DNA from: Candidatus Saccharimonadales bacterium
GTDB taxonomy: Bacteria > Patescibacteriota > Saccharimonadia > Saccharimonadales > JBBQAJ01
Direction of reading: 5' to 3'
Assembly (NCBI GenBank): GCA_038206875.1
Contig: JBBRAK010000008.1
Span: 1 to 55,015, forward strand
DNA: 55,015 bases
Shown here piece by piece: positions 1-55,015 of this stretch. The notes below the pieces were generated by a model. It saw only the letters and a list, made by a program, of their open reading frames with translations, was not told the DNA's origin and did no database searches. The first letter of the stretch is position 1. Each line of letters starts with the position of its first letter. Made by a program: the position numbers and the translations under genes.

Positions 1-987
1 TTCCAACAAATTATGAATCGTGTCGGCGTGTTGGCGGGCCAAAATTTCCGTAGGAGCCATAAATGCTACCTGAAAATCATTATTTAACACCATTAATGCA
101 ATCATAATTGCCACCACCGTTTTACCCGAGCCAACATCGCCTTCTACAAGTCTATTCATGGGCTGGGGTTTTTGGATGTCTTTATATATCTGCCAAATAA
201 CTCGCTTTTGGTCATCTGTTAGCTTAAACGGCAAATGTCGTACAAACTCTCTTGCTAATTTTTCGTCAAACGGGATACTTAGGGTCAAACCCAGCGCATT
301 ATCTCGTTTATTAAGTAGAGCTGCTAGAGTTAGCTCGAATACTTCTTCGAACCCCAAACGTCGTTTTGCAGACAATAGGTCTTGCTGAGAGTTTGGGAAA
401 TGAATTTGTTCAATAGCTTCTGCACGTGAAACCATTCGTTCTTGCTCTACAAGCCACATGGGCAATGTTTCTTTTATATCTCGAAGAACTGGCAAAACAT
501 TTTTCAAAGAACGGCGTATCTGTGCGGATTTTAGACCTTTAGTTTCTCTGTAGACCGGGACAATCCTTGCAGTATTTAACGGAAAATTACTGACTAGCTC
601 TATTGACGGGTTTAATATGCTAAGCCTTTGATAGCTCATACCAAACTCGCCAGAAATATAGTAATCTTGGTCGGATTTCAAAGAGGGGGCTCTATATGGT
701 TGGTTGAACCAAACCAATCGTACACTACCCGTTTCGTCACTGGCCACTGCTTCGGTTATATGCAAGCCACGCCGAGCATATCGTCCGGCCGTTGATTTGA
801 TGACGGCTTTAATTGTTACTATCCCTGGCCTAATCTTGTTGACTGTCTGTACATCTGAAAAATCGTCGTATCGCCTAGGGTAGTAGTCTATCAATTCTCC
901 TACGGTTTTCACCCCTAAAACTGCCATTTTTTTGGACACTTCCAAACCAACTCCGCTAATTTCTGTCACCAAGCTGTCCAGTTTCAT
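1..987 (-). CDS. recG: ATP-dependent DNA helicase RecG (N-terminal part; runs off the left edge)
   Basis: Manual translation from ATG at 987 gives MKLDSLVTEISGVG...YYPRRYDD, WFNQPY, PVYRET, RLGFEE, PFKLT and MNRLVEGDVGSGKT (helicase motif I). Not in the ORF track because it is truncated. Confidence 0.95.
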   Translation of the reverse strand, partial: MKLDSLVTEISGVGLEVSKKMAVLGVKTVGELIDYYPRRYDDFSDVQTVNKIRPGIVTIKAVIKSTAGRYARRGLHITEAVASDETGSVRLVWFNQPYRAPSLKSDQDYYISGEFGMSYQRLSILNPSIELVSNFPLNTARIVPVYRETKGLKSAQIRRSLKNVLPVLRDIKETLPMWLVEQERMVSRAEAIEQIHFPNSQQDLLSAKRRLGFEEVFELTLAALLNKRDNALGLTLSIPFDEKLAREFVRHLPFKLTDDQKRVIWQIYKDIQKPQPMNRLVEGDVGSGKTVVAIMIALMVLNNDFQVAFMAPTEILARQHADTIHNLLE

Positions 988-1009
988 ACCAACAAGTATA
1001 CTTTACTCA

Positions 1010-1071
1010 CAAATCACATTTCCTCTCTCTGTAAAAGGTTTGACCTTTTGAAGTGTTAATTTTGTGAATTG
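1010..1071. repeat. REP-like palindromic repeat, copy 1 of 3
   Basis: caaatcacatttcctctctctgtaaaaggtttgaccttttgaagtgttaattttgtgaattg; near-identical to 8590-8652 and 15179-15238; core inverted repeat AAAAGGT-nnn-ACCTTTT. Confidence 0.9.
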
Positions 1072-1851
1072 TTATTTGGCTTTTTTGATTAGGAAAAAGA
1101 TGCTGGGTCCGAAGTATGTTTTAGCAAGGGTGAGTTGCATAATTTTTTCTAAAGTCAGCATAATCGATTTGGGAATAATTTTTTTAAGTCCGGGGCTACG
1201 CAGGTTGGAAACCGACAATACTTTTTCTACTTTGAACCCAGCATGAGCAAGTTGTTTAATCACCGTTTTGGGGTTGTGGTTAACGAACGCAATCTCTGAT
1301 TCATTTTTGTTTTTTGCGGACCTAATATCCACGGGTTCTGTGGGAAGGTTTTGAAATTTTATAATATGTTTAAGGCGGTTTCTGGCATGTGCGTAGTTTG
1401 CAACTTCTAACAACAGCCGTCCATCGTCACTCAGGACCCGGTGCAATTCTAAAAATTCCGCGCTTGGGTCTGGCAAATGATGCATAACTCGTATCATAGT
1501 TATCAGGTCTTGAGATTTGTCTGCAAGCCTTAGGCTATCTGCCTGAGTCTGAATTCTGTCGATTTCGGGGTGATCCTTTAGGAAGTCTTTTGCAATCTCT
1601 AGCTGTTGCTTTGACGGTTCAGCTAAAGTTACTTTGTCGGCAAATTTTTCCAAGAAAACACACAGTCTTCCGTACCCACCACCAATATCAGTTGCGGTTT
1701 TGAAGTGCTTGCCTTTGAGTAAAGATTTGATTGCTATTTCTTCTGATGCTTGTTCATACTCACGACCATCCCAATACCGTAAGTAATTATAATTGCCCTC
1801 ATCATACTGATCGGCTTTTTTTGGTTTGATTTTTGATGGGGGTTTTTGCAT
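1072..1851 (-). CDS. Class I SAM-dependent methyltransferase
   Basis: DIGGGYG SAM-binding motif, RVMHH, LHRVLSDDG. Confidence 0.85.
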   Translation of the reverse strand: MQKPPSKIKPKKADQYDEGNYNYLRYWDGREYEQASEEIAIKSLLKGKHFKTATDIGGGYGRLCVFLEKFADKVTLAEPSKQQLEIAKDFLKDHPEIDRIQTQADSLRLADKSQDLITMIRVMHHLPDPSAEFLELHRVLSDDGRLLLEVANYAHARNRLKHIIKFQNLPTEPVDIRSAKNKNESEIAFVNHNPKTVIKQLAHAGFKVEKVLSVSNLRSPGLKKIIPKSIMLTLEKIMQLTLAKTYFGPSIFFLIKKAK

Positions 1852-1873
1852 TACGAGGGATTAGTATATCAGT

Positions 1874-3106
1874 TTAATTGTTATCGACAATTGCAAAGCT
1901 ATTTTTGCCACGTTTTAGTAAGTTTAGTCCCTTTTGGAAATGAATACTTTGCTCAGGCAAAACCCTTTGACCGTTTAGCGTTAGTGAACCTGCTGAGTGG
2001 AAGTTTCTAGCTTCACCCTTTGAACCTGCTAAGCCTGCGGAACAGACGACTTCATATGTATCATCTCTGGCAGGAACCACCGGCAGTTCAGTTGTAAGTA
2101 CTTGTTTTTGTGCCTCATCTAGCTCCAGGAAGCTTCCCTTGCCAAACAATACTTCACTTATTTCCTGAACAGCTTTTGCCCTAATTTCTCCATGAACCAG
2201 CTTGGATACTTCGTATGCGAGAGTTTTTTGAGCAAGTCTGTCGCCAGGATTTAATTTGAATTTATCTAGCAATTCTATGATTTCTTGTTTTTTTAGAAGT
2301 GTGTAGGTTTTCAAGTACTCTTCAACACTCTCATCGTCAACATTTAGCCAAAATTGATAGAACTTGAATGCGCTGGTCTTTTTTTCATCTAACCAAACTG
2401 CACCTTCTTCTGATTTGCCAAATTTTGCACCTGTTGTTTTGTTTATTATGAGAGGCATGCTCAGAGCATGAACTTCTTTGGTTTCTTTTTTGCGTATTAG
2501 TGAGACCCCTGAAATTAGGTTTCCCCACTGATCGGATCCACCAATTTGTAAAACAACACCGTGATTGTTGTGCAGTTGCCAGAAATCAAATCCCTGCATC
2601 AATGAATAACTAAACTCAGCATAGCTTATTCCCATACCGTCTTTTCCCATGCGCTCAGCTACAAAATCACGTTGCATGAGCTCTGTCATCGAAAAATGCT
2701 TACCAACTTCTCTTAAAAAGTCCACATATTTGAGCTTTGACAGCCAGTCATAATTATCAACAATAGTAAATTTTTGCTCACTAAACAGACTTTTTACTTG
2801 TGCTTCAATCCCCTTAATATTACTAACAACCTGCTCTCTGCTCATCAGTATGCGTTCTTGGTTTTTGCCACCTGGATCACCAACTAACGACGTACCACCG
2901 CCCATAAGCATATATGCATGCCAACCGTTCGAGGCAAGTCGTCTGGCCAATAAAATTATTGCTAGATTACCTACCGTCAGACTATCTGAAGACGCGTCAA
3001 TTCCTAAGTAGAAAGTCTGGCTGTTATCTAGCCATGAGTTATCGGCAAATGTTTTGTCTTTTATCAAACCACGCCATTTTAGTTCTTCTGATAGTGTCGT
3101 TGACAT
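1874..3106 (-). CDS. tyrS: Tyrosine--tRNA ligase
   Basis: YLGIDASSDSLTVGN, GDPGGK, QIGGSDQWGN, KFGKS, C-terminal S4-like domain. Confidence 0.97.
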   Translation of the reverse strand: MSTTLSEELKWRGLIKDKTFADNSWLDNSQTFYLGIDASSDSLTVGNLAIILLARRLASNGWHAYMLMGGGTSLVGDPGGKNQERILMSREQVVSNIKGIEAQVKSLFSEQKFTIVDNYDWLSKLKYVDFLREVGKHFSMTELMQRDFVAERMGKDGMGISYAEFSYSLMQGFDFWQLHNNHGVVLQIGGSDQWGNLISGVSLIRKKETKEVHALSMPLIINKTTGAKFGKSEEGAVWLDEKKTSAFKFYQFWLNVDDESVEEYLKTYTLLKKQEIIELLDKFKLNPGDRLAQKTLAYEVSKLVHGEIRAKAVQEISEVLFGKGSFLELDEAQKQVLTTELPVVPARDDTYEVVCSAGLAGSKGEARNFHSAGSLTLNGQRVLPEQSIHFQKGLNLLKRGKNSFAIVDNN

Positions 3107-3170
3107 AATTAAAACCAGTATAACATCTCTAGAATTGTCAGCTATTTTTCAACTTGAAATTGCATAAGTT

Positions 3171-3179
3171 TGCTATAAT
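3171..3179 (+). promoter_or_regulatory. Extended -10 promoter of the PBP1A gene
   Basis: TGcTATAAT upstream of an AAGGAG Shine-Dalgarno and ATG 3212. Confidence 0.6.
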
Positions 3180-3211
3180 ATAGTTCATTACCAAGGAGAG
3201 CAGACAGTCGT

Positions 3212-6211
3212 ATGGCAATCTACAAACTGGGGAACAAAATCAGGAACAAAAACACTGGTCGCAAGAGTAAATCTAGGTACGTAACCAAAAGCGGTCAGAC
3301 AATCAAAATTAACAATTCTATAGGCGATAAAATTAGATCCAAAAGAGCGTCTTATGCTCAAAATCGTGCTGAACGACTGGCTGGAATGCCCAAAAGCCGT
3401 ATCAAGCGCATATTTTACCGCATGCACCCAAAACGCCTGTACAAATACTGGTTTAGTCGCGAAGGTGGCATCATGGCGCTTAAGGTGTTCGGAATTGGCA
3501 CGCTTGTTGGGTTTTTATTTCTAGTTGGTGTATTCGCGTATTTCCGTAAAGATTTGCCAAATATTCGTGATATTTCTGGTAGTAATATTGGCGGAAGTAT
3601 CCTTTATTATGACCGTACTGGGCAAACATTACTTTTTGAAGACGTCGATGGTTCTAAAAGAATTCCGGTAAAAGACGAGGCAATCGCAACCTCCATCAAA
3701 CAAGCGACAATTGCAATTGAAGATAAAGATTTCTTCAAACATGGTGGTTTTGATATACGAGGAATCCTTCGAGCGGGGTTAAACAATCTTTTTGGAAGGT
3801 CTGGGACAACTCAAGGTGGTTCTACAATTAGCCAGCAATTAGTTCGACTAACCCAATCAAATGTTGGCTCAGAACGTACTTATACTCGAAAAGTAAAGGA
3901 AGTCATCCTGTCTATTGAGCTAGAGCGCGAGTACACCAAACAAGAAATCCTAACTGGCTATTTAAACACTGCTCCCTATGGAGGAATTGAAAATGGCGTA
4001 GAGGCTGCTGCACAAAACTACTTTCATACATCTGCAAAAGATTTAACGCTGGCGCAGTCGACGATGCTGGCATCTATTCCCAAATCCCCGACGTATTATT
4101 CCCCTTACAACAAAACCGGGTTCGACAAAGACGCCCTGATAGGAAGACAGCATTACATACTGGAGTTGATGTACCAACAAGGCATGATAACGAAAGAACA
4201 ACAAAACGAAGCCAAACAAGTTGATGTTCTGGCTCAGGTAAAAGATCGACCGCAACACTTTGAGGGCATCAAGGCGCCCTGGTTTGTTTTAACCGCCAAA
4301 CAAGAGCTAGAGAGACGCTTCGGTGCAACAAGTGTAAAGCGTGGTGGCTGGAAGGTTACAACTACGCTAGACCTAAATGCCCAGAAAGTGGCCGAGGACC
4401 AAGTCCAAAAAGGAATGACGCAAGTTCGTCGTCAAGGCGGAGACACTGCGGCTTTTGTTGCTGAAGATGTCAAAACGGGCCAAGTCGCTGCGCTAGTTGG
4501 TGGTACCGACTTTAACAACGCGGAATTTGGAGAAAATAATTACGCCCATGACCTGGAACTACCCCCTGGTTCATCATTTAAACCATATGACTACACTGCT
4601 CTTATTGACACACAGAAAAACGTTGGCGCAGGTTCAGTTTTGTTTGATGCTAAAGGAGTTATCCCGGGCTATCCATGTACAACCGGAGTAAGCCGAACTG
4701 GTAACTGTGTTATTGACTACGACTTGCGCTATCCGGGACCTTTGACACTACGCTACGCACTGGGAGGTTCGCGTAACATCCCCGCCATAAAAGCCATGCT
4801 GATAGTTGGAGTCGACCAGACAATAGATGTTGCTCACAAACTGATGACAAATTATGGCCCAGATGGCAAACCAGATCCTACTATTGGAAACTACAAATGT
4901 TACTCTGACGAAAAAAACACCGTGACTATTCCGTGTTACGGGTCATCAGCCATTGGTGACGGAGCATATTTACGACTTGACGAACATGTACACGGCTACG
5001 GTACGCTGGCGAGAAATGGAAACAATATTCCTCAAACATATATATTGAAAATAACTGATGCTGCTAACAAAACAGTCGATGAATGGAAACCGAGTAAAGG
5101 CGTACAGGCAGTTAACCCAGAGTCTGCCTATATAGTTACAGATATGCTACGAGACCCAAATGCCAGTTACTTTCCTACCAAAATCCACAACTTCAAAGGC
5201 TGGAGGTTTGGCCTAAAGACTGGTACTACTAATGATTCCAAAGACGGGTTGATGATGATGTTTTCAACCAAATACGCGATAGGAACATGGGTTGGATATC
5301 ACAACAGACAAAAAGTTATGAGTGGATTTATGGAAACCATGACCAGGCCTATTGTGAATGGCTTTATGACAACTATGCATGCTGACTTAAAACCAGAAGA
5401 AGTTCCGAAACCAAACGGTATCCAGTCGCTTCCTGCGTTCGTCGTACGTTCGCACGTAGGTAATGGCTCCGTAGAACCAAGCCCTGCTAACGATTTGTTC
5501 CCATCTTGGTACAAAGCACCTGCCAAATCAAAGGCTAATCAAAAAATAGATGAAGTAAGCAACAAACTAGCAACTGAATGTACCCCAGCGCGAGCTGTCA
5601 AAGACGGCACAGGCGCAGACAGCAACACGTTTTCCGTAGACAAGTTTGTTACAGGCTCTGCTGGAGCTGACACAGGAGAAAAAGATGATGTACATAAATG
5701 CGATGACACAAAACCATCAATAATCCTCAAGGATAATGGTAATGGTTCGATTACGGCCACTGCATCAGCCGGTACTCACCCGCTTTCCAGCGACAAATAC
5801 CCCATGACCATAAACTTCTTAGTAGACGGACAGATCGTCAATACTTCAAATTCCAACCCAGCTACCTACACGCCTGACTTCAATAGCAGCACTGTTGTAA
5901 CAGCTCAGGTAATTGACAGTGTTTTGTACGAAGGTACTTCTGGCAATGTTACTGTTCCTGGCGGGGGCTCAACAATTACAATTACTTCCCCAAGTGGAAA
6001 TGTCAATTCTAACACTGTTACTATCAGCTGGTCCGGAGGCGCGGGACCCTACACGGTTACTATAAAGAAAGGTAATGGATCTTATTCGAACGTTTGTTCA
6101 TCAACTAGCGCAGGAAGTTGCCCACCTTATTTGTTATCCGGAAACGCAACATACACAATTAAAGTTGAGTCGCCCGGTTCAACTGTAACCAAAAGCTTTG
6201 ATAAAACTTAA
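3212..6211 (+). CDS. Class A penicillin-binding protein (transglycosylase/transpeptidase) with C-terminal extension
   Basis: TM anchor; GT51 motifs EDKDFFKHGG and GGSTISQQL; transpeptidase motifs SSFK, SRN and KTGT. Confidence 0.95.
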   Translation: MAIYKLGNKIRNKNTGRKSKSRYVTKSGQTIKINNSIGDKIRSKRASYAQNRAERLAGMPKSRIKRIFYRMHPKRLYKYWFSREGGIMALKVFGIGTLVGFLFLVGVFAYFRKDLPNIRDISGSNIGGSILYYDRTGQTLLFEDVDGSKRIPVKDEAIATSIKQATIAIEDKDFFKHGGFDIRGILRAGLNNLFGRSGTTQGGSTISQQLVRLTQSNVGSERTYTRKVKEVILSIELEREYTKQEILTGYLNTAPYGGIENGVEAAAQNYFHTSAKDLTLAQSTMLASIPKSPTYYSPYNKTGFDKDALIGRQHYILELMYQQGMITKEQQNEAKQVDVLAQVKDRPQHFEGIKAPWFVLTAKQELERRFGATSVKRGGWKVTTTLDLNAQKVAEDQVQKGMTQVRRQGGDTAAFVAEDVKTGQVAALVGGTDFNNAEFGENNYAHDLELPPGSSFKPYDYTALIDTQKNVGAGSVLFDAKGVIPGYPCTTGVSRTGNCVIDYDLRYPGPLTLRYALGGSRNIPAIKAMLIVGVDQTIDVAHKLMTNYGPDGKPDPTIGNYKCYSDEKNTVTIPCYGSSAIGDGAYLRLDEHVHGYGTLARNGNNIPQTYILKITDAANKTVDEWKPSKGVQAVNPESAYIVTDMLRDPNASYFPTKIHNFKGWRFGLKTGTTNDSKDGLMMMFSTKYAIGTWVGYHNRQKVMSGFMETMTRPIVNGFMTTMHADLKPEEVPKPNGIQSLPAFVVRSHVGNGSVEPSPANDLFPSWYKAPAKSKANQKIDEVSNKLATECTPARAVKDGTGADSNTFSVDKFVTGSAGADTGEKDDVHKCDDTKPSIILKDNGNGSITATASAGTHPLSSDKYPMTINFLVDGQIVNTSNSNPATYTPDFNSSTVVTAQVIDSVLYEGTSGNVTVPGGGSTITITSPSGNVNSNTVTISWSGGAGPYTVTIKKGNGSYSNVCSSTSAGSCPPYLLSGNATYTIKVESPGSTVTKSFDKT

Positions 6212-6214
6212 GGA

Positions 6215-7555
6215 TTAATCCTTTTTCAGGAACGTATTTAGTGCTGAGCGAACATCTTTTACGCCAGCGTATTTGCTAGATTGCTTACCTTTTTGGACTG
6301 GTCCAATTGCCACATCAAAGCCTAGTTTTTGGGCTTCGGCTAGTCGCTTTTCTATGAATGGCACATGTCGAACTTCGCCGGACAGTCCAACTTCGCCAAA
6401 CACTACAGCGTTTTGTTTGAGTTGCATGCCTTTGGACGCGGTAGCAATTGCCATACATATCGCCAAATCGGCGGCTGGTTCGGTCAGTTTTATACCACCA
6501 ACGATGTTTATGTATATATCTTGCTCAGCTAGGTTTAGTTTGGTACGTTTTTCTAGCATTGCTACGAGTAAATTAACTCTATTTAAATCTATTCCACTGG
6601 CAGTTCGCTTGGGATACCCGTAACTAGTACGATTTACCAGCGCCTGAACCTCCACAAGCAAGGGCCTACTGCCTTCCATGGTTGCGAGCACTACAGAACC
6701 ATCACTTGCCTGTCGTTCAGCTAGAAGCGCTTCAGATGGGTTGTCGACTGGTTTTAATCCGTCGTCTGCCATTTCAAATATGCCTGCTTCGTTCGTTGAG
6801 CCGTATCGGTTTTTGATAGCGCGCAAGATTTTGAATCCCCCATATCTGTCGCCTTCTAATTGCAACACTACATCTACTACATGTTCTAGAACTTTGGGCC
6901 CTGCAATTGAGCCTTCTTTGGTCACATGACCAACCAGAATAATCGCGGTGTTGGACTGTTTAGCAGCCAACGTAAGTAGTGCGGTACTGTTTGTTATCTG
7001 GCTAACGTTTCCGGCAGCTGAGGCAACTGAAGCGCAACTGAGAGTTTGAATAGAATCTACAACGACTAAATCAAATTTGGCTTCGGAAATTGTTTTGGCA
7101 ATGTCATCAGCACTCGTACTGGTGGCAAGCTGTAAATTTTTTGTCCCAGCACCTAAACGTCCCGCCCTAAGTCCTATCTGATGAGCTGACTCTTCACCGC
7201 TTATGTATAAAACCTGGTGTTTTTGTGCCAAATCATGGGCAACTTGCAGTAGTAGGGTGCTTTTACCAATTCCAGGCTGGCCAGCTATCAAATTTACGCT
7301 ACCGGCTACTATACCGCCCCCAAACACTGAATCTACCTCGTTTACGCCGGTTTTGAGACGTTTATTGTCCTTCGCTATTGAACTACTGACACTTTGAGTC
7401 TGGAGCAAAGTTCCAGAGTTGGTTATTCGCCCACCTGATGATAAATCCTCTTGAAGTGTATTCCATTCACCACATCCGTAGCATCGCCCACTCCAGGTAG
7501 GAGTTGAAACACCACAGCTGCTACACACAAATTTTACTGATTCTTTTTTGGCCAT
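6215..7555 (-). CDS. radA: DNA repair protein RadA/Sms
   Basis: CxxC...CxxC zinc finger, GQPGIGKS, KNRYG motif, Lon-like C-terminus. Confidence 0.97.
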   Translation of the reverse strand: MAKKESVKFVCSSCGVSTPTWSGRCYGCGEWNTLQEDLSSGGRITNSGTLLQTQSVSSSIAKDNKRLKTGVNEVDSVFGGGIVAGSVNLIAGQPGIGKSTLLLQVAHDLAQKHQVLYISGEESAHQIGLRAGRLGAGTKNLQLATSTSADDIAKTISEAKFDLVVVDSIQTLSCASVASAAGNVSQITNSTALLTLAAKQSNTAIILVGHVTKEGSIAGPKVLEHVVDVVLQLEGDRYGGFKILRAIKNRYGSTNEAGIFEMADDGLKPVDNPSEALLAERQASDGSVVLATMEGSRPLLVEVQALVNRTSYGYPKRTASGIDLNRVNLLVAMLEKRTKLNLAEQDIYINIVGGIKLTEPAADLAICMAIATASKGMQLKQNAVVFGEVGLSGEVRHVPFIEKRLAEAQKLGFDVAIGPVQKGKQSSKYAGVKDVRSALNTFLKKD

Positions 7556-7575
7556 TCTACATCAAGTTTATCAGA

Positions 7576-8547
7576 CTACTGAGTGGGCAGTGTGAGAGGC
7601 CGACTGTCTATGGCATTTAGTAGTTCAGCTTCTTCTGAAACAATTGAGTTTCTTTGAACCAATATCCCGTTGTACTCATCTATAAGTGCCCTTACGTCCT
7701 TCACCACTTTATTATATGAATTGACACTGGAATTGTACTTTGGAACAGCGCTGTTGTAGGCTTCATAATCTTTTGCCGACAACAAACTATCCAATCTTTC
7801 TCGCTCTGCCTTGAGGGAATTGTTAGTAGACTCCACCTCCGAATCTTTTTTATCGATTTGTGCTTTCAAATCTCCGAGCGTTTTGTCATACTCAGCGACT
7901 TTTTGTTTTCTCTCTGTAAAAGCTTGTTCGTATTTTTCAGAATATTCTACAATTTTTAATCTGTTACTAAAATATCTTGAGTAATATTTTTCAAGTTCAG
8001 GGGGTAGCTGTCTTACCTCTGTTCCAATAATTGAATGAAGCTCATTATCAGTGTCAGCGCCGTTTTTTTGATATTCAGAAATAGATTCATTGATTCGCGG
8101 ATTGTTTAGGGATTTGTACACGTCTTGGGTCAACTGATTTATATGTGACTTTTCGTCAGTGCTAAGCCGGTCATATGCCGCGTGAAGTGTTTCGTGAGCA
8201 GCCGTTACCTGGACAATGCCATTTAGTCTTGCGTCGGTAACTTTAAACACATATATTCCTTTTCCCGAAACATAGCATCCTAAAATGATAGTTTTTTCGC
8301 CGAATTTACAGTTGTTATTGAATTCCTGTTTTTCATTTAGTGCGGGATGATAAACATAAAACAAACGCTTTGAATCTTTGTTTAGGGTTATGTCATCTGC
8401 TAGCTGGGATATTTCAGCTGGAGGGACATACCCTCTAAGTCGTATTTCGTCGTGTATATACCATCTTTGATCCCAAACAAAAAATGCCGTAGCTATAACA
8501 GCCAGGACTACAAATATTCCTCTAACACGCTTAAAATTAGATTTCAT
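7576..8547 (-). CDS. Membrane-anchored putative zinc metallopeptidase with coiled-coil tail
   Basis: N-terminal TM helix, AAHETLHAAY (HExxH), downstream NELHS, heptad-rich C-terminus. Confidence 0.6.
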   Translation of the reverse strand: MKSNFKRVRGIFVVLAVIATAFFVWDQRWYIHDEIRLRGYVPPAEISQLADDITLNKDSKRLFYVYHPALNEKQEFNNNCKFGEKTIILGCYVSGKGIYVFKVTDARLNGIVQVTAAHETLHAAYDRLSTDEKSHINQLTQDVYKSLNNPRINESISEYQKNGADTDNELHSIIGTEVRQLPPELEKYYSRYFSNRLKIVEYSEKYEQAFTERKQKVAEYDKTLGDLKAQIDKKDSEVESTNNSLKAERERLDSLLSAKDYEAYNSAVPKYNSSVNSYNKVVKDVRALIDEYNGILVQRNSIVSEEAELLNAIDSRPLTLPTQ

Positions 8548-8589
8548 CTATACAATTCTACCACTCCCACTATTTCTTCTCCATTCCCC

Positions 8590-8652
8590 CAAATCACATT
8601 TTCCCTCTCTGTAAAAGGTCCGACCTTTTGCAGGGATGGTTTTTGTGATTTG
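8590..8652. repeat. REP-like palindromic repeat, copy 2 of 3
   Basis: caaatcacattttccctctctgtaaaaggtccgaccttttgcagggatggtttttgtgatttg; outer IR caaatcaca/tgtgatttg plus a long inner stem. Confidence 0.9.
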
Positions 8653-11133
8653 TTATTCGGATACTTTGGAATATTCTAGGTCTGACTTTTTGGCAGTAAT
8701 TTTGACTATGTCACCTTTTTGGAATTTACTATCAAGGAGCTCCGTTGCGATGTGATCCTCCAATGTATCTTGTAGCAATCTCCTCATGGGACGCACTCCA
8801 TTTTTTGCATCATATCCGTTTTTTAGTAAATATTCTTTGGCGCTTGCAGTTAATTGAAGACCAATCCCGTGTTTGACAAGTCTTTGACGAAGTTCGTTAA
8901 TTTGCAAATCTAATATGCTCAAAATATCTTTTTTCGTAAGTGCTCTAAAGACTATAGTTTTATCAATTCTATTCAACAATTCTGGCCGCATCATTTTTTT
9001 GAGTGCATCGTTGACTTTATCTTTATTTGCTTGATGTAGACTGTCCAGGTCATCCATGTCCGCGCCTGAACCGACCTGAAATCCTAAAACTGCTTCTTTT
9101 TGAAGTCTTTCTGCACCAATATTGCTTGTCATGATGATTATTGTGTTGCTAAAGTCGATTTTGCGTCCTTTGGCATCTGTTAGAGTGCCATCTTCTAGCA
9201 CTTGTAGGAGCATGTTGAAAACATCCGGATGTGCTTTTTCGATTTCGTCAAAAAGTACTAGACTATACGGTTGTCGACGAATTTTGTCAGTCAACTGACC
9301 GCCATCGTCATATCCAACATAGCCAGCAGGCGCACCGACAAGACGCGAAACGTTGTGGTGCTCATTGAACTCGCTCATATCAATTTTTACCAAAGAGTCT
9401 TCTGACCCAAAAAATTCACGTGCTAAAACTCGAGCAAGTTCCGTCTTGCCAACTCCTGTTGGTCCTAAGAATATGAATGAACCAATTGGTCTACCTTCAG
9501 CTCCGACACCAGAACGATTACGACGAACGGCCCTGGAAACAGCGCTAACCGCTTCACTCTGACCTATCACATGCTTACTAAGGTTTTTTTCTAGATTAAG
9601 TAGATATTTTGCCTCAGAACGTATAACTTTGCTTACCGGCACACCTGTCATTCGAGCAACTACGTCTGCAACGTCATCGCTACTCATGGTGAGCCTTTTG
9701 GTGGACTTTCCGCTTGCTTCTAGCTTCTTCAAATCTTCCGATATCTGGCTGGCACGTTGTTTGAACTTTGCTGCTTTTTCATACTCTTCGTTGTCAGCAG
9801 CGATTTCGCGTCGAGAATTTATTAGCTTTAATTCTTTTTGTAACTTTCGAACTTCTGGTGGAGTAATGCCCTTGTCTATTCGCAAGTATGCTGCTGTTTC
9901 ATCCAATAAATCGATTGCTTTGTCTGGCATAAACCTGTCGTTAATGTACCTTTTTGACAAAGTAACAGTGTCTTCCAATACTTCGTCGCTCACTTTGACT
10001 CCATGGAAAGCTTCGTAGTGCCGGCGGAGGCCTTTTAAGATAGCATATGTTTCTGGAACGGTTGTTTCTGGAACTATTACTGGCTGAAAACGACGCTCCA
10101 GTGCTGCGTCTTTTTCGATATGTTTCGTATACTCTACGGTTGTAGTTGCCCCTACAAGCTGGATTTTGCCCCTTGCCAAAGCTGGCTTCAATATATTTCC
10201 GGCGTCCATGGCGCCTTCTGCAGCGCCTGCACCAACAATCAAATGTAGTTCATCTATAAAAACAATCGCCTTTTTATCTTGCTCCAGCTCAGCCATAACT
10301 TTTTTTAATCGTTCTTCAAACTCCCCACGATACTTTGTACCCGCAATCATACCGGCTAAATCGAGCATGATTATTCTTTTGTCTAGCAAACTATCTGGGA
10401 CATCTTCGCTAACAATCCTTTGGGCCAAACCTTCGACTATGGCTGTTTTACCGACACCCGGTTCGCCAATCAATACTGGGTTGTTTTTGGTACGACGATT
10501 TAGTATGGTAACTACTCGCTTTATTTGCGGTTCTCTACCAACAACTGGATCTAGTTTGCCCTGTCTTGCCATACTGGTCAAGTCCGAACCATAAAAATCG
10601 AGTGCTGTTTTCCGCTGTTTTTTGCTTCGTTTCCTATCGCCAGTTGCTATATCGTTATCTTCTTCGTATTGCTGACGGTTTAGGAACTGCTCTAGTTCAT
10701 TGTTTAGTGCATCAACATTCACATTCATATCCGTCAGGAGCTTTGTTGCTCGAGCGTTTTTCTGACTTAAAATACTATATAAAATATGTTCCGTACCTGT
10801 GTACTCTTGACTGAATTCTTGTGCTACGTCTTGAGCCATTTTGAGTGTAAGTTTGGCAGTTTCGCTAAGTCCTTTTCCACCGAGATTGATAACAAGTGTC
10901 TTTGGTGTCAAATTCAGCACTAATCGAGCTCTGTCCAGACTTACCCCCGCATCTGAAAGAATCTTCGCCCCCATACTACTGTCCTGGGCTAGTACACCTA
11001 ATAGTAGGTGCTCAGTCCCAACATACGCTGCACCAAAACTTCGAGCAATTGCATCTGCATGCTTAAGACTACTTAGTGCATTGTCAGTTAGGTGATTTAA
11101 AAATTCTTGAAAATCTGGTGATTGCGGCATCAT
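8653..11133 (-). CDS. clpC: ATP-dependent Clp protease ATP-binding subunit ClpC
   Basis: Two Clp-N repeats, GEPGVGKT and GPTGVGKT Walker A motifs, short UVR coiled coil, LGF ClpP-docking loop. Confidence 0.93.
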   Translation of the reverse strand: MMPQSPDFQEFLNHLTDNALSSLKHADAIARSFGAAYVGTEHLLLGVLAQDSSMGAKILSDAGVSLDRARLVLNLTPKTLVINLGGKGLSETAKLTLKMAQDVAQEFSQEYTGTEHILYSILSQKNARATKLLTDMNVNVDALNNELEQFLNRQQYEEDNDIATGDRKRSKKQRKTALDFYGSDLTSMARQGKLDPVVGREPQIKRVVTILNRRTKNNPVLIGEPGVGKTAIVEGLAQRIVSEDVPDSLLDKRIIMLDLAGMIAGTKYRGEFEERLKKVMAELEQDKKAIVFIDELHLIVGAGAAEGAMDAGNILKPALARGKIQLVGATTTVEYTKHIEKDAALERRFQPVIVPETTVPETYAILKGLRRHYEAFHGVKVSDEVLEDTVTLSKRYINDRFMPDKAIDLLDETAAYLRIDKGITPPEVRKLQKELKLINSRREIAADNEEYEKAAKFKQRASQISEDLKKLEASGKSTKRLTMSSDDVADVVARMTGVPVSKVIRSEAKYLLNLEKNLSKHVIGQSEAVSAVSRAVRRNRSGVGAEGRPIGSFIFLGPTGVGKTELARVLAREFFGSEDSLVKIDMSEFNEHHNVSRLVGAPAGYVGYDDGGQLTDKIRRQPYSLVLFDEIEKAHPDVFNMLLQVLEDGTLTDAKGRKIDFSNTIIIMTSNIGAERLQKEAVLGFQVGSGADMDDLDSLHQANKDKVNDALKKMMRPELLNRIDKTIVFRALTKKDILSILDLQINELRQRLVKHGIGLQLTASAKEYLLKNGYDAKNGVRPMRRLLQDTLEDHIATELLDSKFQKGDIVKITAKKSDLEYSKVSE

Positions 11134-11187
11134 ATGTTTGTACCCATCCTTATTAACGATTATTCATGTGCGATATCGCTAACAACT

Positions 11188-11215
11188 ATTATAGCAATTA
11201 GCACTCACAGGTCAA
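11188..11215 (-). promoter_or_regulatory. Sigma70-type promoter of clpC
   Basis: TTGACC (11215-11210), 16 nt spacer, TATAAT (11193-11188) with a TG extension. Confidence 0.7.
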
Positions 11216-11224
11216 GAGTGCTAA
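11198..11224. promoter_or_regulatory. CIRCE element (HrcA operator) upstream of clpC
   Basis: Perfect TTAGCACTC-N9(acaggtcaa)-GAGTGCTAA. Confidence 0.93.
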
Positions 11225-11266
11225 TACTAGGGTATTGTTCTTATTTATGTTCAGAAATTGTCTGAT

Positions 11267-12433
11267 TTATTTATTTTCGGTGCCGTGTTCTTCTATTGCC
11301 TCTAGCAGGGAACTTTCAAGCTGTTCCTTTTTCTTAAGCTTTTGTACTACTGGTTTTGAGCTTTCTTCTTTGGGCTCTGGCTCTGTTAAAGAGTCTTGCT
11401 CGGCATTTATATCAAGCTCATACCCAGTCAGCTTGCTGGCTAGGCGTACGTTTTGGCCACTTTTTCCAATTGCAATACTTAGCTGGTCCTCAGGAACTAT
11501 CACTTTGCCTTTCTTGGTTGCTTCGTCCAGAACTACTCTGGTAACTTTGGTAGGACTTAGGGCGTTTGTAATATATGTAGCTGGATCGTCGTTATATACA
11601 ACGATATCTATCTTTTCTTGTTCTCCAACTTCACTCATGACGGCGTTTACTCTGGTTCCGTGACCGCCAACAAATGTGCCAACAGGATCAACACCAGGCA
11701 CGCTACTTGCAACGGCTATCTTACTCCGAACACCAGGCTCTCTAGCAATATTTTTAATTTCTACAGCACCGTTCTCCATTTCTGGTACTTCTCCTCGGAA
11801 AAGCCATTCAATAAACTGGTTGTTACCACGTGATACCACTAGTTGTGGACCTCGAAAACCACGTTCAACGTCTTTCAAGAAAACCTTCAAGCGTTGTCCG
11901 GGGTAGTATCGTTCTCCCTGAATTTGTTCGCTTCTGGGCATAATTCCCTGGGCTTTACCCAGTTCTACCCGAACAATGTTGCCTTCAACACGACCAACAA
12001 TACCATTTACAACCGTCCCAATTTTGTCTTCGTATTCGGCCATAATAATTTCTCGTTCAGCTTCTCTTAAGCGCTGGAGAATAACCTGTTTTGCGGTCTG
12101 TGCAGCAACCCGACCAAATGACTCGATTTTTTGAAATATTTCAATCATGTCCCCGATTTTGGCGTTTTTCTTCATTGCCTGAGCATCGCTCAAGCTTATT
12201 TCGAAGTTATCATCCCCCACGAGCTTGACAACTTCTTTTGTAACATATGCATCAACCTCGCCATTATTTAGATTCATCGTAACTCGCACTTCCTGCTCTC
12301 TCTCTCCATAATCACGGCGATATGCTGCAGCTAAAGCTTGTTCAACAATTTCTTGTACTACGTCTTCAGGCAAGTTTTTCTCTTCTGCGATGGTTTTTAC
12401 CGCTAGAGCTAGTCCCTTTATGTCTAAGTCCAT
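11267..12433 (-). CDS. nusA: Transcription factor NusA
   Basis: FGRVAAQTAKQ, S1 and KH domains (AREPGVRSK, AIGKSGQNVRLA). Start moved to ATG 12433, which follows an AAGGAG SD. Confidence 0.97.
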   Translation of the reverse strand: MDLDIKGLALAVKTIAEEKNLPEDVVQEIVEQALAAAYRRDYGEREQEVRVTMNLNNGEVDAYVTKEVVKLVGDDNFEISLSDAQAMKKNAKIGDMIEIFQKIESFGRVAAQTAKQVILQRLREAEREIIMAEYEDKIGTVVNGIVGRVEGNIVRVELGKAQGIMPRSEQIQGERYYPGQRLKVFLKDVERGFRGPQLVVSRGNNQFIEWLFRGEVPEMENGAVEIKNIAREPGVRSKIAVASSVPGVDPVGTFVGGHGTRVNAVMSEVGEQEKIDIVVYNDDPATYITNALSPTKVTRVVLDEATKKGKVIVPEDQLSIAIGKSGQNVRLASKLTGYELDINAEQDSLTEPEPKEESSKPVVQKLKKKEQLESSLLEAIEEHGTENK

Positions 12434-12455
12434 TTTTTCTCCTTCTTTATTTATC

Positions 12456-12481
12456 AAAAAATCCGACCTGCTGGCCGGATT
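12456..12481 (-). terminator. Intrinsic terminator-like hairpin in the nusA 5' leader
   Basis: Minus strand AATCCGGCC-AGCA-GGTCGGATT followed by a T-run, lying between the promoter and the SD. Confidence 0.7.
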
Positions 12482-12492
12482 GAACAAGTATC

Positions 12493-12521
12493 AGTATAGA
12501 CTTGCCACGGTGTGTTGTCAA
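12493..12521 (-). promoter_or_regulatory. Near-consensus sigma70 promoter of nusA
   Basis: TTGACA (12521-12516), 17 nt spacer, TATACT (12498-12493). Confidence 0.8.
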
Positions 12522-12564
12522 TCGGACTGCAAATTGTGATTCCATGTCTGTTAAAATATATTCA

Positions 12565-15174
12565 ATGACAAAGGACGTAAAAAGGCTGTTCGGACAGTTT
12601 CAGCCTACAAAATATATCTTGGACATAGTAGTCGACAGAGACAACATGACTTTTAGTGGCATGGTAATAGTAAGTGGCACAAGAAGTGGTCGACCCAGCA
12701 ACAGACTTACATTTCATCAAAATGGCCTTAAAATAACTTCGTGTCATTTGGTAAAGAATGAGAAGCAAGGTGATCACGAGATTAATGTCGATAGGATTAA
12801 TCATCACAAAAAATTTGATGAAGTTCGTTTGCATTCATCTCAAGCTTTACACAGCGGTCAATATACAGTGAAGATGGAGTTTTCTGGAGTTATATCCAGA
12901 CATATGAATGGCATATATCCATGTTTTTTTGAAAAAGGCGGCGTGGAGCAAAAAATTATAGCCACTCAGTTCGAAAGCCATCACGCACGAGAAGTATTCC
13001 CTTGCGTCGATGAACCAGAAGCAAAAGCAGTTTTCGAACTGACACTTACCAGCCCAGCAGGTGAAGCCGTTCTGTCCAACACCCCAATAAAAAATCAAAA
13101 AACTTCAAATAAGAGTTTCATTACAAAATTTCAGCCTACGCCTCGCATGTCTACATATTTATTGGCATTTGTTTTTGGGAATTTGGAGTTCAAACAGGCA
13201 AAAACCAAAAACGGTGTCGTTGTTAGAGCATATGCTACACCCGACAATGTAGAATTTACCAAATTTGCTCTGGAAATTGCCGTAAAGTGCCTTGATTTTT
13301 ATAACGAATACTTTGGCATTGACTACCCTTTGGACAAATGTGATTTGATTGCTTTACCTGATTTTGCAAGTGGTGCCATGGAAAACTGGGGGTGTATCAC
13401 ATTTCGAGAGTACGCCATGTTGTTAGACCCCAATAACTCAACATTATCTACCAAACAATATGTCGCACTTGTAGTTGCTCATGAGCTAACTCACCAATGG
13501 TTTGGTAATTTGGTTACAATGCGATGGTGGACCGACCTATGGCTTAACGAGGGCTTTGCTAGCTGGATGGAATATTTGGCAATAGACCATTTGTTTCCCG
13601 ACTGGCAGTTGTGGACACAGTTTGCGGTTGACGAACAACAGCAGGCTTTGAAGCTAGACGCTCTAGAAAATACTCATCCAATAGAAGTTCCAGTACATCA
13701 TCCTGACGAAATTCGGACAATCTTCGACACTATAAGCTATAGCAAAGGTGCGAGCGTTATAAACATGCTCCATGACTACATGGGACCGGATGCTTTTCGG
13801 GACGGGCTTCGCCATTATTTGCAAACTTACAAATACAAAAACACAGACACGGTCGATCTTTGGACAAGCTTGGAGGAAATATCTGGAAAACCGGTGAACG
13901 AATTTATGCACAAATGGACAAGTTTGCCGGGATTTCCAGCACTTGAGGTTAATGTAGACGAAAACAAAGTTAGTATTGAGCAGTCTCGCTTCTTTGCCAA
14001 CCCCAAACACAAAAAAATTGATTACTCGCTATGGCCAGTTCCACTACTTGGAGACCAAGACACTGTCAGCACGCTAGCGACAAAATCTACTAGCCTGGAA
14101 ATTATAAATCCTCAAATTTTAAAGCTTAATCAAGGTCAAAGTGGGTTTTACCGAGTAACATACAACGCCACCCACGTTCAAACATTAGGACAACTTATTA
14201 AAAAAGGTCGCATAAGCCCATTGGACAGATTAGGGATTTTGACAGATTTGTTTGAAACGGCGAAAGCTGGAAAATATGACACAGTAGACACGCTGAATTT
14301 TTTAAAAAACTTCGCTCACGAAAATAATTATGCAGTTTGGGACAGCATTGCTAGCCTAATTGGTAGCGTACGACTTGTCATGGGTGACGACGAACTAAGA
14401 AAAGTCATGAAACCATTTGTACGGAAACTGGTTACTCCCGAGCTCAACCGACTTGGATGGGAAAGAAACAGCAACGATAGCCATTTTGACTTACTGCTAC
14501 GTCCGATTATTTTAGGACTCGCGGCTAGCGCAGATGATACCTTTGTTGTGAATCAATGCAAAAAACTTTTTGAACAGATTGTAAATTTGGAAGCAAAAGA
14601 CACAAATCCCGAGTCATCAACGAGCGAGAAAAGACCTCTCCCGAATATGCATTTTGACCCTGACTTGCGAGGCATTGTGTATGGGACAGTTGCTAGGCTT
14701 GGTGGAGCAAAAGAGTTTAATAAATTACTATCCCTTCACAACAAATCAAGGCTCAGCGAAGAGCGAACTTCTTTAGCTGCAGCTTTAACAGGTTTTAAAC
14801 AGCCAAGCTTGGTGGAGCGTGCCCTTGCAGAAATCACCACCAAAACTGTACGTTTACAGGATGTTTCATATTGGATTGCTTACAGTTTTATGAATAGGCA
14901 TGCTAGGGATTTGACTTGGGAATGGATGCAAATCAATTGGGGCTGGCTTAGTGAAAACCTAGGCACTGATTTGGCTTTTTACAGAATGCCGATGTACTCG
15001 GCGCGAGTTTTCAGTGATAAAACGTTCATTAAAAAATTCAGAGATTTCTTTTTACCAAAAATGTCACCGGCGCTTGAACGTTCATATAAACAAGGATTAG
15101 AAATTTTGGAAATTCAAACCGACTGGAAAATAAGAGATCAAAAAGAAGTAAAATCGTTCTTCAAAAATCAATAA
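12565..15174 (+). CDS. pepN: M1 family aminopeptidase N
   Basis: GAMENWG, HELTHQW...WLNEG, ERAP1-like C-terminus. Start placed at ATG 12565, with TAAAAT 7 nt upstream. Confidence 0.95.
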   Translation: MTKDVKRLFGQFQPTKYILDIVVDRDNMTFSGMVIVSGTRSGRPSNRLTFHQNGLKITSCHLVKNEKQGDHEINVDRINHHKKFDEVRLHSSQALHSGQYTVKMEFSGVISRHMNGIYPCFFEKGGVEQKIIATQFESHHAREVFPCVDEPEAKAVFELTLTSPAGEAVLSNTPIKNQKTSNKSFITKFQPTPRMSTYLLAFVFGNLEFKQAKTKNGVVVRAYATPDNVEFTKFALEIAVKCLDFYNEYFGIDYPLDKCDLIALPDFASGAMENWGCITFREYAMLLDPNNSTLSTKQYVALVVAHELTHQWFGNLVTMRWWTDLWLNEGFASWMEYLAIDHLFPDWQLWTQFAVDEQQQALKLDALENTHPIEVPVHHPDEIRTIFDTISYSKGASVINMLHDYMGPDAFRDGLRHYLQTYKYKNTDTVDLWTSLEEISGKPVNEFMHKWTSLPGFPALEVNVDENKVSIEQSRFFANPKHKKIDYSLWPVPLLGDQDTVSTLATKSTSLEIINPQILKLNQGQSGFYRVTYNATHVQTLGQLIKKGRISPLDRLGILTDLFETAKAGKYDTVDTLNFLKNFAHENNYAVWDSIASLIGSVRLVMGDDELRKVMKPFVRKLVTPELNRLGWERNSNDSHFDLLLRPIILGLAASADDTFVVNQCKKLFEQIVNLEAKDTNPESSTSEKRPLPNMHFDPDLRGIVYGTVARLGGAKEFNKLLSLHNKSRLSEERTSLAAALTGFKQPSLVERALAEITTKTVRLQDVSYWIAYSFMNRHARDLTWEWMQINWGWLSENLGTDLAFYRMPMYSARVFSDKTFIKKFRDFFLPKMSPALERSYKQGLEILEIQTDWKIRDQKEVKSFFKNQ

Positions 15175-15178
15175 CCAC

Positions 15179-15238
15179 TAATCACATTTTCCCTCTCTGT
15201 AAAAGGTCCGACCTTTTGAAGTGTTGTTTTTGTGATTT
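15179..15238. repeat. REP-like palindromic repeat, copy 3 of 3
   Basis: 39 nt identical to copy 2 (aatcacattttccctctctgtaaaaggtccgaccttttg); the 3' part resembles copy 1. Confidence 0.9.
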
Positions 15239-15580
15239 TTATATGTCTATTACAAAGTTGGTGTCTTGATAGTTGTTTCCGGTGATTTCAATGGCTGAAA
15301 GTTGGTAATCACCGACCCATTCGTTTTTGGAGCACCACAATTCAGCCGCGAACGACATTTGTTTTTGCTTGTTTTTTGTTATGTATTCCAGACCAGATCC
15401 AAAAAGAGTTGATTTACGATACTTTACTTCTACAAAATATATAGTTTTCGATTTTTCAGCAACAATATCAATTTCACAATATTTGGTTCGCCAGTTTATA
15501 TCTCTAATCTTGTAGCCCTCCCTCAAGAGATAAGCCGACGCAACCTGTTCTGCATGATGACCGACAGAATAATTTGTCAC
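15239..15580 (-). CDS. yraN: YraN family (UPF0102) putative endonuclease
   Basis: G..AE..A..YL, NWR...EIDIVA, FVEVKYR; adjacent to rnhB. Confidence 0.9.
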   Translation of the reverse strand: MTNYSVGHHAEQVASAYLLREGYKIRDINWRTKYCEIDIVAEKSKTIYFVEVKYRKSTLFGSGLEYITKNKQKQMSFAAELWCSKNEWVGDYQLSAIEITGNNYQDTNFVIDI

Positions 15581-16143
15581 GCCAGTAATTTTTGTATGGG
15601 CTTAAAACTTCTTCTATGTAAATTGGTAACTCCGTGTTTTTTAAGCATATTGAGATGTAAGTCTGTGCCGTATCCAACGTGTTTTTCGAAACTGTATTCT
15701 GGATAGAATTGTCCAATTCGTTCCATATGATTATCGCGAGTCACTTTAGCGTAGACACTGGCAGCGCTTACTATTGGACTTAGTTTGTCTGCTTTAGGCA
15801 CTACATCAACCTGTGTAAATTCTGGTGGGCAGTAGTTTACGATTCCGTCCAAAATTATATGCTCGTCAAGCATAGTGCCCAGTTCCATGAGAGCGCGACT
15901 AACACCTAAGTACATTGCTCGCGCAAGCCCAATAGAATCTATTTCATGTGGTTGCACCCAGCCCTCTCCTACGTTACATGTGTCCAAAATCTTATCATAG
16001 AAATATTCACGTTGTTTTTTAGTCAAATCCTTGGAGTCAGTCAGACCAGTTGGTAATATTCTATTCGCTCTGGCGGCGACAACGAGCAAGGGTCCAGCCC
16101 ATGATCCTCTGCCAACTTCGTCTATCCCAACTAACATGTTCAT
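15577..16143 (-). CDS. rnhB: Ribonuclease HII
   Basis: GIDEVGRG, DSK, AASVYAKVTRD, GYGT, HRRSF. Confidence 0.96.
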   Translation of the reverse strand: MNMLVGIDEVGRGSWAGPLLVVAARANRILPTGLTDSKDLTKKQREYFYDKILDTCNVGEGWVQPHEIDSIGLARAMYLGVSRALMELGTMLDEHIILDGIVNYCPPEFTQVDVVPKADKLSPIVSAASVYAKVTRDNHMERIGQFYPEYSFEKHVGYGTDLHLNMLKKHGVTNLHRRSFKPIQKLLA

Positions 16144-16157
16144 GAAGACATAGTATC

Positions 16158-16181
16158 AAAAAACCACTCAAAATGAGTGGT
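16158..16181 (-). terminator. Intrinsic terminator of rplS
   Basis: Minus strand ACCACTCA-TTT-TGAGTGGT followed by TTTTT. Confidence 0.8.
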
Positions 16182-16200
16182 CATTGTTTATAATGCGAAA

Positions 16201-16740
16201 CTATTTTGCTTTGACTTCTTCTGCTACAGAATCATGTGCTTTGAGTGCTTCTTCAACTTTTGCTTCTTTGAGCGCGTCTTCTTTGGCTTTCTCGGCCGAT
16301 TCTTCCGCATGTTGTTTTGCCTGGAGTTCTTTTGCATCTGCTTCAGTTTTTTCAGCTTCATCATCACGAACGGTGTTTACTGAGTCTTTGTCAAAATTCA
16401 TTCCTGTTAGACGAGCTGATTTGCCAGTTCGCTGGCGCATATATGTTAGATAATTTCTACGTACCTTACTTCGTTTTGTAACTTCGACTTTGACTACCAA
16501 TGGGCTATGTAACATAAACGCTTTTTCTACTCCCACTCCACTTGAAATTCGTCGCACGGTGATCCGGCTAGTGTGACTGCCTTTTCTGTCCGTTCTTATG
16601 ACAAGTCCCTGAAATATTTGGATACGTTCTTTGTTACCTTCGCGAATTTTTTGGTGAACTTTTACCGTATCACCTGAACGAACGTCAACAACTTGCGTTT
16701 TTCTGTATTTTGCATTTATCTTCTGTATAACTGATTCCAT
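16201..16740 (-). CDS. rplS: 50S ribosomal protein bL19 with C-terminal extension
   Basis: GDTVKVH.KIREGNKERIQIFQG, VRRISSGVGVEK, KVRRNYL; ATG 16740 is the likely start. Confidence 0.96.
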   Translation of the reverse strand: MESVIQKINAKYRKTQVVDVRSGDTVKVHQKIREGNKERIQIFQGLVIRTDRKGSHTSRITVRRISSGVGVEKAFMLHSPLVVKVEVTKRSKVRRNYLTYMRQRTGKSARLTGMNFDKDSVNTVRDDEAEKTEADAKELQAKQHAEESAEKAKEDALKEAKVEEALKAHDSVAEEVKAK

Positions 16741-16816
16741 GACCAAATCAGATTACACCAATCTGTTAAATTTTGCAATACTTTAAGACCTGCTCACAAT
16801 AACGTATCATAGTAAA

Positions 16817-17950
16817 ATGGATTTCTCTGAAGAAGCACTGAAAAAGCATAAAGAACTTGGTGGCAAGATTGGTATACAGCTGAAGGACAAGCTCGATAGT
16901 TTAGAGAAGCTTAGTATTTATTACACACCTGGCGTGGGTGCGGTAAGTAGTTATGTAGCAGAACATCTTAACGAAGCGAGAGATTACACTTGGTTAAATA
17001 ATTCAGTTGCGGTCGTTTCAGACGGATCGGCGGTTTTGGGTCTGGGCAATCTAGGACCTTTTGGGGCACTACCTGTTATGGAGGGTAAATCCATGTTGTT
17101 TAAGCATTTCGCAGGCATAGATGCCGTACCCATAGTTCTAGATGTTCACAAACCAGAAGAAATTGTGGCTGCTGTTATAGCGATTGCCCCAAGTTTTGGT
17201 GCAATTAATCTGGAAGACATAGCGTCACCCCAATGTTTTTATATCGAGGAACAGCTCAAAGCCGCTCTAGATATTCCTGTCATGCACGACGATCAACATG
17301 GTACGGCGATTGTTGTCCTGGCAGGCCTTATAAATGCCATGAAGGTAGTCGGGAAAAGCTTACATGATTGCCGAATTGTTATAGCTGGTGCTGGTGCGGC
17401 AGGCACTGCAGTTATAAAACTTCTAGACGTTTACGCAAAACCAATGATGCTTGCTGTAGACAGTCAAGGTATTGTAAGCCGTAACAGAGAGGGCTTGACC
17501 CTAGAAAAACGAGAACTTTTAAGCTTTACAAACACAAATGGGCAGGATGGTAGTTTAGACGATGCGCTGGTCGGCGCGGATGTTTTTATTGGTGTATCAA
17601 AAGGAGGCTTGCTAACTCGTGATATGGTAAAGACTATGGCGAGGGACCCGATTATTTTTGCCATGGCAAATCCATTACCGGAAATTATGCCGACTGAAGC
17701 GAAAATGGCAGGCGCTGTAGTGATTGCAACTGGTAGAAGTGATTTCCCAAACCAAATCAACAACGCGCTTGCTTTTCCTGGTATATTCCGTGGAGCATTA
17801 GACAATCGTGTTAATAGGATTTCAGTTCAACACAAGGTTTCGACCGCAGAGTCGATTGCTAAGCTAGTAGAAAGTCCTACAGCAGACAATATTATCCCTA
17901 GTATCTTGGACACTCGCCTAGTTCCAGCAATCGCAAAAGTGATAATTTGA
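16817..17950 (+). CDS. NAD(P)-dependent malic enzyme
   Basis: YYTPGV, VMEGK, INLEDI, HDDQHGT, GAGAAG, ATGRSDFPNQ. Confidence 0.93.
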   Translation: MDFSEEALKKHKELGGKIGIQLKDKLDSLEKLSIYYTPGVGAVSSYVAEHLNEARDYTWLNNSVAVVSDGSAVLGLGNLGPFGALPVMEGKSMLFKHFAGIDAVPIVLDVHKPEEIVAAVIAIAPSFGAINLEDIASPQCFYIEEQLKAALDIPVMHDDQHGTAIVVLAGLINAMKVVGKSLHDCRIVIAGAGAAGTAVIKLLDVYAKPMMLAVDSQGIVSRNREGLTLEKRELLSFTNTNGQDGSLDDALVGADVFIGVSKGGLLTRDMVKTMARDPIIFAMANPLPEIMPTEAKMAGAVVIATGRSDFPNQINNALAFPGIFRGALDNRVNRISVQHKVSTAESIAKLVESPTADNIIPSILDTRLVPAIAKVII

Positions 17951-17956
17951 ACTTTC

Positions 17957-19555
17957 TTAACCAATAACGCGAAAGATTTCTTCAAGAGTTGTTTGGCCAG
18001 CAATTACCTTTAAAACTCCGTCTTGAAGCATGGTTGTCATACCACTTTCGATTGCAGCCGATTCAATTTCCTGCGTTGTCTTTGGATTGCCTTCACTCAG
18101 TATCTGAGCCACTTTACCTCTCATAGTAAACTGCTCTCTCAAAGCAATTTGACCTTTATAGCCAAACGGGTTTTCGGCAGTTGCACCTGGCTTGTAGAGT
18201 TGAAGGCCCTCTAAATTTGGTTTTTCAATTCCAGCTGGCAGAGATTCAATTATCTCGCGAATTTTTGTTAATGTCGCTTCATCTGGCTGGTATGCTTGTT
18301 TGTTCTGGTCGTCTAGTTTCCTTACTAATCTTTGCGCCATCACTAATCGTATCGCGGACACAAACAACGGGTTTTGACCGATTACGTCTATCATACGAGT
18401 CAATGCGGCGGCGGCCGAACTTGCGTGATACGTAGACAGTACAAGATGCCCAGTAAGAGCCGCTTGTAGTGATGTTTTTGCTGTGTCTTGGTCTCGAATT
18501 TCACCAACCATAACAATATCTGGGTCTAAACGCAAAACTGCACGAAGTTTGTTAGCAAAATTGGTCTCTTGGGAATTTTGAGTTGTTACAGAAATCTGCG
18601 TAATTCCAGCAAACTGATATTCGACTGGGTCTTCGATAGTGATTATTTTGCGGTCCTCAGAGTTGAGGCTATTCAACATAGAGTACAAAGTGGTTGTTTT
18701 GCCGGAGCCTGTCGGACCGACCACCAGCACCAGTCCACTTGGCTTTGCAATAATTTCGTCAACAATCTGCCGTTCTTTTGCGGACAACCCAAGTCTATCC
18801 AATGTGTACATGGACTGATCCATGTTAAATAGTCGCATAACAACGTCTATGCCGTTGATAGTTGGCACTGTTTCTAGTCTGACATTCACATCAACCTCTG
18901 CCCCGTCAGCCATTTTTACAACATGTGCAATGTGCCCTTGCTGGGCATCCGGAGCAGAAGTTGAGATATTTCCCGCGCTGGCAATCGCCGCTATCAAAAC
19001 TCGATATTTTTCTAAACTAAGTTTTGCGACAGTATGCAAAACTCCATCGACTCGAAATCTAACTCTCAAAAAGTTTTTCTGGTTTTCCAAATGTATGTCT
19101 GATGCATTTAATCCATGAGCTTGCTGTACCAGATACGCCAGCATATCATCCGCTCTAATCTGTTCAAGCGATGCAGAAACTTGATCTGTGAGATTTTCGT
19201 TATTAGCCTGGTTGAGTGAAATATCATGATACTTAACTTCTTTGGGTGGGTCATAAAGTTTCATATATTCGCGGTACCCAGTGTCCGAGATAAGCATAAA
19301 AGTTACTCTTTGGTCTAAAAATTGTTGTCGCATGCGCGTCATGGTTTGCTGTGACGTAGTATTTGTAACCCCAAAATCTACACTATGAGCACTAGATGCA
19401 AGAGGTACAATCCGTAAATCATACATGTCCTGATTTGTAAGAATATCTTTATATATAGTTTTTTCTGTACTTGAAGTATCGGAATATTGCAGATTCAATA
19501 TTTGAGCTCTTCGTTGGGTGTTGTTTTCTTCGTCGCGCCTGGCGTCTTGTGACAT
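17957..19555 (-). CDS. PilB/GspE family type IV pilus assembly ATPase
   Basis: ASDIH, RFRVDG, GPTGSGKT, TIEDPVEY, LRLDPD..MVGEIRD, TGHLVLSTYH. Confidence 0.92.
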   Translation of the reverse strand: MSQDARRDEENNTQRRAQILNLQYSDTSSTEKTIYKDILTNQDMYDLRIVPLASSAHSVDFGVTNTTSQQTMTRMRQQFLDQRVTFMLISDTGYREYMKLYDPPKEVKYHDISLNQANNENLTDQVSASLEQIRADDMLAYLVQQAHGLNASDIHLENQKNFLRVRFRVDGVLHTVAKLSLEKYRVLIAAIASAGNISTSAPDAQQGHIAHVVKMADGAEVDVNVRLETVPTINGIDVVMRLFNMDQSMYTLDRLGLSAKERQIVDEIIAKPSGLVLVVGPTGSGKTTTLYSMLNSLNSEDRKIITIEDPVEYQFAGITQISVTTQNSQETNFANKLRAVLRLDPDIVMVGEIRDQDTAKTSLQAALTGHLVLSTYHASSAAAALTRMIDVIGQNPLFVSAIRLVMAQRLVRKLDDQNKQAYQPDEATLTKIREIIESLPAGIEKPNLEGLQLYKPGATAENPFGYKGQIALREQFTMRGKVAQILSEGNPKTTQEIESAAIESGMTTMLQDGVLKVIAGQTTLEEIFRVIG

Positions 19556-19649
19556 AAGACTATTATAACCATAAGCCCCTTTAGTCGGAAGTTAAATTTC
19601 TATATTCTTTTGCTTTTGATTTTGCGTCGTAGACATTAAACTTAACAAT

Positions 19650-20147
19650 ATGCGAAACTTACTGTTGATTGCGCATAATTTGCGTAGCTGTCATAACGTC
19701 GGTTCACTTCTAAGAACTGCTGATGGTTTAGGCATATCAAAAGTCTACCTAACTGGTTATACTCCCTACCCTGCTATCAAAAACGACCCTAGACTCCCGC
19801 ATGTTGCCCAAAAACTGCACAAACAAATACAAAAAACCGCGCTGGGCGCAGAACAAACCGTAGATTGGACACATTCGGAAGACATTGATGTTATATTGGC
19901 TGAACTAAAATCGAAAAATTTTGAAATCATTGCGCTAGAACAAGCCAAAAACTCAACTCAAATTGACCGCTGGATTCCATCCAGCCATACAGCACTTGTT
20001 TTGGGTCGTGAAACGGAAGGCATAGAACGCGAAGTACTGATGCAGTGTGACAAGACAATTGAAATACCCATGTTCGGGGAAAAAGAATCTTTCAACGTAG
20101 TTCAGGCCGGGGCTATGGCACTATTCTATTCAAGATTTGCAAAATAA
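19650..20147 (+). CDS. TrmH/SpoU family RNA methyltransferase
   Basis: HNVGSLLRTADG, LGRETEG, IPMFG..ESFNV. Confidence 0.9.
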   Translation: MRNLLLIAHNLRSCHNVGSLLRTADGLGISKVYLTGYTPYPAIKNDPRLPHVAQKLHKQIQKTALGAEQTVDWTHSEDIDVILAELKSKNFEIIALEQAKNSTQIDRWIPSSHTALVLGRETEGIEREVLMQCDKTIEIPMFGEKESFNVVQAGAMALFYSRFAK

Positions 20148-20171
20148 TTTAAAGCTTATACACTTCTAGGT

Positions 20172-21065
20172 ATGGTACATAGGCCGAACAACTTTCGAGC
20201 TCTCAGTAAACCAAAAAAACTCTCCAAAAAAGAACATAGGCATTATTTGCCCTACCTACCTTTGCTGATTTTGGTGGTTAGTACATTTACAATCAGTTTA
20301 ATCCAGCCACTTCAAAATAGAGGCGTACTTGCTTACGCGACAAACGTAAGTGTAGACGGACTACTGCAATCCACAAATGAAAAACGCAGTCAAAACGGAG
20401 TAAGTAGTTTGCAGATCAACAGCTCCTTGAATGCAGCGGCTCAAGCAAAAGCGAACGACATGATAACTCGCAATTACTGGTCTCACGTTACTCCTGACGG
20501 CGAGCAACCATGGGTTTTTATGAATGCTTCGGGGTATAAGTACCAGAAAGCTGGTGAAAATTTAGCGTATGGTTTTAATTCGAGCAAAGACACTGTGAGT
20601 GGATGGATGAATAGCCAAACACACAGGGATAACATGCTAGATACAGCTTTCAATGAAGTTGGTTTTGGGTTTGCAAACGGCGAAAACTTCAATAAGAGTG
20701 GCGAGGAAACTGTTGTTGTCGCAATGTATGGTAAGCCTGTTGTTCTAGCAGCCAACAACGAAACTACTTCGGCTCCAACCCCGACACCGACTACTATTAA
20801 AGATCAAGCAACAGAGCCCAAGTCAATACCCGTGTCCATGGTTCAAACTATCACCAAGGGCCAAGCGCCTTGGGCACTATTTGGCGTTGGGCTAATAACC
20901 GGGCTCGCAGTAATGTTAATAATGGTTAAACATGCCGTGGGCCTGCGACACCTGGTGAGAAATAGTGAGAAATTTGTACTGCACCATCCCTTGCTGGATT
21001 CAGTACTTGTAAGTTTAGTTCTTCTGGGCAGTTTCCTGTCACAAACAACCGGTTTTATTAGATAG
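20172..21065 (+). CDS. Membrane-anchored CAP/SCP domain protein
   Basis: TNEKR, AQAKANDM, YWSH, GENLA, GWMNSQTHRDN; N- and C-terminal TM helices. Confidence 0.88.
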   Translation: MVHRPNNFRALSKPKKLSKKEHRHYLPYLPLLILVVSTFTISLIQPLQNRGVLAYATNVSVDGLLQSTNEKRSQNGVSSLQINSSLNAAAQAKANDMITRNYWSHVTPDGEQPWVFMNASGYKYQKAGENLAYGFNSSKDTVSGWMNSQTHRDNMLDTAFNEVGFGFANGENFNKSGEETVVVAMYGKPVVLAANNETTSAPTPTPTTIKDQATEPKSIPVSMVQTITKGQAPWALFGVGLITGLAVMLIMVKHAVGLRHLVRNSEKFVLHHPLLDSVLVSLVLLGSFLSQTTGFIR

Positions 21066-21092
21066 TATTAAAATTCAAAAGCATGTTGGGGT

Positions 21093-24000
21093 TTATTGCA
21101 TACGCACATGTTCAAGTCCAATAAGAGACTGGAGCTCTTTGAGCGCTGTCTCGTGAGCAATTCGGTTTGGCAGGCGGATGATTTGTTTTTCGTCTTTCCC
21201 GATTACAAGGACCACTTCCGTTTCCCCTGGATGTGCGTCAATTGTTTGTTTGAGAGATACCAGCTCTGTTTGGTTAGAACTAGTTTGAAGTCTAACATAA
21301 ACTCTGGTTGGATTTGTAGGTGTTTTTGAGACTTTGCTTTTTGGTGATTTGGGAGTTTTTTTAAGCGTCTTTGGCTTTGAACCGGTTGCTTGATAAGCAG
21401 TTGCTTGCTCATGAGTTATTTCTCTTGCATCATCTACAAGCAGTTTTGTTTCTCCAGTCAAATTTCCTTGCCTGTCTTTAAATGACACTTTGCCTTTTAC
21501 TAAAACTATTTTATCCCTGTCCCAAATTCCTGTCGTCTGCTGGAAAATTCCGGGAAAAAGTATAAGCTCAATTTCCCCGAACTGATCGGCAATTTTTACA
21601 AAAGCCATCTTCTGACCGTTTTTAGTTACGATTTCTCTAACGTCTGTCACAGAACCGCCGACTTGAGCAGTTTTGCCATCATGTTCGGGCTTGATTGAAT
21701 TTAGTGCGACTGTCTGCTCGGACAGTATTGCCTCAAACTCAACTAATGGATGCTGGCTCAAATATAAACCAAGCAATTCTCTTTCCCAAATTAATTTCTG
21801 TCGCTGTTCAACATTTTCTACTTCTGCGCTTAGAACAATCCTTGGTTTATCAGAATTTGCTTCACCATCGCCAAATAAATCAGTTTGCCCGCTATTTGCG
21901 TCTTTTTGAATTTTGTTGGCAAATGCTATGAATAAATCAATATTTCCAAGTAGTACATGCCTTTCTCCTAGGTTATCAAATGCCCCCGATTTAATCAGAC
22001 TTTCAAGAGATTTTCTGTTGACAGCGCGGACACTTACTTTTCCAAAAAATTCTTCAAGTGTTTTAAATTGTCCATTTACTTTTCTCGCACGCAGAATCTC
22101 GTCTACAGCGTTACTGCCAACGTTTTTGACTGCTCTTAGCCCAAAACGAATTTTGCTTTTGCCCGGAACAACCGCAAATTCGTTAAACGATTCATTGATA
22201 TCAGGAGGCAAAACTTCAATTTCCATATGTTTACACTCAGTAATCTCTATGGCAAGACGGTCAATATCATCATAATCACTAGTCATTAGCGCTGCCATAA
22301 ATACATCAGGGTAATTTGCCTTTAGATAGGCTGTCCAGTATGCGATAAGTGCGTAGCATGAGGAGTGTGCTTTTGGAAATGCATATGACGCAAAAGCTTC
22401 GAGCTGTTTCCAGAATTTTTCCATAAGATCCCTATCTGCACCAACTGTTTGCATAGCTCCTTCGATAAATTCTGTTTTGAATTTGGCTAGGACTGCTGGA
22501 ATTTTTTTGCCGATGCCTTTTCGAAGACTGTCAGCTTGTCCGCCAGTAAAACCACACATTTCTTTACTTATCTGCATAACTTGCTCTTGATAAACGATTA
22601 TCCCGTATGTGTTTTGGAGCGCGGGTGCCATAGCTGAATGCATAAAGGTAATTTCTTTTTCCCCGTGCTTTCTTGCAATAAAATCCTCAATCCACTGCAT
22701 CGGACCAGGTCTATAAAGCGCGTTCATTGCGATAAGGTCTTCAAAAACAGTTGGTTGCAACTGTTTTAAATATCGCTTCATGCCGGCTGATTCAAACTGA
22801 AATAATCCTGTGGTGTCGCCACTTTGAAACAATTTGAAAGTTTTTTCGTCATCCAGTGGTATGTTTTCGACCAGCAAATCCGTGCCATGAACTTTTTTAA
22901 TAGTTCGAAGTGCATTTTTAATAATTGTTAAGTTTGACAGACCTAGAAAGTCCATTTTTAAAAGTCCTAGTTCCTCAATTGGGCCCATAGAGTACTGGGT
23001 TGTGATGGTTCCTTTTTGAGCAATTTCTAAAGGGGTGTAGTTGACAAGTGAATCTGGCGCAATCACAACTCCTGCGGCATGCACACCGTGCGAACGTATA
23101 GTTCCTTCTAACTTTACAGCCTGATCCAGGACTTTTTTCGAAACTGGATTTGAATTATATTCGGACTTCAATTCGTCGTTTTCAACTAGTGAGGTTGCCA
23201 GCGGTATATGCCTTCCCTGTACGGGTGGTGGAATTATTTTTGCAAGTCTATCTGCTTCCGAATAGGGAACCTGTAAAACTCGCGCCACATCTCGTACAGC
23301 GTTTCTGGCAAACATTCTACCAAAAGTTACGATATTTGCTACGCGGTCTGCTCCGTATTTTTCAATACAATATTCAATCACTTCATCCCTACGTGTATCC
23401 TGGATGTCAATGTCTATATCAGGCATTGAGATACGGTCAGGGTTTAAAAATCTTTCAAAAAGTAAATCATATTTTAGAGGATCTAGCTCCGTTATATTCA
23501 GTGCATAAGATATGATTGAACCTGCAGCCGAACCCCTTCCTGGCCCAAACACAATTCCTTTGGTTTTGCCCCAGTTTATAAAATCTTGAATAATCAAAAA
23601 ATATCCATTAAATCCCATGTCTCCAATCACTCCAAGTTCGTATTCAGCTCGTTTTTTTACCTCTTTGGATAATTTGCTCACCGCAGAAGTTTGAGTGAGT
23701 TTTTTGGAACTAGCGTGACTAACTTTACCATAACGCCAAGCTAGGCCTTGGTACACAAGTTCTTGCAGATAGGTTTTTTCCGTTTTGCCTTTGGGAACTT
23801 TAAATTTTGGAATCAGTATTTTTCCCAAATCGATTTCCAAACTACACCGCTCAGCTATTATTCTTGAGTTTTTAATCACTTCCGGATGAGTTTTGCCCCA
23901 ACGCTCAATAATTTCTTTTGGCGAAGTGACATGCAAAGGAAACTGTTTGAGCGACATGCGTTTTTCGTCAGCAATAAATGACCCTGTTCCAACACATAGT

Positions 24001-24704
24001 AATATCTCGTGGGCGTCTTGGTCTTCGTGTCGCAGATAGTGGGCATCACATGTTACTACTACTTCAATACTTAGCTCTTTGCCCAGTTTTAGGATTTGCT
24101 CATTGATATTTTGCTGCTCCTGGTTGTGCATGGGGTTTTTGGGATGACCATGATCTTGTATTTCAAGATAATACCTGTCGCCAAATATGCCCTTGTACCA
24201 TTTAGCAATCTCTATGGCTTGGTCATATTGATTTTGTTTTAGTGCAGAGCCAATTTCTCCACCCATACAAGCGCTGAGTACAATCAAACCTTCACTGTGT
24301 TTTTCTAAAAGTTCATGATCAATCCTTGGATAGTAATAAAATCCTTCCAAATTCGCTGTCGTACTAAGTTGCATCAAATTCAGATATCCGGTCTGATTGA
24401 TTGCAAGAATTATCAAATGAAATCTATTTTTGTCTTTGCCGGGCTCTTTGTCGGAATACCGACGAGCTGCAACATACGTCTCAATTCCTATAATTGGCTT
24501 TATTTCATGATTTATTGCTTCTTTGTAAAATTCAATCGCTCCCGAAAGCGTCCCGTGATCCGTCATAGCAACAGCGCTCATTCCGGCCTCTGCTACATTG
24601 TCCATAAGTTCGTCGATTTTCGTCAGACCATCTAGCAGGCTATATTGTGTATGGTTGTGCAGGTGCACAAAATCAGCTGCGGTTAGCGAGCTGTCTTTTG
24701 CCAT
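21093..24704 (-). CDS. dnaE: DNA polymerase III alpha subunit
   Basis: PHP domain HLHNHTQYSLLDG, GRGSAAGS, PDIDID, KMDFLGL, OB fold. Confidence 0.98.
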   Translation of the reverse strand: MAKDSSLTAADFVHLHNHTQYSLLDGLTKIDELMDNVAEAGMSAVAMTDHGTLSGAIEFYKEAINHEIKPIIGIETYVAARRYSDKEPGKDKNRFHLIILAINQTGYLNLMQLSTTANLEGFYYYPRIDHELLEKHSEGLIVLSACMGGEIGSALKQNQYDQAIEIAKWYKGIFGDRYYLEIQDHGHPKNPMHNQEQQNINEQILKLGKELSIEVVVTCDAHYLRHEDQDAHEILLCVGTGSFIADEKRMSLKQFPLHVTSPKEIIERWGKTHPEVIKNSRIIAERCSLEIDLGKILIPKFKVPKGKTEKTYLQELVYQGLAWRYGKVSHASSKKLTQTSAVSKLSKEVKKRAEYELGVIGDMGFNGYFLIIQDFINWGKTKGIVFGPGRGSAAGSIISYALNITELDPLKYDLLFERFLNPDRISMPDIDIDIQDTRRDEVIEYCIEKYGADRVANIVTFGRMFARNAVRDVARVLQVPYSEADRLAKIIPPPVQGRHIPLATSLVENDELKSEYNSNPVSKKVLDQAVKLEGTIRSHGVHAAGVVIAPDSLVNYTPLEIAQKGTITTQYSMGPIEELGLLKMDFLGLSNLTIIKNALRTIKKVHGTDLLVENIPLDDEKTFKLFQSGDTTGLFQFESAGMKRYLKQLQPTVFEDLIAMNALYRPGPMQWIEDFIARKHGEKEITFMHSAMAPALQNTYGIIVYQEQVMQISKEMCGFTGGQADSLRKGIGKKIPAVLAKFKTEFIEGAMQTVGADRDLMEKFWKQLEAFASYAFPKAHSSCYALIAYWTAYLKANYPDVFMAALMTSDYDDIDRLAIEITECKHMEIEVLPPDINESFNEFAVVPGKSKIRFGLRAVKNVGSNAVDEILRARKVNGQFKTLEEFFGKVSVRAVNRKSLESLIKSGAFDNLGERHVLLGNIDLFIAFANKIQKDANSGQTDLFGDGEANSDKPRIVLSAEVENVEQRQKLIWERELLGLYLSQHPLVEFEAILSEQTVALNSIKPEHDGKTAQVGGSVTDVREIVTKNGQKMAFVKIADQFGEIELILFPGIFQQTTGIWDRDKIVLVKGKVSFKDRQGNLTGETKLLVDDAREITHEQATAYQATGSKPKTLKKTPKSPKSKVSKTPTNPTRVYVRLQTSSNQTELVSLKQTIDAHPGETEVVLVIGKDEKQIIRLPNRIAHETALKELQSLIGLEHVRMQ

Positions 24705-25108
24705 TAAACTTTTTTAGTTACAAATTTTTTCAGATGTGACGTAGCTTTTTTTACGTCGTTAATTGCTTTTTGCAAATCTTTGTCGTCGGCTTCGCCCTCA
24801 TGCACTGCTGATAGTAGGATACGTGCTTTTGAACCGGCTTTTTCTGCAGCACTTTTTGCTTTTGTAAATTCTGCGCTAACTTTTTCTTTAGACTTGGTAA
24901 CCATGGCGGTTGCGTCATCTATTAGGTGGTTTAACTCACTGTGAGCTTGTTTCAGTTTACGTTCAGCTTCATTTTTAGTGCTTAGGGCTGCGTTTTTGAT
25001 ATCTTTTCTGGTTTCTACACCACTTTTTGGTGCCGTTAGAAGTCCAGCAATATATCCAATACCAGCAAGCAACACGCCACCGACCGCGAAATTACGTTTT
25101 TTGCTCAT
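24704..25108 (-). CDS. YtxH domain protein
   Basis: N-terminal TM followed by LLTAPKSGVETR and a helical tail; stop overlaps the dnaE start. Confidence 0.8.
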   Translation of the reverse strand: MSKKRNFAVGGVLLAGIGYIAGLLTAPKSGVETRKDIKNAALSTKNEAERKLKQAHSELNHLIDDATAMVTKSKEKVSAEFTKAKSAAEKAGSKARILLSAVHEGEADDKDLQKAINDVKKATSHLKKFVTKKV

Positions 25109-25377
25109 TATTTGTCCCCTTTAGACTTATTATTATGCCTGTGCACAGCTTCATTAATGTTCGAAAATAGTTTCCCGATTGCCGCTGGACCAGCAGTGTA
25201 TTTAAAGAATTCTCCGACAGTCTCGGCTGTATTTGCGATTTTTTCTGCCTTCTGGGAAATACTTTTCAGATGGTTAAGTATTTGTATTGTCTTTACTGTA
25301 GCAATAATCGCCAGTAACAAGAAAAGGGCTAGTGCAGATGACAATACTATTACCAATATCTGTTCAGCGTTATCCAT
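25108..25377 (-). CDS. Small membrane protein (YtxG/DUF948-like)
   Basis: TM helix plus amphipathic helix, coupled directly upstream of the YtxH gene. Confidence 0.55.
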   Translation of the reverse strand: MDNAEQILVIVLSSALALFLLLAIIATVKTIQILNHLKSISQKAEKIANTAETVGEFFKYTAGPAAIGKLFSNINEAVHRHNNKSKGDK

Positions 25378-25386
25378 ATGTGTACG

Positions 25387-26277
25387 TTATTGTACCACTT
25401 TACGAAGATATTCGCGAAAATCATCCTTAATTTCATCTCGCTGAAGTGCAAAATCCACAACTGTTTTTAGATATTCCAATTTGTTTCCGGTATCGTGATA
25501 TCTTGCGTTTTGGATTTCAGTAGCAATCACTCTACCTCCTTGACTAATTAATTTCATCAAGGCGTCATTAGCATAAAGCTCATTTTCAGGTTTTAGCTCC
25601 TGTGCAACAGCATGGAGATGTTTAAAAATATCACCAGTGAGTAAAAATCCCCCGTTTGTTGCTTGGTCTGACGGAGAATGTTCTTTCCCCGGTTTTTCAA
25701 CAATATTTTTGGCATCAATTATTCCATCTCGCAATTTTTCACCAGCAGCATACCCATACCGGGCATAATCAGCCTCTTGATTGGCCGTTATTGTGCCGAC
25801 AACCGAACATCCATATTCGTTGTATGTGTCAATCATTTGCTTAAATCGAACGGGGCTTGACACAATAAAGTCGTCGCTCCAGGTGTAGATAAATGGCTCA
25901 CTGCCTATCAAATGTTCCACATTTAAAAGTGGAGTACCGTTTCCGTATGGACCTTTTTGACGAACGTATGCAAAGTTGGCTAAGTTTGCAACTTTTTTTG
26001 TTTCGTCTAATAGTGCTACCTTACCCCCTTGATTTAAGTTAGCAATCAGGTCCGCGCTCATAGCATCAAAGTGATCCTCTATAGACCGTTTGTGATACCC
26101 AGTAACGATAACTATATCTTCAATACCTGCCTGCACTAATTCTTCGACTATATACTGAATAATCGGCTTGTCGACGAGTGGCAACATCTCTTTGGGCATA
26201 GCTTTTGTTTGGGGTAGAAACCGTGTGCCAAATCCTGCCGCGGCGATTACTGCTTTTCGAACCTTCTGTTTATCCAT
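25387..26277 (-). CDS. galU: UTP--glucose-1-phosphate uridylyltransferase
   Basis: KAVIAAAGFGTRFLPQTKAMPKEMLP, VEKP, DTGNKL. Confidence 0.92.
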   Translation of the reverse strand: MDKQKVRKAVIAAAGFGTRFLPQTKAMPKEMLPLVDKPIIQYIVEELVQAGIEDIVIVTGYHKRSIEDHFDAMSADLIANLNQGGKVALLDETKKVANLANFAYVRQKGPYGNGTPLLNVEHLIGSEPFIYTWSDDFIVSSPVRFKQMIDTYNEYGCSVVGTITANQEADYARYGYAAGEKLRDGIIDAKNIVEKPGKEHSPSDQATNGGFLLTGDIFKHLHAVAQELKPENELYANDALMKLISQGGRVIATEIQNARYHDTGNKLEYLKTVVDFALQRDEIKDDFREYLRKVVQ

Positions 26278-26353
26278 TCTCTAAATTGTATCATGGCAAA
26301 ATATATTTCATATTAGTTGCAATGCAACATTATTGGCGTATAATCAACTTTCT

Positions 26354-27172
26354 ATGCCCCCAGAGTCGTTTCCAGAGTCAAAACAATCCTTGCCAGATGA
26401 ATTTCTAAACCCAGAAAATTTTTTGGATACCTGGGGTGAAAAAATAGATCTCATTCCTGAAGAGTTTCAAAATATGTGGGATGAAGCAGAACAGTACTAT
26501 ACTAATCTACCGTATCATAATTGGCTTCATGTGAGAAAAGTCCTATTTGGCACTATGCTTTTTGCAGATGTTTACGAGACAAATGGGGTAGTGCTAGATC
26601 GGAGCGTCTTAGTTCTCGCAGCATTATTTCACGATACCAATTTTCACGAAAATCACACCGAGCTTGGCTACAGAACCAAAGAGGAACATTCTGTCGTGAT
26701 TTTTGAAGAGAATGCGGAGAAACATGGCTATTCCGAGGAAGCTACGCTTTTGGGAAAACAAGCAATCACTGCAACCACAGCGGGGACGGAAGCAGTAAGC
26801 GAATACGACGTTGCACTGGTATGCTCTGACCTGCTGGGTGCGTCAAGTAATTTTGATACTTTTTTCATGCCGGATGGCGACGATTTGTCAGAAGAATGGA
26901 ACATTATGAATCCGGAAAAACAAAAAACTCGCGGGGAATACATAGATTTCACAGTTGGGTTATTGTCAACTTATGCAGTTCTTAACCTAGGTTCAGGAGA
27001 ATATGAATCGGATTATGATCCTAGAGAATGGATTGTTGAAGGAATTAAGGCAAACATTTTTAGGCTGGCAGATATAAGGCGAGCACAGCTTGGACTATCT
27101 ATGACTGGCTATGTCAATAAATATTGTAATGACTTTCCATCTTCCAGGATTGTTCTGGACGAAGCCGCTTAA
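26354..27172 (+). CDS. HD-domain phosphohydrolase, class I cyclic-nucleotide PDE-like
   Basis: PYHNWLH...AALFHD...ITAT...CSDL. Start likely ATG 26354 (TATAAT 9 nt upstream) rather than TTG 26333. Confidence 0.7.
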   Translation: MPPESFPESKQSLPDEFLNPENFLDTWGEKIDLIPEEFQNMWDEAEQYYTNLPYHNWLHVRKVLFGTMLFADVYETNGVVLDRSVLVLAALFHDTNFHENHTELGYRTKEEHSVVIFEENAEKHGYSEEATLLGKQAITATTAGTEAVSEYDVALVCSDLLGASSNFDTFFMPDGDDLSEEWNIMNPEKQKTRGEYIDFTVGLLSTYAVLNLGSGEYESDYDPREWIVEGIKANIFRLADIRRAQLGLSMTGYVNKYCNDFPSSRIVLDEAA

Positions 27173-28623
27173 ATTTTAAGTTGGTTTTTGATTAGTTTTT
27201 GGGCTAGGGCTGGGTTGGCTTTCCCCCTACTGGCTTTCATAACTTGACCTACTAAGAACCCTACGGCTTTTTGTTCACCATTTTTGACGTCTTTTGTCGC
27301 TTGCGGATTGTCGGTAAGTACTTGCTTTACAATATCGGCTATTTCGCCTTCGTCTGATACCTGCAGTATATTCTTAGAGTTTGCGATTTTTAAGGGAGCG
27401 TCGCCGGTTTTTATCATTTCAAGCAATATAGTCTTTGCACCAGTGGAGCTGATTTTGTTGTCGGCTGTCATTTGTGCAAGTTCTACCAAATGCTCTGGGT
27501 TTAGTTTTAAATCATCCCAATCCACATCACCGTCCGAAATTAGAGCCTGTACTCCAGTTACCAACCAGTTAGCAACCCTCTTGACAAGCTCTTTATTACA
27601 CCCTGTGTCAAGTAGTTCAAAAATTAGTTTTCCAGCAGGCATTTCATCTATCAACGTATTTACCGCTGATTCATCCAAACCCAAAACAGATAGGGCACTC
27701 CGAAGATCTGCTGGAAGTGGTGGCATGATAGATTTTATGCCTTTAATTGCTGTGTCAGATAACTCTACCGGTGGCAGGTCTGGTTCTGGAAAATACCTGT
27801 AGTCATGCGAATCTTCTTTGCTACGTTGAGAGAACGTTTTTTGTTTGGCATCGTCCCATCCCCGGGTTTCTTGGACAACCTTGCCTCCCTTTTCTAGCAG
27901 TTCAATTTGACGAGCAATTTCATAGTCAACAGCTTTTTCTACGCTTTTGAACGAATTTAGGTTTTTTGTTTCACTACGAGTACCGAGTTCATCTGTTTTG
28001 CTAACACTAACATTTACATCAAAACGCATATTGCCGTAAAACAAATTTGCATCAGATACCTCTGCATATCTCATGAGCAGATACAGTTCTTTGGCATAGG
28101 CTTTTGCTTCTTGGGCAGAATGCATTTCAGGTTCTGAAACAATTTCCAGTAGTGGAGTACCTGCTCGATTTAGGTCTACCAAACTGTAGTCTTTGCCAGC
28201 CGGGTGAGTGCTTTTGCCAGCGTCTTCTTCTAAATGTGCCCGAGTCAGATTGATTGTTTTTGTTTTACCATCGACTTTGATATCCACGTGTCCACCAACA
28301 ATTATTGGTTCATCAAACTGTGTTATTTGGTAACCTTTGGGCAGGTCCGGATAGAAATAGTGTTTCCGGTCGAATTTGCTAAATTTTTGTGGTGGCACAC
28401 CTAGGGCAAAAGAAGCTTTCATGGCAAGTTCGACGGCTTGTTCATTTAGCACTGGTAGCGCGCCCGGCAAACCCATGTCTATGTGGCTTATAAGCGTATT
28501 TGGTTCGGCTTTGCGGGCGTCGTTGCTGACGGCAGAAAACAGCTTAGTCTTAGTTTTTAGCTGTACATGGCATTCTATACCTATTGTTGCCGTGTATTTT
28601 GCCGTTACTTGTTCAGTTATCAT
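27169..28623 (-). CDS. gatB: Asp/Glu-tRNA amidotransferase subunit B
   Basis: IGIECHVQL, RKHYFYPDLPKGYQITQ, HLEEDAGK, DYRYFPEPDL. Confidence 0.97.
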   Translation of the reverse strand: MITEQVTAKYTATIGIECHVQLKTKTKLFSAVSNDARKAEPNTLISHIDMGLPGALPVLNEQAVELAMKASFALGVPPQKFSKFDRKHYFYPDLPKGYQITQFDEPIIVGGHVDIKVDGKTKTINLTRAHLEEDAGKSTHPAGKDYSLVDLNRAGTPLLEIVSEPEMHSAQEAKAYAKELYLLMRYAEVSDANLFYGNMRFDVNVSVSKTDELGTRSETKNLNSFKSVEKAVDYEIARQIELLEKGGKVVQETRGWDDAKQKTFSQRSKEDSHDYRYFPEPDLPPVELSDTAIKGIKSIMPPLPADLRSALSVLGLDESAVNTLIDEMPAGKLIFELLDTGCNKELVKRVANWLVTGVQALISDGDVDWDDLKLNPEHLVELAQMTADNKISSTGAKTILLEMIKTGDAPLKIANSKNILQVSDEGEIADIVKQVLTDNPQATKDVKNGEQKAVGFLVGQVMKASRGKANPALAQKLIKNQLKI

Positions 28624-28999
28624 TTTTTACTTCTTTGCTACCGGGCAAAGCTCCTAGGTCTTTTAGAGCTTCTCTGTAACTTATAAGCGCCTCTTTGACG
28701 TCTGTTTCTTTAAGTCTCAGTTTTGTGTCACTAGACAATTTTTTGACCAGGTTGTGAGCGTCCCAGATGTCGTCATTGTCAGTTATGAAGCGCTGAGCTT
28801 TTACAAGACGCTCACCCAATGTTTTGCCTCGAAAACGTCGCTTTTTTAGCGCTTTGTTTAGTAGAACATCCGCCGTTTGCAATGCTTCCGCCCATGTGTC
28901 CTTGTCCCTGCATAAACCTTGCAGTTCTTTCCACTCAGAAATAAATTTGGAAGTTCGTTTGATACGTTTTTTGGGACCGCGGAAAGGAATTATTTTCAC
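28613..28999 (-). CDS. Hypothetical protein with degenerate HEPN-like fold, inside gatCAB
   Basis: Overlaps both the gatA stop and the gatB start; AD.LL..AL...G.TLGERL...W.AH pattern. Confidence 0.7.
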   Translation of the reverse strand: MKIIPFRGPKKRIKRTSKFISEWKELQGLCRDKDTWAEALQTADVLLNKALKKRRFRGKTLGERLVKAQRFITDNDDIWDAHNLVKKLSSDTKLRLKETDVKEALISYREALKDLGALPGSKEVKNDN

Positions 29000-30420
29000 G
29001 CCAATACCTCCTGCGTTTTTTTGGCTAATCCTAGAAGCGCTCTGTCGTAATGCTGGGGAGCCATCAACTGTACGCCTATTGGCAATTTGTCACTCATTCC
29101 AGCCGGCACGCTAACTGACGGCACGCCCACCAAACTAGCCGCAACCGTCATAACATCACTCAGGTACATCTGCAGTGGGTCGGTGGCGTTTTGTCCAATC
29201 TTGAAAGCTTTTGAAGGGGCTACAGGACCTATTAGAAAATCGACTTTTTTGAACACATCGGTAAATTCATTTATAAGCTTGGTTCTTAGTTTCTGTGCTT
29301 TTTTATAATAAGCGTCGTAGTACCCGCTACTCAAAACGTATGTTCCAATCATGATTCTGCGTTTGGCTTCGGTGCCAAAGCCTTCGCTTCTGGACCAATT
29401 ATAGGAGTCGTCCAAACTTTTTGCGCCCGGCTTGGAAAAGCCATAGCGTTGACCATCATATCTGCTCAAGTTACTGCTGACTTCTGCGGGCATAAGTATG
29501 TAGTAGCAAGCTAGAGAAAGTGGGATACTCGGCAAACTGACATCGACTATTTCTGCGCCAGCTTTTTTTAGCTTTTCGGCGGTAGACAATATTTGGCCTT
29601 TTACGTCTTGGTCAACACCCTCTGACATATATTCTTTGATAAGACCGATTTTTTTGCCTTTTATGTCTGTGGAAAGTTCGCTGTAGCTAGTTTTGTCTCT
29701 GTCAATTGTAGTGCTGTCTAACTCATCTCGTCCTGAAATAACATCTATTACTACAGCCAAATCATCGATATTCCGCGTAATAGTGCCGACAGTGTCGGTG
29801 CTACTGGCCATTGCAACTATGCCAGAGCGTGAAATAAGCCCGTAGGTGGGTTTATATCCAACGCTTCCAGACAAACTAGCTGGTTGACGCGTAGAGCCAC
29901 CCGTATCTGTTCCCAGCGCAAAAGGTGCCATGTCTAGGACCACCGATGCCACTGAACCTCCAGATGACCCACCGGGAACCCGAGTTCTGTCATGAGGGTT
30001 TTTGGTGGTCGCAAAGTCGCTGTTTTCTGTTGATGCACCATGTCCAAAAGCATCCATATTGGCTTTGGCTACGCAGATTGCACCTTCTGCTTCTAGTTTT
30101 TGTATTGCAGTGGCCTGGTATGGCGCGTTGAAGCCTTTTAGGATATTGCTTGCAGCGGTAGTTTCGGAGCCAAATGTTAGGAAATTGTCTTTTGCAATAA
30201 ATGGCACTCCAGCCAGACGTCCTGCGTTTTCGCCGTTAGATACTATCTCATCAATTAGTTTTGCGCGTTGTTTTGCTCTAGCTTCTGTCGTAACTAGTAT
30301 CGCGTTGAACTCTTTATTTTTTTCAATTGTTGCAAGTGATTTAGCGACGAGGTCTACAGCTTTGGTTTTACCAGAGTTTACCTCGTCTGCAATTTCACTT
30401 ATTTTTTTCCATTGACTCAT
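28996..30420 (-). CDS. gatA: Asp/Glu-tRNA amidotransferase subunit A
   Basis: Amidase signature PGGSSGGS, GTDTGGSTRQPAS, SSNLSRYDG, RRIMIGTY. Confidence 0.97.
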   Translation of the reverse strand: MSQWKKISEIADEVNSGKTKAVDLVAKSLATIEKNKEFNAILVTTEARAKQRAKLIDEIVSNGENAGRLAGVPFIAKDNFLTFGSETTAASNILKGFNAPYQATAIQKLEAEGAICVAKANMDAFGHGASTENSDFATTKNPHDRTRVPGGSSGGSVASVVLDMAPFALGTDTGGSTRQPASLSGSVGYKPTYGLISRSGIVAMASSTDTVGTITRNIDDLAVVIDVISGRDELDSTTIDRDKTSYSELSTDIKGKKIGLIKEYMSEGVDQDVKGQILSTAEKLKKAGAEIVDVSLPSIPLSLACYYILMPAEVSSNLSRYDGQRYGFSKPGAKSLDDSYNWSRSEGFGTEAKRRIMIGTYVLSSGYYDAYYKKAQKLRTKLINEFTDVFKKVDFLIGPVAPSKAFKIGQNATDPLQMYLSDVMTVAASLVGVPSVSVPAGMSDKLPIGVQLMAPQHYDRALLGLAKKTQEVLA

Positions 30421-30710
30421 GTCAACATCCGTTTTACTTTTATGTGGCCGTCCAGAGTTGCCGGTGCGTTTTTAAGCAGTTCACGAGGCGACGCACCATA
30501 GTCAAACAGTTCGTCTTTTCGCATCACATTGGTCAAACCTGTCACTTGGTTGGTGGGTTTAACATCTTTTAAATCAACCGATTGCAATTGTTCAACATAC
30601 CCCAATATGGCACTGATTTCAGATGTAAATTGTTCGATTTCTTTGTCTGTCAAGTGCAGTCGAGACAGCTCGGCCAATTTTAATACATCATTCTTGGTAA
30701 GTTTTGCCAT
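30417..30710 (-). CDS. gatC: Asp/Glu-tRNA amidotransferase subunit C
   Basis: VLKLAELSRL, ILGYVEQL, NVMRKD, LLKNAP; first gene of the gat operon. Confidence 0.93.
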   Translation of the reverse strand: MAKLTKNDVLKLAELSRLHLTDKEIEQFTSEISAILGYVEQLQSVDLKDVKPTNQVTGLTNVMRKDELFDYGASPRELLKNAPATLDGHIKVKRMLT

Positions 30711-30805
30711 ATCCACTCATTATAACAGAGTAAATATAGTAATGTCTTTACAATTCAATTTTTTAGTAGCATGATAAGGATGAGCGTTAAACAGTTATAA
30801 CAAAT

Positions 30806-31975
30806 ATGCTGGAACTGGATATCCCCGATCACACCCTCCATGGGCATGAATTGCCTGATACTGAATTTGTCCCCACCGTAGAAGCAGTAAACTCTCATCA
30901 TCAAGCTGTTGCAGAATTGCCACCTTACGAAGTACACGTAGTCAAAAGAGAAACAATTGGCGAAATAGAAATCACACCTAGAGCGGAGTACAGTTCCGAA
31001 CTCGTGTACTTTTCTGATGGTGCCATAAGAGAATTGACTCGTGGTACTCCCAATGCAAGATATTTTGGTCAAAACCAATCCGACTTCCCGATTAGTGGGA
31101 CAGACGCACTTGGTACAGGCCCTAAAGGAATAAATAGAAAAATTATCACTGGACTAGTTGAGCTGGGCTACAACGTTGAATGGTTGCATCACCAAGGACG
31201 ACACGCAGAAATACCAACAGATATTGATGCCCTAAAGAAAATGGGTCATTTTTTGTTTGGAAAAAGCGTGGGGCGTTCTGCTCATCACCAACATGCGTTG
31301 TTTGATCATTTGTCGACATTCGGGGGAATTATTTATGACGACAGGCGTCTGCTAAGTGTTGGCGATTCTAGAGGCGCGATGACTGGCGAAGCGGTGGACG
31401 CGCTGGCACCACAATACGGAAGAAGTGTGTTGTTCAGCGACTACATAGCAGCGTGCTTTGAACACTCTCCTGGGGTAAAAAATATTCCAAATTTGTTGCG
31501 CATCATGATTCCCCGTGAGGGGCGAAGCCTGGGCAAACTGATAATTGAAAAAGCGATTGAAGTGGTGCGCACGGGAAACACCGACGAAATTACAGACTAT
31601 CTCGGGACCATCGATTTTCATCCAATGAATGTGACGCATGAGCTTGCGTGGTTATGGCCACTAATGAGCGGTGATGCCGGAAAATACAGTAAAGCTGTCC
31701 CGCTAGATGCAGTTGGAGTCCGAACACTAGAAGACAAGGACGTCATGTCACAACAGGAGTCATGGCAACATGAGTATAGTAAACGCCGTGGACTTCGTGT
31801 CATAAACAGAGATGGAACACATTTAGATTTAGTGCGTGAACAGCAAGTCAGAATAGACAGGTTTGAGCGACTTTTGACGGTAGTCAATGAACGCGATATT
31901 TCAGTCAGTGGTGTTCCACATGATGAAATGGACAAAGTTATTTACGGACAAGACTCTGAATCTTTTGCTGCCTAG
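30806..31975 (+). CDS. Orphan alpha/beta-hydrolase fold protein
   Basis: GDSRG nucleophile elbow, candidate Asp (DKD) and His (GTHLD) near the C-terminus. Confidence 0.6.
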   Translation: MLELDIPDHTLHGHELPDTEFVPTVEAVNSHHQAVAELPPYEVHVVKRETIGEIEITPRAEYSSELVYFSDGAIRELTRGTPNARYFGQNQSDFPISGTDALGTGPKGINRKIITGLVELGYNVEWLHHQGRHAEIPTDIDALKKMGHFLFGKSVGRSAHHQHALFDHLSTFGGIIYDDRRLLSVGDSRGAMTGEAVDALAPQYGRSVLFSDYIAACFEHSPGVKNIPNLLRIMIPREGRSLGKLIIEKAIEVVRTGNTDEITDYLGTIDFHPMNVTHELAWLWPLMSGDAGKYSKAVPLDAVGVRTLEDKDVMSQQESWQHEYSKRRGLRVINRDGTHLDLVREQQVRIDRFERLLTVVNERDISVSGVPHDEMDKVIYGQDSESFAA

Positions 31976-32000
31976 AACGTGAAACGAATATTTGGAATTA

Positions 32001-32354
32001 TTATTCTTCAACCGCAGGGATTTCAAGTAAATGCTGAAGTGCTACTTCTGCAAGGGGATTTTTATTTGCTTGGAGTAGCTCAACTATCCAATTTGGATCT
32101 TCTGCTTCGGTTGGAATAGGAGGCACAAATCTGCCTTTACCGTCACCATGAGAATAATCTAGATCTCGAACATACAACAAACTTTCTGTCGATACAGTTT
32201 CTTGTCCTGGCTGTTGGACTACAGTAGTGACTATTGGTGGTTCGACAGTTTTATCCATGACCCGAAGTACAAAACCTCGTGACTCACCGGCGGCCAACTC
32301 CCGAAAAGTTAATCCATTTCTAGTTAATCTATTGCGTGCAGTTTCTTTTGCCAT
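32001..32354 (-). CDS. Hypothetical protein
   Basis: ORF filling the space between neighbours; ATG 32354 (MAKETARN) is the likely start. Confidence 0.55.
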   Translation of the reverse strand: MAKETARNRLTRNGLTFRELAAGESRGFVLRVMDKTVEPPIVTTVVQQPGQETVSTESLLYVRDLDYSHGDGKGRFVPPIPTEAEDPNWIVELLQANKNPLAEVALQHLLEIPAVEE

Positions 32355-32425
32355 AAAACATATGTTAACACATGGTGGCATAATAGCGACTCTTCTGAAT
32401 ATCTCCGGCAAGTGATTACGTGATT

Positions 32426-33217
32426 CTATTTCTCGTCGCCAAATTCGCCCAGATCACTCAAGTCGTCAATTTCGTCTGACCATATTTCAACCTGGTGTTT
32501 CAGTACGTACCGAGCTACTCGTAATAGGGGTGAAATCTCCAAAGCACAATTCTTTGGCTCAACTAAAAACTTCTGTATAGACCTACGTGTGACTTCAAGG
32601 ACTTGTCCACTGGCCATTTCAATTTAAACGACGTTGTTTGCCATTAGCAAAATAATGTTAGCAAAGTAATTATCTGAAATATCGAAACTCAAAACCGGCA
32701 AGTCAACTAACCATAGTTTTGGAGCTTGGTCAGCGCTATCCCCGCCAATCGTACCTAACATGTACTGCCCTGCGCTATCTATATCTGCAGGCATTCGTAG
32801 ACCACTTTCTCTTGCATCAGACTCCGCGCCCAACAATGCAGTCCATGTTTGATCAACATTTGCCAATAACTCAGCCGTAGGATTTGTTTTCAAAGTCTCA
32901 AGTAAATCGACGCCCTCGACTCTTTTAGTCACGACATAAGCCTGTCCGTCATGTTCAAGCATTTTGTAAGGCAGTACGTTTATGCCACGCCCCCGTAGCA
33001 CTGACGTAGAATCAAGTGAAACGCCTACATCTTCTGGATTTTCGCCTCGATTTACCCTAACAAATAGGTCAGGATGCCCCACAACGTAGTATTTTTCCGT
33101 ATCACGATGTTTTGCGTTTAGCTCATCTGCCGGCACAAGAGCAGTATCTAGGAGTCCTTCCATGTTTGGAGGGAGCACAAGCTTATCAAAACCAGGCGAC
33201 TCAAATGGGACTGTCAT
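32426..33217 (-). pseudogene. Protein-kinase-like gene interrupted by one in-frame TAA (32626-32624)
   Basis: The 197 aa and 63 aa ORFs are in the same frame, joined by TAA ATT GAA ATG; kinase-like YVVTKRVEG.DL, PADID...Q and WLVDL motifs. Confidence 0.6.
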
Positions 33218-33371
33218 AAATCATATTTTATCATGATTTTGAGATATTGTCTATACTGTAACACATAGTATATCTAGCCAGCTAAACCGAATCAATCCTG
33301 ATAGAAACTAATACATAAAATTTTACACATTTATTGTAAAGTTGGTTATTATTACAAAACTACCGAAAAAA

Positions 33372-35336
33372 TCATATTCTGGCTTTTATGTCGGTGATGA
33401 TATCGCGGAGTTCGGCGGCTTTTTCGAATTCTAGGTTGGCGGAGGCTAGGTCCATTTGGGAGGTTAGGTCGCGTATTAGGTGGCCGTATTCGTCTTTTGG
33501 AATCTTATTGAGATTTAGTTTTGGTTTTTTGTCACCATCTGGCAATTCTGGGCGCATGCCTTTTTCTACACTTTTGATAATTCCTTCGGCTGTTATGCCG
33601 TGTTTTTTGTTGTAGTCCTCTTGGATTTTGCGCCTGCGGGTAGTTTCGTCGATTGTGCGTTGCATACTACCGGTTATTTTGTCGGCATACATTATGACTC
33701 TGCCGTCTATGTGTCTGGCGGCGCGTCCGACGGTCTGGACAAGTGCTTGTTCGCTTCGCAGAAATCCTTCTTTGTCGGCGTCAAGAATTGCCACCAGGCT
33801 AACTTCTGGCAAATCCAAACCTTCTCTGAGCAAGTTAATTCCCACCACAACGTCATATACCCCGAGACGTAAATCCCGCAAAATATCCGTCCTGTCTAGT
33901 GTGTCAACGTCGCTGTGCAGATACGTGACTTTTATGTTTAGCTCTTTTAGATAGTCGGTTAAATCTTCTGACATTCGCTTGGTAAGCGTGGTCACCAACA
34001 CCCGCTGGTGTTTGGCAGTGGTTTGTTTGATTTCGTGTAGCAAATCATCTATCTGCCCCTCTATAGGTCGGACTTCAATAATTGGGTCGATAAGTCCTGT
34101 CGGACGTATAACTTGCTGAACTGGCTTTGGACTCCGGGATAGTTCATATTCGGCAGGCGTGGCACTGACATATATAACTTTGTTTATATGTTTTTCAAAC
34201 TCTACAAATGTAAGTGGTCTATTGTCGAGGGCACTGGGCAGTCGAAATCCGTGTTCTACCAACACTTCTTTGCGTGCTCTGTCGCCGTTGTACATACCTC
34301 TGACTTGGGGCAAGCTCATATGAGACTCATCTACCAGTAGCAGATAATCGTCTGGGAAATAGTCCAACAGCGTTGCTGGCTGTTCGCCAGCTTCTCTATC
34401 TGTCAAATACCGACTGTAATTTTCTATGCCTTTTACAAACCCGGTTTCTTCTAACATCTCCAGGTCAAAATTCGTCCTCTGTTGCAAACGCTGGGCTTCG
34501 AGCAACAGTCCGTGTTTTTTGAAATACCCTAGTCGCTCGCCAAGTTCTTGCTGTATTTGCACCAGCGCGCCTTTTAGTTTTTCGGCAGGAGTTACATAGT
34601 GACTACTGGGAAACACTTTGATACTCGTTAGAACATTTTCAATCTCTCCAGTCAGCGGATTGATTTGGGTAATTCGCTCGACTTCGTCGCCGAACAGTTC
34701 AACTCTATAGGCTACTTCTTCACCGGCTGGGAATATGTCCAACACGTCACCACGGACTCGAAATGTCCCACGGTGAAAATCTATATCATTGCGCTGGTAC
34801 TGTATGTCTGTAAGTTGCCGGAGTAATTTGTCTCGAACCCGTCGTTCGCCTTTTTTGATAACCACAGACAGGCTATTGTAGTCATCTACAGAGCCAATCC
34901 CATATATACAACTGACACTAGCTACAATAATTACGTCTTTTCTAGTAAGTAGCGAATCGGTTGCGGCATGTCGCAATCTGTCGATTTCTTCGTTTATCTG
35001 GCTGTCTTTTTCTATATATGTATCGCTTCGGGCTATGTATGCTTCGGGCTGGTAGTAGTCAAAATAGCTTACAAAATAGTGTACTGCATTGTCAGGAAAG
35101 AAATTTTTAAATTCATTGTATAGCTGTGCTGCTAGGGTTTTGTTATGGCTCAAAACAAGCGTTGGTTTTTGGACATTTTGTATGACGTTTGCCATGGTAA
35201 ATGTTTTACCCGAGCCGGTGACACCTAACAATGTTTGTTCTTTGACACCCTTATTCAACCCCTCGGTTAGCGCAGAAATTGCCCTAGGCTGGTCACCAGT
35301 AGGCACATACTCAGATTTGATTCGAAACTTAGTCAT
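33372..35336 (-). CDS. uvrB: Excinuclease ABC subunit B
   Basis: [39 protein letters not shown]-terminal UVR domain. Confidence 0.98.
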
Positions 35337-35384
35337 CAATACATTGTATCAATTATTTTGTATCTACAATACGAAGATGTCTTG

Positions 35385-35990
35385 TTAGCCTTGGTGGTGG
35401 TGTTCTGTTTCCATGAACCATTCTGCACTTAGAGATTTTGTGTTTATTTCTTTGTACTCTATGTCCAGCATTTTGATTATTTTTTGCACCAACCTCTCAG
35501 GGTCGTCATCAAAAATAACCATATCTTTGTTGATAGGCTCAAGTCGTTCCATGAGCTCATCGATTATATCTGCCGTACCGCCACTTCCAGTCAATACTCC
35601 ACATGGCATGCGTGATTCTAACGCAGTTGTAAATTCATGCAAGCTCCCGAACCTACCACCAACGGTGATTATTGCATCACTTGACTGGACAAGGTGCACA
35701 TCTCTTCCAACATAATGCATGCCGGTAAAATTGATAAAGTCAAAAACGCCTATAGGCAAACGATATTTTGCAACATGTTCTCGCAAAGATGAAGCCGGCG
35801 AAAAGCCAATGCTAACTCCCCCGGCTTCTTTGGCTGCCTTTGCAGCATAGAACGGCAGACCAACAGTAGCTCCGGTAGTCACCATATGTCCTTTTTTGGC
35901 AATCTCAGCTCCCAGCCTCTGTGCAAGTCCGGATGCTGATTTTACGGTTTTACCGGACGCTGCTCCCGATACACATATGGCATAGTTCAT
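35385..35990 (-). CDS. LOG/SLOG superfamily protein
   Basis: A..LG..IA, TGA..G, GFSP, GR...LVQSSDA, GGRFGSLHE, GSGG.AD. Confidence 0.8.
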   Translation of the reverse strand: MNYAICVSGAASGKTVKSASGLAQRLGAEIAKKGHMVTTGATVGLPFYAAKAAKEAGGVSIGFSPASSLREHVAKYRLPIGVFDFINFTGMHYVGRDVHLVQSSDAIITVGGRFGSLHEFTTALESRMPCGVLTGSGGTADIIDELMERLEPINKDMVIFDDDPERLVQKIIKMLDIEYKEINTKSLSAEWFMETEHHHQG

Positions 35991-37243
35991 ACTGCGAAGT
36001 CCAAATCCATAACGTGTGGTTGCACTGATATTGTTTGTTCATCTAACTGACGCAAAATTTGGTTTTCTAGAGACCTTTGGCCAAAATATCTTGCGTATAG
36101 TTCGTTCCATAGACCTTCTTGCATATGATAGTAAACACGGTTTTCGTATGACACTCCATTTACCAAGTTCATCGCCATGTCGGTAAGCCCAAAGCTTAGC
36201 GGACCATCTCTCTGTGGCAATCCAACATAGTCCAGATCAAGCCAAAAGTGCAGCGCAGGTTCCAGCCGGTACAAAACAGCTTCGGCCTTACGATATGACA
36301 AATCTTCTGGTTGGACATGTGGTTCAAATAGCTCAGGGTGGTTTAACCTACCAGAAGTTCCATAATATCTGTGAACAACTCGCCAATGTACTGGGTGACC
36401 GGCAATTGTAACATGATCGTTTTTTTGATGAAGTATATGTTCGACCAATAGTTTTCCAAAATCTGGGCGCATGTGATGGAATTTACAATATGTACTAAAC
36501 GCCCTAATTTCATTTATGTAGTGAAGTGTTAGAAGTAAACTTGTTAGGGTCAAGCCAACCGGACGGTTTATCTGCAGGGGGAGCAATACGACCGCACCGA
36601 CTTCAGGTGTATGAATTATGCTACTATGTTTGGCTCCCCCAAGTGATTGTCCTACCTTTTCCCAGCGTTTTTCAGACAAATGTTCTATTTCTATGTTACG
36701 AACTTCAAAATCATTTGGAAGAAGTTTTTTGTATGAATTCACGAATTTTTCTTGCCACGGCGCAGGTTCAGTATGCCTGGCCACCGCTAGCAAAATTGTT
36801 GGTGATTCTCGCTTGAGCAAGGAATCCAGAGAACGATAATTTAGCTGTTTCATAAGTGTTTTTGGTGGCATTGCCCTAAGAAGTCTTTTTGCGGATGTTG
36901 ACTTGAGAGCCCAGGAATGTTTTGGAAACTTCATACGGTTTACTATTTTTACTACCGCTCTTGAAATCTGACTTGTATCGTTTGAGTCATCTATTCCTAG
37001 ACGTTTAACTAGAAAGCTGTCGTGCAAAGATGCCAAGCTCAATAGTGATAAATACAATTCACTAGGTGTAGTGTCGTTTGGATCTAGGCCCATTTCTCGC
37101 ATTTTCATATGGATTCTGCCATAGATTTCACCGGTAAGCCTAAGATCTATGCCAGGGTTGCCTGAATGTAGCTCCATGCGAGCCACCAGCTCCTGCACAA
37201 CACGATTGTCTGCTCCAACCAAATCTGCTACCAATTTACACAC
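35987..37243 (-). CDS. Hypothetical protein
   Basis: 418 aa ORF, GTG start after AAGGA, ATGA overlap with the LOG gene. Confidence 0.8.
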   Translation of the reverse strand: MCKLVADLVGADNRVVQELVARMELHSGNPGIDLRLTGEIYGRIHMKMREMGLDPNDTTPSELYLSLLSLASLHDSFLVKRLGIDDSNDTSQISRAVVKIVNRMKFPKHSWALKSTSAKRLLRAMPPKTLMKQLNYRSLDSLLKRESPTILLAVARHTEPAPWQEKFVNSYKKLLPNDFEVRNIEIEHLSEKRWEKVGQSLGGAKHSSIIHTPEVGAVVLLPLQINRPVGLTLTSLLLTLHYINEIRAFSTYCKFHHMRPDFGKLLVEHILHQKNDHVTIAGHPVHWRVVHRYYGTSGRLNHPELFEPHVQPEDLSYRKAEAVLYRLEPALHFWLDLDYVGLPQRDGPLSFGLTDMAMNLVNGVSYENRVYYHMQEGLWNELYARYFGQRSLENQILRQLDEQTISVQPHVMDLDFAV

Positions 37244-37308
37244 GTTTTGCTTATCCTTTGTTGATTAACATAAGCATATCATCAGAGGTTATTTCAGTAA
37301 AGGTTGGA

Positions 37309-38775
37309 TTAATTTTGGGCTTGTTCTGAACGAATGATTTCTAGCTCATGCGCTCGCGCAGATTGAATTTTTTCATGTATTTCAATTTCATGTTGTTCAA
37401 TCCAGGCAAATGGCGCTTGTGCCAAACTACCTAGTTTTGCCACTGCAGCCACATGACGCAACCCTCTACTAGTATTTGGAAACCTGGACCCTGTCATAAG
37501 ATCAAAAAGTTGCGAACCACCCAATAAGCCTGTAGCTACTTTGCCCGAAAATATTGATTTTGTATCAATACCGCGTCTCATGAAAGGTGCACGAAGCGCT
37601 AACATTCCAAGGTCCCTGGAAACTGGCAAAATAGCCTCGAGAGTATTAATTGATTCTTGTGGTACGAGCGTAAATATGTCGGTTACTGCAGACGAAATAT
37701 GATCAATGTTCTGATCTATAAATCCACCTTTTTTGGTTGCTCCATCTTTGTGAGCCCTAGCTGCAATACCATCTCCTGCATCGGTGACAATACTAAGCAG
37801 TACCAGCCCTGCGGAAATTTTGCGTTTCGTTTCGATATCTAGGTTGCTTTTATTTAGGCAAATCAACCCTAAAGCAATAGCTAAACGGGAATACGTCAAC
37901 CAGTCGGCGGTAGTTCGACCATGTTCATGCAAATACGATTTTAATTTTTCCGAAGGTTGTTCGCCGTAGTAATCAATTGCACCTTTTACAAAATTTAATG
38001 CTTTTATATACCCTGGTTCCCTCAACAGTGCTAATTGTTCAGAGGTAAGGGGTATATCGTCTACACCTAAACCTACAATGTTGTCGGTTCCATCTGGCAC
38101 CAAATCTTCACGAAATAGATTTGTCACAGTTGCTAATGGTGATTCTTTCAGTGCCATAACTGTTTCTAGGTCTATTTGTTCTCGTAGTCTTGGGGTCAAA
38201 AGCAAATGTGCGCGTAACCTCATGATTGATTCAAACGGGTCTCGAACCAACCTATCGCCAATATGTCGGTTATCACCAAAAGGGCGCGTCCATCCAAGAT
38301 GTTGAACTCCAGCAAATCTACCGGCCCGAATACCTGCAGAAACCTTATCGTCTACAATTCCAATATTTGCGGGGTCTACTTCAAAATGATTTTGAGCTTG
38401 AAATATCATAAATGGGCTTGGTTTGCGCCTTTCGCCCTCAATCGGATAGAAAATTCTTTCTGCACTGACCTGCTCACCCCATCCTGCTAGCATTGTGCGG
38501 TCGGATTCGTCAGAAACCTTGAAGTTTGATAAAAGAGCTACGTTTTCAATTCCAGCAACCCGCGCTTGATTCACCCATTCGACATGAGCAGGTTCAAGTT
38601 CCTCCGAACCTGTCGCGCCCAAATTAGCTTCTACATCCAGCAATAAAGTCGTTACACCTTCGTGCACCCAGCGTTCTATATCAATGTCGGTTATTCTATA
38701 GTGCGGTGCTTCAGTTGGTAGGTATGAATCCCAATATCCTTCGTTTGGCACAGCTTCAGCATATGCAGTACTCAA
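37309..38775 (-). CDS. YqeG-like HAD phosphatase fused to a CDP-alcohol phosphatidyltransferase
   Basis: N-terminal LLLDVE/LSN/RKP/VDD motifs; C-terminal DAGDGIAAR...GGFIDQNID signature with TM helices; TTG start after AGGAG. Confidence 0.75.
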   Translation of the reverse strand: MSTAYAEAVPNEGYWDSYLPTEAPHYRITDIDIERWVHEGVTTLLLDVEANLGATGSEELEPAHVEWVNQARVAGIENVALLSNFKVSDESDRTMLAGWGEQVSAERIFYPIEGERRKPSPFMIFQAQNHFEVDPANIGIVDDKVSAGIRAGRFAGVQHLGWTRPFGDNRHIGDRLVRDPFESIMRLRAHLLLTPRLREQIDLETVMALKESPLATVTNLFREDLVPDGTDNIVGLGVDDIPLTSEQLALLREPGYIKALNFVKGAIDYYGEQPSEKLKSYLHEHGRTTADWLTYSRLAIALGLICLNKSNLDIETKRKISAGLVLLSIVTDAGDGIAARAHKDGATKKGGFIDQNIDHISSAVTDIFTLVPQESINTLEAILPVSRDLGMLALRAPFMRRGIDTKSIFSGKVATGLLGGSQLFDLMTGSRFPNTSRGLRHVAAVAKLGSLAQAPFAWIEQHEIEIHEKIQSARAHELEIIRSEQAQN

Positions 38776-38832
38776 TTTAACTCCTAGACAATTTTCAATA
38801 CTATACCATAGTATCTAAATTGTAACTAGCCA

Positions 38833-39843
38833 TTAGATTTTTTCGGGTTTGTACCACTCGGGGGCTTTTTTGAGAAGCTCGCTTATTTCGTGTTCTGTTA
38901 AAAGTCCTTCTTGAGCACCAGTGTGCTGAACTACGTTCATAGAATTGATTGGAGCCCATTGCAGTGCACCTTCTATAGTGTTGCCCTGTATGAGTGCAGC
39001 TACAAACGTACTAGCAAAAGCATCGCCAGCACCAGTTCGCTCAAATGGTGGGGCAGGATCAGGATACGGTGGCATTTTGAACTTGTTTGTGCCGTCAGAA
39101 GCATAAGCTCCAGCTGGTCCATCTGTAATACAAACAACCTTCGGTCCAAAACCATGTAGCGAATCTAATAAACCCTTGACATCATCCAGATTTCCACCAG
39201 AAACTGTCACGGCTTCTTCGCGGTTTAGTACTAGAACTTCTGTGCGAGCATATAACCTTTTGAGCTTCTCCACTCCAGCTTCTAACTGGTAGGTGCCCGG
39301 CTGAAATGCCAGTTTTACTTCTGGATTTTCCTCTAACCAATCTTCTACAAAACCGTGGTATTTTTCTAAACTATTTTTACTTATAGAACTGAAATATACC
39401 CACTCTGGGATATCCGGGTCACGAAACCTGGGCCAATGATAGTCGTATTCTTCGTGTTTGATGAGAATTGTACGTTCTTCTTTGTACCAAAGCACATAGT
39501 GATAATTAGTGGCTTTGTTGGGGTTCACTATAACCATGCGGCTATCAACGTTTTTGTCATGCAGTGCCTTTAGGATGTCCCTGCCATGACTGTCGCCTCC
39601 GACGTTTGATATTAGACCACTTTTGATGCCAAATTTGGCAAAACTTACTGCGGCGTTGGCGGCGTTTCCAACTGCTTCGATTACTTGCGCGTGATCAAAA
39701 GGCACTTTGGTCCCAAATGGCATTGCTAAGTATTTGACGCCGTCTTTTTCGAAAGTGTGCGCACGGTCATCCAGCAGCTTTATAAAAGCATCGGTAACCA
39801 CATCTCCAATTGCCAGAACTTCGATTTCGTTCAATTTTTCCAC
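38833..39843 (-). CDS. PfkB family carbohydrate kinase
   Basis: GNAANAA, VGGD..G, NREEA, ITDGPAGA, RTGAGDAF. Confidence 0.92.
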   Translation of the reverse strand: MEKLNEIEVLAIGDVVTDAFIKLLDDRAHTFEKDGVKYLAMPFGTKVPFDHAQVIEAVGNAANAAVSFAKFGIKSGLISNVGGDSHGRDILKALHDKNVDSRMVIVNPNKATNYHYVLWYKEERTILIKHEEYDYHWPRFRDPDIPEWVYFSSISKNSLEKYHGFVEDWLEENPEVKLAFQPGTYQLEAGVEKLKRLYARTEVLVLNREEAVTVSGGNLDDVKGLLDSLHGFGPKVVCITDGPAGAYASDGTNKFKMPPYPDPAPPFERTGAGDAFASTFVAALIQGNTIEGALQWAPINSMNVVQHTGAQEGLLTEHEISELLKKAPEWYKPEKI

Positions 39844-39894
39844 CCTGTTATTTTATTCCAATGCTTATTTTAGCATATGCATTATTTTAATTGA

Positions 39895-40863
39895 CTAGTT
39901 AAAAGCCTCTTCATCTATCGGTTTTTTGACTCCAAACGTACTTACTGTGTCGCTCCCTCGTGCTTTGCCTGTAGCGTCGAACATATCAATTTTGTCTTCT
40001 ACCACCGCTTGTACTGCGTCGATAACCTGGTCCATGAGTTTTACTACGGCATACTCTGATTTATTTTCTGCTAAAACCTCTTCCAAAGTATCACGAAAGG
40101 CTATTCGTAGGTCCGTGTTAATATTGACCTTGCTAACCCCGACTTTGGTTGCAGATTTGAAATAATGCCCAGGTGTTCCACTGCCTCCATGGAGGCTGAT
40201 GTTGCAAATCAAGGCATCTCTGATGTTCGCCAATAGCTCCAAGTCTAACTTTTTTGGAACCGCGAATTTACCGTGGAGGTTTCCCACCGCGGCAGCAAAA
40301 GTATCTATACCAGTTGCATCTACAAAAGCTTTTGCGCCACCAGGCGTACTAAAAGTTTTTTTGATTTCTTCATAATCGATTGCTTCTTTGTGAAGATTAC
40401 TGCCACCGCCAAAATAGTGCGGTTCACTTTCTACTGATGCTCCGGTGAGGCGAGCATATTCTACTACCTGTTTGGTTTCGACAATTATTTCTTCTAAACT
40501 AGCGTTTTTTCTGGCTTGGCTTATGTCAATGTGTATAAACTCAAAACCTGCTTCTATACCGGCTATCGCCCCGGCAACAGTTGGGCTATGATCTAGGTTT
40601 ATATATATTTCTACACCGTAATCGGCTATGTAGTTGTCTACCATATTCCTAATGTTATCTAGACCCAGGGCATCTACTTCGCCTTGACTTGCCTGGACTA
40701 TCACTGGGGCATTTTTTTTGGCAGCAGCCCTAACTATTGCTATCAGTGTCTCTTGGTTGTCAATGTTAAAGGCACCCAAGGCAAAATGCTCGGTGCGCGC
40801 TCTGTTCATAGCATCGCGGGCGCGCAGTGAATTCAATCTCATTTGATCAAGTGTTAATGCCAT
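39895..40863 (-). CDS. fba: Class II fructose-bisphosphate aldolase
   Basis: GAFN, NLDH, AVGNLHG, SLHGGSG, KVNINT. Confidence 0.92.
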   Translation of the reverse strand: MALTLDQMRLNSLRARDAMNRARTEHFALGAFNIDNQETLIAIVRAAAKKNAPVIVQASQGEVDALGLDNIRNMVDNYIADYGVEIYINLDHSPTVAGAIAGIEAGFEFIHIDISQARKNASLEEIIVETKQVVEYARLTGASVESEPHYFGGGSNLHKEAIDYEEIKKTFSTPGGAKAFVDATGIDTFAAAVGNLHGKFAVPKKLDLELLANIRDALICNISLHGGSGTPGHYFKSATKVGVSKVNINTDLRIAFRDTLEEVLAENKSEYAVVKLMDQVIDAVQAVVEDKIDMFDATGKARGSDTVSTFGVKKPIDEEAFN

Positions 40864-40927
40864 ATTAGCTAGTATTGTAACCTGTTATGCTTTGTTCGAG
40901 CAAATCACGACGATATTTTTTCGCACG

Positions 40928-41926
40928 TTATTTGGATTTGTGATAGACGGGTTTTTTGTCTGCAACTTCGTGCGCAGCCATCATGATGTGTTTTGACGTA
41001 AGCCCAAAATGCTTTAGTAGGTCTTCTGGGTCACCAGACTCTCCAAAACGATCTTTGACACCAACACGGCGCATTGGAACGGGGCACTCCTCTCCCAATA
41101 GTTCTGCGATTGCACCACCTAAACCACCATTAATCTGGCCTTCTTCAACAGTTACAACTGCCTTCGTTTTGCGGACGCTCTCTAAAATAGTTTCAGTATC
41201 TAACGGTTTTATGGTTGGACAATGTATAACTTCTACGTCTAGTCCGGTTTTGAATAACCGTTCGGCGGCTACCAGTGCTTGATAGGTCATAGTTCCTGTT
41301 GAAATAATTGTTACGTCTGTTCCCGGTGCAAATATATATGCCTTGCCGATTTCAAAAGGTGTTTTCTCTGTCGTTATGACTGGAATTGGCTCTCGGGCAA
41401 GTCTCATGTAGTTTGGTCGTGAATCTTCAGCCATAGCAATGGTCATTTTTTCCGCTTCTACGGCGTCTGCGGGAGCCAGGACGACCATATTTGGCAAAGC
41501 ACGCATGAGGGCAATGTCTTCTAGCATTTGGTGCGTGGCACCATCTTTGCCAGTGTAGAGCCCGGCGTGTGAACCGATAACCTTTACTGGTCGATCATTT
41601 AGACATATGGTTGTTCGGATTTGTTCCCAGTTACGGCCCGGACTAAAAGCTGCGTAACTGCTAACGAATGGTATTTTGCCCATCGCCGCTAAACCAGACC
41701 CAACAGTCACCAGATTTTGTTCCGCTACACCAACCTGCACAAACCTGTCTGGGAAAGCATCTCTAAAAAGTCCGATTTGAGTTGAATCCGTAAGATCTGC
41801 ACAAGCAGCTACCACGTTTTCGTTGCGCCTACCCGCCTCCAACAAGCCCCTCCCGAATCCCTTCCGATTTGCCTCTAGGACAATATCCTTACTCAGTACG
41901 TCTTTCACCAAATGCAAATCCGTCAT
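40928..41926 (-). CDS. Transketolase C-terminal subunit
   Basis: GVAEQN, DGATHQ, IKPLD, EE...GGLG. Start moved to ATG 41926 after GGAGG. Confidence 0.93.
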   Translation of the reverse strand: MTDLHLVKDVLSKDIVLEANRKGFGRGLLEAGRRNENVVAACADLTDSTQIGLFRDAFPDRFVQVGVAEQNLVTVGSGLAAMGKIPFVSSYAAFSPGRNWEQIRTTICLNDRPVKVIGSHAGLYTGKDGATHQMLEDIALMRALPNMVVLAPADAVEAEKMTIAMAEDSRPNYMRLAREPIPVITTEKTPFEIGKAYIFAPGTDVTIISTGTMTYQALVAAERLFKTGLDVEVIHCPTIKPLDTETILESVRKTKAVVTVEEGQINGGLGGAIAELLGEECPVPMRRVGVKDRFGESGDPEDLLKHFGLTSKHIMMAAHEVADKKPVYHKSK

Positions 41927-41945
41927 TTCTCCTCCCCAAAAACTA

Positions 41946-42043
41946 GCGAATACTTGGAACAAAAGGTAGTTTTGCCAAGGGCAGTGCGTAATAATCCTTG
42001 CTTGTCCGCACGGAACGCTACATTTCGGTTCAAGTATGAGCGC
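41946..42043 (+). repeat. Long palindromic element (tandem-GA type) between the transketolase subunit genes
   Basis: GCGAATACTTGGA...TTCAAGTATGAGC outer stem with inner stems; ends shared with 44051-44162. Confidence 0.65.
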
Positions 42044-42901
42044 CTACTCATGTTCGCCTCGAATCTTCCCCCCGAGTGTACGAAGCTCATGAAGTGCCTT
42101 TACTGCCTGTTCGTGGTTCGGTTGGGTTCCGTGCCAATGAAAGTCATACTCCATAAAATCTACACCTTTGCCAGGTATCGTATGCGCAACAATCATAGTC
42201 GGCTTTTCTACTATGGCTCTTCCCATGGCGAAAGCATCGATAATTGCGTCCATGTTATTTCCGTCAATTTCCAACACGTGCCAGCCAAACGCTTCCCACT
42301 TGTCTTTGAAATCTTCCAACGGCATGACCGATTCGGTAGGACCATCAATCTGAATATTGTTTCTGTCTGTAATCGCGATGATATTGCTTAGTTTGTATTT
42401 ACTGCCCAGCATTGCAGCTTCCCATACATTTCCTTCGTCTTGTTCGCCGTCACCCATAACTACATATATCCAGCGGTGAGAAGTTTTATTCATACGCATA
42501 GCGAGAGCCATACCACATGCCTGGCTTAACCCACATCCAAGAGGTCCGCTAGTGTTTTCTAGCCCCGGTAATTTTGTTCTCTCCGGGTGTCCCTGAAGTC
42601 GAGTGCCAAAGGCTCTCAGCGTCATGAGCTCCTTAGTGTCAAAATATCCAGCATGCGCCATAGTTGCGTATTGGACAGGTACACAGTGACCATTGCTTAG
42701 TAGTAGTATGTCGCGTTCATCCCAGTCAGGATTTTTTGGGTCATGTTTCATAATGTCAAAATACAAAGCTGTAAAAATGTCTGCAAGTCCCATTGGCCCA
42801 GCACTGTGCCCACTTTTCGCATGCTCTAACATCTTAATTATGTCTACGCGTATGGCATTTGCTTTAAGTTCTAGCTCTTCGATCGTGAATTTTTTTGACA
42901 T
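42044..42901 (-). CDS. Transketolase N-terminal subunit
   Basis: SGH, LSNGH, LQGHP, SGPLG, GDGE..EG..WEA TPP motif, HTIPGKG. Confidence 0.93.
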   Translation of the reverse strand: MSKKFTIEELELKANAIRVDIIKMLEHAKSGHSAGPMGLADIFTALYFDIMKHDPKNPDWDERDILLLSNGHCVPVQYATMAHAGYFDTKELMTLRAFGTRLQGHPERTKLPGLENTSGPLGCGLSQACGMALAMRMNKTSHRWIYVVMGDGEQDEGNVWEAAMLGSKYKLSNIIAITDRNNIQIDGPTESVMPLEDFKDKWEAFGWHVLEIDGNNMDAIIDAFAMGRAIVEKPTMIVAHTIPGKGVDFMEYDFHWHGTQPNHEQAVKALHELRTLGGKIRGEHE

Positions 42902-42905
42902 AAAC

Positions 42906-43538
42906 CTACTTTGATATTACTGATAACAGTTTATCATAAGCGGTTTTAGGGTCTTCGGATTTTTGTATAAAACCACCGACGTTCAAAACGTCTACACCAC
43001 CCTCTACTAACTGTTTTGCATTTTGGTCACTTATTCCACCATCCCAGGCGATTTGTACACCCGGATGATGCTCGGCAGTTTTTTGTACTTTGCCCAAAAG
43101 ACCTAAGTCTGTCTTGCCACCGTGATAACCTAAATTTCCACTAAAAATCAAAACCTGGTCAAAGCTATGCATTATTTGATAGGCAGTTTCAATTGGAGTG
43201 TCTTGCAAAACCGCCAATCCGACCTTAATCCCAGACTTGTGAAGTTCTGCCGCAAAATGCATGTGATGAACTTCTGCTTCTTTATGAATAATCACCATAC
43301 GAGGGTTCATTTTGATTAATTGCTGAATGCACTCCATGGGCTTTTGGTACATCAAGTGTATATCCGCTTGGATGTGATGCGGCCACCATATCTCGCTAAG
43401 TTCTGGTGATTTGGATGGGGCAAATTCTCCGTCCATCAAATCTATATGAACTGTATTTGTAAATGGTGCAATTCGCTCCATCTGAGCGCGGTATTCGTGT
43501 GTATCAAAAGCCGTAACGGTTGGACAAATCACCGCCAT
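42906..43538 (-). CDS. rpe: Ribulose-phosphate 3-epimerase
   Basis: HIDLMDG, DIHLM, WDGGI; TGATG overlap with rpiB. Confidence 0.9.
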   Translation of the reverse strand: MAVICPTVTAFDTHEYRAQMERIAPFTNTVHIDLMDGEFAPSKSPELSEIWWPHHIQADIHLMYQKPMECIQQLIKMNPRMVIIHKEAEVHHMHFAAELHKSGIKVGLAVLQDTPIETAYQIMHSFDQVLIFSGNLGYHGGKTDLGLLGKVQKTAEHHPGVQIAWDGGISDQNAKQLVEGGVDVLNVGGFIQKSEDPKTAYDKLLSVISK

Positions 43539-44032
43539 CAATTTTGCTCGTCGATTTTTTTGATCCTTCGCGCATGTCGCTCAAGCCCTTCGAATGTAGT
43601 TTCCAACCATAAAGTAACTGCATTTTCTATGTCTGTATTGTCTAAAAATCTCGCTGCTAAGCTTAGCATGTTGGCATTATTGTGGTCTTTTGACAAACGC
43701 AAAATTTCAAATTCGTCCTGAGCGGTATCGCCCTCTGCATTGATACTTCTTTTTGCAATTGCTGGGCCGTAATATACAGCGCACCTTACACCTTTTACCC
43801 TGTTTGCGACCATTGCTTCTCCTTGACCACTTCCTCCCCACAAAATTCCTACTTCACACTCTCCATTTGCAACGGCTTTTGCCGCCGGAAATATAAAGTC
43901 TGGATAATCATCAGACATGTCTAAAGTTTTCGGCCCGTAATTTACACATAGGTGCCCTTTTGATGTCAAAAACTTCTCTAGTGATTTAATCTCATCAAAC
44001 CCAGCATGGTCCGTACTCAGTGCTATCTTCAT
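43538..44032 (-). CDS. rpiB: Ribose-5-phosphate isomerase B family protein
   Basis: DHAG, DDYPD, GGSGQG, HNNAN, RHARRI. Confidence 0.88.
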   Translation of the reverse strand: MKIALSTDHAGFDEIKSLEKFLTSKGHLCVNYGPKTLDMSDDYPDFIFPAAKAVANGECEVGILWGGSGQGEAMVANRVKGVRCAVYYGPAIAKRSINAEGDTAQDEFEILRLSKDHNNANMLSLAARFLDNTDIENAVTLWLETTFEGLERHARRIKKIDEQN

Positions 44033-44050
44033 AGTCTAACTCTACCATAA

Positions 44051-44162
44051 GCGAATGTTTTTTAGCGAAAGGTCGTCCAGCGAAATGTCGCCCGAGAAAT
44101 GCCAGATGCAGGCTCGCATTTTCTCGGCGCGAAATGCTAGCTTGAGCAAAAAACGTGAGCGT
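44051..44162 (+). repeat. Long palindromic element (tandem-GA type) downstream of gap
   Basis: GCGAATGTTTTTTAGCGAAAG...CTTGAGCAAAAAACGTGAGC outer stem; inner CCGAGAAATGC/GCATTTTCTCGG stem. Confidence 0.7.
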
Positions 44163-45203
44163 CTAGTCGTGATGTGATGTGTGGTCTACTTTTCCGTGCA
44201 GGGCTTTGCCCAAATCTGCTACAACTTCAACCAAACGATTGCTGTAACCCCACTCATTGTCATACCAGGCGACAACTTTGAGCATGTTTCCACCAACTAC
44301 GGCTGTCAATTTTGTATCAACAATTGCTGAATGACTATTTCCTATAAAGTCACTACTTACTAACTCTTCCTCAGTTACATCTAAAATTCCTTGGTAAAAA
44401 GGCTCGCTTGATGATTTCTTGAATACGTCGTTTACTTCTTCAACAGTGACGTTTTTCTTGGTTATAATCACAAAATCACTCAGAGAAACAACTGGAGTGG
44501 GAACTCTTATACTCAAACCACCAAATATTCCCTGCAAGGCGGGAAGTGCTTGTCCGGCAGCAATCGATGCACCGGTAGTAGTCGGTACGATGTTTTCGGC
44601 AGCACTCCTCGCTTCGCGTAAATCTTTGGCTGGTGCGTCCTGAAGTTTTTGACTAGCGGTGTAGCTATGGATTGTAGTCATCATGGCTTTTTCTATTCCA
44701 AAATGGCTTTCTATTATCGCTGCAACCGGTGTTATGCAGTTGGTAGTACATGATGCATTACTTACGATATCTTCTGCATCGTCCAGGGCGTTTTCGTTAA
44801 CACCTAGAACGATTGTGGTGGCACCTTCGCCTTTGGCTGGGGCGCTAATAACCACTTTGTGTGCTCCTGCATCGATATGCGCGCGAGCTTTGGCAGGGTC
44901 CACAAAAAACCCAGTTGATTCAATCACTACATCCACTTTGAGCTCTTTCCAGGGCAGAGCTGATGGTTCTTTTTCTGCAAGAACCTTGATATGTTTACCA
45001 TCCACGATTATGTTTGTCTTGTCGGAGCTGACATCATGTTGGTAGGCGCCGTAGTTACTGTCGTGTTTTAGCAGATGAGCAAGGGTCTTTGTATCTGTCA
45101 AATCGTTGATAGCAACAATTTCACAGTCAGTCCTGTCGAACGCAACCTTGAAAGCATTTCTGCCAATACGCCCAAATCCGTTTATCGCTATACGCGTTTT
45201 CAT
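44163..45203 (-). CDS. gap: Type I glyceraldehyde-3-phosphate dehydrogenase
   Basis: INGFGRIGR, SNASCTTNC, WYDNEWGY. Confidence 0.98.
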   Translation of the reverse strand: MKTRIAINGFGRIGRNAFKVAFDRTDCEIVAINDLTDTKTLAHLLKHDSNYGAYQHDVSSDKTNIIVDGKHIKVLAEKEPSALPWKELKVDVVIESTGFFVDPAKARAHIDAGAHKVVISAPAKGEGATTIVLGVNENALDDAEDIVSNASCTTNCITPVAAIIESHFGIEKAMMTTIHSYTASQKLQDAPAKDLREARSAAENIVPTTTGASIAAGQALPALQGIFGGLSIRVPTPVVSLSDFVIITKKNVTVEEVNDVFKKSSSEPFYQGILDVTEEELVSSDFIGNSHSAIVDTKLTAVVGGNMLKVVAWYDNEWGYSNRLVEVVADLGKALHGKVDHTSHHD

Positions 45204-45275
45204 AGATTATTACCACCCTTTTTAAGCTTTAGCATTTAACACCATTGTACGGTGCAATTTACCCAAGTGCAATAT

Positions 45276-45866
45276 TTATCTGTCTACTTCTATGCCTTGA
45301 AATTTTTGCAAAGATGTAAGTTCTCTGAGACTGTTCACGTTTTCAAATATTTCTTTGCTCTCGGCTAGATATCCGGACTTCGTAATACTTAGGTTTTTTA
45401 CTGTGTCAAAATCAAGCAATTCTAATGTTATTTTCTCTCCGGCATCGGGTTTTGCTGGTCTTACTTTTTTACCAGCCTGGGCTATATAAAGATATATAAA
45501 CCACTCCAACTTTGTATGCGGTTGCCAAACTCTAACCAATTTCCAATCTTCAAACTCGTATCCTGTTTCTTCTAACATTTCTCTTTTTGCAGCATGTAAA
45601 ATAGTTTCGTCGTCTTCGTCAACTCTTCCGCCAGGGAAACTTACTCTCGACCCAACGTGTGGTTGATCGTCGTCAATTACCAAAATCTTGTCGTCACATA
45701 TTCCTATAACCGTAACTGTGTCGGGCCTTCTAATCATTTCCCAGGTAGAAATAGAACTATCGAACCTAGAAAGTTGCCAATGATAAACATCGAAAATAAC
45801 ACCATCAAAAACTTTTTTTGCGTTATCAGGAATCAATACTGCATCTTTTGGGATGACTTTTTTCAT
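45276..45866 (-). CDS. NUDIX hydrolase (ADP-ribose pyrophosphatase-like)
   Basis: PGGRVD...AAKREMLEETG. Confidence 0.88.
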   Translation of the reverse strand: MKKVIPKDAVLIPDNAKKVFDGVIFDVYHWQLSRFDSSISTWEMIRRPDTVTVIGICDDKILVIDDDQPHVGSRVSFPGGRVDEDDETILHAAKREMLEETGYEFEDWKLVRVWQPHTKLEWFIYLYIAQAGKKVRPAKPDAGEKITLELLDFDTVKNLSITKSGYLAESKEIFENVNSLRELTSLQKFQGIEVDR

Positions 45867-46400
45867 CTATGCGTCTGTTTTGTAACGGGCTATGCACTCT
45901 GTGATGATTTTTTTGGCATCTTCGGCATTTCCCCAACCTAGGACTTTTGTTGAACCAGGTTTTTTGAGGTCTTTGTAGTGATTGAAATGATGTTCAATTT
46001 TCTGTTTCCACTGTTCATGCAAATCATCTAGAGAATTCAAAGCATCGCCCGTGTTTCTGTCATCGGATGGAACAACTACAATTTTGTGGTCCATTTCGCC
46101 GTCGTCTTCAAAGTTCAATACTCCCAGTACCTTGCCTTTAAGATACACGCCAGTTGGAATTGGGTCATTTGTAAGTACCAGTGTGTCTAGCTCATCACCG
46201 TCTTCGTCTAATGTTTGCGGAATAAATCCATAGTTGCATGGTTTAGCAAAAATACTTGGCTCGACGCGGTCAAGCTCAAAAATTGCAAGTTTTCGGTTCC
46301 ATTCAATCTTTAGCGTGGACCATTTTGGAATCTCGATTACTGTGTTTATTTCACCACCAGCAACATCTCCGGCGTCTAAAATTTTGTTAAAATCAGCCAA
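45867..46400 (-). CDS. ppa: Family I inorganic pyrophosphatase
   Basis: EIP, NYGFIPQT, DGDELD, D.GE.D.K, FNHYKDL; TTG start at 46400 after GGAGA. Confidence 0.93.
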   Translation of the reverse strand: MADFNKILDAGDVAGGEINTVIEIPKWSTLKIEWNRKLAIFELDRVEPSIFAKPCNYGFIPQTLDEDGDELDTLVLTNDPIPTGVYLKGKVLGVLNFEDDGEMDHKIVVVPSDDRNTGDALNSLDDLHEQWKQKIEHHFNHYKDLKKPGSTKVLGWGNAEDAKKIITECIARYKTDA

Positions 46401-46445
46401 TTTATTGTCTCCGTTTACTTCTTTGATATTGTACACTATATACGC

Positions 46446-47150
46446 ATGAAAATAATTGGACACCGTGGTGCAGCCGGTCTAGCACTCGAAAATACTATTG
46501 AAAGTGTAAAAGCTGCTGTCTCCGCTGGCGTAGACGCAATTGAAATAGACATTAGAGCAACCAAGGACAATAAACTTGTGTTGTGCCACGACAAAAATAC
46601 CAGCTCCATAAGCAAAGAAGCTTACAATATAAACGAATCCTCACTTTCAAAACTCCAGAAAATTAAACTCAACAACGGTCAAAACTTAATAACGCTTGAT
46701 CAAGCAATATTTTCCGCCCCCAAAACTCCATTTGTTATCGAAGGAAAAGATAGCCATTGGGCAAGACCACTAGCAAAAACGCTCAAAAATCACAAAAACC
46801 TTACAGACTATTACGTTATATCATTCAACCACCAAGAATTATATACTTTCAGTCGACTTGTTCCTGAAATCCCAGTCTGTGCCTCTGAAAATACCAACCC
46901 ATTTGAAGTAATCCGAACTGCACGGCTTCTGGGCTGTAATGGAGTTGTCATAAATTTTTGGCTTTTAAATCCTCTGACATATTTTTTGGCCCGAATCCAT
47001 AAACTAGACATAATTGTTTACACGGTAAACAAGAAGTGGATTGCCAGATTTATTGGAGTCCTATATCCGAATATAAGCATTATTACAGACGTTCCTAGCC
47101 AGTTCCAGTTTTTGCGCAAAAAAAGTCGTAGTCGTAAAAATGAAAGTTAA
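46446..47150 (+). CDS. Glycerophosphodiester phosphodiesterase
   Basis: IGHRG, ENT, EID...TKD, CHD, ISFN, YTVN, IITD. Confidence 0.9.
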   Translation: MKIIGHRGAAGLALENTIESVKAAVSAGVDAIEIDIRATKDNKLVLCHDKNTSSISKEAYNINESSLSKLQKIKLNNGQNLITLDQAIFSAPKTPFVIEGKDSHWARPLAKTLKNHKNLTDYYVISFNHQELYTFSRLVPEIPVCASENTNPFEVIRTARLLGCNGVVINFWLLNPLTYFLARIHKLDIIVYTVNKKWIARFIGVLYPNISIITDVPSQFQFLRKKSRSRKNES

Positions 47151-47826
47151 ATTTGATCGTCTAGAAAATTCTGCAAAAAATGTTAAAACCTTGTGGTTCA
47201 CACCCGAGAAATCTTTTGATTATACTGCAGGTCAGTTCGTAGAAATTTATCTACCGCACAAAAATGCCGACAATCGTGGGCAAAAACGCTGGTTTACCCT
47301 ATCTTCTTCTCCGAGTGAAAAACAATTAAGCATATCTACACGACAATCAACCGTCCAAATAAGTAGTTTCAAGCAAGAATTGTTTGCGCTCAAAAAAGGC
47401 GACATTATACATATATCCGAACCAATGGGGGACTTTGTCTTACCCAAGGACACCAAAAGGCCGATAGTTTTTGTAGCAGGGGGCATAGGAATAACTCCTA
47501 TGCGCAGTATGATCAAGTGGCTATATGATACGAATGAAAAACGAAATATAATTCTCATATACGGTATGAATAATACTGACGATTATTTATTTGATAGGCT
47601 GTTTGCGCGATATGGTATTCGTCCAAAAGTCGTTACTAAGCATGGCTCCATGGGGCCGATTACAGGACAGCTTGTCGAGAAGCTATCTCATCGTATACCC
47701 GAACAGTTGATATATATCTCAGGGCCGGAACCATTTACGGAAAAATTAGAGAAAGAACTGTTGGACTCTGGGGTCCCCAAAGAAAACTTAGTTCTGGATT
47801 TTTTTCCAGGTTATCAGTTAGATTAA
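47140..47826 (+). CDS. FAD/NAD(P)-binding ferredoxin reductase-like oxidoreductase
   Basis: YTAGQF, RWFTLSSSP, PMGDF, AGGIGITP, YISGP. Confidence 0.88.
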   Translation: MKVKFDRLENSAKNVKTLWFTPEKSFDYTAGQFVEIYLPHKNADNRGQKRWFTLSSSPSEKQLSISTRQSTVQISSFKQELFALKKGDIIHISEPMGDFVLPKDTKRPIVFVAGGIGITPMRSMIKWLYDTNEKRNIILIYGMNNTDDYLFDRLFARYGIRPKVVTKHGSMGPITGQLVEKLSHRIPEQLIYISGPEPFTEKLEKELLDSGVPKENLVLDFFPGYQLD

Positions 47827-48263
47827 TCATTTTGTTCAGAAAGTTGTTCTATGGTTCTAACGTAGGCATGTAACCTATCTTCGGGGATTGTTTTTGTGTA
47901 TCGTCGCAAAGCTTTGGCAAGTGTCGAATCTATCTTGGCCAATATGCGTCGACCTTTGAGAGTAATTGTTACTTGCTTGCCTCGATGATCTTGGGCCAAA
48001 GTTTGCTGTTTTGCATATTTCAGCCGAAGCAATCCCGCAACAAGAACGGTAACCTGAGGCAAAGTCACATCTAAATGCTTTGAAATCTCTGTCATACTCA
48101 GACCTTTTTTGGAACCAGATGATATGACTCCTAGAGTAAGCCATTCCATCATGGTTAATCGTTGTGACTCAATCTGCCTAGAGACTACCGCCCTCATTGC
48201 TCTTTCAGCTCGCACCTGCATAAGCAGTAGTTCGTGCATTTTTGGAAACACAAATTTATCCAT
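47823..48263 (-). CDS. MarR family transcriptional regulator
   Basis: Winged-HTH pattern LT..EW..L, MTEISKHL.VT...V, D.R...VTIT.KG. Confidence 0.8.
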   Translation of the reverse strand: MDKFVFPKMHELLLMQVRAERAMRAVVSRQIESQRLTMMEWLTLGVISSGSKKGLSMTEISKHLDVTLPQVTVLVAGLLRLKYAKQQTLAQDHRGKQVTITLKGRRILAKIDSTLAKALRRYTKTIPEDRLHAYVRTIEQLSEQND

Positions 48264-48272
48264 TACATCTAG

Positions 48273-48300
48273 CTTTACAAATAAACTTCAGGTTGTAAAG
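48273..48300. promoter_or_regulatory. Candidate MarR operator
   Basis: Perfect IR CTTTACAA-N12-TTGTAAAG, 9 nt upstream of the marR ATG. Confidence 0.5.
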
Positions 48301-48367
48301 TATTTTGTAGGACTGTCGTACATCATCGTAGCAACAGACCACAGATAGCTGGCTACAAACTGCCTAT

Positions 48368-49324
48368 TTATTTTCGTGCTTGTTCTTCCAGATAATTTCG
48401 CACCATCACCGACGCTGTTGCGCCTTCTCCGGTAGCGCTTGCAATTTGCATATTGGCTCCGCTCCTGACGTCTCCAGCAGCAAATATTCCTGGTATGTTC
48501 GTCTGCAAATCGTTGGATGTTTTAATCATTCCAATCTCGTCTAGCTCCACTGGTCCTTTTGCAAGAAACTGCGTGTTCGGCAGTAATCCGATAAAAACAA
48601 ATATACCATCCGTTACATAATCTACTTTTTTGCCATCTTTTGTGCCTACTACTTTTACAACTTTGTTCATACCCTCCACGTCGGCGCCAATTATTTCATC
48701 TGTAGTAGTTCCCAGGTGCACGGTTATTTTGTCTTTATGCTTAGTTAATTCATGTTGCAATATCTCACTTGCCTTTATTTTGCTTCGAACAAGCAGGTCA
48801 ATGTGAGTTGCAAATTTGGTCAGGAACAGCGCTTCTTGAATTGCCGAGTTACCACCCCCAGATACAACCAATTTTTTGTCTCGATAAAAAGCACCATCAC
48901 AAGTAGCACAGTAGTGTACACCACGGGCGTAATATTCTTTTTCTCCAGGTATGTCTAATTTTTTATAATCACTCCCAGTAGCAATTAATACCGATTTAGC
49001 ATAAATATTTCCGTCAGTCGTTTCTAGCTTCTTTAAATCTCCATCTACGGACAGTTTTAAAACTTCGCCGTATCGAATTTCTGTGCCGAAACGTAGTGCT
49101 TGTTTTTCTAATTTATCTGCTAGTTCTATCCCGGATATTCCTTCAGGAAAACCTGGATAATTATCTACCCAATCAGTAACTGCTGCCAGACCCCCAACAG
49201 CACCTTTCTCAAACAAAACAGTGTCAATATCTTCGCGTGTAGTATAAATTGCCGCCGTCAAAGCCGCTGGTCCTGCTCCCACAACTACTAAATCGTGAAT
49301 TTCCTTCTTAGTGTCTTCCGCCAT
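48368..49324 (-). CDS. trxB: Thioredoxin-disulfide reductase
   Basis: GAGPA, NYPG, IATGS, CATCDG, GGGNSA, FAAGD. Confidence 0.95.
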   Translation of the reverse strand: MAEDTKKEIHDLVVVGAGPAALTAAIYTTREDIDTVLFEKGAVGGLAAVTDWVDNYPGFPEGISGIELADKLEKQALRFGTEIRYGEVLKLSVDGDLKKLETTDGNIYAKSVLIATGSDYKKLDIPGEKEYYARGVHYCATCDGAFYRDKKLVVSGGGNSAIQEALFLTKFATHIDLLVRSKIKASEILQHELTKHKDKITVHLGTTTDEIIGADVEGMNKVVKVVGTKDGKKVDYVTDGIFVFIGLLPNTQFLAKGPVELDEIGMIKTSNDLQTNIPGIFAAGDVRSGANMQIASATGEGATASVMVRNYLEEQARK

Positions 49325-49443
49325 AAGTCTATCTATTCTACTTTATTAGAATGCCGTTTACCATTTTCTGTTTTCCGTTCACTATACATTTTCCATTAAC
49401 TGTTTACCTCGGAAAACGTTGAAAGTCTAATGAGGCCTTTTCT

Positions 49444-49692
49444 CTACGCTACGGCCGGAGCCAATTTTGCGAGGTTGTAGCCGATTACAACCTCTTGGCT
49501 GTCATCGCCCTTTGTAACTACAGTTACTGGCACGCTAAGCGCGCCACTGAGCTCAAAAGCTTCTTTTTGTCGCTCTGGGCTTGTGTCTAGGTTGACCTCT
49601 TCGTACTGGTAGCCTTTGGCGCCTAACCATTTTTTGACCATGCCACAGTAAGCACAGGTGTTTGTAGTGAAAATAGTGATGTTTTTGACCAT
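49444..49692 (-). CDS. Glutaredoxin-like (NrdH-type) protein
   Basis: CAYC active site, SVPV cis-Pro loop; directly upstream of trxB. Confidence 0.88.
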   Translation of the reverse strand: MVKNITIFTTNTCAYCGMVKKWLGAKGYQYEEVNLDTSPERQKEAFELSGALSVPVTVVTKGDDSQEVVIGYNLAKLAPAVA

Positions 49693-49796
49693 GTTTTTCT
49701 CCTTTTTTGTAGTTTTTAAACGATTCCTACCTATTATATATAGTGCTTATGCTATTTGTAAATACCCCATATGTTGTGCTTTTGTCATATTTCGCA

Positions 49797-49914
49797 GGTT
49801 TTTGTAGAATAATTCAGTTTGGTTAAAAATCGAGCATCGTAAGCGAATCGTACTATGAGGTACGGTGAGTGCGAAGCGCAGATTTTCAATCAAAATGGAC
49901 ATTTTACAAGAACC
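49797..49914 (+). repeat. 118 bp MITE/REP-like long hairpin
   Basis: 14 bp terminal IR GGTTTTTGTAGAAT/ATTTTACAAGAACC; apical GCGAATCGTAC-tatgag-GTACGGTGAGT. Confidence 0.7.
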
Positions 49915-50454
49915 CTATTCACCAATTTTTACGAGTTCGATGTCAAACACGAGAGGAGCATTGGCAGGAATACCTGAACCTTCCGGAGGGGTTGCGCCGT
50001 AAGCTTGGTCAGCGGGAATTATCAATCTTCGTGTTCCACCAACTTTCATGCCCGGAACACCGTTCGTCCAACCCTTGATTACTTGGTCCAGTGGAAAAGC
50101 AACTGGCTGACCGCTGTCGTGAGAACTTTGAAATATTATGCCAGTAGCGGCCACAGCACCAGTATAGTGTGCCGTTACGGTGTCTCCTGGTTTTACTTCA
50201 GCTCCGGTACCGACTACGGTGTCGATTTTTTCTAATTTGTCAACTGAGTCTACTGTTTGAAAATCTGATAGTTTTGTTCCCTGCAATTGCCCCTCCTTTG
50301 GTGCTTGATTTGTTTGTTGTGTGCTTTGGATGGAAGTATCTTGTTTTTTTTGTTCTCTTGCCTGCAGCACCACAATCACACTAACTGCCGCGCTAGTCCC
50401 AAAAAACAATACCGCTCCCACCAGCGCAAATACGCGTTCGTGCGTTTTCGCCAC
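49915..50454 (-). CDS. Membrane-anchored FKBP-type peptidyl-prolyl isomerase
   Basis: VTAHYTG, FQSS, VIKGW, MKVGG.R.LIIP...AYG, IPANAPLVFDIEL. Confidence 0.93.
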   Translation of the reverse strand: MAKTHERVFALVGAVLFFGTSAAVSVIVVLQAREQKKQDTSIQSTQQTNQAPKEGQLQGTKLSDFQTVDSVDKLEKIDTVVGTGAEVKPGDTVTAHYTGAVAATGIIFQSSHDSGQPVAFPLDQVIKGWTNGVPGMKVGGTRRLIIPADQAYGATPPEGSGIPANAPLVFDIELVKIGE

Positions 50455-50526
50455 TTTATACCTCCTTAATTATTACCTCTATTATACTTACTATTCATCC
50501 GAACCGATATGGTATTTTGCGCAACA

Positions 50527-50964
50527 CTAAAACTCCGTTACACCGTCTGGCCATCCGTGTTTCAACGCCTCCAAAAGGTGCTTTTTTAGACTATCTGACA
50601 CAAACGGCCTGCCCGGTAGTTCGCTTAAATTTATCCACTCCGGTACATATAGATTTTTGCCCATGTCATGAATTTTTTGTTCCCCAGAGTCTACTCGCAA
50701 TCGCGGTTCACCACTAACATAACTACAAACAAACACATACTGGTCTCCATATGGGTCACCTGCGTGGTCTATAAATACTAGTCTTGGGGCTGAAATATCA
50801 ATTGTAGTTTCTTCTGCTACTTCACGTATCAAAGCTTCGTTTAAACTTTCGCTCACCTCTACGCCACCACCAGGTAGGGTGTCATACTCTTTTCCAAACT
50901 TGTTGCGGTGCATAACTAGCAACTTGTCGTCTCTGATGATTATTGCCCGCACTGCTTTTCTCAT
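50527..50964 (-). CDS. NUDIX hydrolase
   Basis: LPGGGVE...ALIREVAEET. Confidence 0.9.
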   Translation of the reverse strand: MRKAVRAIIIRDDKLLVMHRNKFGKEYDTLPGGGVEVSESLNEALIREVAEETTIDISAPRLVFIDHAGDPYGDQYVFVCSYVSGEPRLRVDSGEQKIHDMGKNLYVPEWINLSELPGRPFVSDSLKKHLLEALKHGWPDGVTEF

Positions 50965-50967
50965 AAA

Positions 50968-52752
50968 TTAACCAGATATGTCATATGATTGGAGTTTTTT
51001 CTTGGTTTGCTCTTTGTCTTTGCCATGTTGTAGTTTGAGCAATTTATCATAAATACCACCACTTACTGAAAGTTCCTGTGGAGTACCTACTTCATCTATC
51101 CTGCCACCAGTTATTGTGACAATCTTGTCGACATTTTGTATAGTGCTGAGTCTGTGTGCGATGATTATTGTTGTCCGTCCACTCATGAGGTGTTGCAAGG
51201 CATCCTGGACCATGGACTCTGACTTGCTATCCAAACTACTGGTTGCTTCGTCCAAAATTAGGATAGGGGCGTCTTTTAGTAGTGCTCGGGCAATGGCAAT
51301 TCGCTGTTTCTGGCCACCACTTAGTTTAAGGCCTCTTTCGCCTATTTCAGTTTTGTAGCCGTTCGCTAGTTTGGCTATAAACTCATCTGCGTTTGCAGCT
51401 TTTGCGGCAGCCGTAATTTGTCTATCGTTTGCCCCTGGTTTGGCATATGCAATGTTTTCACGAATAGTCCCACTAAAAAGTGCCGGATCTTGGAAAACAA
51501 CTCCAATGTTTTCACGCAACGAATGTTGCGTTACGGTGGTAATGTCCTGATTGTCAATCTCTATCACGCCCTTTTCTGGCTCATATAACCTAAGCAACAA
51601 ATTAGTAAGGGTTGTTTTGCCTTCGCCGCTTTCTCCTACTAGCGCCACTTTTGTACCTGAGTTTATTTGCAAGCTTGTGTCTTTTAAAACCGGTTGTGAT
51701 TTGTCGTAGCTAAACGATACTTTTTCAAATTTGATTTCTCCGTTGGTAATAGTAAGTTCAGTTGCTCCCGGTTTGTCGTTGACCTCCGGTCTCTCACTCA
51801 TGACTTCAAAATAATCTTTGCTGTTGGATATTGCGCGTTGAGTTCGGTCAACCAAAAAACTGATACTAAATATCGGTATTCGAATTAGTGCTGCGTACTG
51901 TACCAACAAGACCATTGTTCCAATTGTGTAGTTGCCCCGAGCTGTTTCTACAAAAATATACATAAAAACCGCAAAGAAAATAAGCGCTAAAACACTCCTG
52001 CGCAAATTGTCTTGTTTGTGCCAATACTGGCTCTGCGGGTCAACGTTTTTGATGGCTTTGTCCAAATAAGTATCAAAAAATTTGAGCTCACGGATTTCTT
52101 GTATAAAACTTTTTACAACTTTGACCTGTCCTATACTTTCAGCAAATCTGCCGCTGGCGATGTCGATATCCTGATTGATTTGTTTTTGGTAATCCTGCCA
52201 CTTAGTGCTTGTTTTGGCGGTCATCCATATATACACAGGGTAAAGCGCCGCAAGCATGATTGCCACGGGCCATGAATAATATGCCACGATGGCTAGAGTA
52301 AACACTGTGCTAAAAATGAATTGCAAAAAATTGTTGCTGAACATTTGTATAAAATCGCCAATATCTTGTATTCCCCGATGCATCCGATTGATGATTGTTC
52401 CAGTGAGTTGGGTGTCGAAATATTTCTGAGGCAAACTTAGTAAGTGCTCATAGTACCTACTGCTTAGGTTTTTCCTAAGTTGGATTGATAAAATATCCCC
52501 CCAATAACCACTGATATTGCCTAAAAATGTCTGCCCAATATCAGTCAAAAATATTAGGAAAGCAAAAAACGCTACTAGTAGGACGTTTACGTCTCCATTT
52601 GCAGTTGATTTAGTTATCTCATCTATCGCTGCTTTTGTAATGAGAGGCACTAATTGGCTCATCATTGCTAGCAAAATAGTGAATATCGATATACCTACAT
52701 AATACTTGCGCAGGGATGAAGTGAATTTAATTATTTTCCAAATCTGCTTCAT
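50968..52752 (-). CDS. ABC exporter, fused TMD and NBD (MsbA/MdlB-like)
   Basis: TM domain, GESGEGKT, LSGGQKQR, LDEATS, AHRLS; start ATG 52752 (MKQIWK). Confidence 0.93.
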   Translation of the reverse strand: MKQIWKIIKFTSSLRKYYVGISIFTILLAMMSQLVPLITKAAIDEITKSTANGDVNVLLVAFFAFLIFLTDIGQTFLGNISGYWGDILSIQLRKNLSSRYYEHLLSLPQKYFDTQLTGTIINRMHRGIQDIGDFIQMFSNNFLQFIFSTVFTLAIVAYYSWPVAIMLAALYPVYIWMTAKTSTKWQDYQKQINQDIDIASGRFAESIGQVKVVKSFIQEIRELKFFDTYLDKAIKNVDPQSQYWHKQDNLRRSVLALIFFAVFMYIFVETARGNYTIGTMVLLVQYAALIRIPIFSISFLVDRTQRAISNSKDYFEVMSERPEVNDKPGATELTITNGEIKFEKVSFSYDKSQPVLKDTSLQINSGTKVALVGESGEGKTTLTNLLLRLYEPEKGVIEIDNQDITTVTQHSLRENIGVVFQDPALFSGTIRENIAYAKPGANDRQITAAAKAANADEFIAKLANGYKTEIGERGLKLSGGQKQRIAIARALLKDAPILILDEATSSLDSKSESMVQDALQHLMSGRTTIIIAHRLSTIQNVDKIVTITGGRIDEVGTPQELSVSGGIYDKLLKLQHGKDKEQTKKKLQSYDISG

Positions 52753-52753
52753 G

Positions 52754-54526
52754 CTACCAACCGCCTCCACCACCACCGCCGCCACCGCCGCCAGAGAAAC
52801 CGCCACCGCCTGAAAACCCACTGCTCCCCGAACTTTGTGGTGGTGAAAAGTTTGTAGACATCGCTCCTACGCTACTGGTCAGACTGTTTGTTAAGTAGAG
52901 TGCGTTGAACGTGGTCCAGTTCCCGGTATACCAATCTGGAGGTGTTTTATACATATCTGCAAATTGTTTGGCCCACTCTTTCTCGACTCCTAGAACCATA
53001 GCGTAAGGCAATAATTTTTCAAATAAATCTACAGTTTGTTTTGGTAAATCAGATTTGTTTGCGTATGGTGAGTTTGGACTCTGAAGCATCGCAATCCGGT
53101 CTTTTTCTGCGGTATTGATATACAGCTTTAACCCTTCAATCTTCTCTCTGGCAATTTCGCCTGCGTCTGTGCGCTTGCGCATAAGCGAAGCAAATATCGC
53201 GACTATTACTGCAGACAAAATCAATCCTATGGACCAAAAGCTATGCAGTATAATCCCAGCAAAAAATAAAGTACTTGCGAGAGCCCACAGTCTGGTCCCT
53301 GCTTTTCTAGGATCTGTCGGAAAATAATCTTTGTCAGTCAGTCCTTTTATTACGTTTTCTCTTACCAAATTAATTGTTGTGTAGAATTTGTTTTTCAGTG
53401 ATTTTAAAGATACGACTTTGTTTGAAGGTAAGTAACCTTCTTTTCCAGCAATTTCTACCAGATTCGCGTCAACAAACAAACCTTCCATGATTATTTTTTC
53501 AAATTCTAATAATTCTGTAAAATCAGACTTCGTTAATTCCAGGCTGTACTCAATTTTATCTTTTCCAATCAGCCTGTTTTTCTTTTCTTCAATAATTTTG
53601 ATATACCCATTTATTGCCAAATCAACAATCGTTGCCGTTATATCTTGGTTATCAGCTCTGTAATCGGCAATAACACCCACCTCCAGTGGTTTTAAGCCAA
53701 ATGGTGGCTCATATTCAGCAACTATGGTTCCTCTGCCTTTGGAGTCTTTGCCGTACTTTCTCCAATGTCTCCATGCCCAACCTCCGATCAAAATTGGCGG
53801 GATTGTTGCAGACAAAATTTTCAAAATATTTTCTTTTAACCAATCAGCGCTGGTTGGTTCTATGAATGTTCCCTTTGGAATACTTATTAAAGCCGTCAAC
53901 GTTTCTTTGGGCAGTAAAGTACTACTGGTTTCAATTTTTATTCCGTCCTGTGTATTTGTAATGTTACACGACTGGTTTGATTCACCAAACCGGCCTGCAA
54001 AACATTTTGAGTCGTTTATTTTGACTCCCTGTTGTATGTGAAATGTTGCTGATACTTTGGTGAATGGCTGTCCCCACTGGTCGCCGTTTATGTCCCAATA
54101 TAACTCATCATAACCATCATAAAATGTAACAACGTTCTGGACTGTGTAGTCTATGGTGTACTTTTGGGTGCCTGTGACGGTTTTGTTGGGGTCGCCAATT
54201 TTTATAACTGTGTTGCCACTGTCTTGATATGTCGAATATTGACTGGGCGCCTCAGTCGACGATTTTATACTATTTACTTTGAGTTTAAGTGATTTACCTT
54301 TGTAACTGTTTGGTATGGCACGTAATATACCGTGATTATTGTCCGTATACGTCACATCGATCTGCTCAATTATCTGCAACTCGCCCTGTGGGTCATTTTG
54401 ACTCAAGGTGTAATCACCAGAAAAGCTGTTTACTATAAAATCATTAACGTCTGCGGTTGCAATTTGACGAAAGCCAAAAACTAAAGCCAGAGTCACAAGT
54501 GCGCATAGGGCAAAGAATCTTTTCAT
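52754..54526 (-). CDS. DUF2207 family membrane protein
   Basis: Signal peptide, ELYWDING.QW, LPYAMVLG...W, Gly/Ser-rich C-terminus ending GGGGW. Confidence 0.88.
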   Translation of the reverse strand: MKRFFALCALVTLALVFGFRQIATADVNDFIVNSFSGDYTLSQNDPQGELQIIEQIDVTYTDNNHGILRAIPNSYKGKSLKLKVNSIKSSTEAPSQYSTYQDSGNTVIKIGDPNKTVTGTQKYTIDYTVQNVVTFYDGYDELYWDINGDQWGQPFTKVSATFHIQQGVKINDSKCFAGRFGESNQSCNITNTQDGIKIETSSTLLPKETLTALISIPKGTFIEPTSADWLKENILKILSATIPPILIGGWAWRHWRKYGKDSKGRGTIVAEYEPPFGLKPLEVGVIADYRADNQDITATIVDLAINGYIKIIEEKKNRLIGKDKIEYSLELTKSDFTELLEFEKIIMEGLFVDANLVEIAGKEGYLPSNKVVSLKSLKNKFYTTINLVRENVIKGLTDKDYFPTDPRKAGTRLWALASTLFFAGIILHSFWSIGLILSAVIVAIFASLMRKRTDAGEIAREKIEGLKLYINTAEKDRIAMLQSPNSPYANKSDLPKQTVDLFEKLLPYAMVLGVEKEWAKQFADMYKTPPDWYTGNWTTFNALYLTNSLTSSVGAMSTNFSPPQSSGSSGFSGGGGFSGGGGGGGGGGGW

Positions 54527-54527
54527 G

Positions 54528-55015
54528 TTATATCCTTGCTGCACCAAACTTATTTGATACTTTTTCTGCGACTCTATCCAATATGTCGTTTACTTCTTGG
54601 TCTGTCATGGTTTTCGCATGCGAAGCGATAGATAGGCGCAGGGTGATGTTTTTGTGCTTTTTGTCTTCGCCTTGGTATATATCTATAGGCTTTATCGTGT
54701 ACTCGCTATTCTCTGGTGCATTTATGTTTTCAGTTACAAAGTTGTAAATATCCGAGAACGGAAGGCTTTCGGGCACTTTTAGTGAAATATCTTGTGTGAT
54801 TTTGGGATATTTGGATATTGGCATATAAGTACTTTTGTTTGGTACAGCATCCATGAGTTCTACCGTACCCAGCTCAAAACCCGCGCTGTGGAGTGGTAGT
54901 TTTAAGTTTTTTGTTACTGAAGTTTTGAATTCGCCAATTATACCCAATACATTTTTGGTGTTTGCTACAGTTACAATCGCTGACCTAGACATGTCAAAAG
55001 GCTTAAATGCTGGCA
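54528..55015 (-). CDS. pheT: Phenylalanine--tRNA ligase beta subunit, C-terminal part (runs off the right edge)
   Basis: PISKYPKITQDIS, DIYQG, T.TD.EV anticodon-binding domain. Confidence 0.88.
   Translation of the reverse strand, partial: PAFKPFDMSRSAIVTVANTKNVLGIIGEFKTSVTKNLKLPLHSAGFELGTVELMDAVPNKSTYMPISKYPKITQDISLKVPESLPFSDIYNFVTENINAPENSEYTIKPIDIYQGEDKKHKNITLRLSIASHAKTMTDQEVNDILDRVAEKVSNKFGAARI

Follow-up and report, generated by a model that had tools for sequence, protein, structure and literature searches.

The window analysed here, the whole stretch of 55,015 nucleotides from a Candidatus Saccharimonadales genome, contains six palindromic elements, each lying flush with the stop codon of an ORF on the minus strand. 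Both this arrangement and the division of the stop codons, with TAA at three elements (e1-e3) and TAG at the other three (e4-e6), had been proposed from the sequence alone, and both are borne out by the sequence and its ORF list. The elements are as follows, with MFE and z given for the plus and then the minus strand.

e1: 1010-1071, plus strand; abuts TAA 1072-1074 (minus strand), the stop of ORF 1072..1851; MFE -12.6 / -10.3 kcal/mol; z -2.35 / -1.34
e2: 8590-8652, plus strand; abuts TAA 8653-8655 (minus strand), the stop of ORF 8653..11133; MFE -32.2 / -22.4 kcal/mol; z -7.67 / -5.16
e3: 15179-15238, plus strand; abuts TAA 15239-15241 (minus strand), the stop of ORF 15239..15580; MFE -13.5 / -11.4 kcal/mol; z -3.08 / -2.25
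e4: 41946-42043, plus strand; abuts TAG 42044-42046 (minus strand); MFE -30.2 / -26.5 kcal/mol; z -2.23 / -2.03
e5: 44051-44162, plus strand; abuts TAG 44163-44165 (minus strand), the stop of the GAPDH gene; MFE -39.2 / -33.8 kcal/mol; z -2.24 / -2.10
e6: 49797-49914, plus strand; abuts TAG 49915-49917 (minus strand); MFE -45.8 / -26.9 kcal/mol; z -7.75 / -4.15

Element e3 also begins 4 nt past the TAA of the plus-strand ORF 12502..15174 and takes up all of the space separating the two converging stops. For the five remaining elements, arithmetic from the ORF coordinates gives each contact with a stop codon a p of ~0.03-0.16 under uniform placement within its own gap, the free sequence on the far side measuring 18-22 nt for e1, e4 and e5, 42 nt for e2 and 104 nt for e6. 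Folding had been described as better on the plus strand, and by MFE this is the case for all six elements, but only e2 and e6 show a large difference between the strands; in e1, e3, e4 and e5, either strand folds just ~2-3 sd better than shuffled sequences. The tandem G.A pairs that had been noticed are present in e4, in e5 (twice) and in the core of e6, and the long hairpins have in common a closing module, GCGAA ... UGAGC on the plus strand. What could not be upheld is the treatment of the six as a single class, as they comprise three families plus one element, e5, for which no relative was found.

The short elements e1-e3 are copies of a 63-nt repeat family and are 78-87% identical to one another. 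This family occupies 16 loci in the 863-kb genome that contains the window, and a model built for it (R2) detects it in 17 of 151 Saccharimonadales genomes. Element e1, which scores 87.5 bits with R2, consists of an outer stem, AAATCACA/TGTGAWTT, and an inner stem, AAAAGG/CCTTTT, while e2 is a variant that pairs almost fully. Between genomes, the outer arms are constant and the inner hairpin is variable, and copies that are 78-95% identical over 60 nt recur at unrelated positions as well as in more than one family of the order. All 16 loci lie outside long ORFs except for 15-nt overlaps at 3' ends, where three ORFs run into the element. At 12 of the 16 copies a stop codon stands against the element end, and it is TAA in every case, a codon whose share of stops genome-wide is 52%. 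The 18-copy alignment of the family lacks GTAG, its ends being ..CAAATCACA and TGTGATTTG.., and the sequences flanking the 16 copies show no direct duplication.

A candidate enzyme for this family can be found among relatives. PF01797 is matched above its curated cut-off in 45 of the 151 genomes of the order, namely in 11 of the 17 with the short family and in 34 of the 134 without it. The RAYT-like genes form a coherent family of ~204 aa with an invariant HUH motif (NHFHLL), and 16 of 22 proteins carry a Tyr aligned with the catalytic Tyr of ISDra2 TnpA (a weak PDB profile hit, E 0.03). One member scores 31 bits with Pfam PF01797 (cut-off 23), and the RAYT-like protein reaches 32 bits against the NCBIfam REP-associated tyrosine transposase model (REP_Tyr_transpos), below its cut-off of 80. 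Model R2 places short-family copies on both sides of a RAYT-like gene in G002, G004, G047 and G085; in G074 and G071 it finds the copy on one side, the second being recognised by eye. These six genomes, which include a congener, exhibit a REPtron-like linkage between the short family and the enzyme gene. Furthermore, a perfect palindrome of at least 7 bp lies within 130 nt of an ORF end in 18 of the 22 RAYT-like genes examined. A few of the 151 genomes also encode true IS200-like TnpA genes (146 aa). The window had been said to contain no mobilising enzyme, and the same applies to the whole assembly of 17 contigs, in which PF01797 has no match and tblastn with the 22 RAYT-like proteins yields a best E of 0.11. 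The short copies of this genome are therefore orphans, and their mobility here is either historical or dependent upon an unassembled gene.

The longer hairpins have a different affiliation. Element e6 is a member of family A (model R1, 130.7 bits), with a conserved asymmetric core, a covarying outer stem and the ends AGG...CCCTA. Family A is a 135-nt hairpin present in 91 of the 151 genomes, with ~425 matches in total and up to 22 per genome, four of its copies being located in the genome of the window (G000). Compensatory changes affect 22 of 42 pairs among seven sequences, and in the variable outer stem, as counted in 27 genomes outside the model, there are 58 G.T against 9 A.C. Pairing is strand-specific, and across family A there is genuine selection for one strand to fold. 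In G067, many of 20 copies have the ends (N)TAGGAC...GTCCTA(C); a subgroup of the family ends in ..CCTAC, and the other strand reads GTAG in 5 of these 20 copies. Element e4 represents family C, in which the closing module AGCGAAU...AUGAGCG and the apical part are conserved and are followed by the 3' tail CCTAC (GTAG on the gene strand); a second copy occurs at G000:C3:32839-32885. The conserved tail of family C consists of GAGCG, 1-4 nt and TAC, and among 10 module-bearing copies the tag on the gene strand is GTAG in four, GTAA in three and ATAG in one, compared with CTAG at e5 and ATAG at e6. Element e5 has the same closing module as e4, nested twice, and is inserted between the GAPDH and rpiB genes. 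Its relatives were sought by blastn with no result, the closest matches to the GAPDH locus being Candidatus Saccharibacteria/Saccharimonadales MAGs. Rfam has no match at gathering score in the whole window, and between 41800 and 50100, with E up to 5, the sole match is a chance-level Na+ riboswitch (18.5 vs 40.5 bits).

It had been suggested that Y1/RAYT genes flanked by these hairpins might be found. This proved to be so for the short family, in the six relatives described above, whereas the long hairpins yielded no such link. Within 300 nt of the 22 RAYT-like genes, the e4-e6 closing module has no match, R1 has one match, 325 nt from a Y1 gene, across 14 Y1 loci, and none of the listed positions of family A adjoins a PF01797 gene. 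Of the five genomes with the most family A copies, three (G067, G111 and G133) lack a PF01797 match, and the family occurs in 33 of 45 genomes with PF01797 and in 58 of 106 without it, a weak association. It could not be shown that families A and C are built with two inverted REP units as arms. The flanks of the 20 family A copies in G067 are free of visible direct duplications, and a self-complementary TA duplication could be contained in the TAGG...CCTA ends of the long hairpins.

Contact with stop codons, as anticipated, is not peculiar to the window. In addition to the short copies, it is seen at 18 of 30 family A copies drawn from 30 genomes and at 15 of 20 in G067. The idea that the TAA/TAG split reflects a targeting rule has to be given up, since the long elements contain TAG in their terminal sequence and the stops abutting family A are mixed (TAG 8, TAA 7 and TGA 3 among those 18 copies). 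The expected presence/absence differences at orthologous sites are observed for e2, e4, e5 and e6, with the nearest relatives available for comparison being congeners of only ~72-76% DNA identity. At the e1 site, G003 has a diverged copy, and G001 and G002 have other sequence. G002 and G003 lack an element at the e2 site, with both the C-terminus of the ORF (..SE*) and the position of the stop unchanged. The e4 site is empty in G003, which has TAA at the same codon; the TAG at e4 belongs to the conserved CCTAC tail of family C. Where e5 would be, G002 and G003 have a spacer of 21-24 nt and end GAPDH with TGA at the same codon, and in more distant relatives the spacer is 4-25 nt. The e6 site is likewise empty in G002 and G003; the codon that abuts e6 is TAA in G001, G002 and G003, and the TAG at e6 matches the ..CCTA end seen in a large family A subgroup. 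Overall, the stop is TAG at all five sites occupied by a long hairpin (three in G000 and two in G001), and TAA or TGA, never TAG, at six orthologous sites without one. From these sequence comparisons, the TAG of the long hairpins belongs to the end of the element itself. Comparison with relatives recovered neither a target-site duplication nor a clean insertion junction.

Orientation is less uniform than the sequence-only reading had supposed, as antisense folding persists as a bias of ~3:1 and fails as a rule, given that sense copies exist. In G000, the stable strand of one of the four family A copies runs in the same sense as the gene upstream, and the same is true of all three copies of another long-hairpin family. 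When ORFs of at least 100 aa are taken as neighbours, ~17 of 29 family A copies are antisense only and 3 are sense, while at ~6 the two neighbouring genes converge, and the folded strand there forms the 3' UTR of the other neighbour. A sense copy of family A sits directly upstream of rpmA and after a methyltransferase gene in G000, G003, G122, G004, G074 and G129, and another precedes rpmB in G002. Its retention at the rpmA site across several families of the order suggests an RNA-level function, at least for that copy. The G.T-rich strand of the long hairpins is opposite to the strand bearing GTAG, and thus it has no obvious fit to the E. coli RAYT model.

Based upon these features, we consider all six hairpins to be probable non-autonomous, REP/REPIN-type palindromic repeats, of which the short family is RAYT-cognate and the long families are separate and older. 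The dispersed, non-autonomous and REP-like nature originally ascribed to the elements is supported. The repeat of the short family would be cognate to RAYT-like Y1/HUH enzymes of ~204 aa that form a clade specific to Saccharibacteria. The enzyme gene was presumably lost from this genome or was left unassembled, with 16 orphan copies being kept. Elements e4-e6 would derive from more widespread hairpin families with a conserved purine-rich core or closing module, in which the stems covary and pairing is preserved on one strand (many G.T, few A.C). Two reasons may be given for their position against stop codons. In both cases the element ends carry a stop triplet when read inward, TAG in the long hairpins (TAGG...CCTA or a GTAG-like tail) and TAA in the short ones, whose ends are A/T-rich, so that a gene entering an element would end at once. 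In addition, with gaps of ~35 nt, insertion would presumably be tolerated only in the few bases that separate a stop from the ribosome-binding site that follows. We infer that the short family was spread by a Y1 enzyme working on one strand in its folded, single-stranded form and that the long families moved by a similar route, and any molecular reason for the antisense bias is likewise inferential.

Other readings account for parts of the evidence. Families A and C and e5 might primarily be structured RNAs or RNA modules on the folded strand, for which spread is secondary; they could serve as protein-binding or processing elements, as leaders or 3' UTRs where they lie in sense and as antisense transcripts elsewhere. 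This would explain why a purine-rich, asymmetric core containing tandem G.A pairs has been conserved, why the stems covary with a one-strand excess of G.T over A.C, and why sense copies are kept at rpmA in six genomes and occur at rpmB, and it would accommodate the copies between convergent genes as well. Nonetheless, we judge it unlikely, as most family A copies are antisense to both neighbours, promoters are not evident for the long hairpins, copy numbers range from 0 to 22 among related genomes at differing positions, and the Rfam searches returned nothing relevant.

A very unlikely alternative, in our view, is that all six are ordinary gene-end signals, either intrinsic terminators or stabilisers of mRNA 3' ends, which repeat by resemblance only. 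The location at gene 3' ends, the position of e3 between convergent genes and an 11-of-12 promoter match located on the gene strand immediately downstream of e6 are compatible with such a role, as is the inner hairpin of e2, which together with its T-run is called terminator-like. However, this lone call is on the plus strand, antisense to both neighbours, e4-e6 receive none, and the mRNA strand has the weaker fold in all six cases. Gene-end signals would also not be expected to recur as copies of 78-95% identity at unrelated loci in different families, to flank RAYT-like genes or to be missing from the orthologous genes of congeners. It is harder still to credit that stop contact is a mere by-product of genome compaction, involving neither stop-bearing ends nor an insertion preference. 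The median gap after a stop codon is indeed just 34-37 nt, and the far-side sequence at e1, e4 and e5 amounts to just the leader of the next gene, but e2 and e6 touch the stop despite the free sequence on their far sides. Compaction would furthermore leave unexplained the confinement of TAG, among the orthologous sites compared, to those with a long hairpin, the conservation of CCTA(C) ends at unrelated loci and the exclusive use of TAA at the short copies.

Returning to the mobile-repeat interpretation, a more specific version of it for families A and C (e4-e6) can be put forward tentatively, as an idea with a modest chance of being right. These families may be Saccharibacteria-wide mobile ssDNA hairpins that carry their own stop codon in the terminal repeat, land on or replace gene stops harmlessly, are selected to fold opposite the mRNA and are moved by an enzyme that is not RAYT-like, with the rpmA copy having been co-opted as an RNA element. 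What appears to be new is the presence in Saccharimonadales of RAYT-like genes flanked by the short family, which would extend REP-RAYT biology to the candidate phyla radiation (CPR); our literature search found no paper describing such hairpins or a REP-RAYT system in Saccharibacteria or the CPR. Even though their genomes are among the smallest and most compact of bacteria, Saccharibacteria still keep several selfish-looking hairpin families. The short one is tied to a dedicated clade of putative Y1 transposases as its candidate mobiliser, and the long hairpins, which occur in clearly more than half of the searched genomes, provide the TAG at which the genes they touch terminate. The annotation of MAGs is affected as well, in that these repeats alter stop codons and gene 3' ends and break assemblies.

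When examining known systems, the Correia/NEMIS, ERIC, RUP and other bacterial MITEs are likewise small, non-coding palindromic insertions between genes that sometimes act as signals for their neighbours. MITEs show target-site duplications and terminal inverted repeats that match a DDE transposase, whereas no duplication was seen at 16 short or 20 G067 copies, apart from a possible TA duplication in the TAGG...CCTA ends, and the elements described here possess terminal inverted repeats because they are palindromes. IS200/IS605 elements and their miniature derivatives (PATEs) employ a Y1 HUH enzyme that recognises a folded single strand, insert strand-specifically beside a short fixed word and produce no target duplication. 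That our elements are always preceded by TA(G/A) would fit such fixed-word insertion, although an LE/RE pair was not found for them. According to Bertels and Rainey, REPINs are reportedly REP doublets that form long hairpins, with a single-copy RAYT elsewhere in the genome. The hairpin length of ~100 nt or more, the long vertical inheritance and the lineage-dependent copy number are all shared with REPINs, but the conserved part of families A and C is the apex or the closing module rather than the arms.

In the GTAG-REP super-family, as described by Di Nocera et al. 2013 (PMC3733652), TAG stops are often provided by the termini, in which G.T pairs are common. Many family A copies have the end ..CCTAC. 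GTAG-REPs have stems of 20-40 nt, compared with 100-135 nt and conserved internal loops in the long hairpins; in the latter, moreover, the tag is on the less well folding strand and a flanked RAYT-like gene was not found. The short family differs from REPs in its nested two-stem layout of 60 nt, which has no GTAG tag, in its CPR/Saccharibacteria host and in numbering only 16 copies, while its enzyme differs from RAYTs in belonging to a distinct ~204-aa clade below the NCBIfam RAYT cut-off. Its closest parallels are nevertheless the REPs and REPtrons (RAYT/TnpA-REP) of E. coli, Pseudomonas and Stenotrophomonas, with which it has in common short imperfect intergenic palindromes situated mostly after ORFs, a putative Y1_Tnp-family gene flanked by repeats in relatives, a repeat variant that follows the enzyme lineage, and orphan repeats where the genome is without the enzyme gene.

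The six palindromes adjoining stop codons in the window, which the sequence-only reading had treated as one set of antisense-folding elements, do not constitute a single family and include members of three dispersed repeats (a short 63-nt REP-like family and the long-hairpin families A and C). Their coordinates and their contact with stop codons are borne out by the sequence and the ORF list, as each of the six ends on the base preceding the stop of a minus-strand ORF:

1010-1071: e1, short repeat; abutting minus-strand stop TAA at 1072
8590-8652: e2, short repeat; abutting minus-strand stop TAA at 8653
15179-15238: e3, short repeat; abutting minus-strand stop TAA at 15239
41946-42043: e4, long hairpin of family C; abutting minus-strand stop TAG at 42044
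44051-44162: e5, long hairpin; abutting minus-strand stop TAG at 44163
49797-49914: e6, long hairpin of family A; abutting minus-strand stop TAG at 49915

The window is one entire contig of an 863-kb genome (17 contigs, completeness rating 100%), and the nearest relatives of its GAPDH are from Candidatus Saccharibacteria/Saccharimonadales MAGs. According to an ORF-based gene set, the genome has a coding density of about 89%, a median gap of about 35 nt after the stop, and a stop usage of TAA 445, TAG 253 and TGA 158 (n=856). Element e3 occupies the entire 64-nt gap between two convergent stops, while the other five are each flanked by co-directional minus-strand genes. At the end away from the stop, e1, e4 and e5 are followed by just 18-22 nt, the leader of the next gene, with 42 nt free beyond e2 and 104 nt beyond e6.

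As proposed previously, the plus strand of all six elements, taken as RNA, folds more stably than the minus strand. The gap between strands is large only in e2 (-32.2 vs -22.4 kcal/mol) and e6 (-45.8 vs -26.9), and the other four (e1, e3, e4, e5) exceed shuffled sequences in stability by only 2-3 sd on either strand. The tandem G.A pairs are likewise genuine and are formed by a closing module that occurs once in e4, twice in nested form in e5, and in the e6 core; on the plus strand this module reads GCGAA, stem, then UGAGC. A genome-wide regular expression for this module (GCGA-stem-GAGY) recovered the three window elements and otherwise chance matches, so the module alone is not a high-copy motif. 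Rfam yielded no match at gathering score in the window and none that was meaningful at E<=5 around e4-e6. When 366 gaps of at least 45 nt following stops were folded genome-wide, there was neither a general sense/antisense difference nor a link to stop type. The folding signal is restricted to the repeat families and is not a property of gaps in general.

Elements e1-e3 share 78-87% pairwise identity and are copies of a repeat detected at 16 loci of their own genome by nhmmer and the short-family model R2. Element e6 has covarying relatives in two congeners (G002 and G003) and three further copies in its own genome. The same genome holds one more copy of e4 at C3:32839, and relatives of e4 occur in further families of the order. 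For e5, blastn over 151 genomes returned no relative; the orthologous site in the related genome G001 appears, by eye, to carry a sequence with similar ends. Other long-hairpin families are also present in the genome. One has three copies (C4:62327-62468, C6:32324-32483 and C10:31100-31248) of 142-160 nt and -59 to -76 kcal/mol, located 0-12 nt downstream of stops with the stable strand sense to the upstream gene in all three. Two single hairpins, C3:24491-24654 (164 nt, -95.8 kcal/mol) and C1:81983-82142 (160 nt, -71.0 kcal/mol), have stable strands antisense to the upstream gene. Between convergent genes at C7:8820-8944 is a 116-nt hairpin that looks like a bidirectional terminator set inside a longer palindrome, judging from the classical G+C-rich stem at the tip, with A- and T-runs at its sides.

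The short family is the one for which a partner enzyme can be proposed. The claim that no mobilising enzyme accompanies the elements extends to the whole genome, which has no match to Pfam Y1_Tnp (PF01797) and in which tblastn with 22 RAYT-like proteins from the order reached a best E of only 0.11. Elsewhere in the order, PF01797 scores above its curated cut-off in 45 of 151 genomes, mostly in open frames about 205-230 aa long. Twenty-two proteins were extracted; they constitute a single family (about 204 aa) in which the HUH motif is invariant and blocks near the C-terminus are conserved. One member scores 31 bits against PF01797 (cut-off 23). Against the NCBIfam REP-associated tyrosine transposase the score is 32 bits (cut-off 80), and a ten-member profile found ISDra2 TnpA in the PDB at E 0.03, with the HUH motif and catalytic Tyr aligned. 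Model R2, built from 18 short-repeat copies, matches 17 of 151 genomes. Its matches flank the RAYT-like gene on both sides in G002, G004, G047 and G085; G074 and G071 each have one flanking match plus a second copy seen by eye. The Y1/RAYT genes that were to be looked for between such repeats do exist in six relatives, but for the short family only, and this gene order, with the transposase gene between two repeat copies, is that of a REPtron. Common to the different genomes are the outer arms and the ATCTGT/ACAGAT segments, whereas the inner hairpin varies by genome. A PF01797 gene occurs in 11/17 genomes with the short repeat vs 34/134 without it. Short-family copy number is highest in the window's own genome among those searched, even though it has no RAYT-like gene, which makes these copies orphans unless an assembly gap hides the gene. 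An imperfect middle segment is common to 11 of these 16 copies; they seem to have spread from a master copy already bearing it. As for a target word, the gene-strand flank reads ..ATAA(C/G/A) in 5/16 copies and differs in the others, revealing no fixed target. Separately, G047 encodes five identically scoring full-length IS200-like TnpA matches in 146-aa frames (C1:201234, C1:250149, C2:100088, C2:325770 and C3:36085), which are distinct from the RAYT-like genes of about 204 aa and suggest that this genome carries an active IS200/IS605 element.

The long hairpins present a different picture. The family-A model R1, based upon seven sequences with compensatory changes in 22/42 pairs, matches 91/151 genomes with about 425 matches (0 to 22 per genome), and family C was found in 13/151, each tally including one genome marked unpublished (G035). 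Among 27 family-A copies from genomes outside the model, the variable outer stem contains 421 Watson-Crick cells, 58 G.T and 9 A.C, figures that may be somewhat inflated as the alignment was fitted to R1. The excess of G.T over A.C indicates that pairing is kept on one strand, namely that defined by the asymmetric core. Strand skews of the contig are slight, with plus-strand values of +0.017 for third-position GC skew and +0.078 for TA skew; mutational skew neither explains nor excludes the G.T asymmetry, and the cross-genome count is the stronger evidence. Many of the 20 family-A copies in G067 end in (N)TAGGAC...GTCCTA(C), and the terminus of e6 is ..CCCTA. The family-C end consists of GAGCG, 1-4 nt and TAC, which places GTAG, GTAA or ATAG on the gene strand just before the hairpin. 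The G.T-rich strand of the long hairpins is opposite the strand with the GTAG-like tag, an arrangement that, from sequence alone, does not readily fit the E. coli RAYT model. No link was found between long hairpins and nearby RAYT-like genes, and of the five genomes with the most family-A matches, three have no PF01797 match. RAYT presence was also considered as a correlate of family A (33/45 vs 58/106 genomes), but the association is weak and confounded by kinship and was dropped as support.

As to why these elements meet stop codons, the abutting proteins keep the same C-terminus at orthologous sites, but the stop codon is different. TAG is found at 5/5 sites with a long hairpin (e4, e5 and e6 in the window; the e4 and e5 sites in G001) and TAA or TGA at 6/6 sites without one. 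Five of the latter are the empty sites that had been sought (G003 at e4; G002 and G003 at e5 and e6), and the sixth, G001 at e6, has only a 36-nt hairpin. The long elements contain, in their own terminal sequence, a stop triplet when read inward, in agreement with the report of Di Nocera et al. (PMC3733652) on GTAG REPs. TAG as a targeting rule fails, since stops abutting family A across the order sample are TAG 8, TAA 7 and TGA 3, making TAG a trait of a subgroup. For the short family, an inward-reading ORF stops -15 to +12 nt from the element end in 12/16 copies, always at TAA (12/12), and three ORFs enter the element by 15 nt and end at an internal TAA. At e2, the TAA predates the element, as G003 has TAA at its element-free site. 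Genome compaction offers another explanation, since it leaves little other room for insertion, but it is insufficient by itself for e2 and e6 or for the changed stop type. One metagenome scan, for which the query was the 211-aa product of the gene separating e4 from e5, returned nothing above 75% amino-acid identity, and no recent insertion junction was recovered. Among sequencing runs, the window is contained only in its probable source run, and no RNA data set is listed as containing it. In G002, the e1 site holds 245 nt of unrelated sequence and the e4 site 123 nt encoding a small hydrophobic ORF (L093/L094), differences that imply spacer turnover by more than one route.

Antisense placement is a real bias, but not the rule that the window alone implied. 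Among the best family-A copies of 30 genomes, an opposite-strand ORF stops at the 3' end of the folded strand in 18/30 (15/20 for the G067 copies), while a same-strand ORF ends at the 5' end in about 11, some copies having both. With ORFs of at least 100 aa, about 17 of 29 family-A copies have only antisense neighbours, 3 are sense and 6 appear convergent, two of which are really sense, as their small rpmA neighbour was missed at this threshold. The 12 stop-touching short copies adjoin an antisense-strand gene in 8 cases and a sense-strand gene in 5, with e3 counted in both. In the window's own genome, the sense orientation is adopted by all three copies of the third long-hairpin family and by one family-A copy. 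The latter (C1:84573-84706, outside the window) lies between a methyltransferase-like gene and rpmA (L27), as do sense copies in G003, G122, G004, G074 and G129 (loci L122, L136, L139, L142 and L099). Its retention in sense argues for an RNA-level role of that copy at least, and since genomes from four or more families of the order share the position, this hairpin may act as a conserved leader or processing element. The sole family-A copy of G002 (L097, C2:18626-18761) is also sense, directly upstream of rpmB (L28). Terminator prediction called no terminator-like site at e4-e6; in e2, an inner 14-bp hairpin with a T-run (8606-8636) was called terminator-like on the plus strand, antisense to both neighbours. 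A promoter-like site on the minus strand at 49733-49762 (TTTACA, 18 nt, TATAAT; 11/12 positions) is situated after e6 and ahead of the following ORF on that strand, and e6 may therefore mark the end of a transcription unit.

Our literature search, which covered sources outside subscription journals, returned only unrelated papers and no report that deals with Saccharibacteria or CPR bacteria as hosts of REPs, RAYTs or palindromic repeats. REP/RAYT systems as such, and the provision of stop codons by REP ends, are already known; new here are a family of RAYT-like genes, the REPtron-like linkage between that family and the short repeat, and a comparison of occupied with empty sites for their stop codons.
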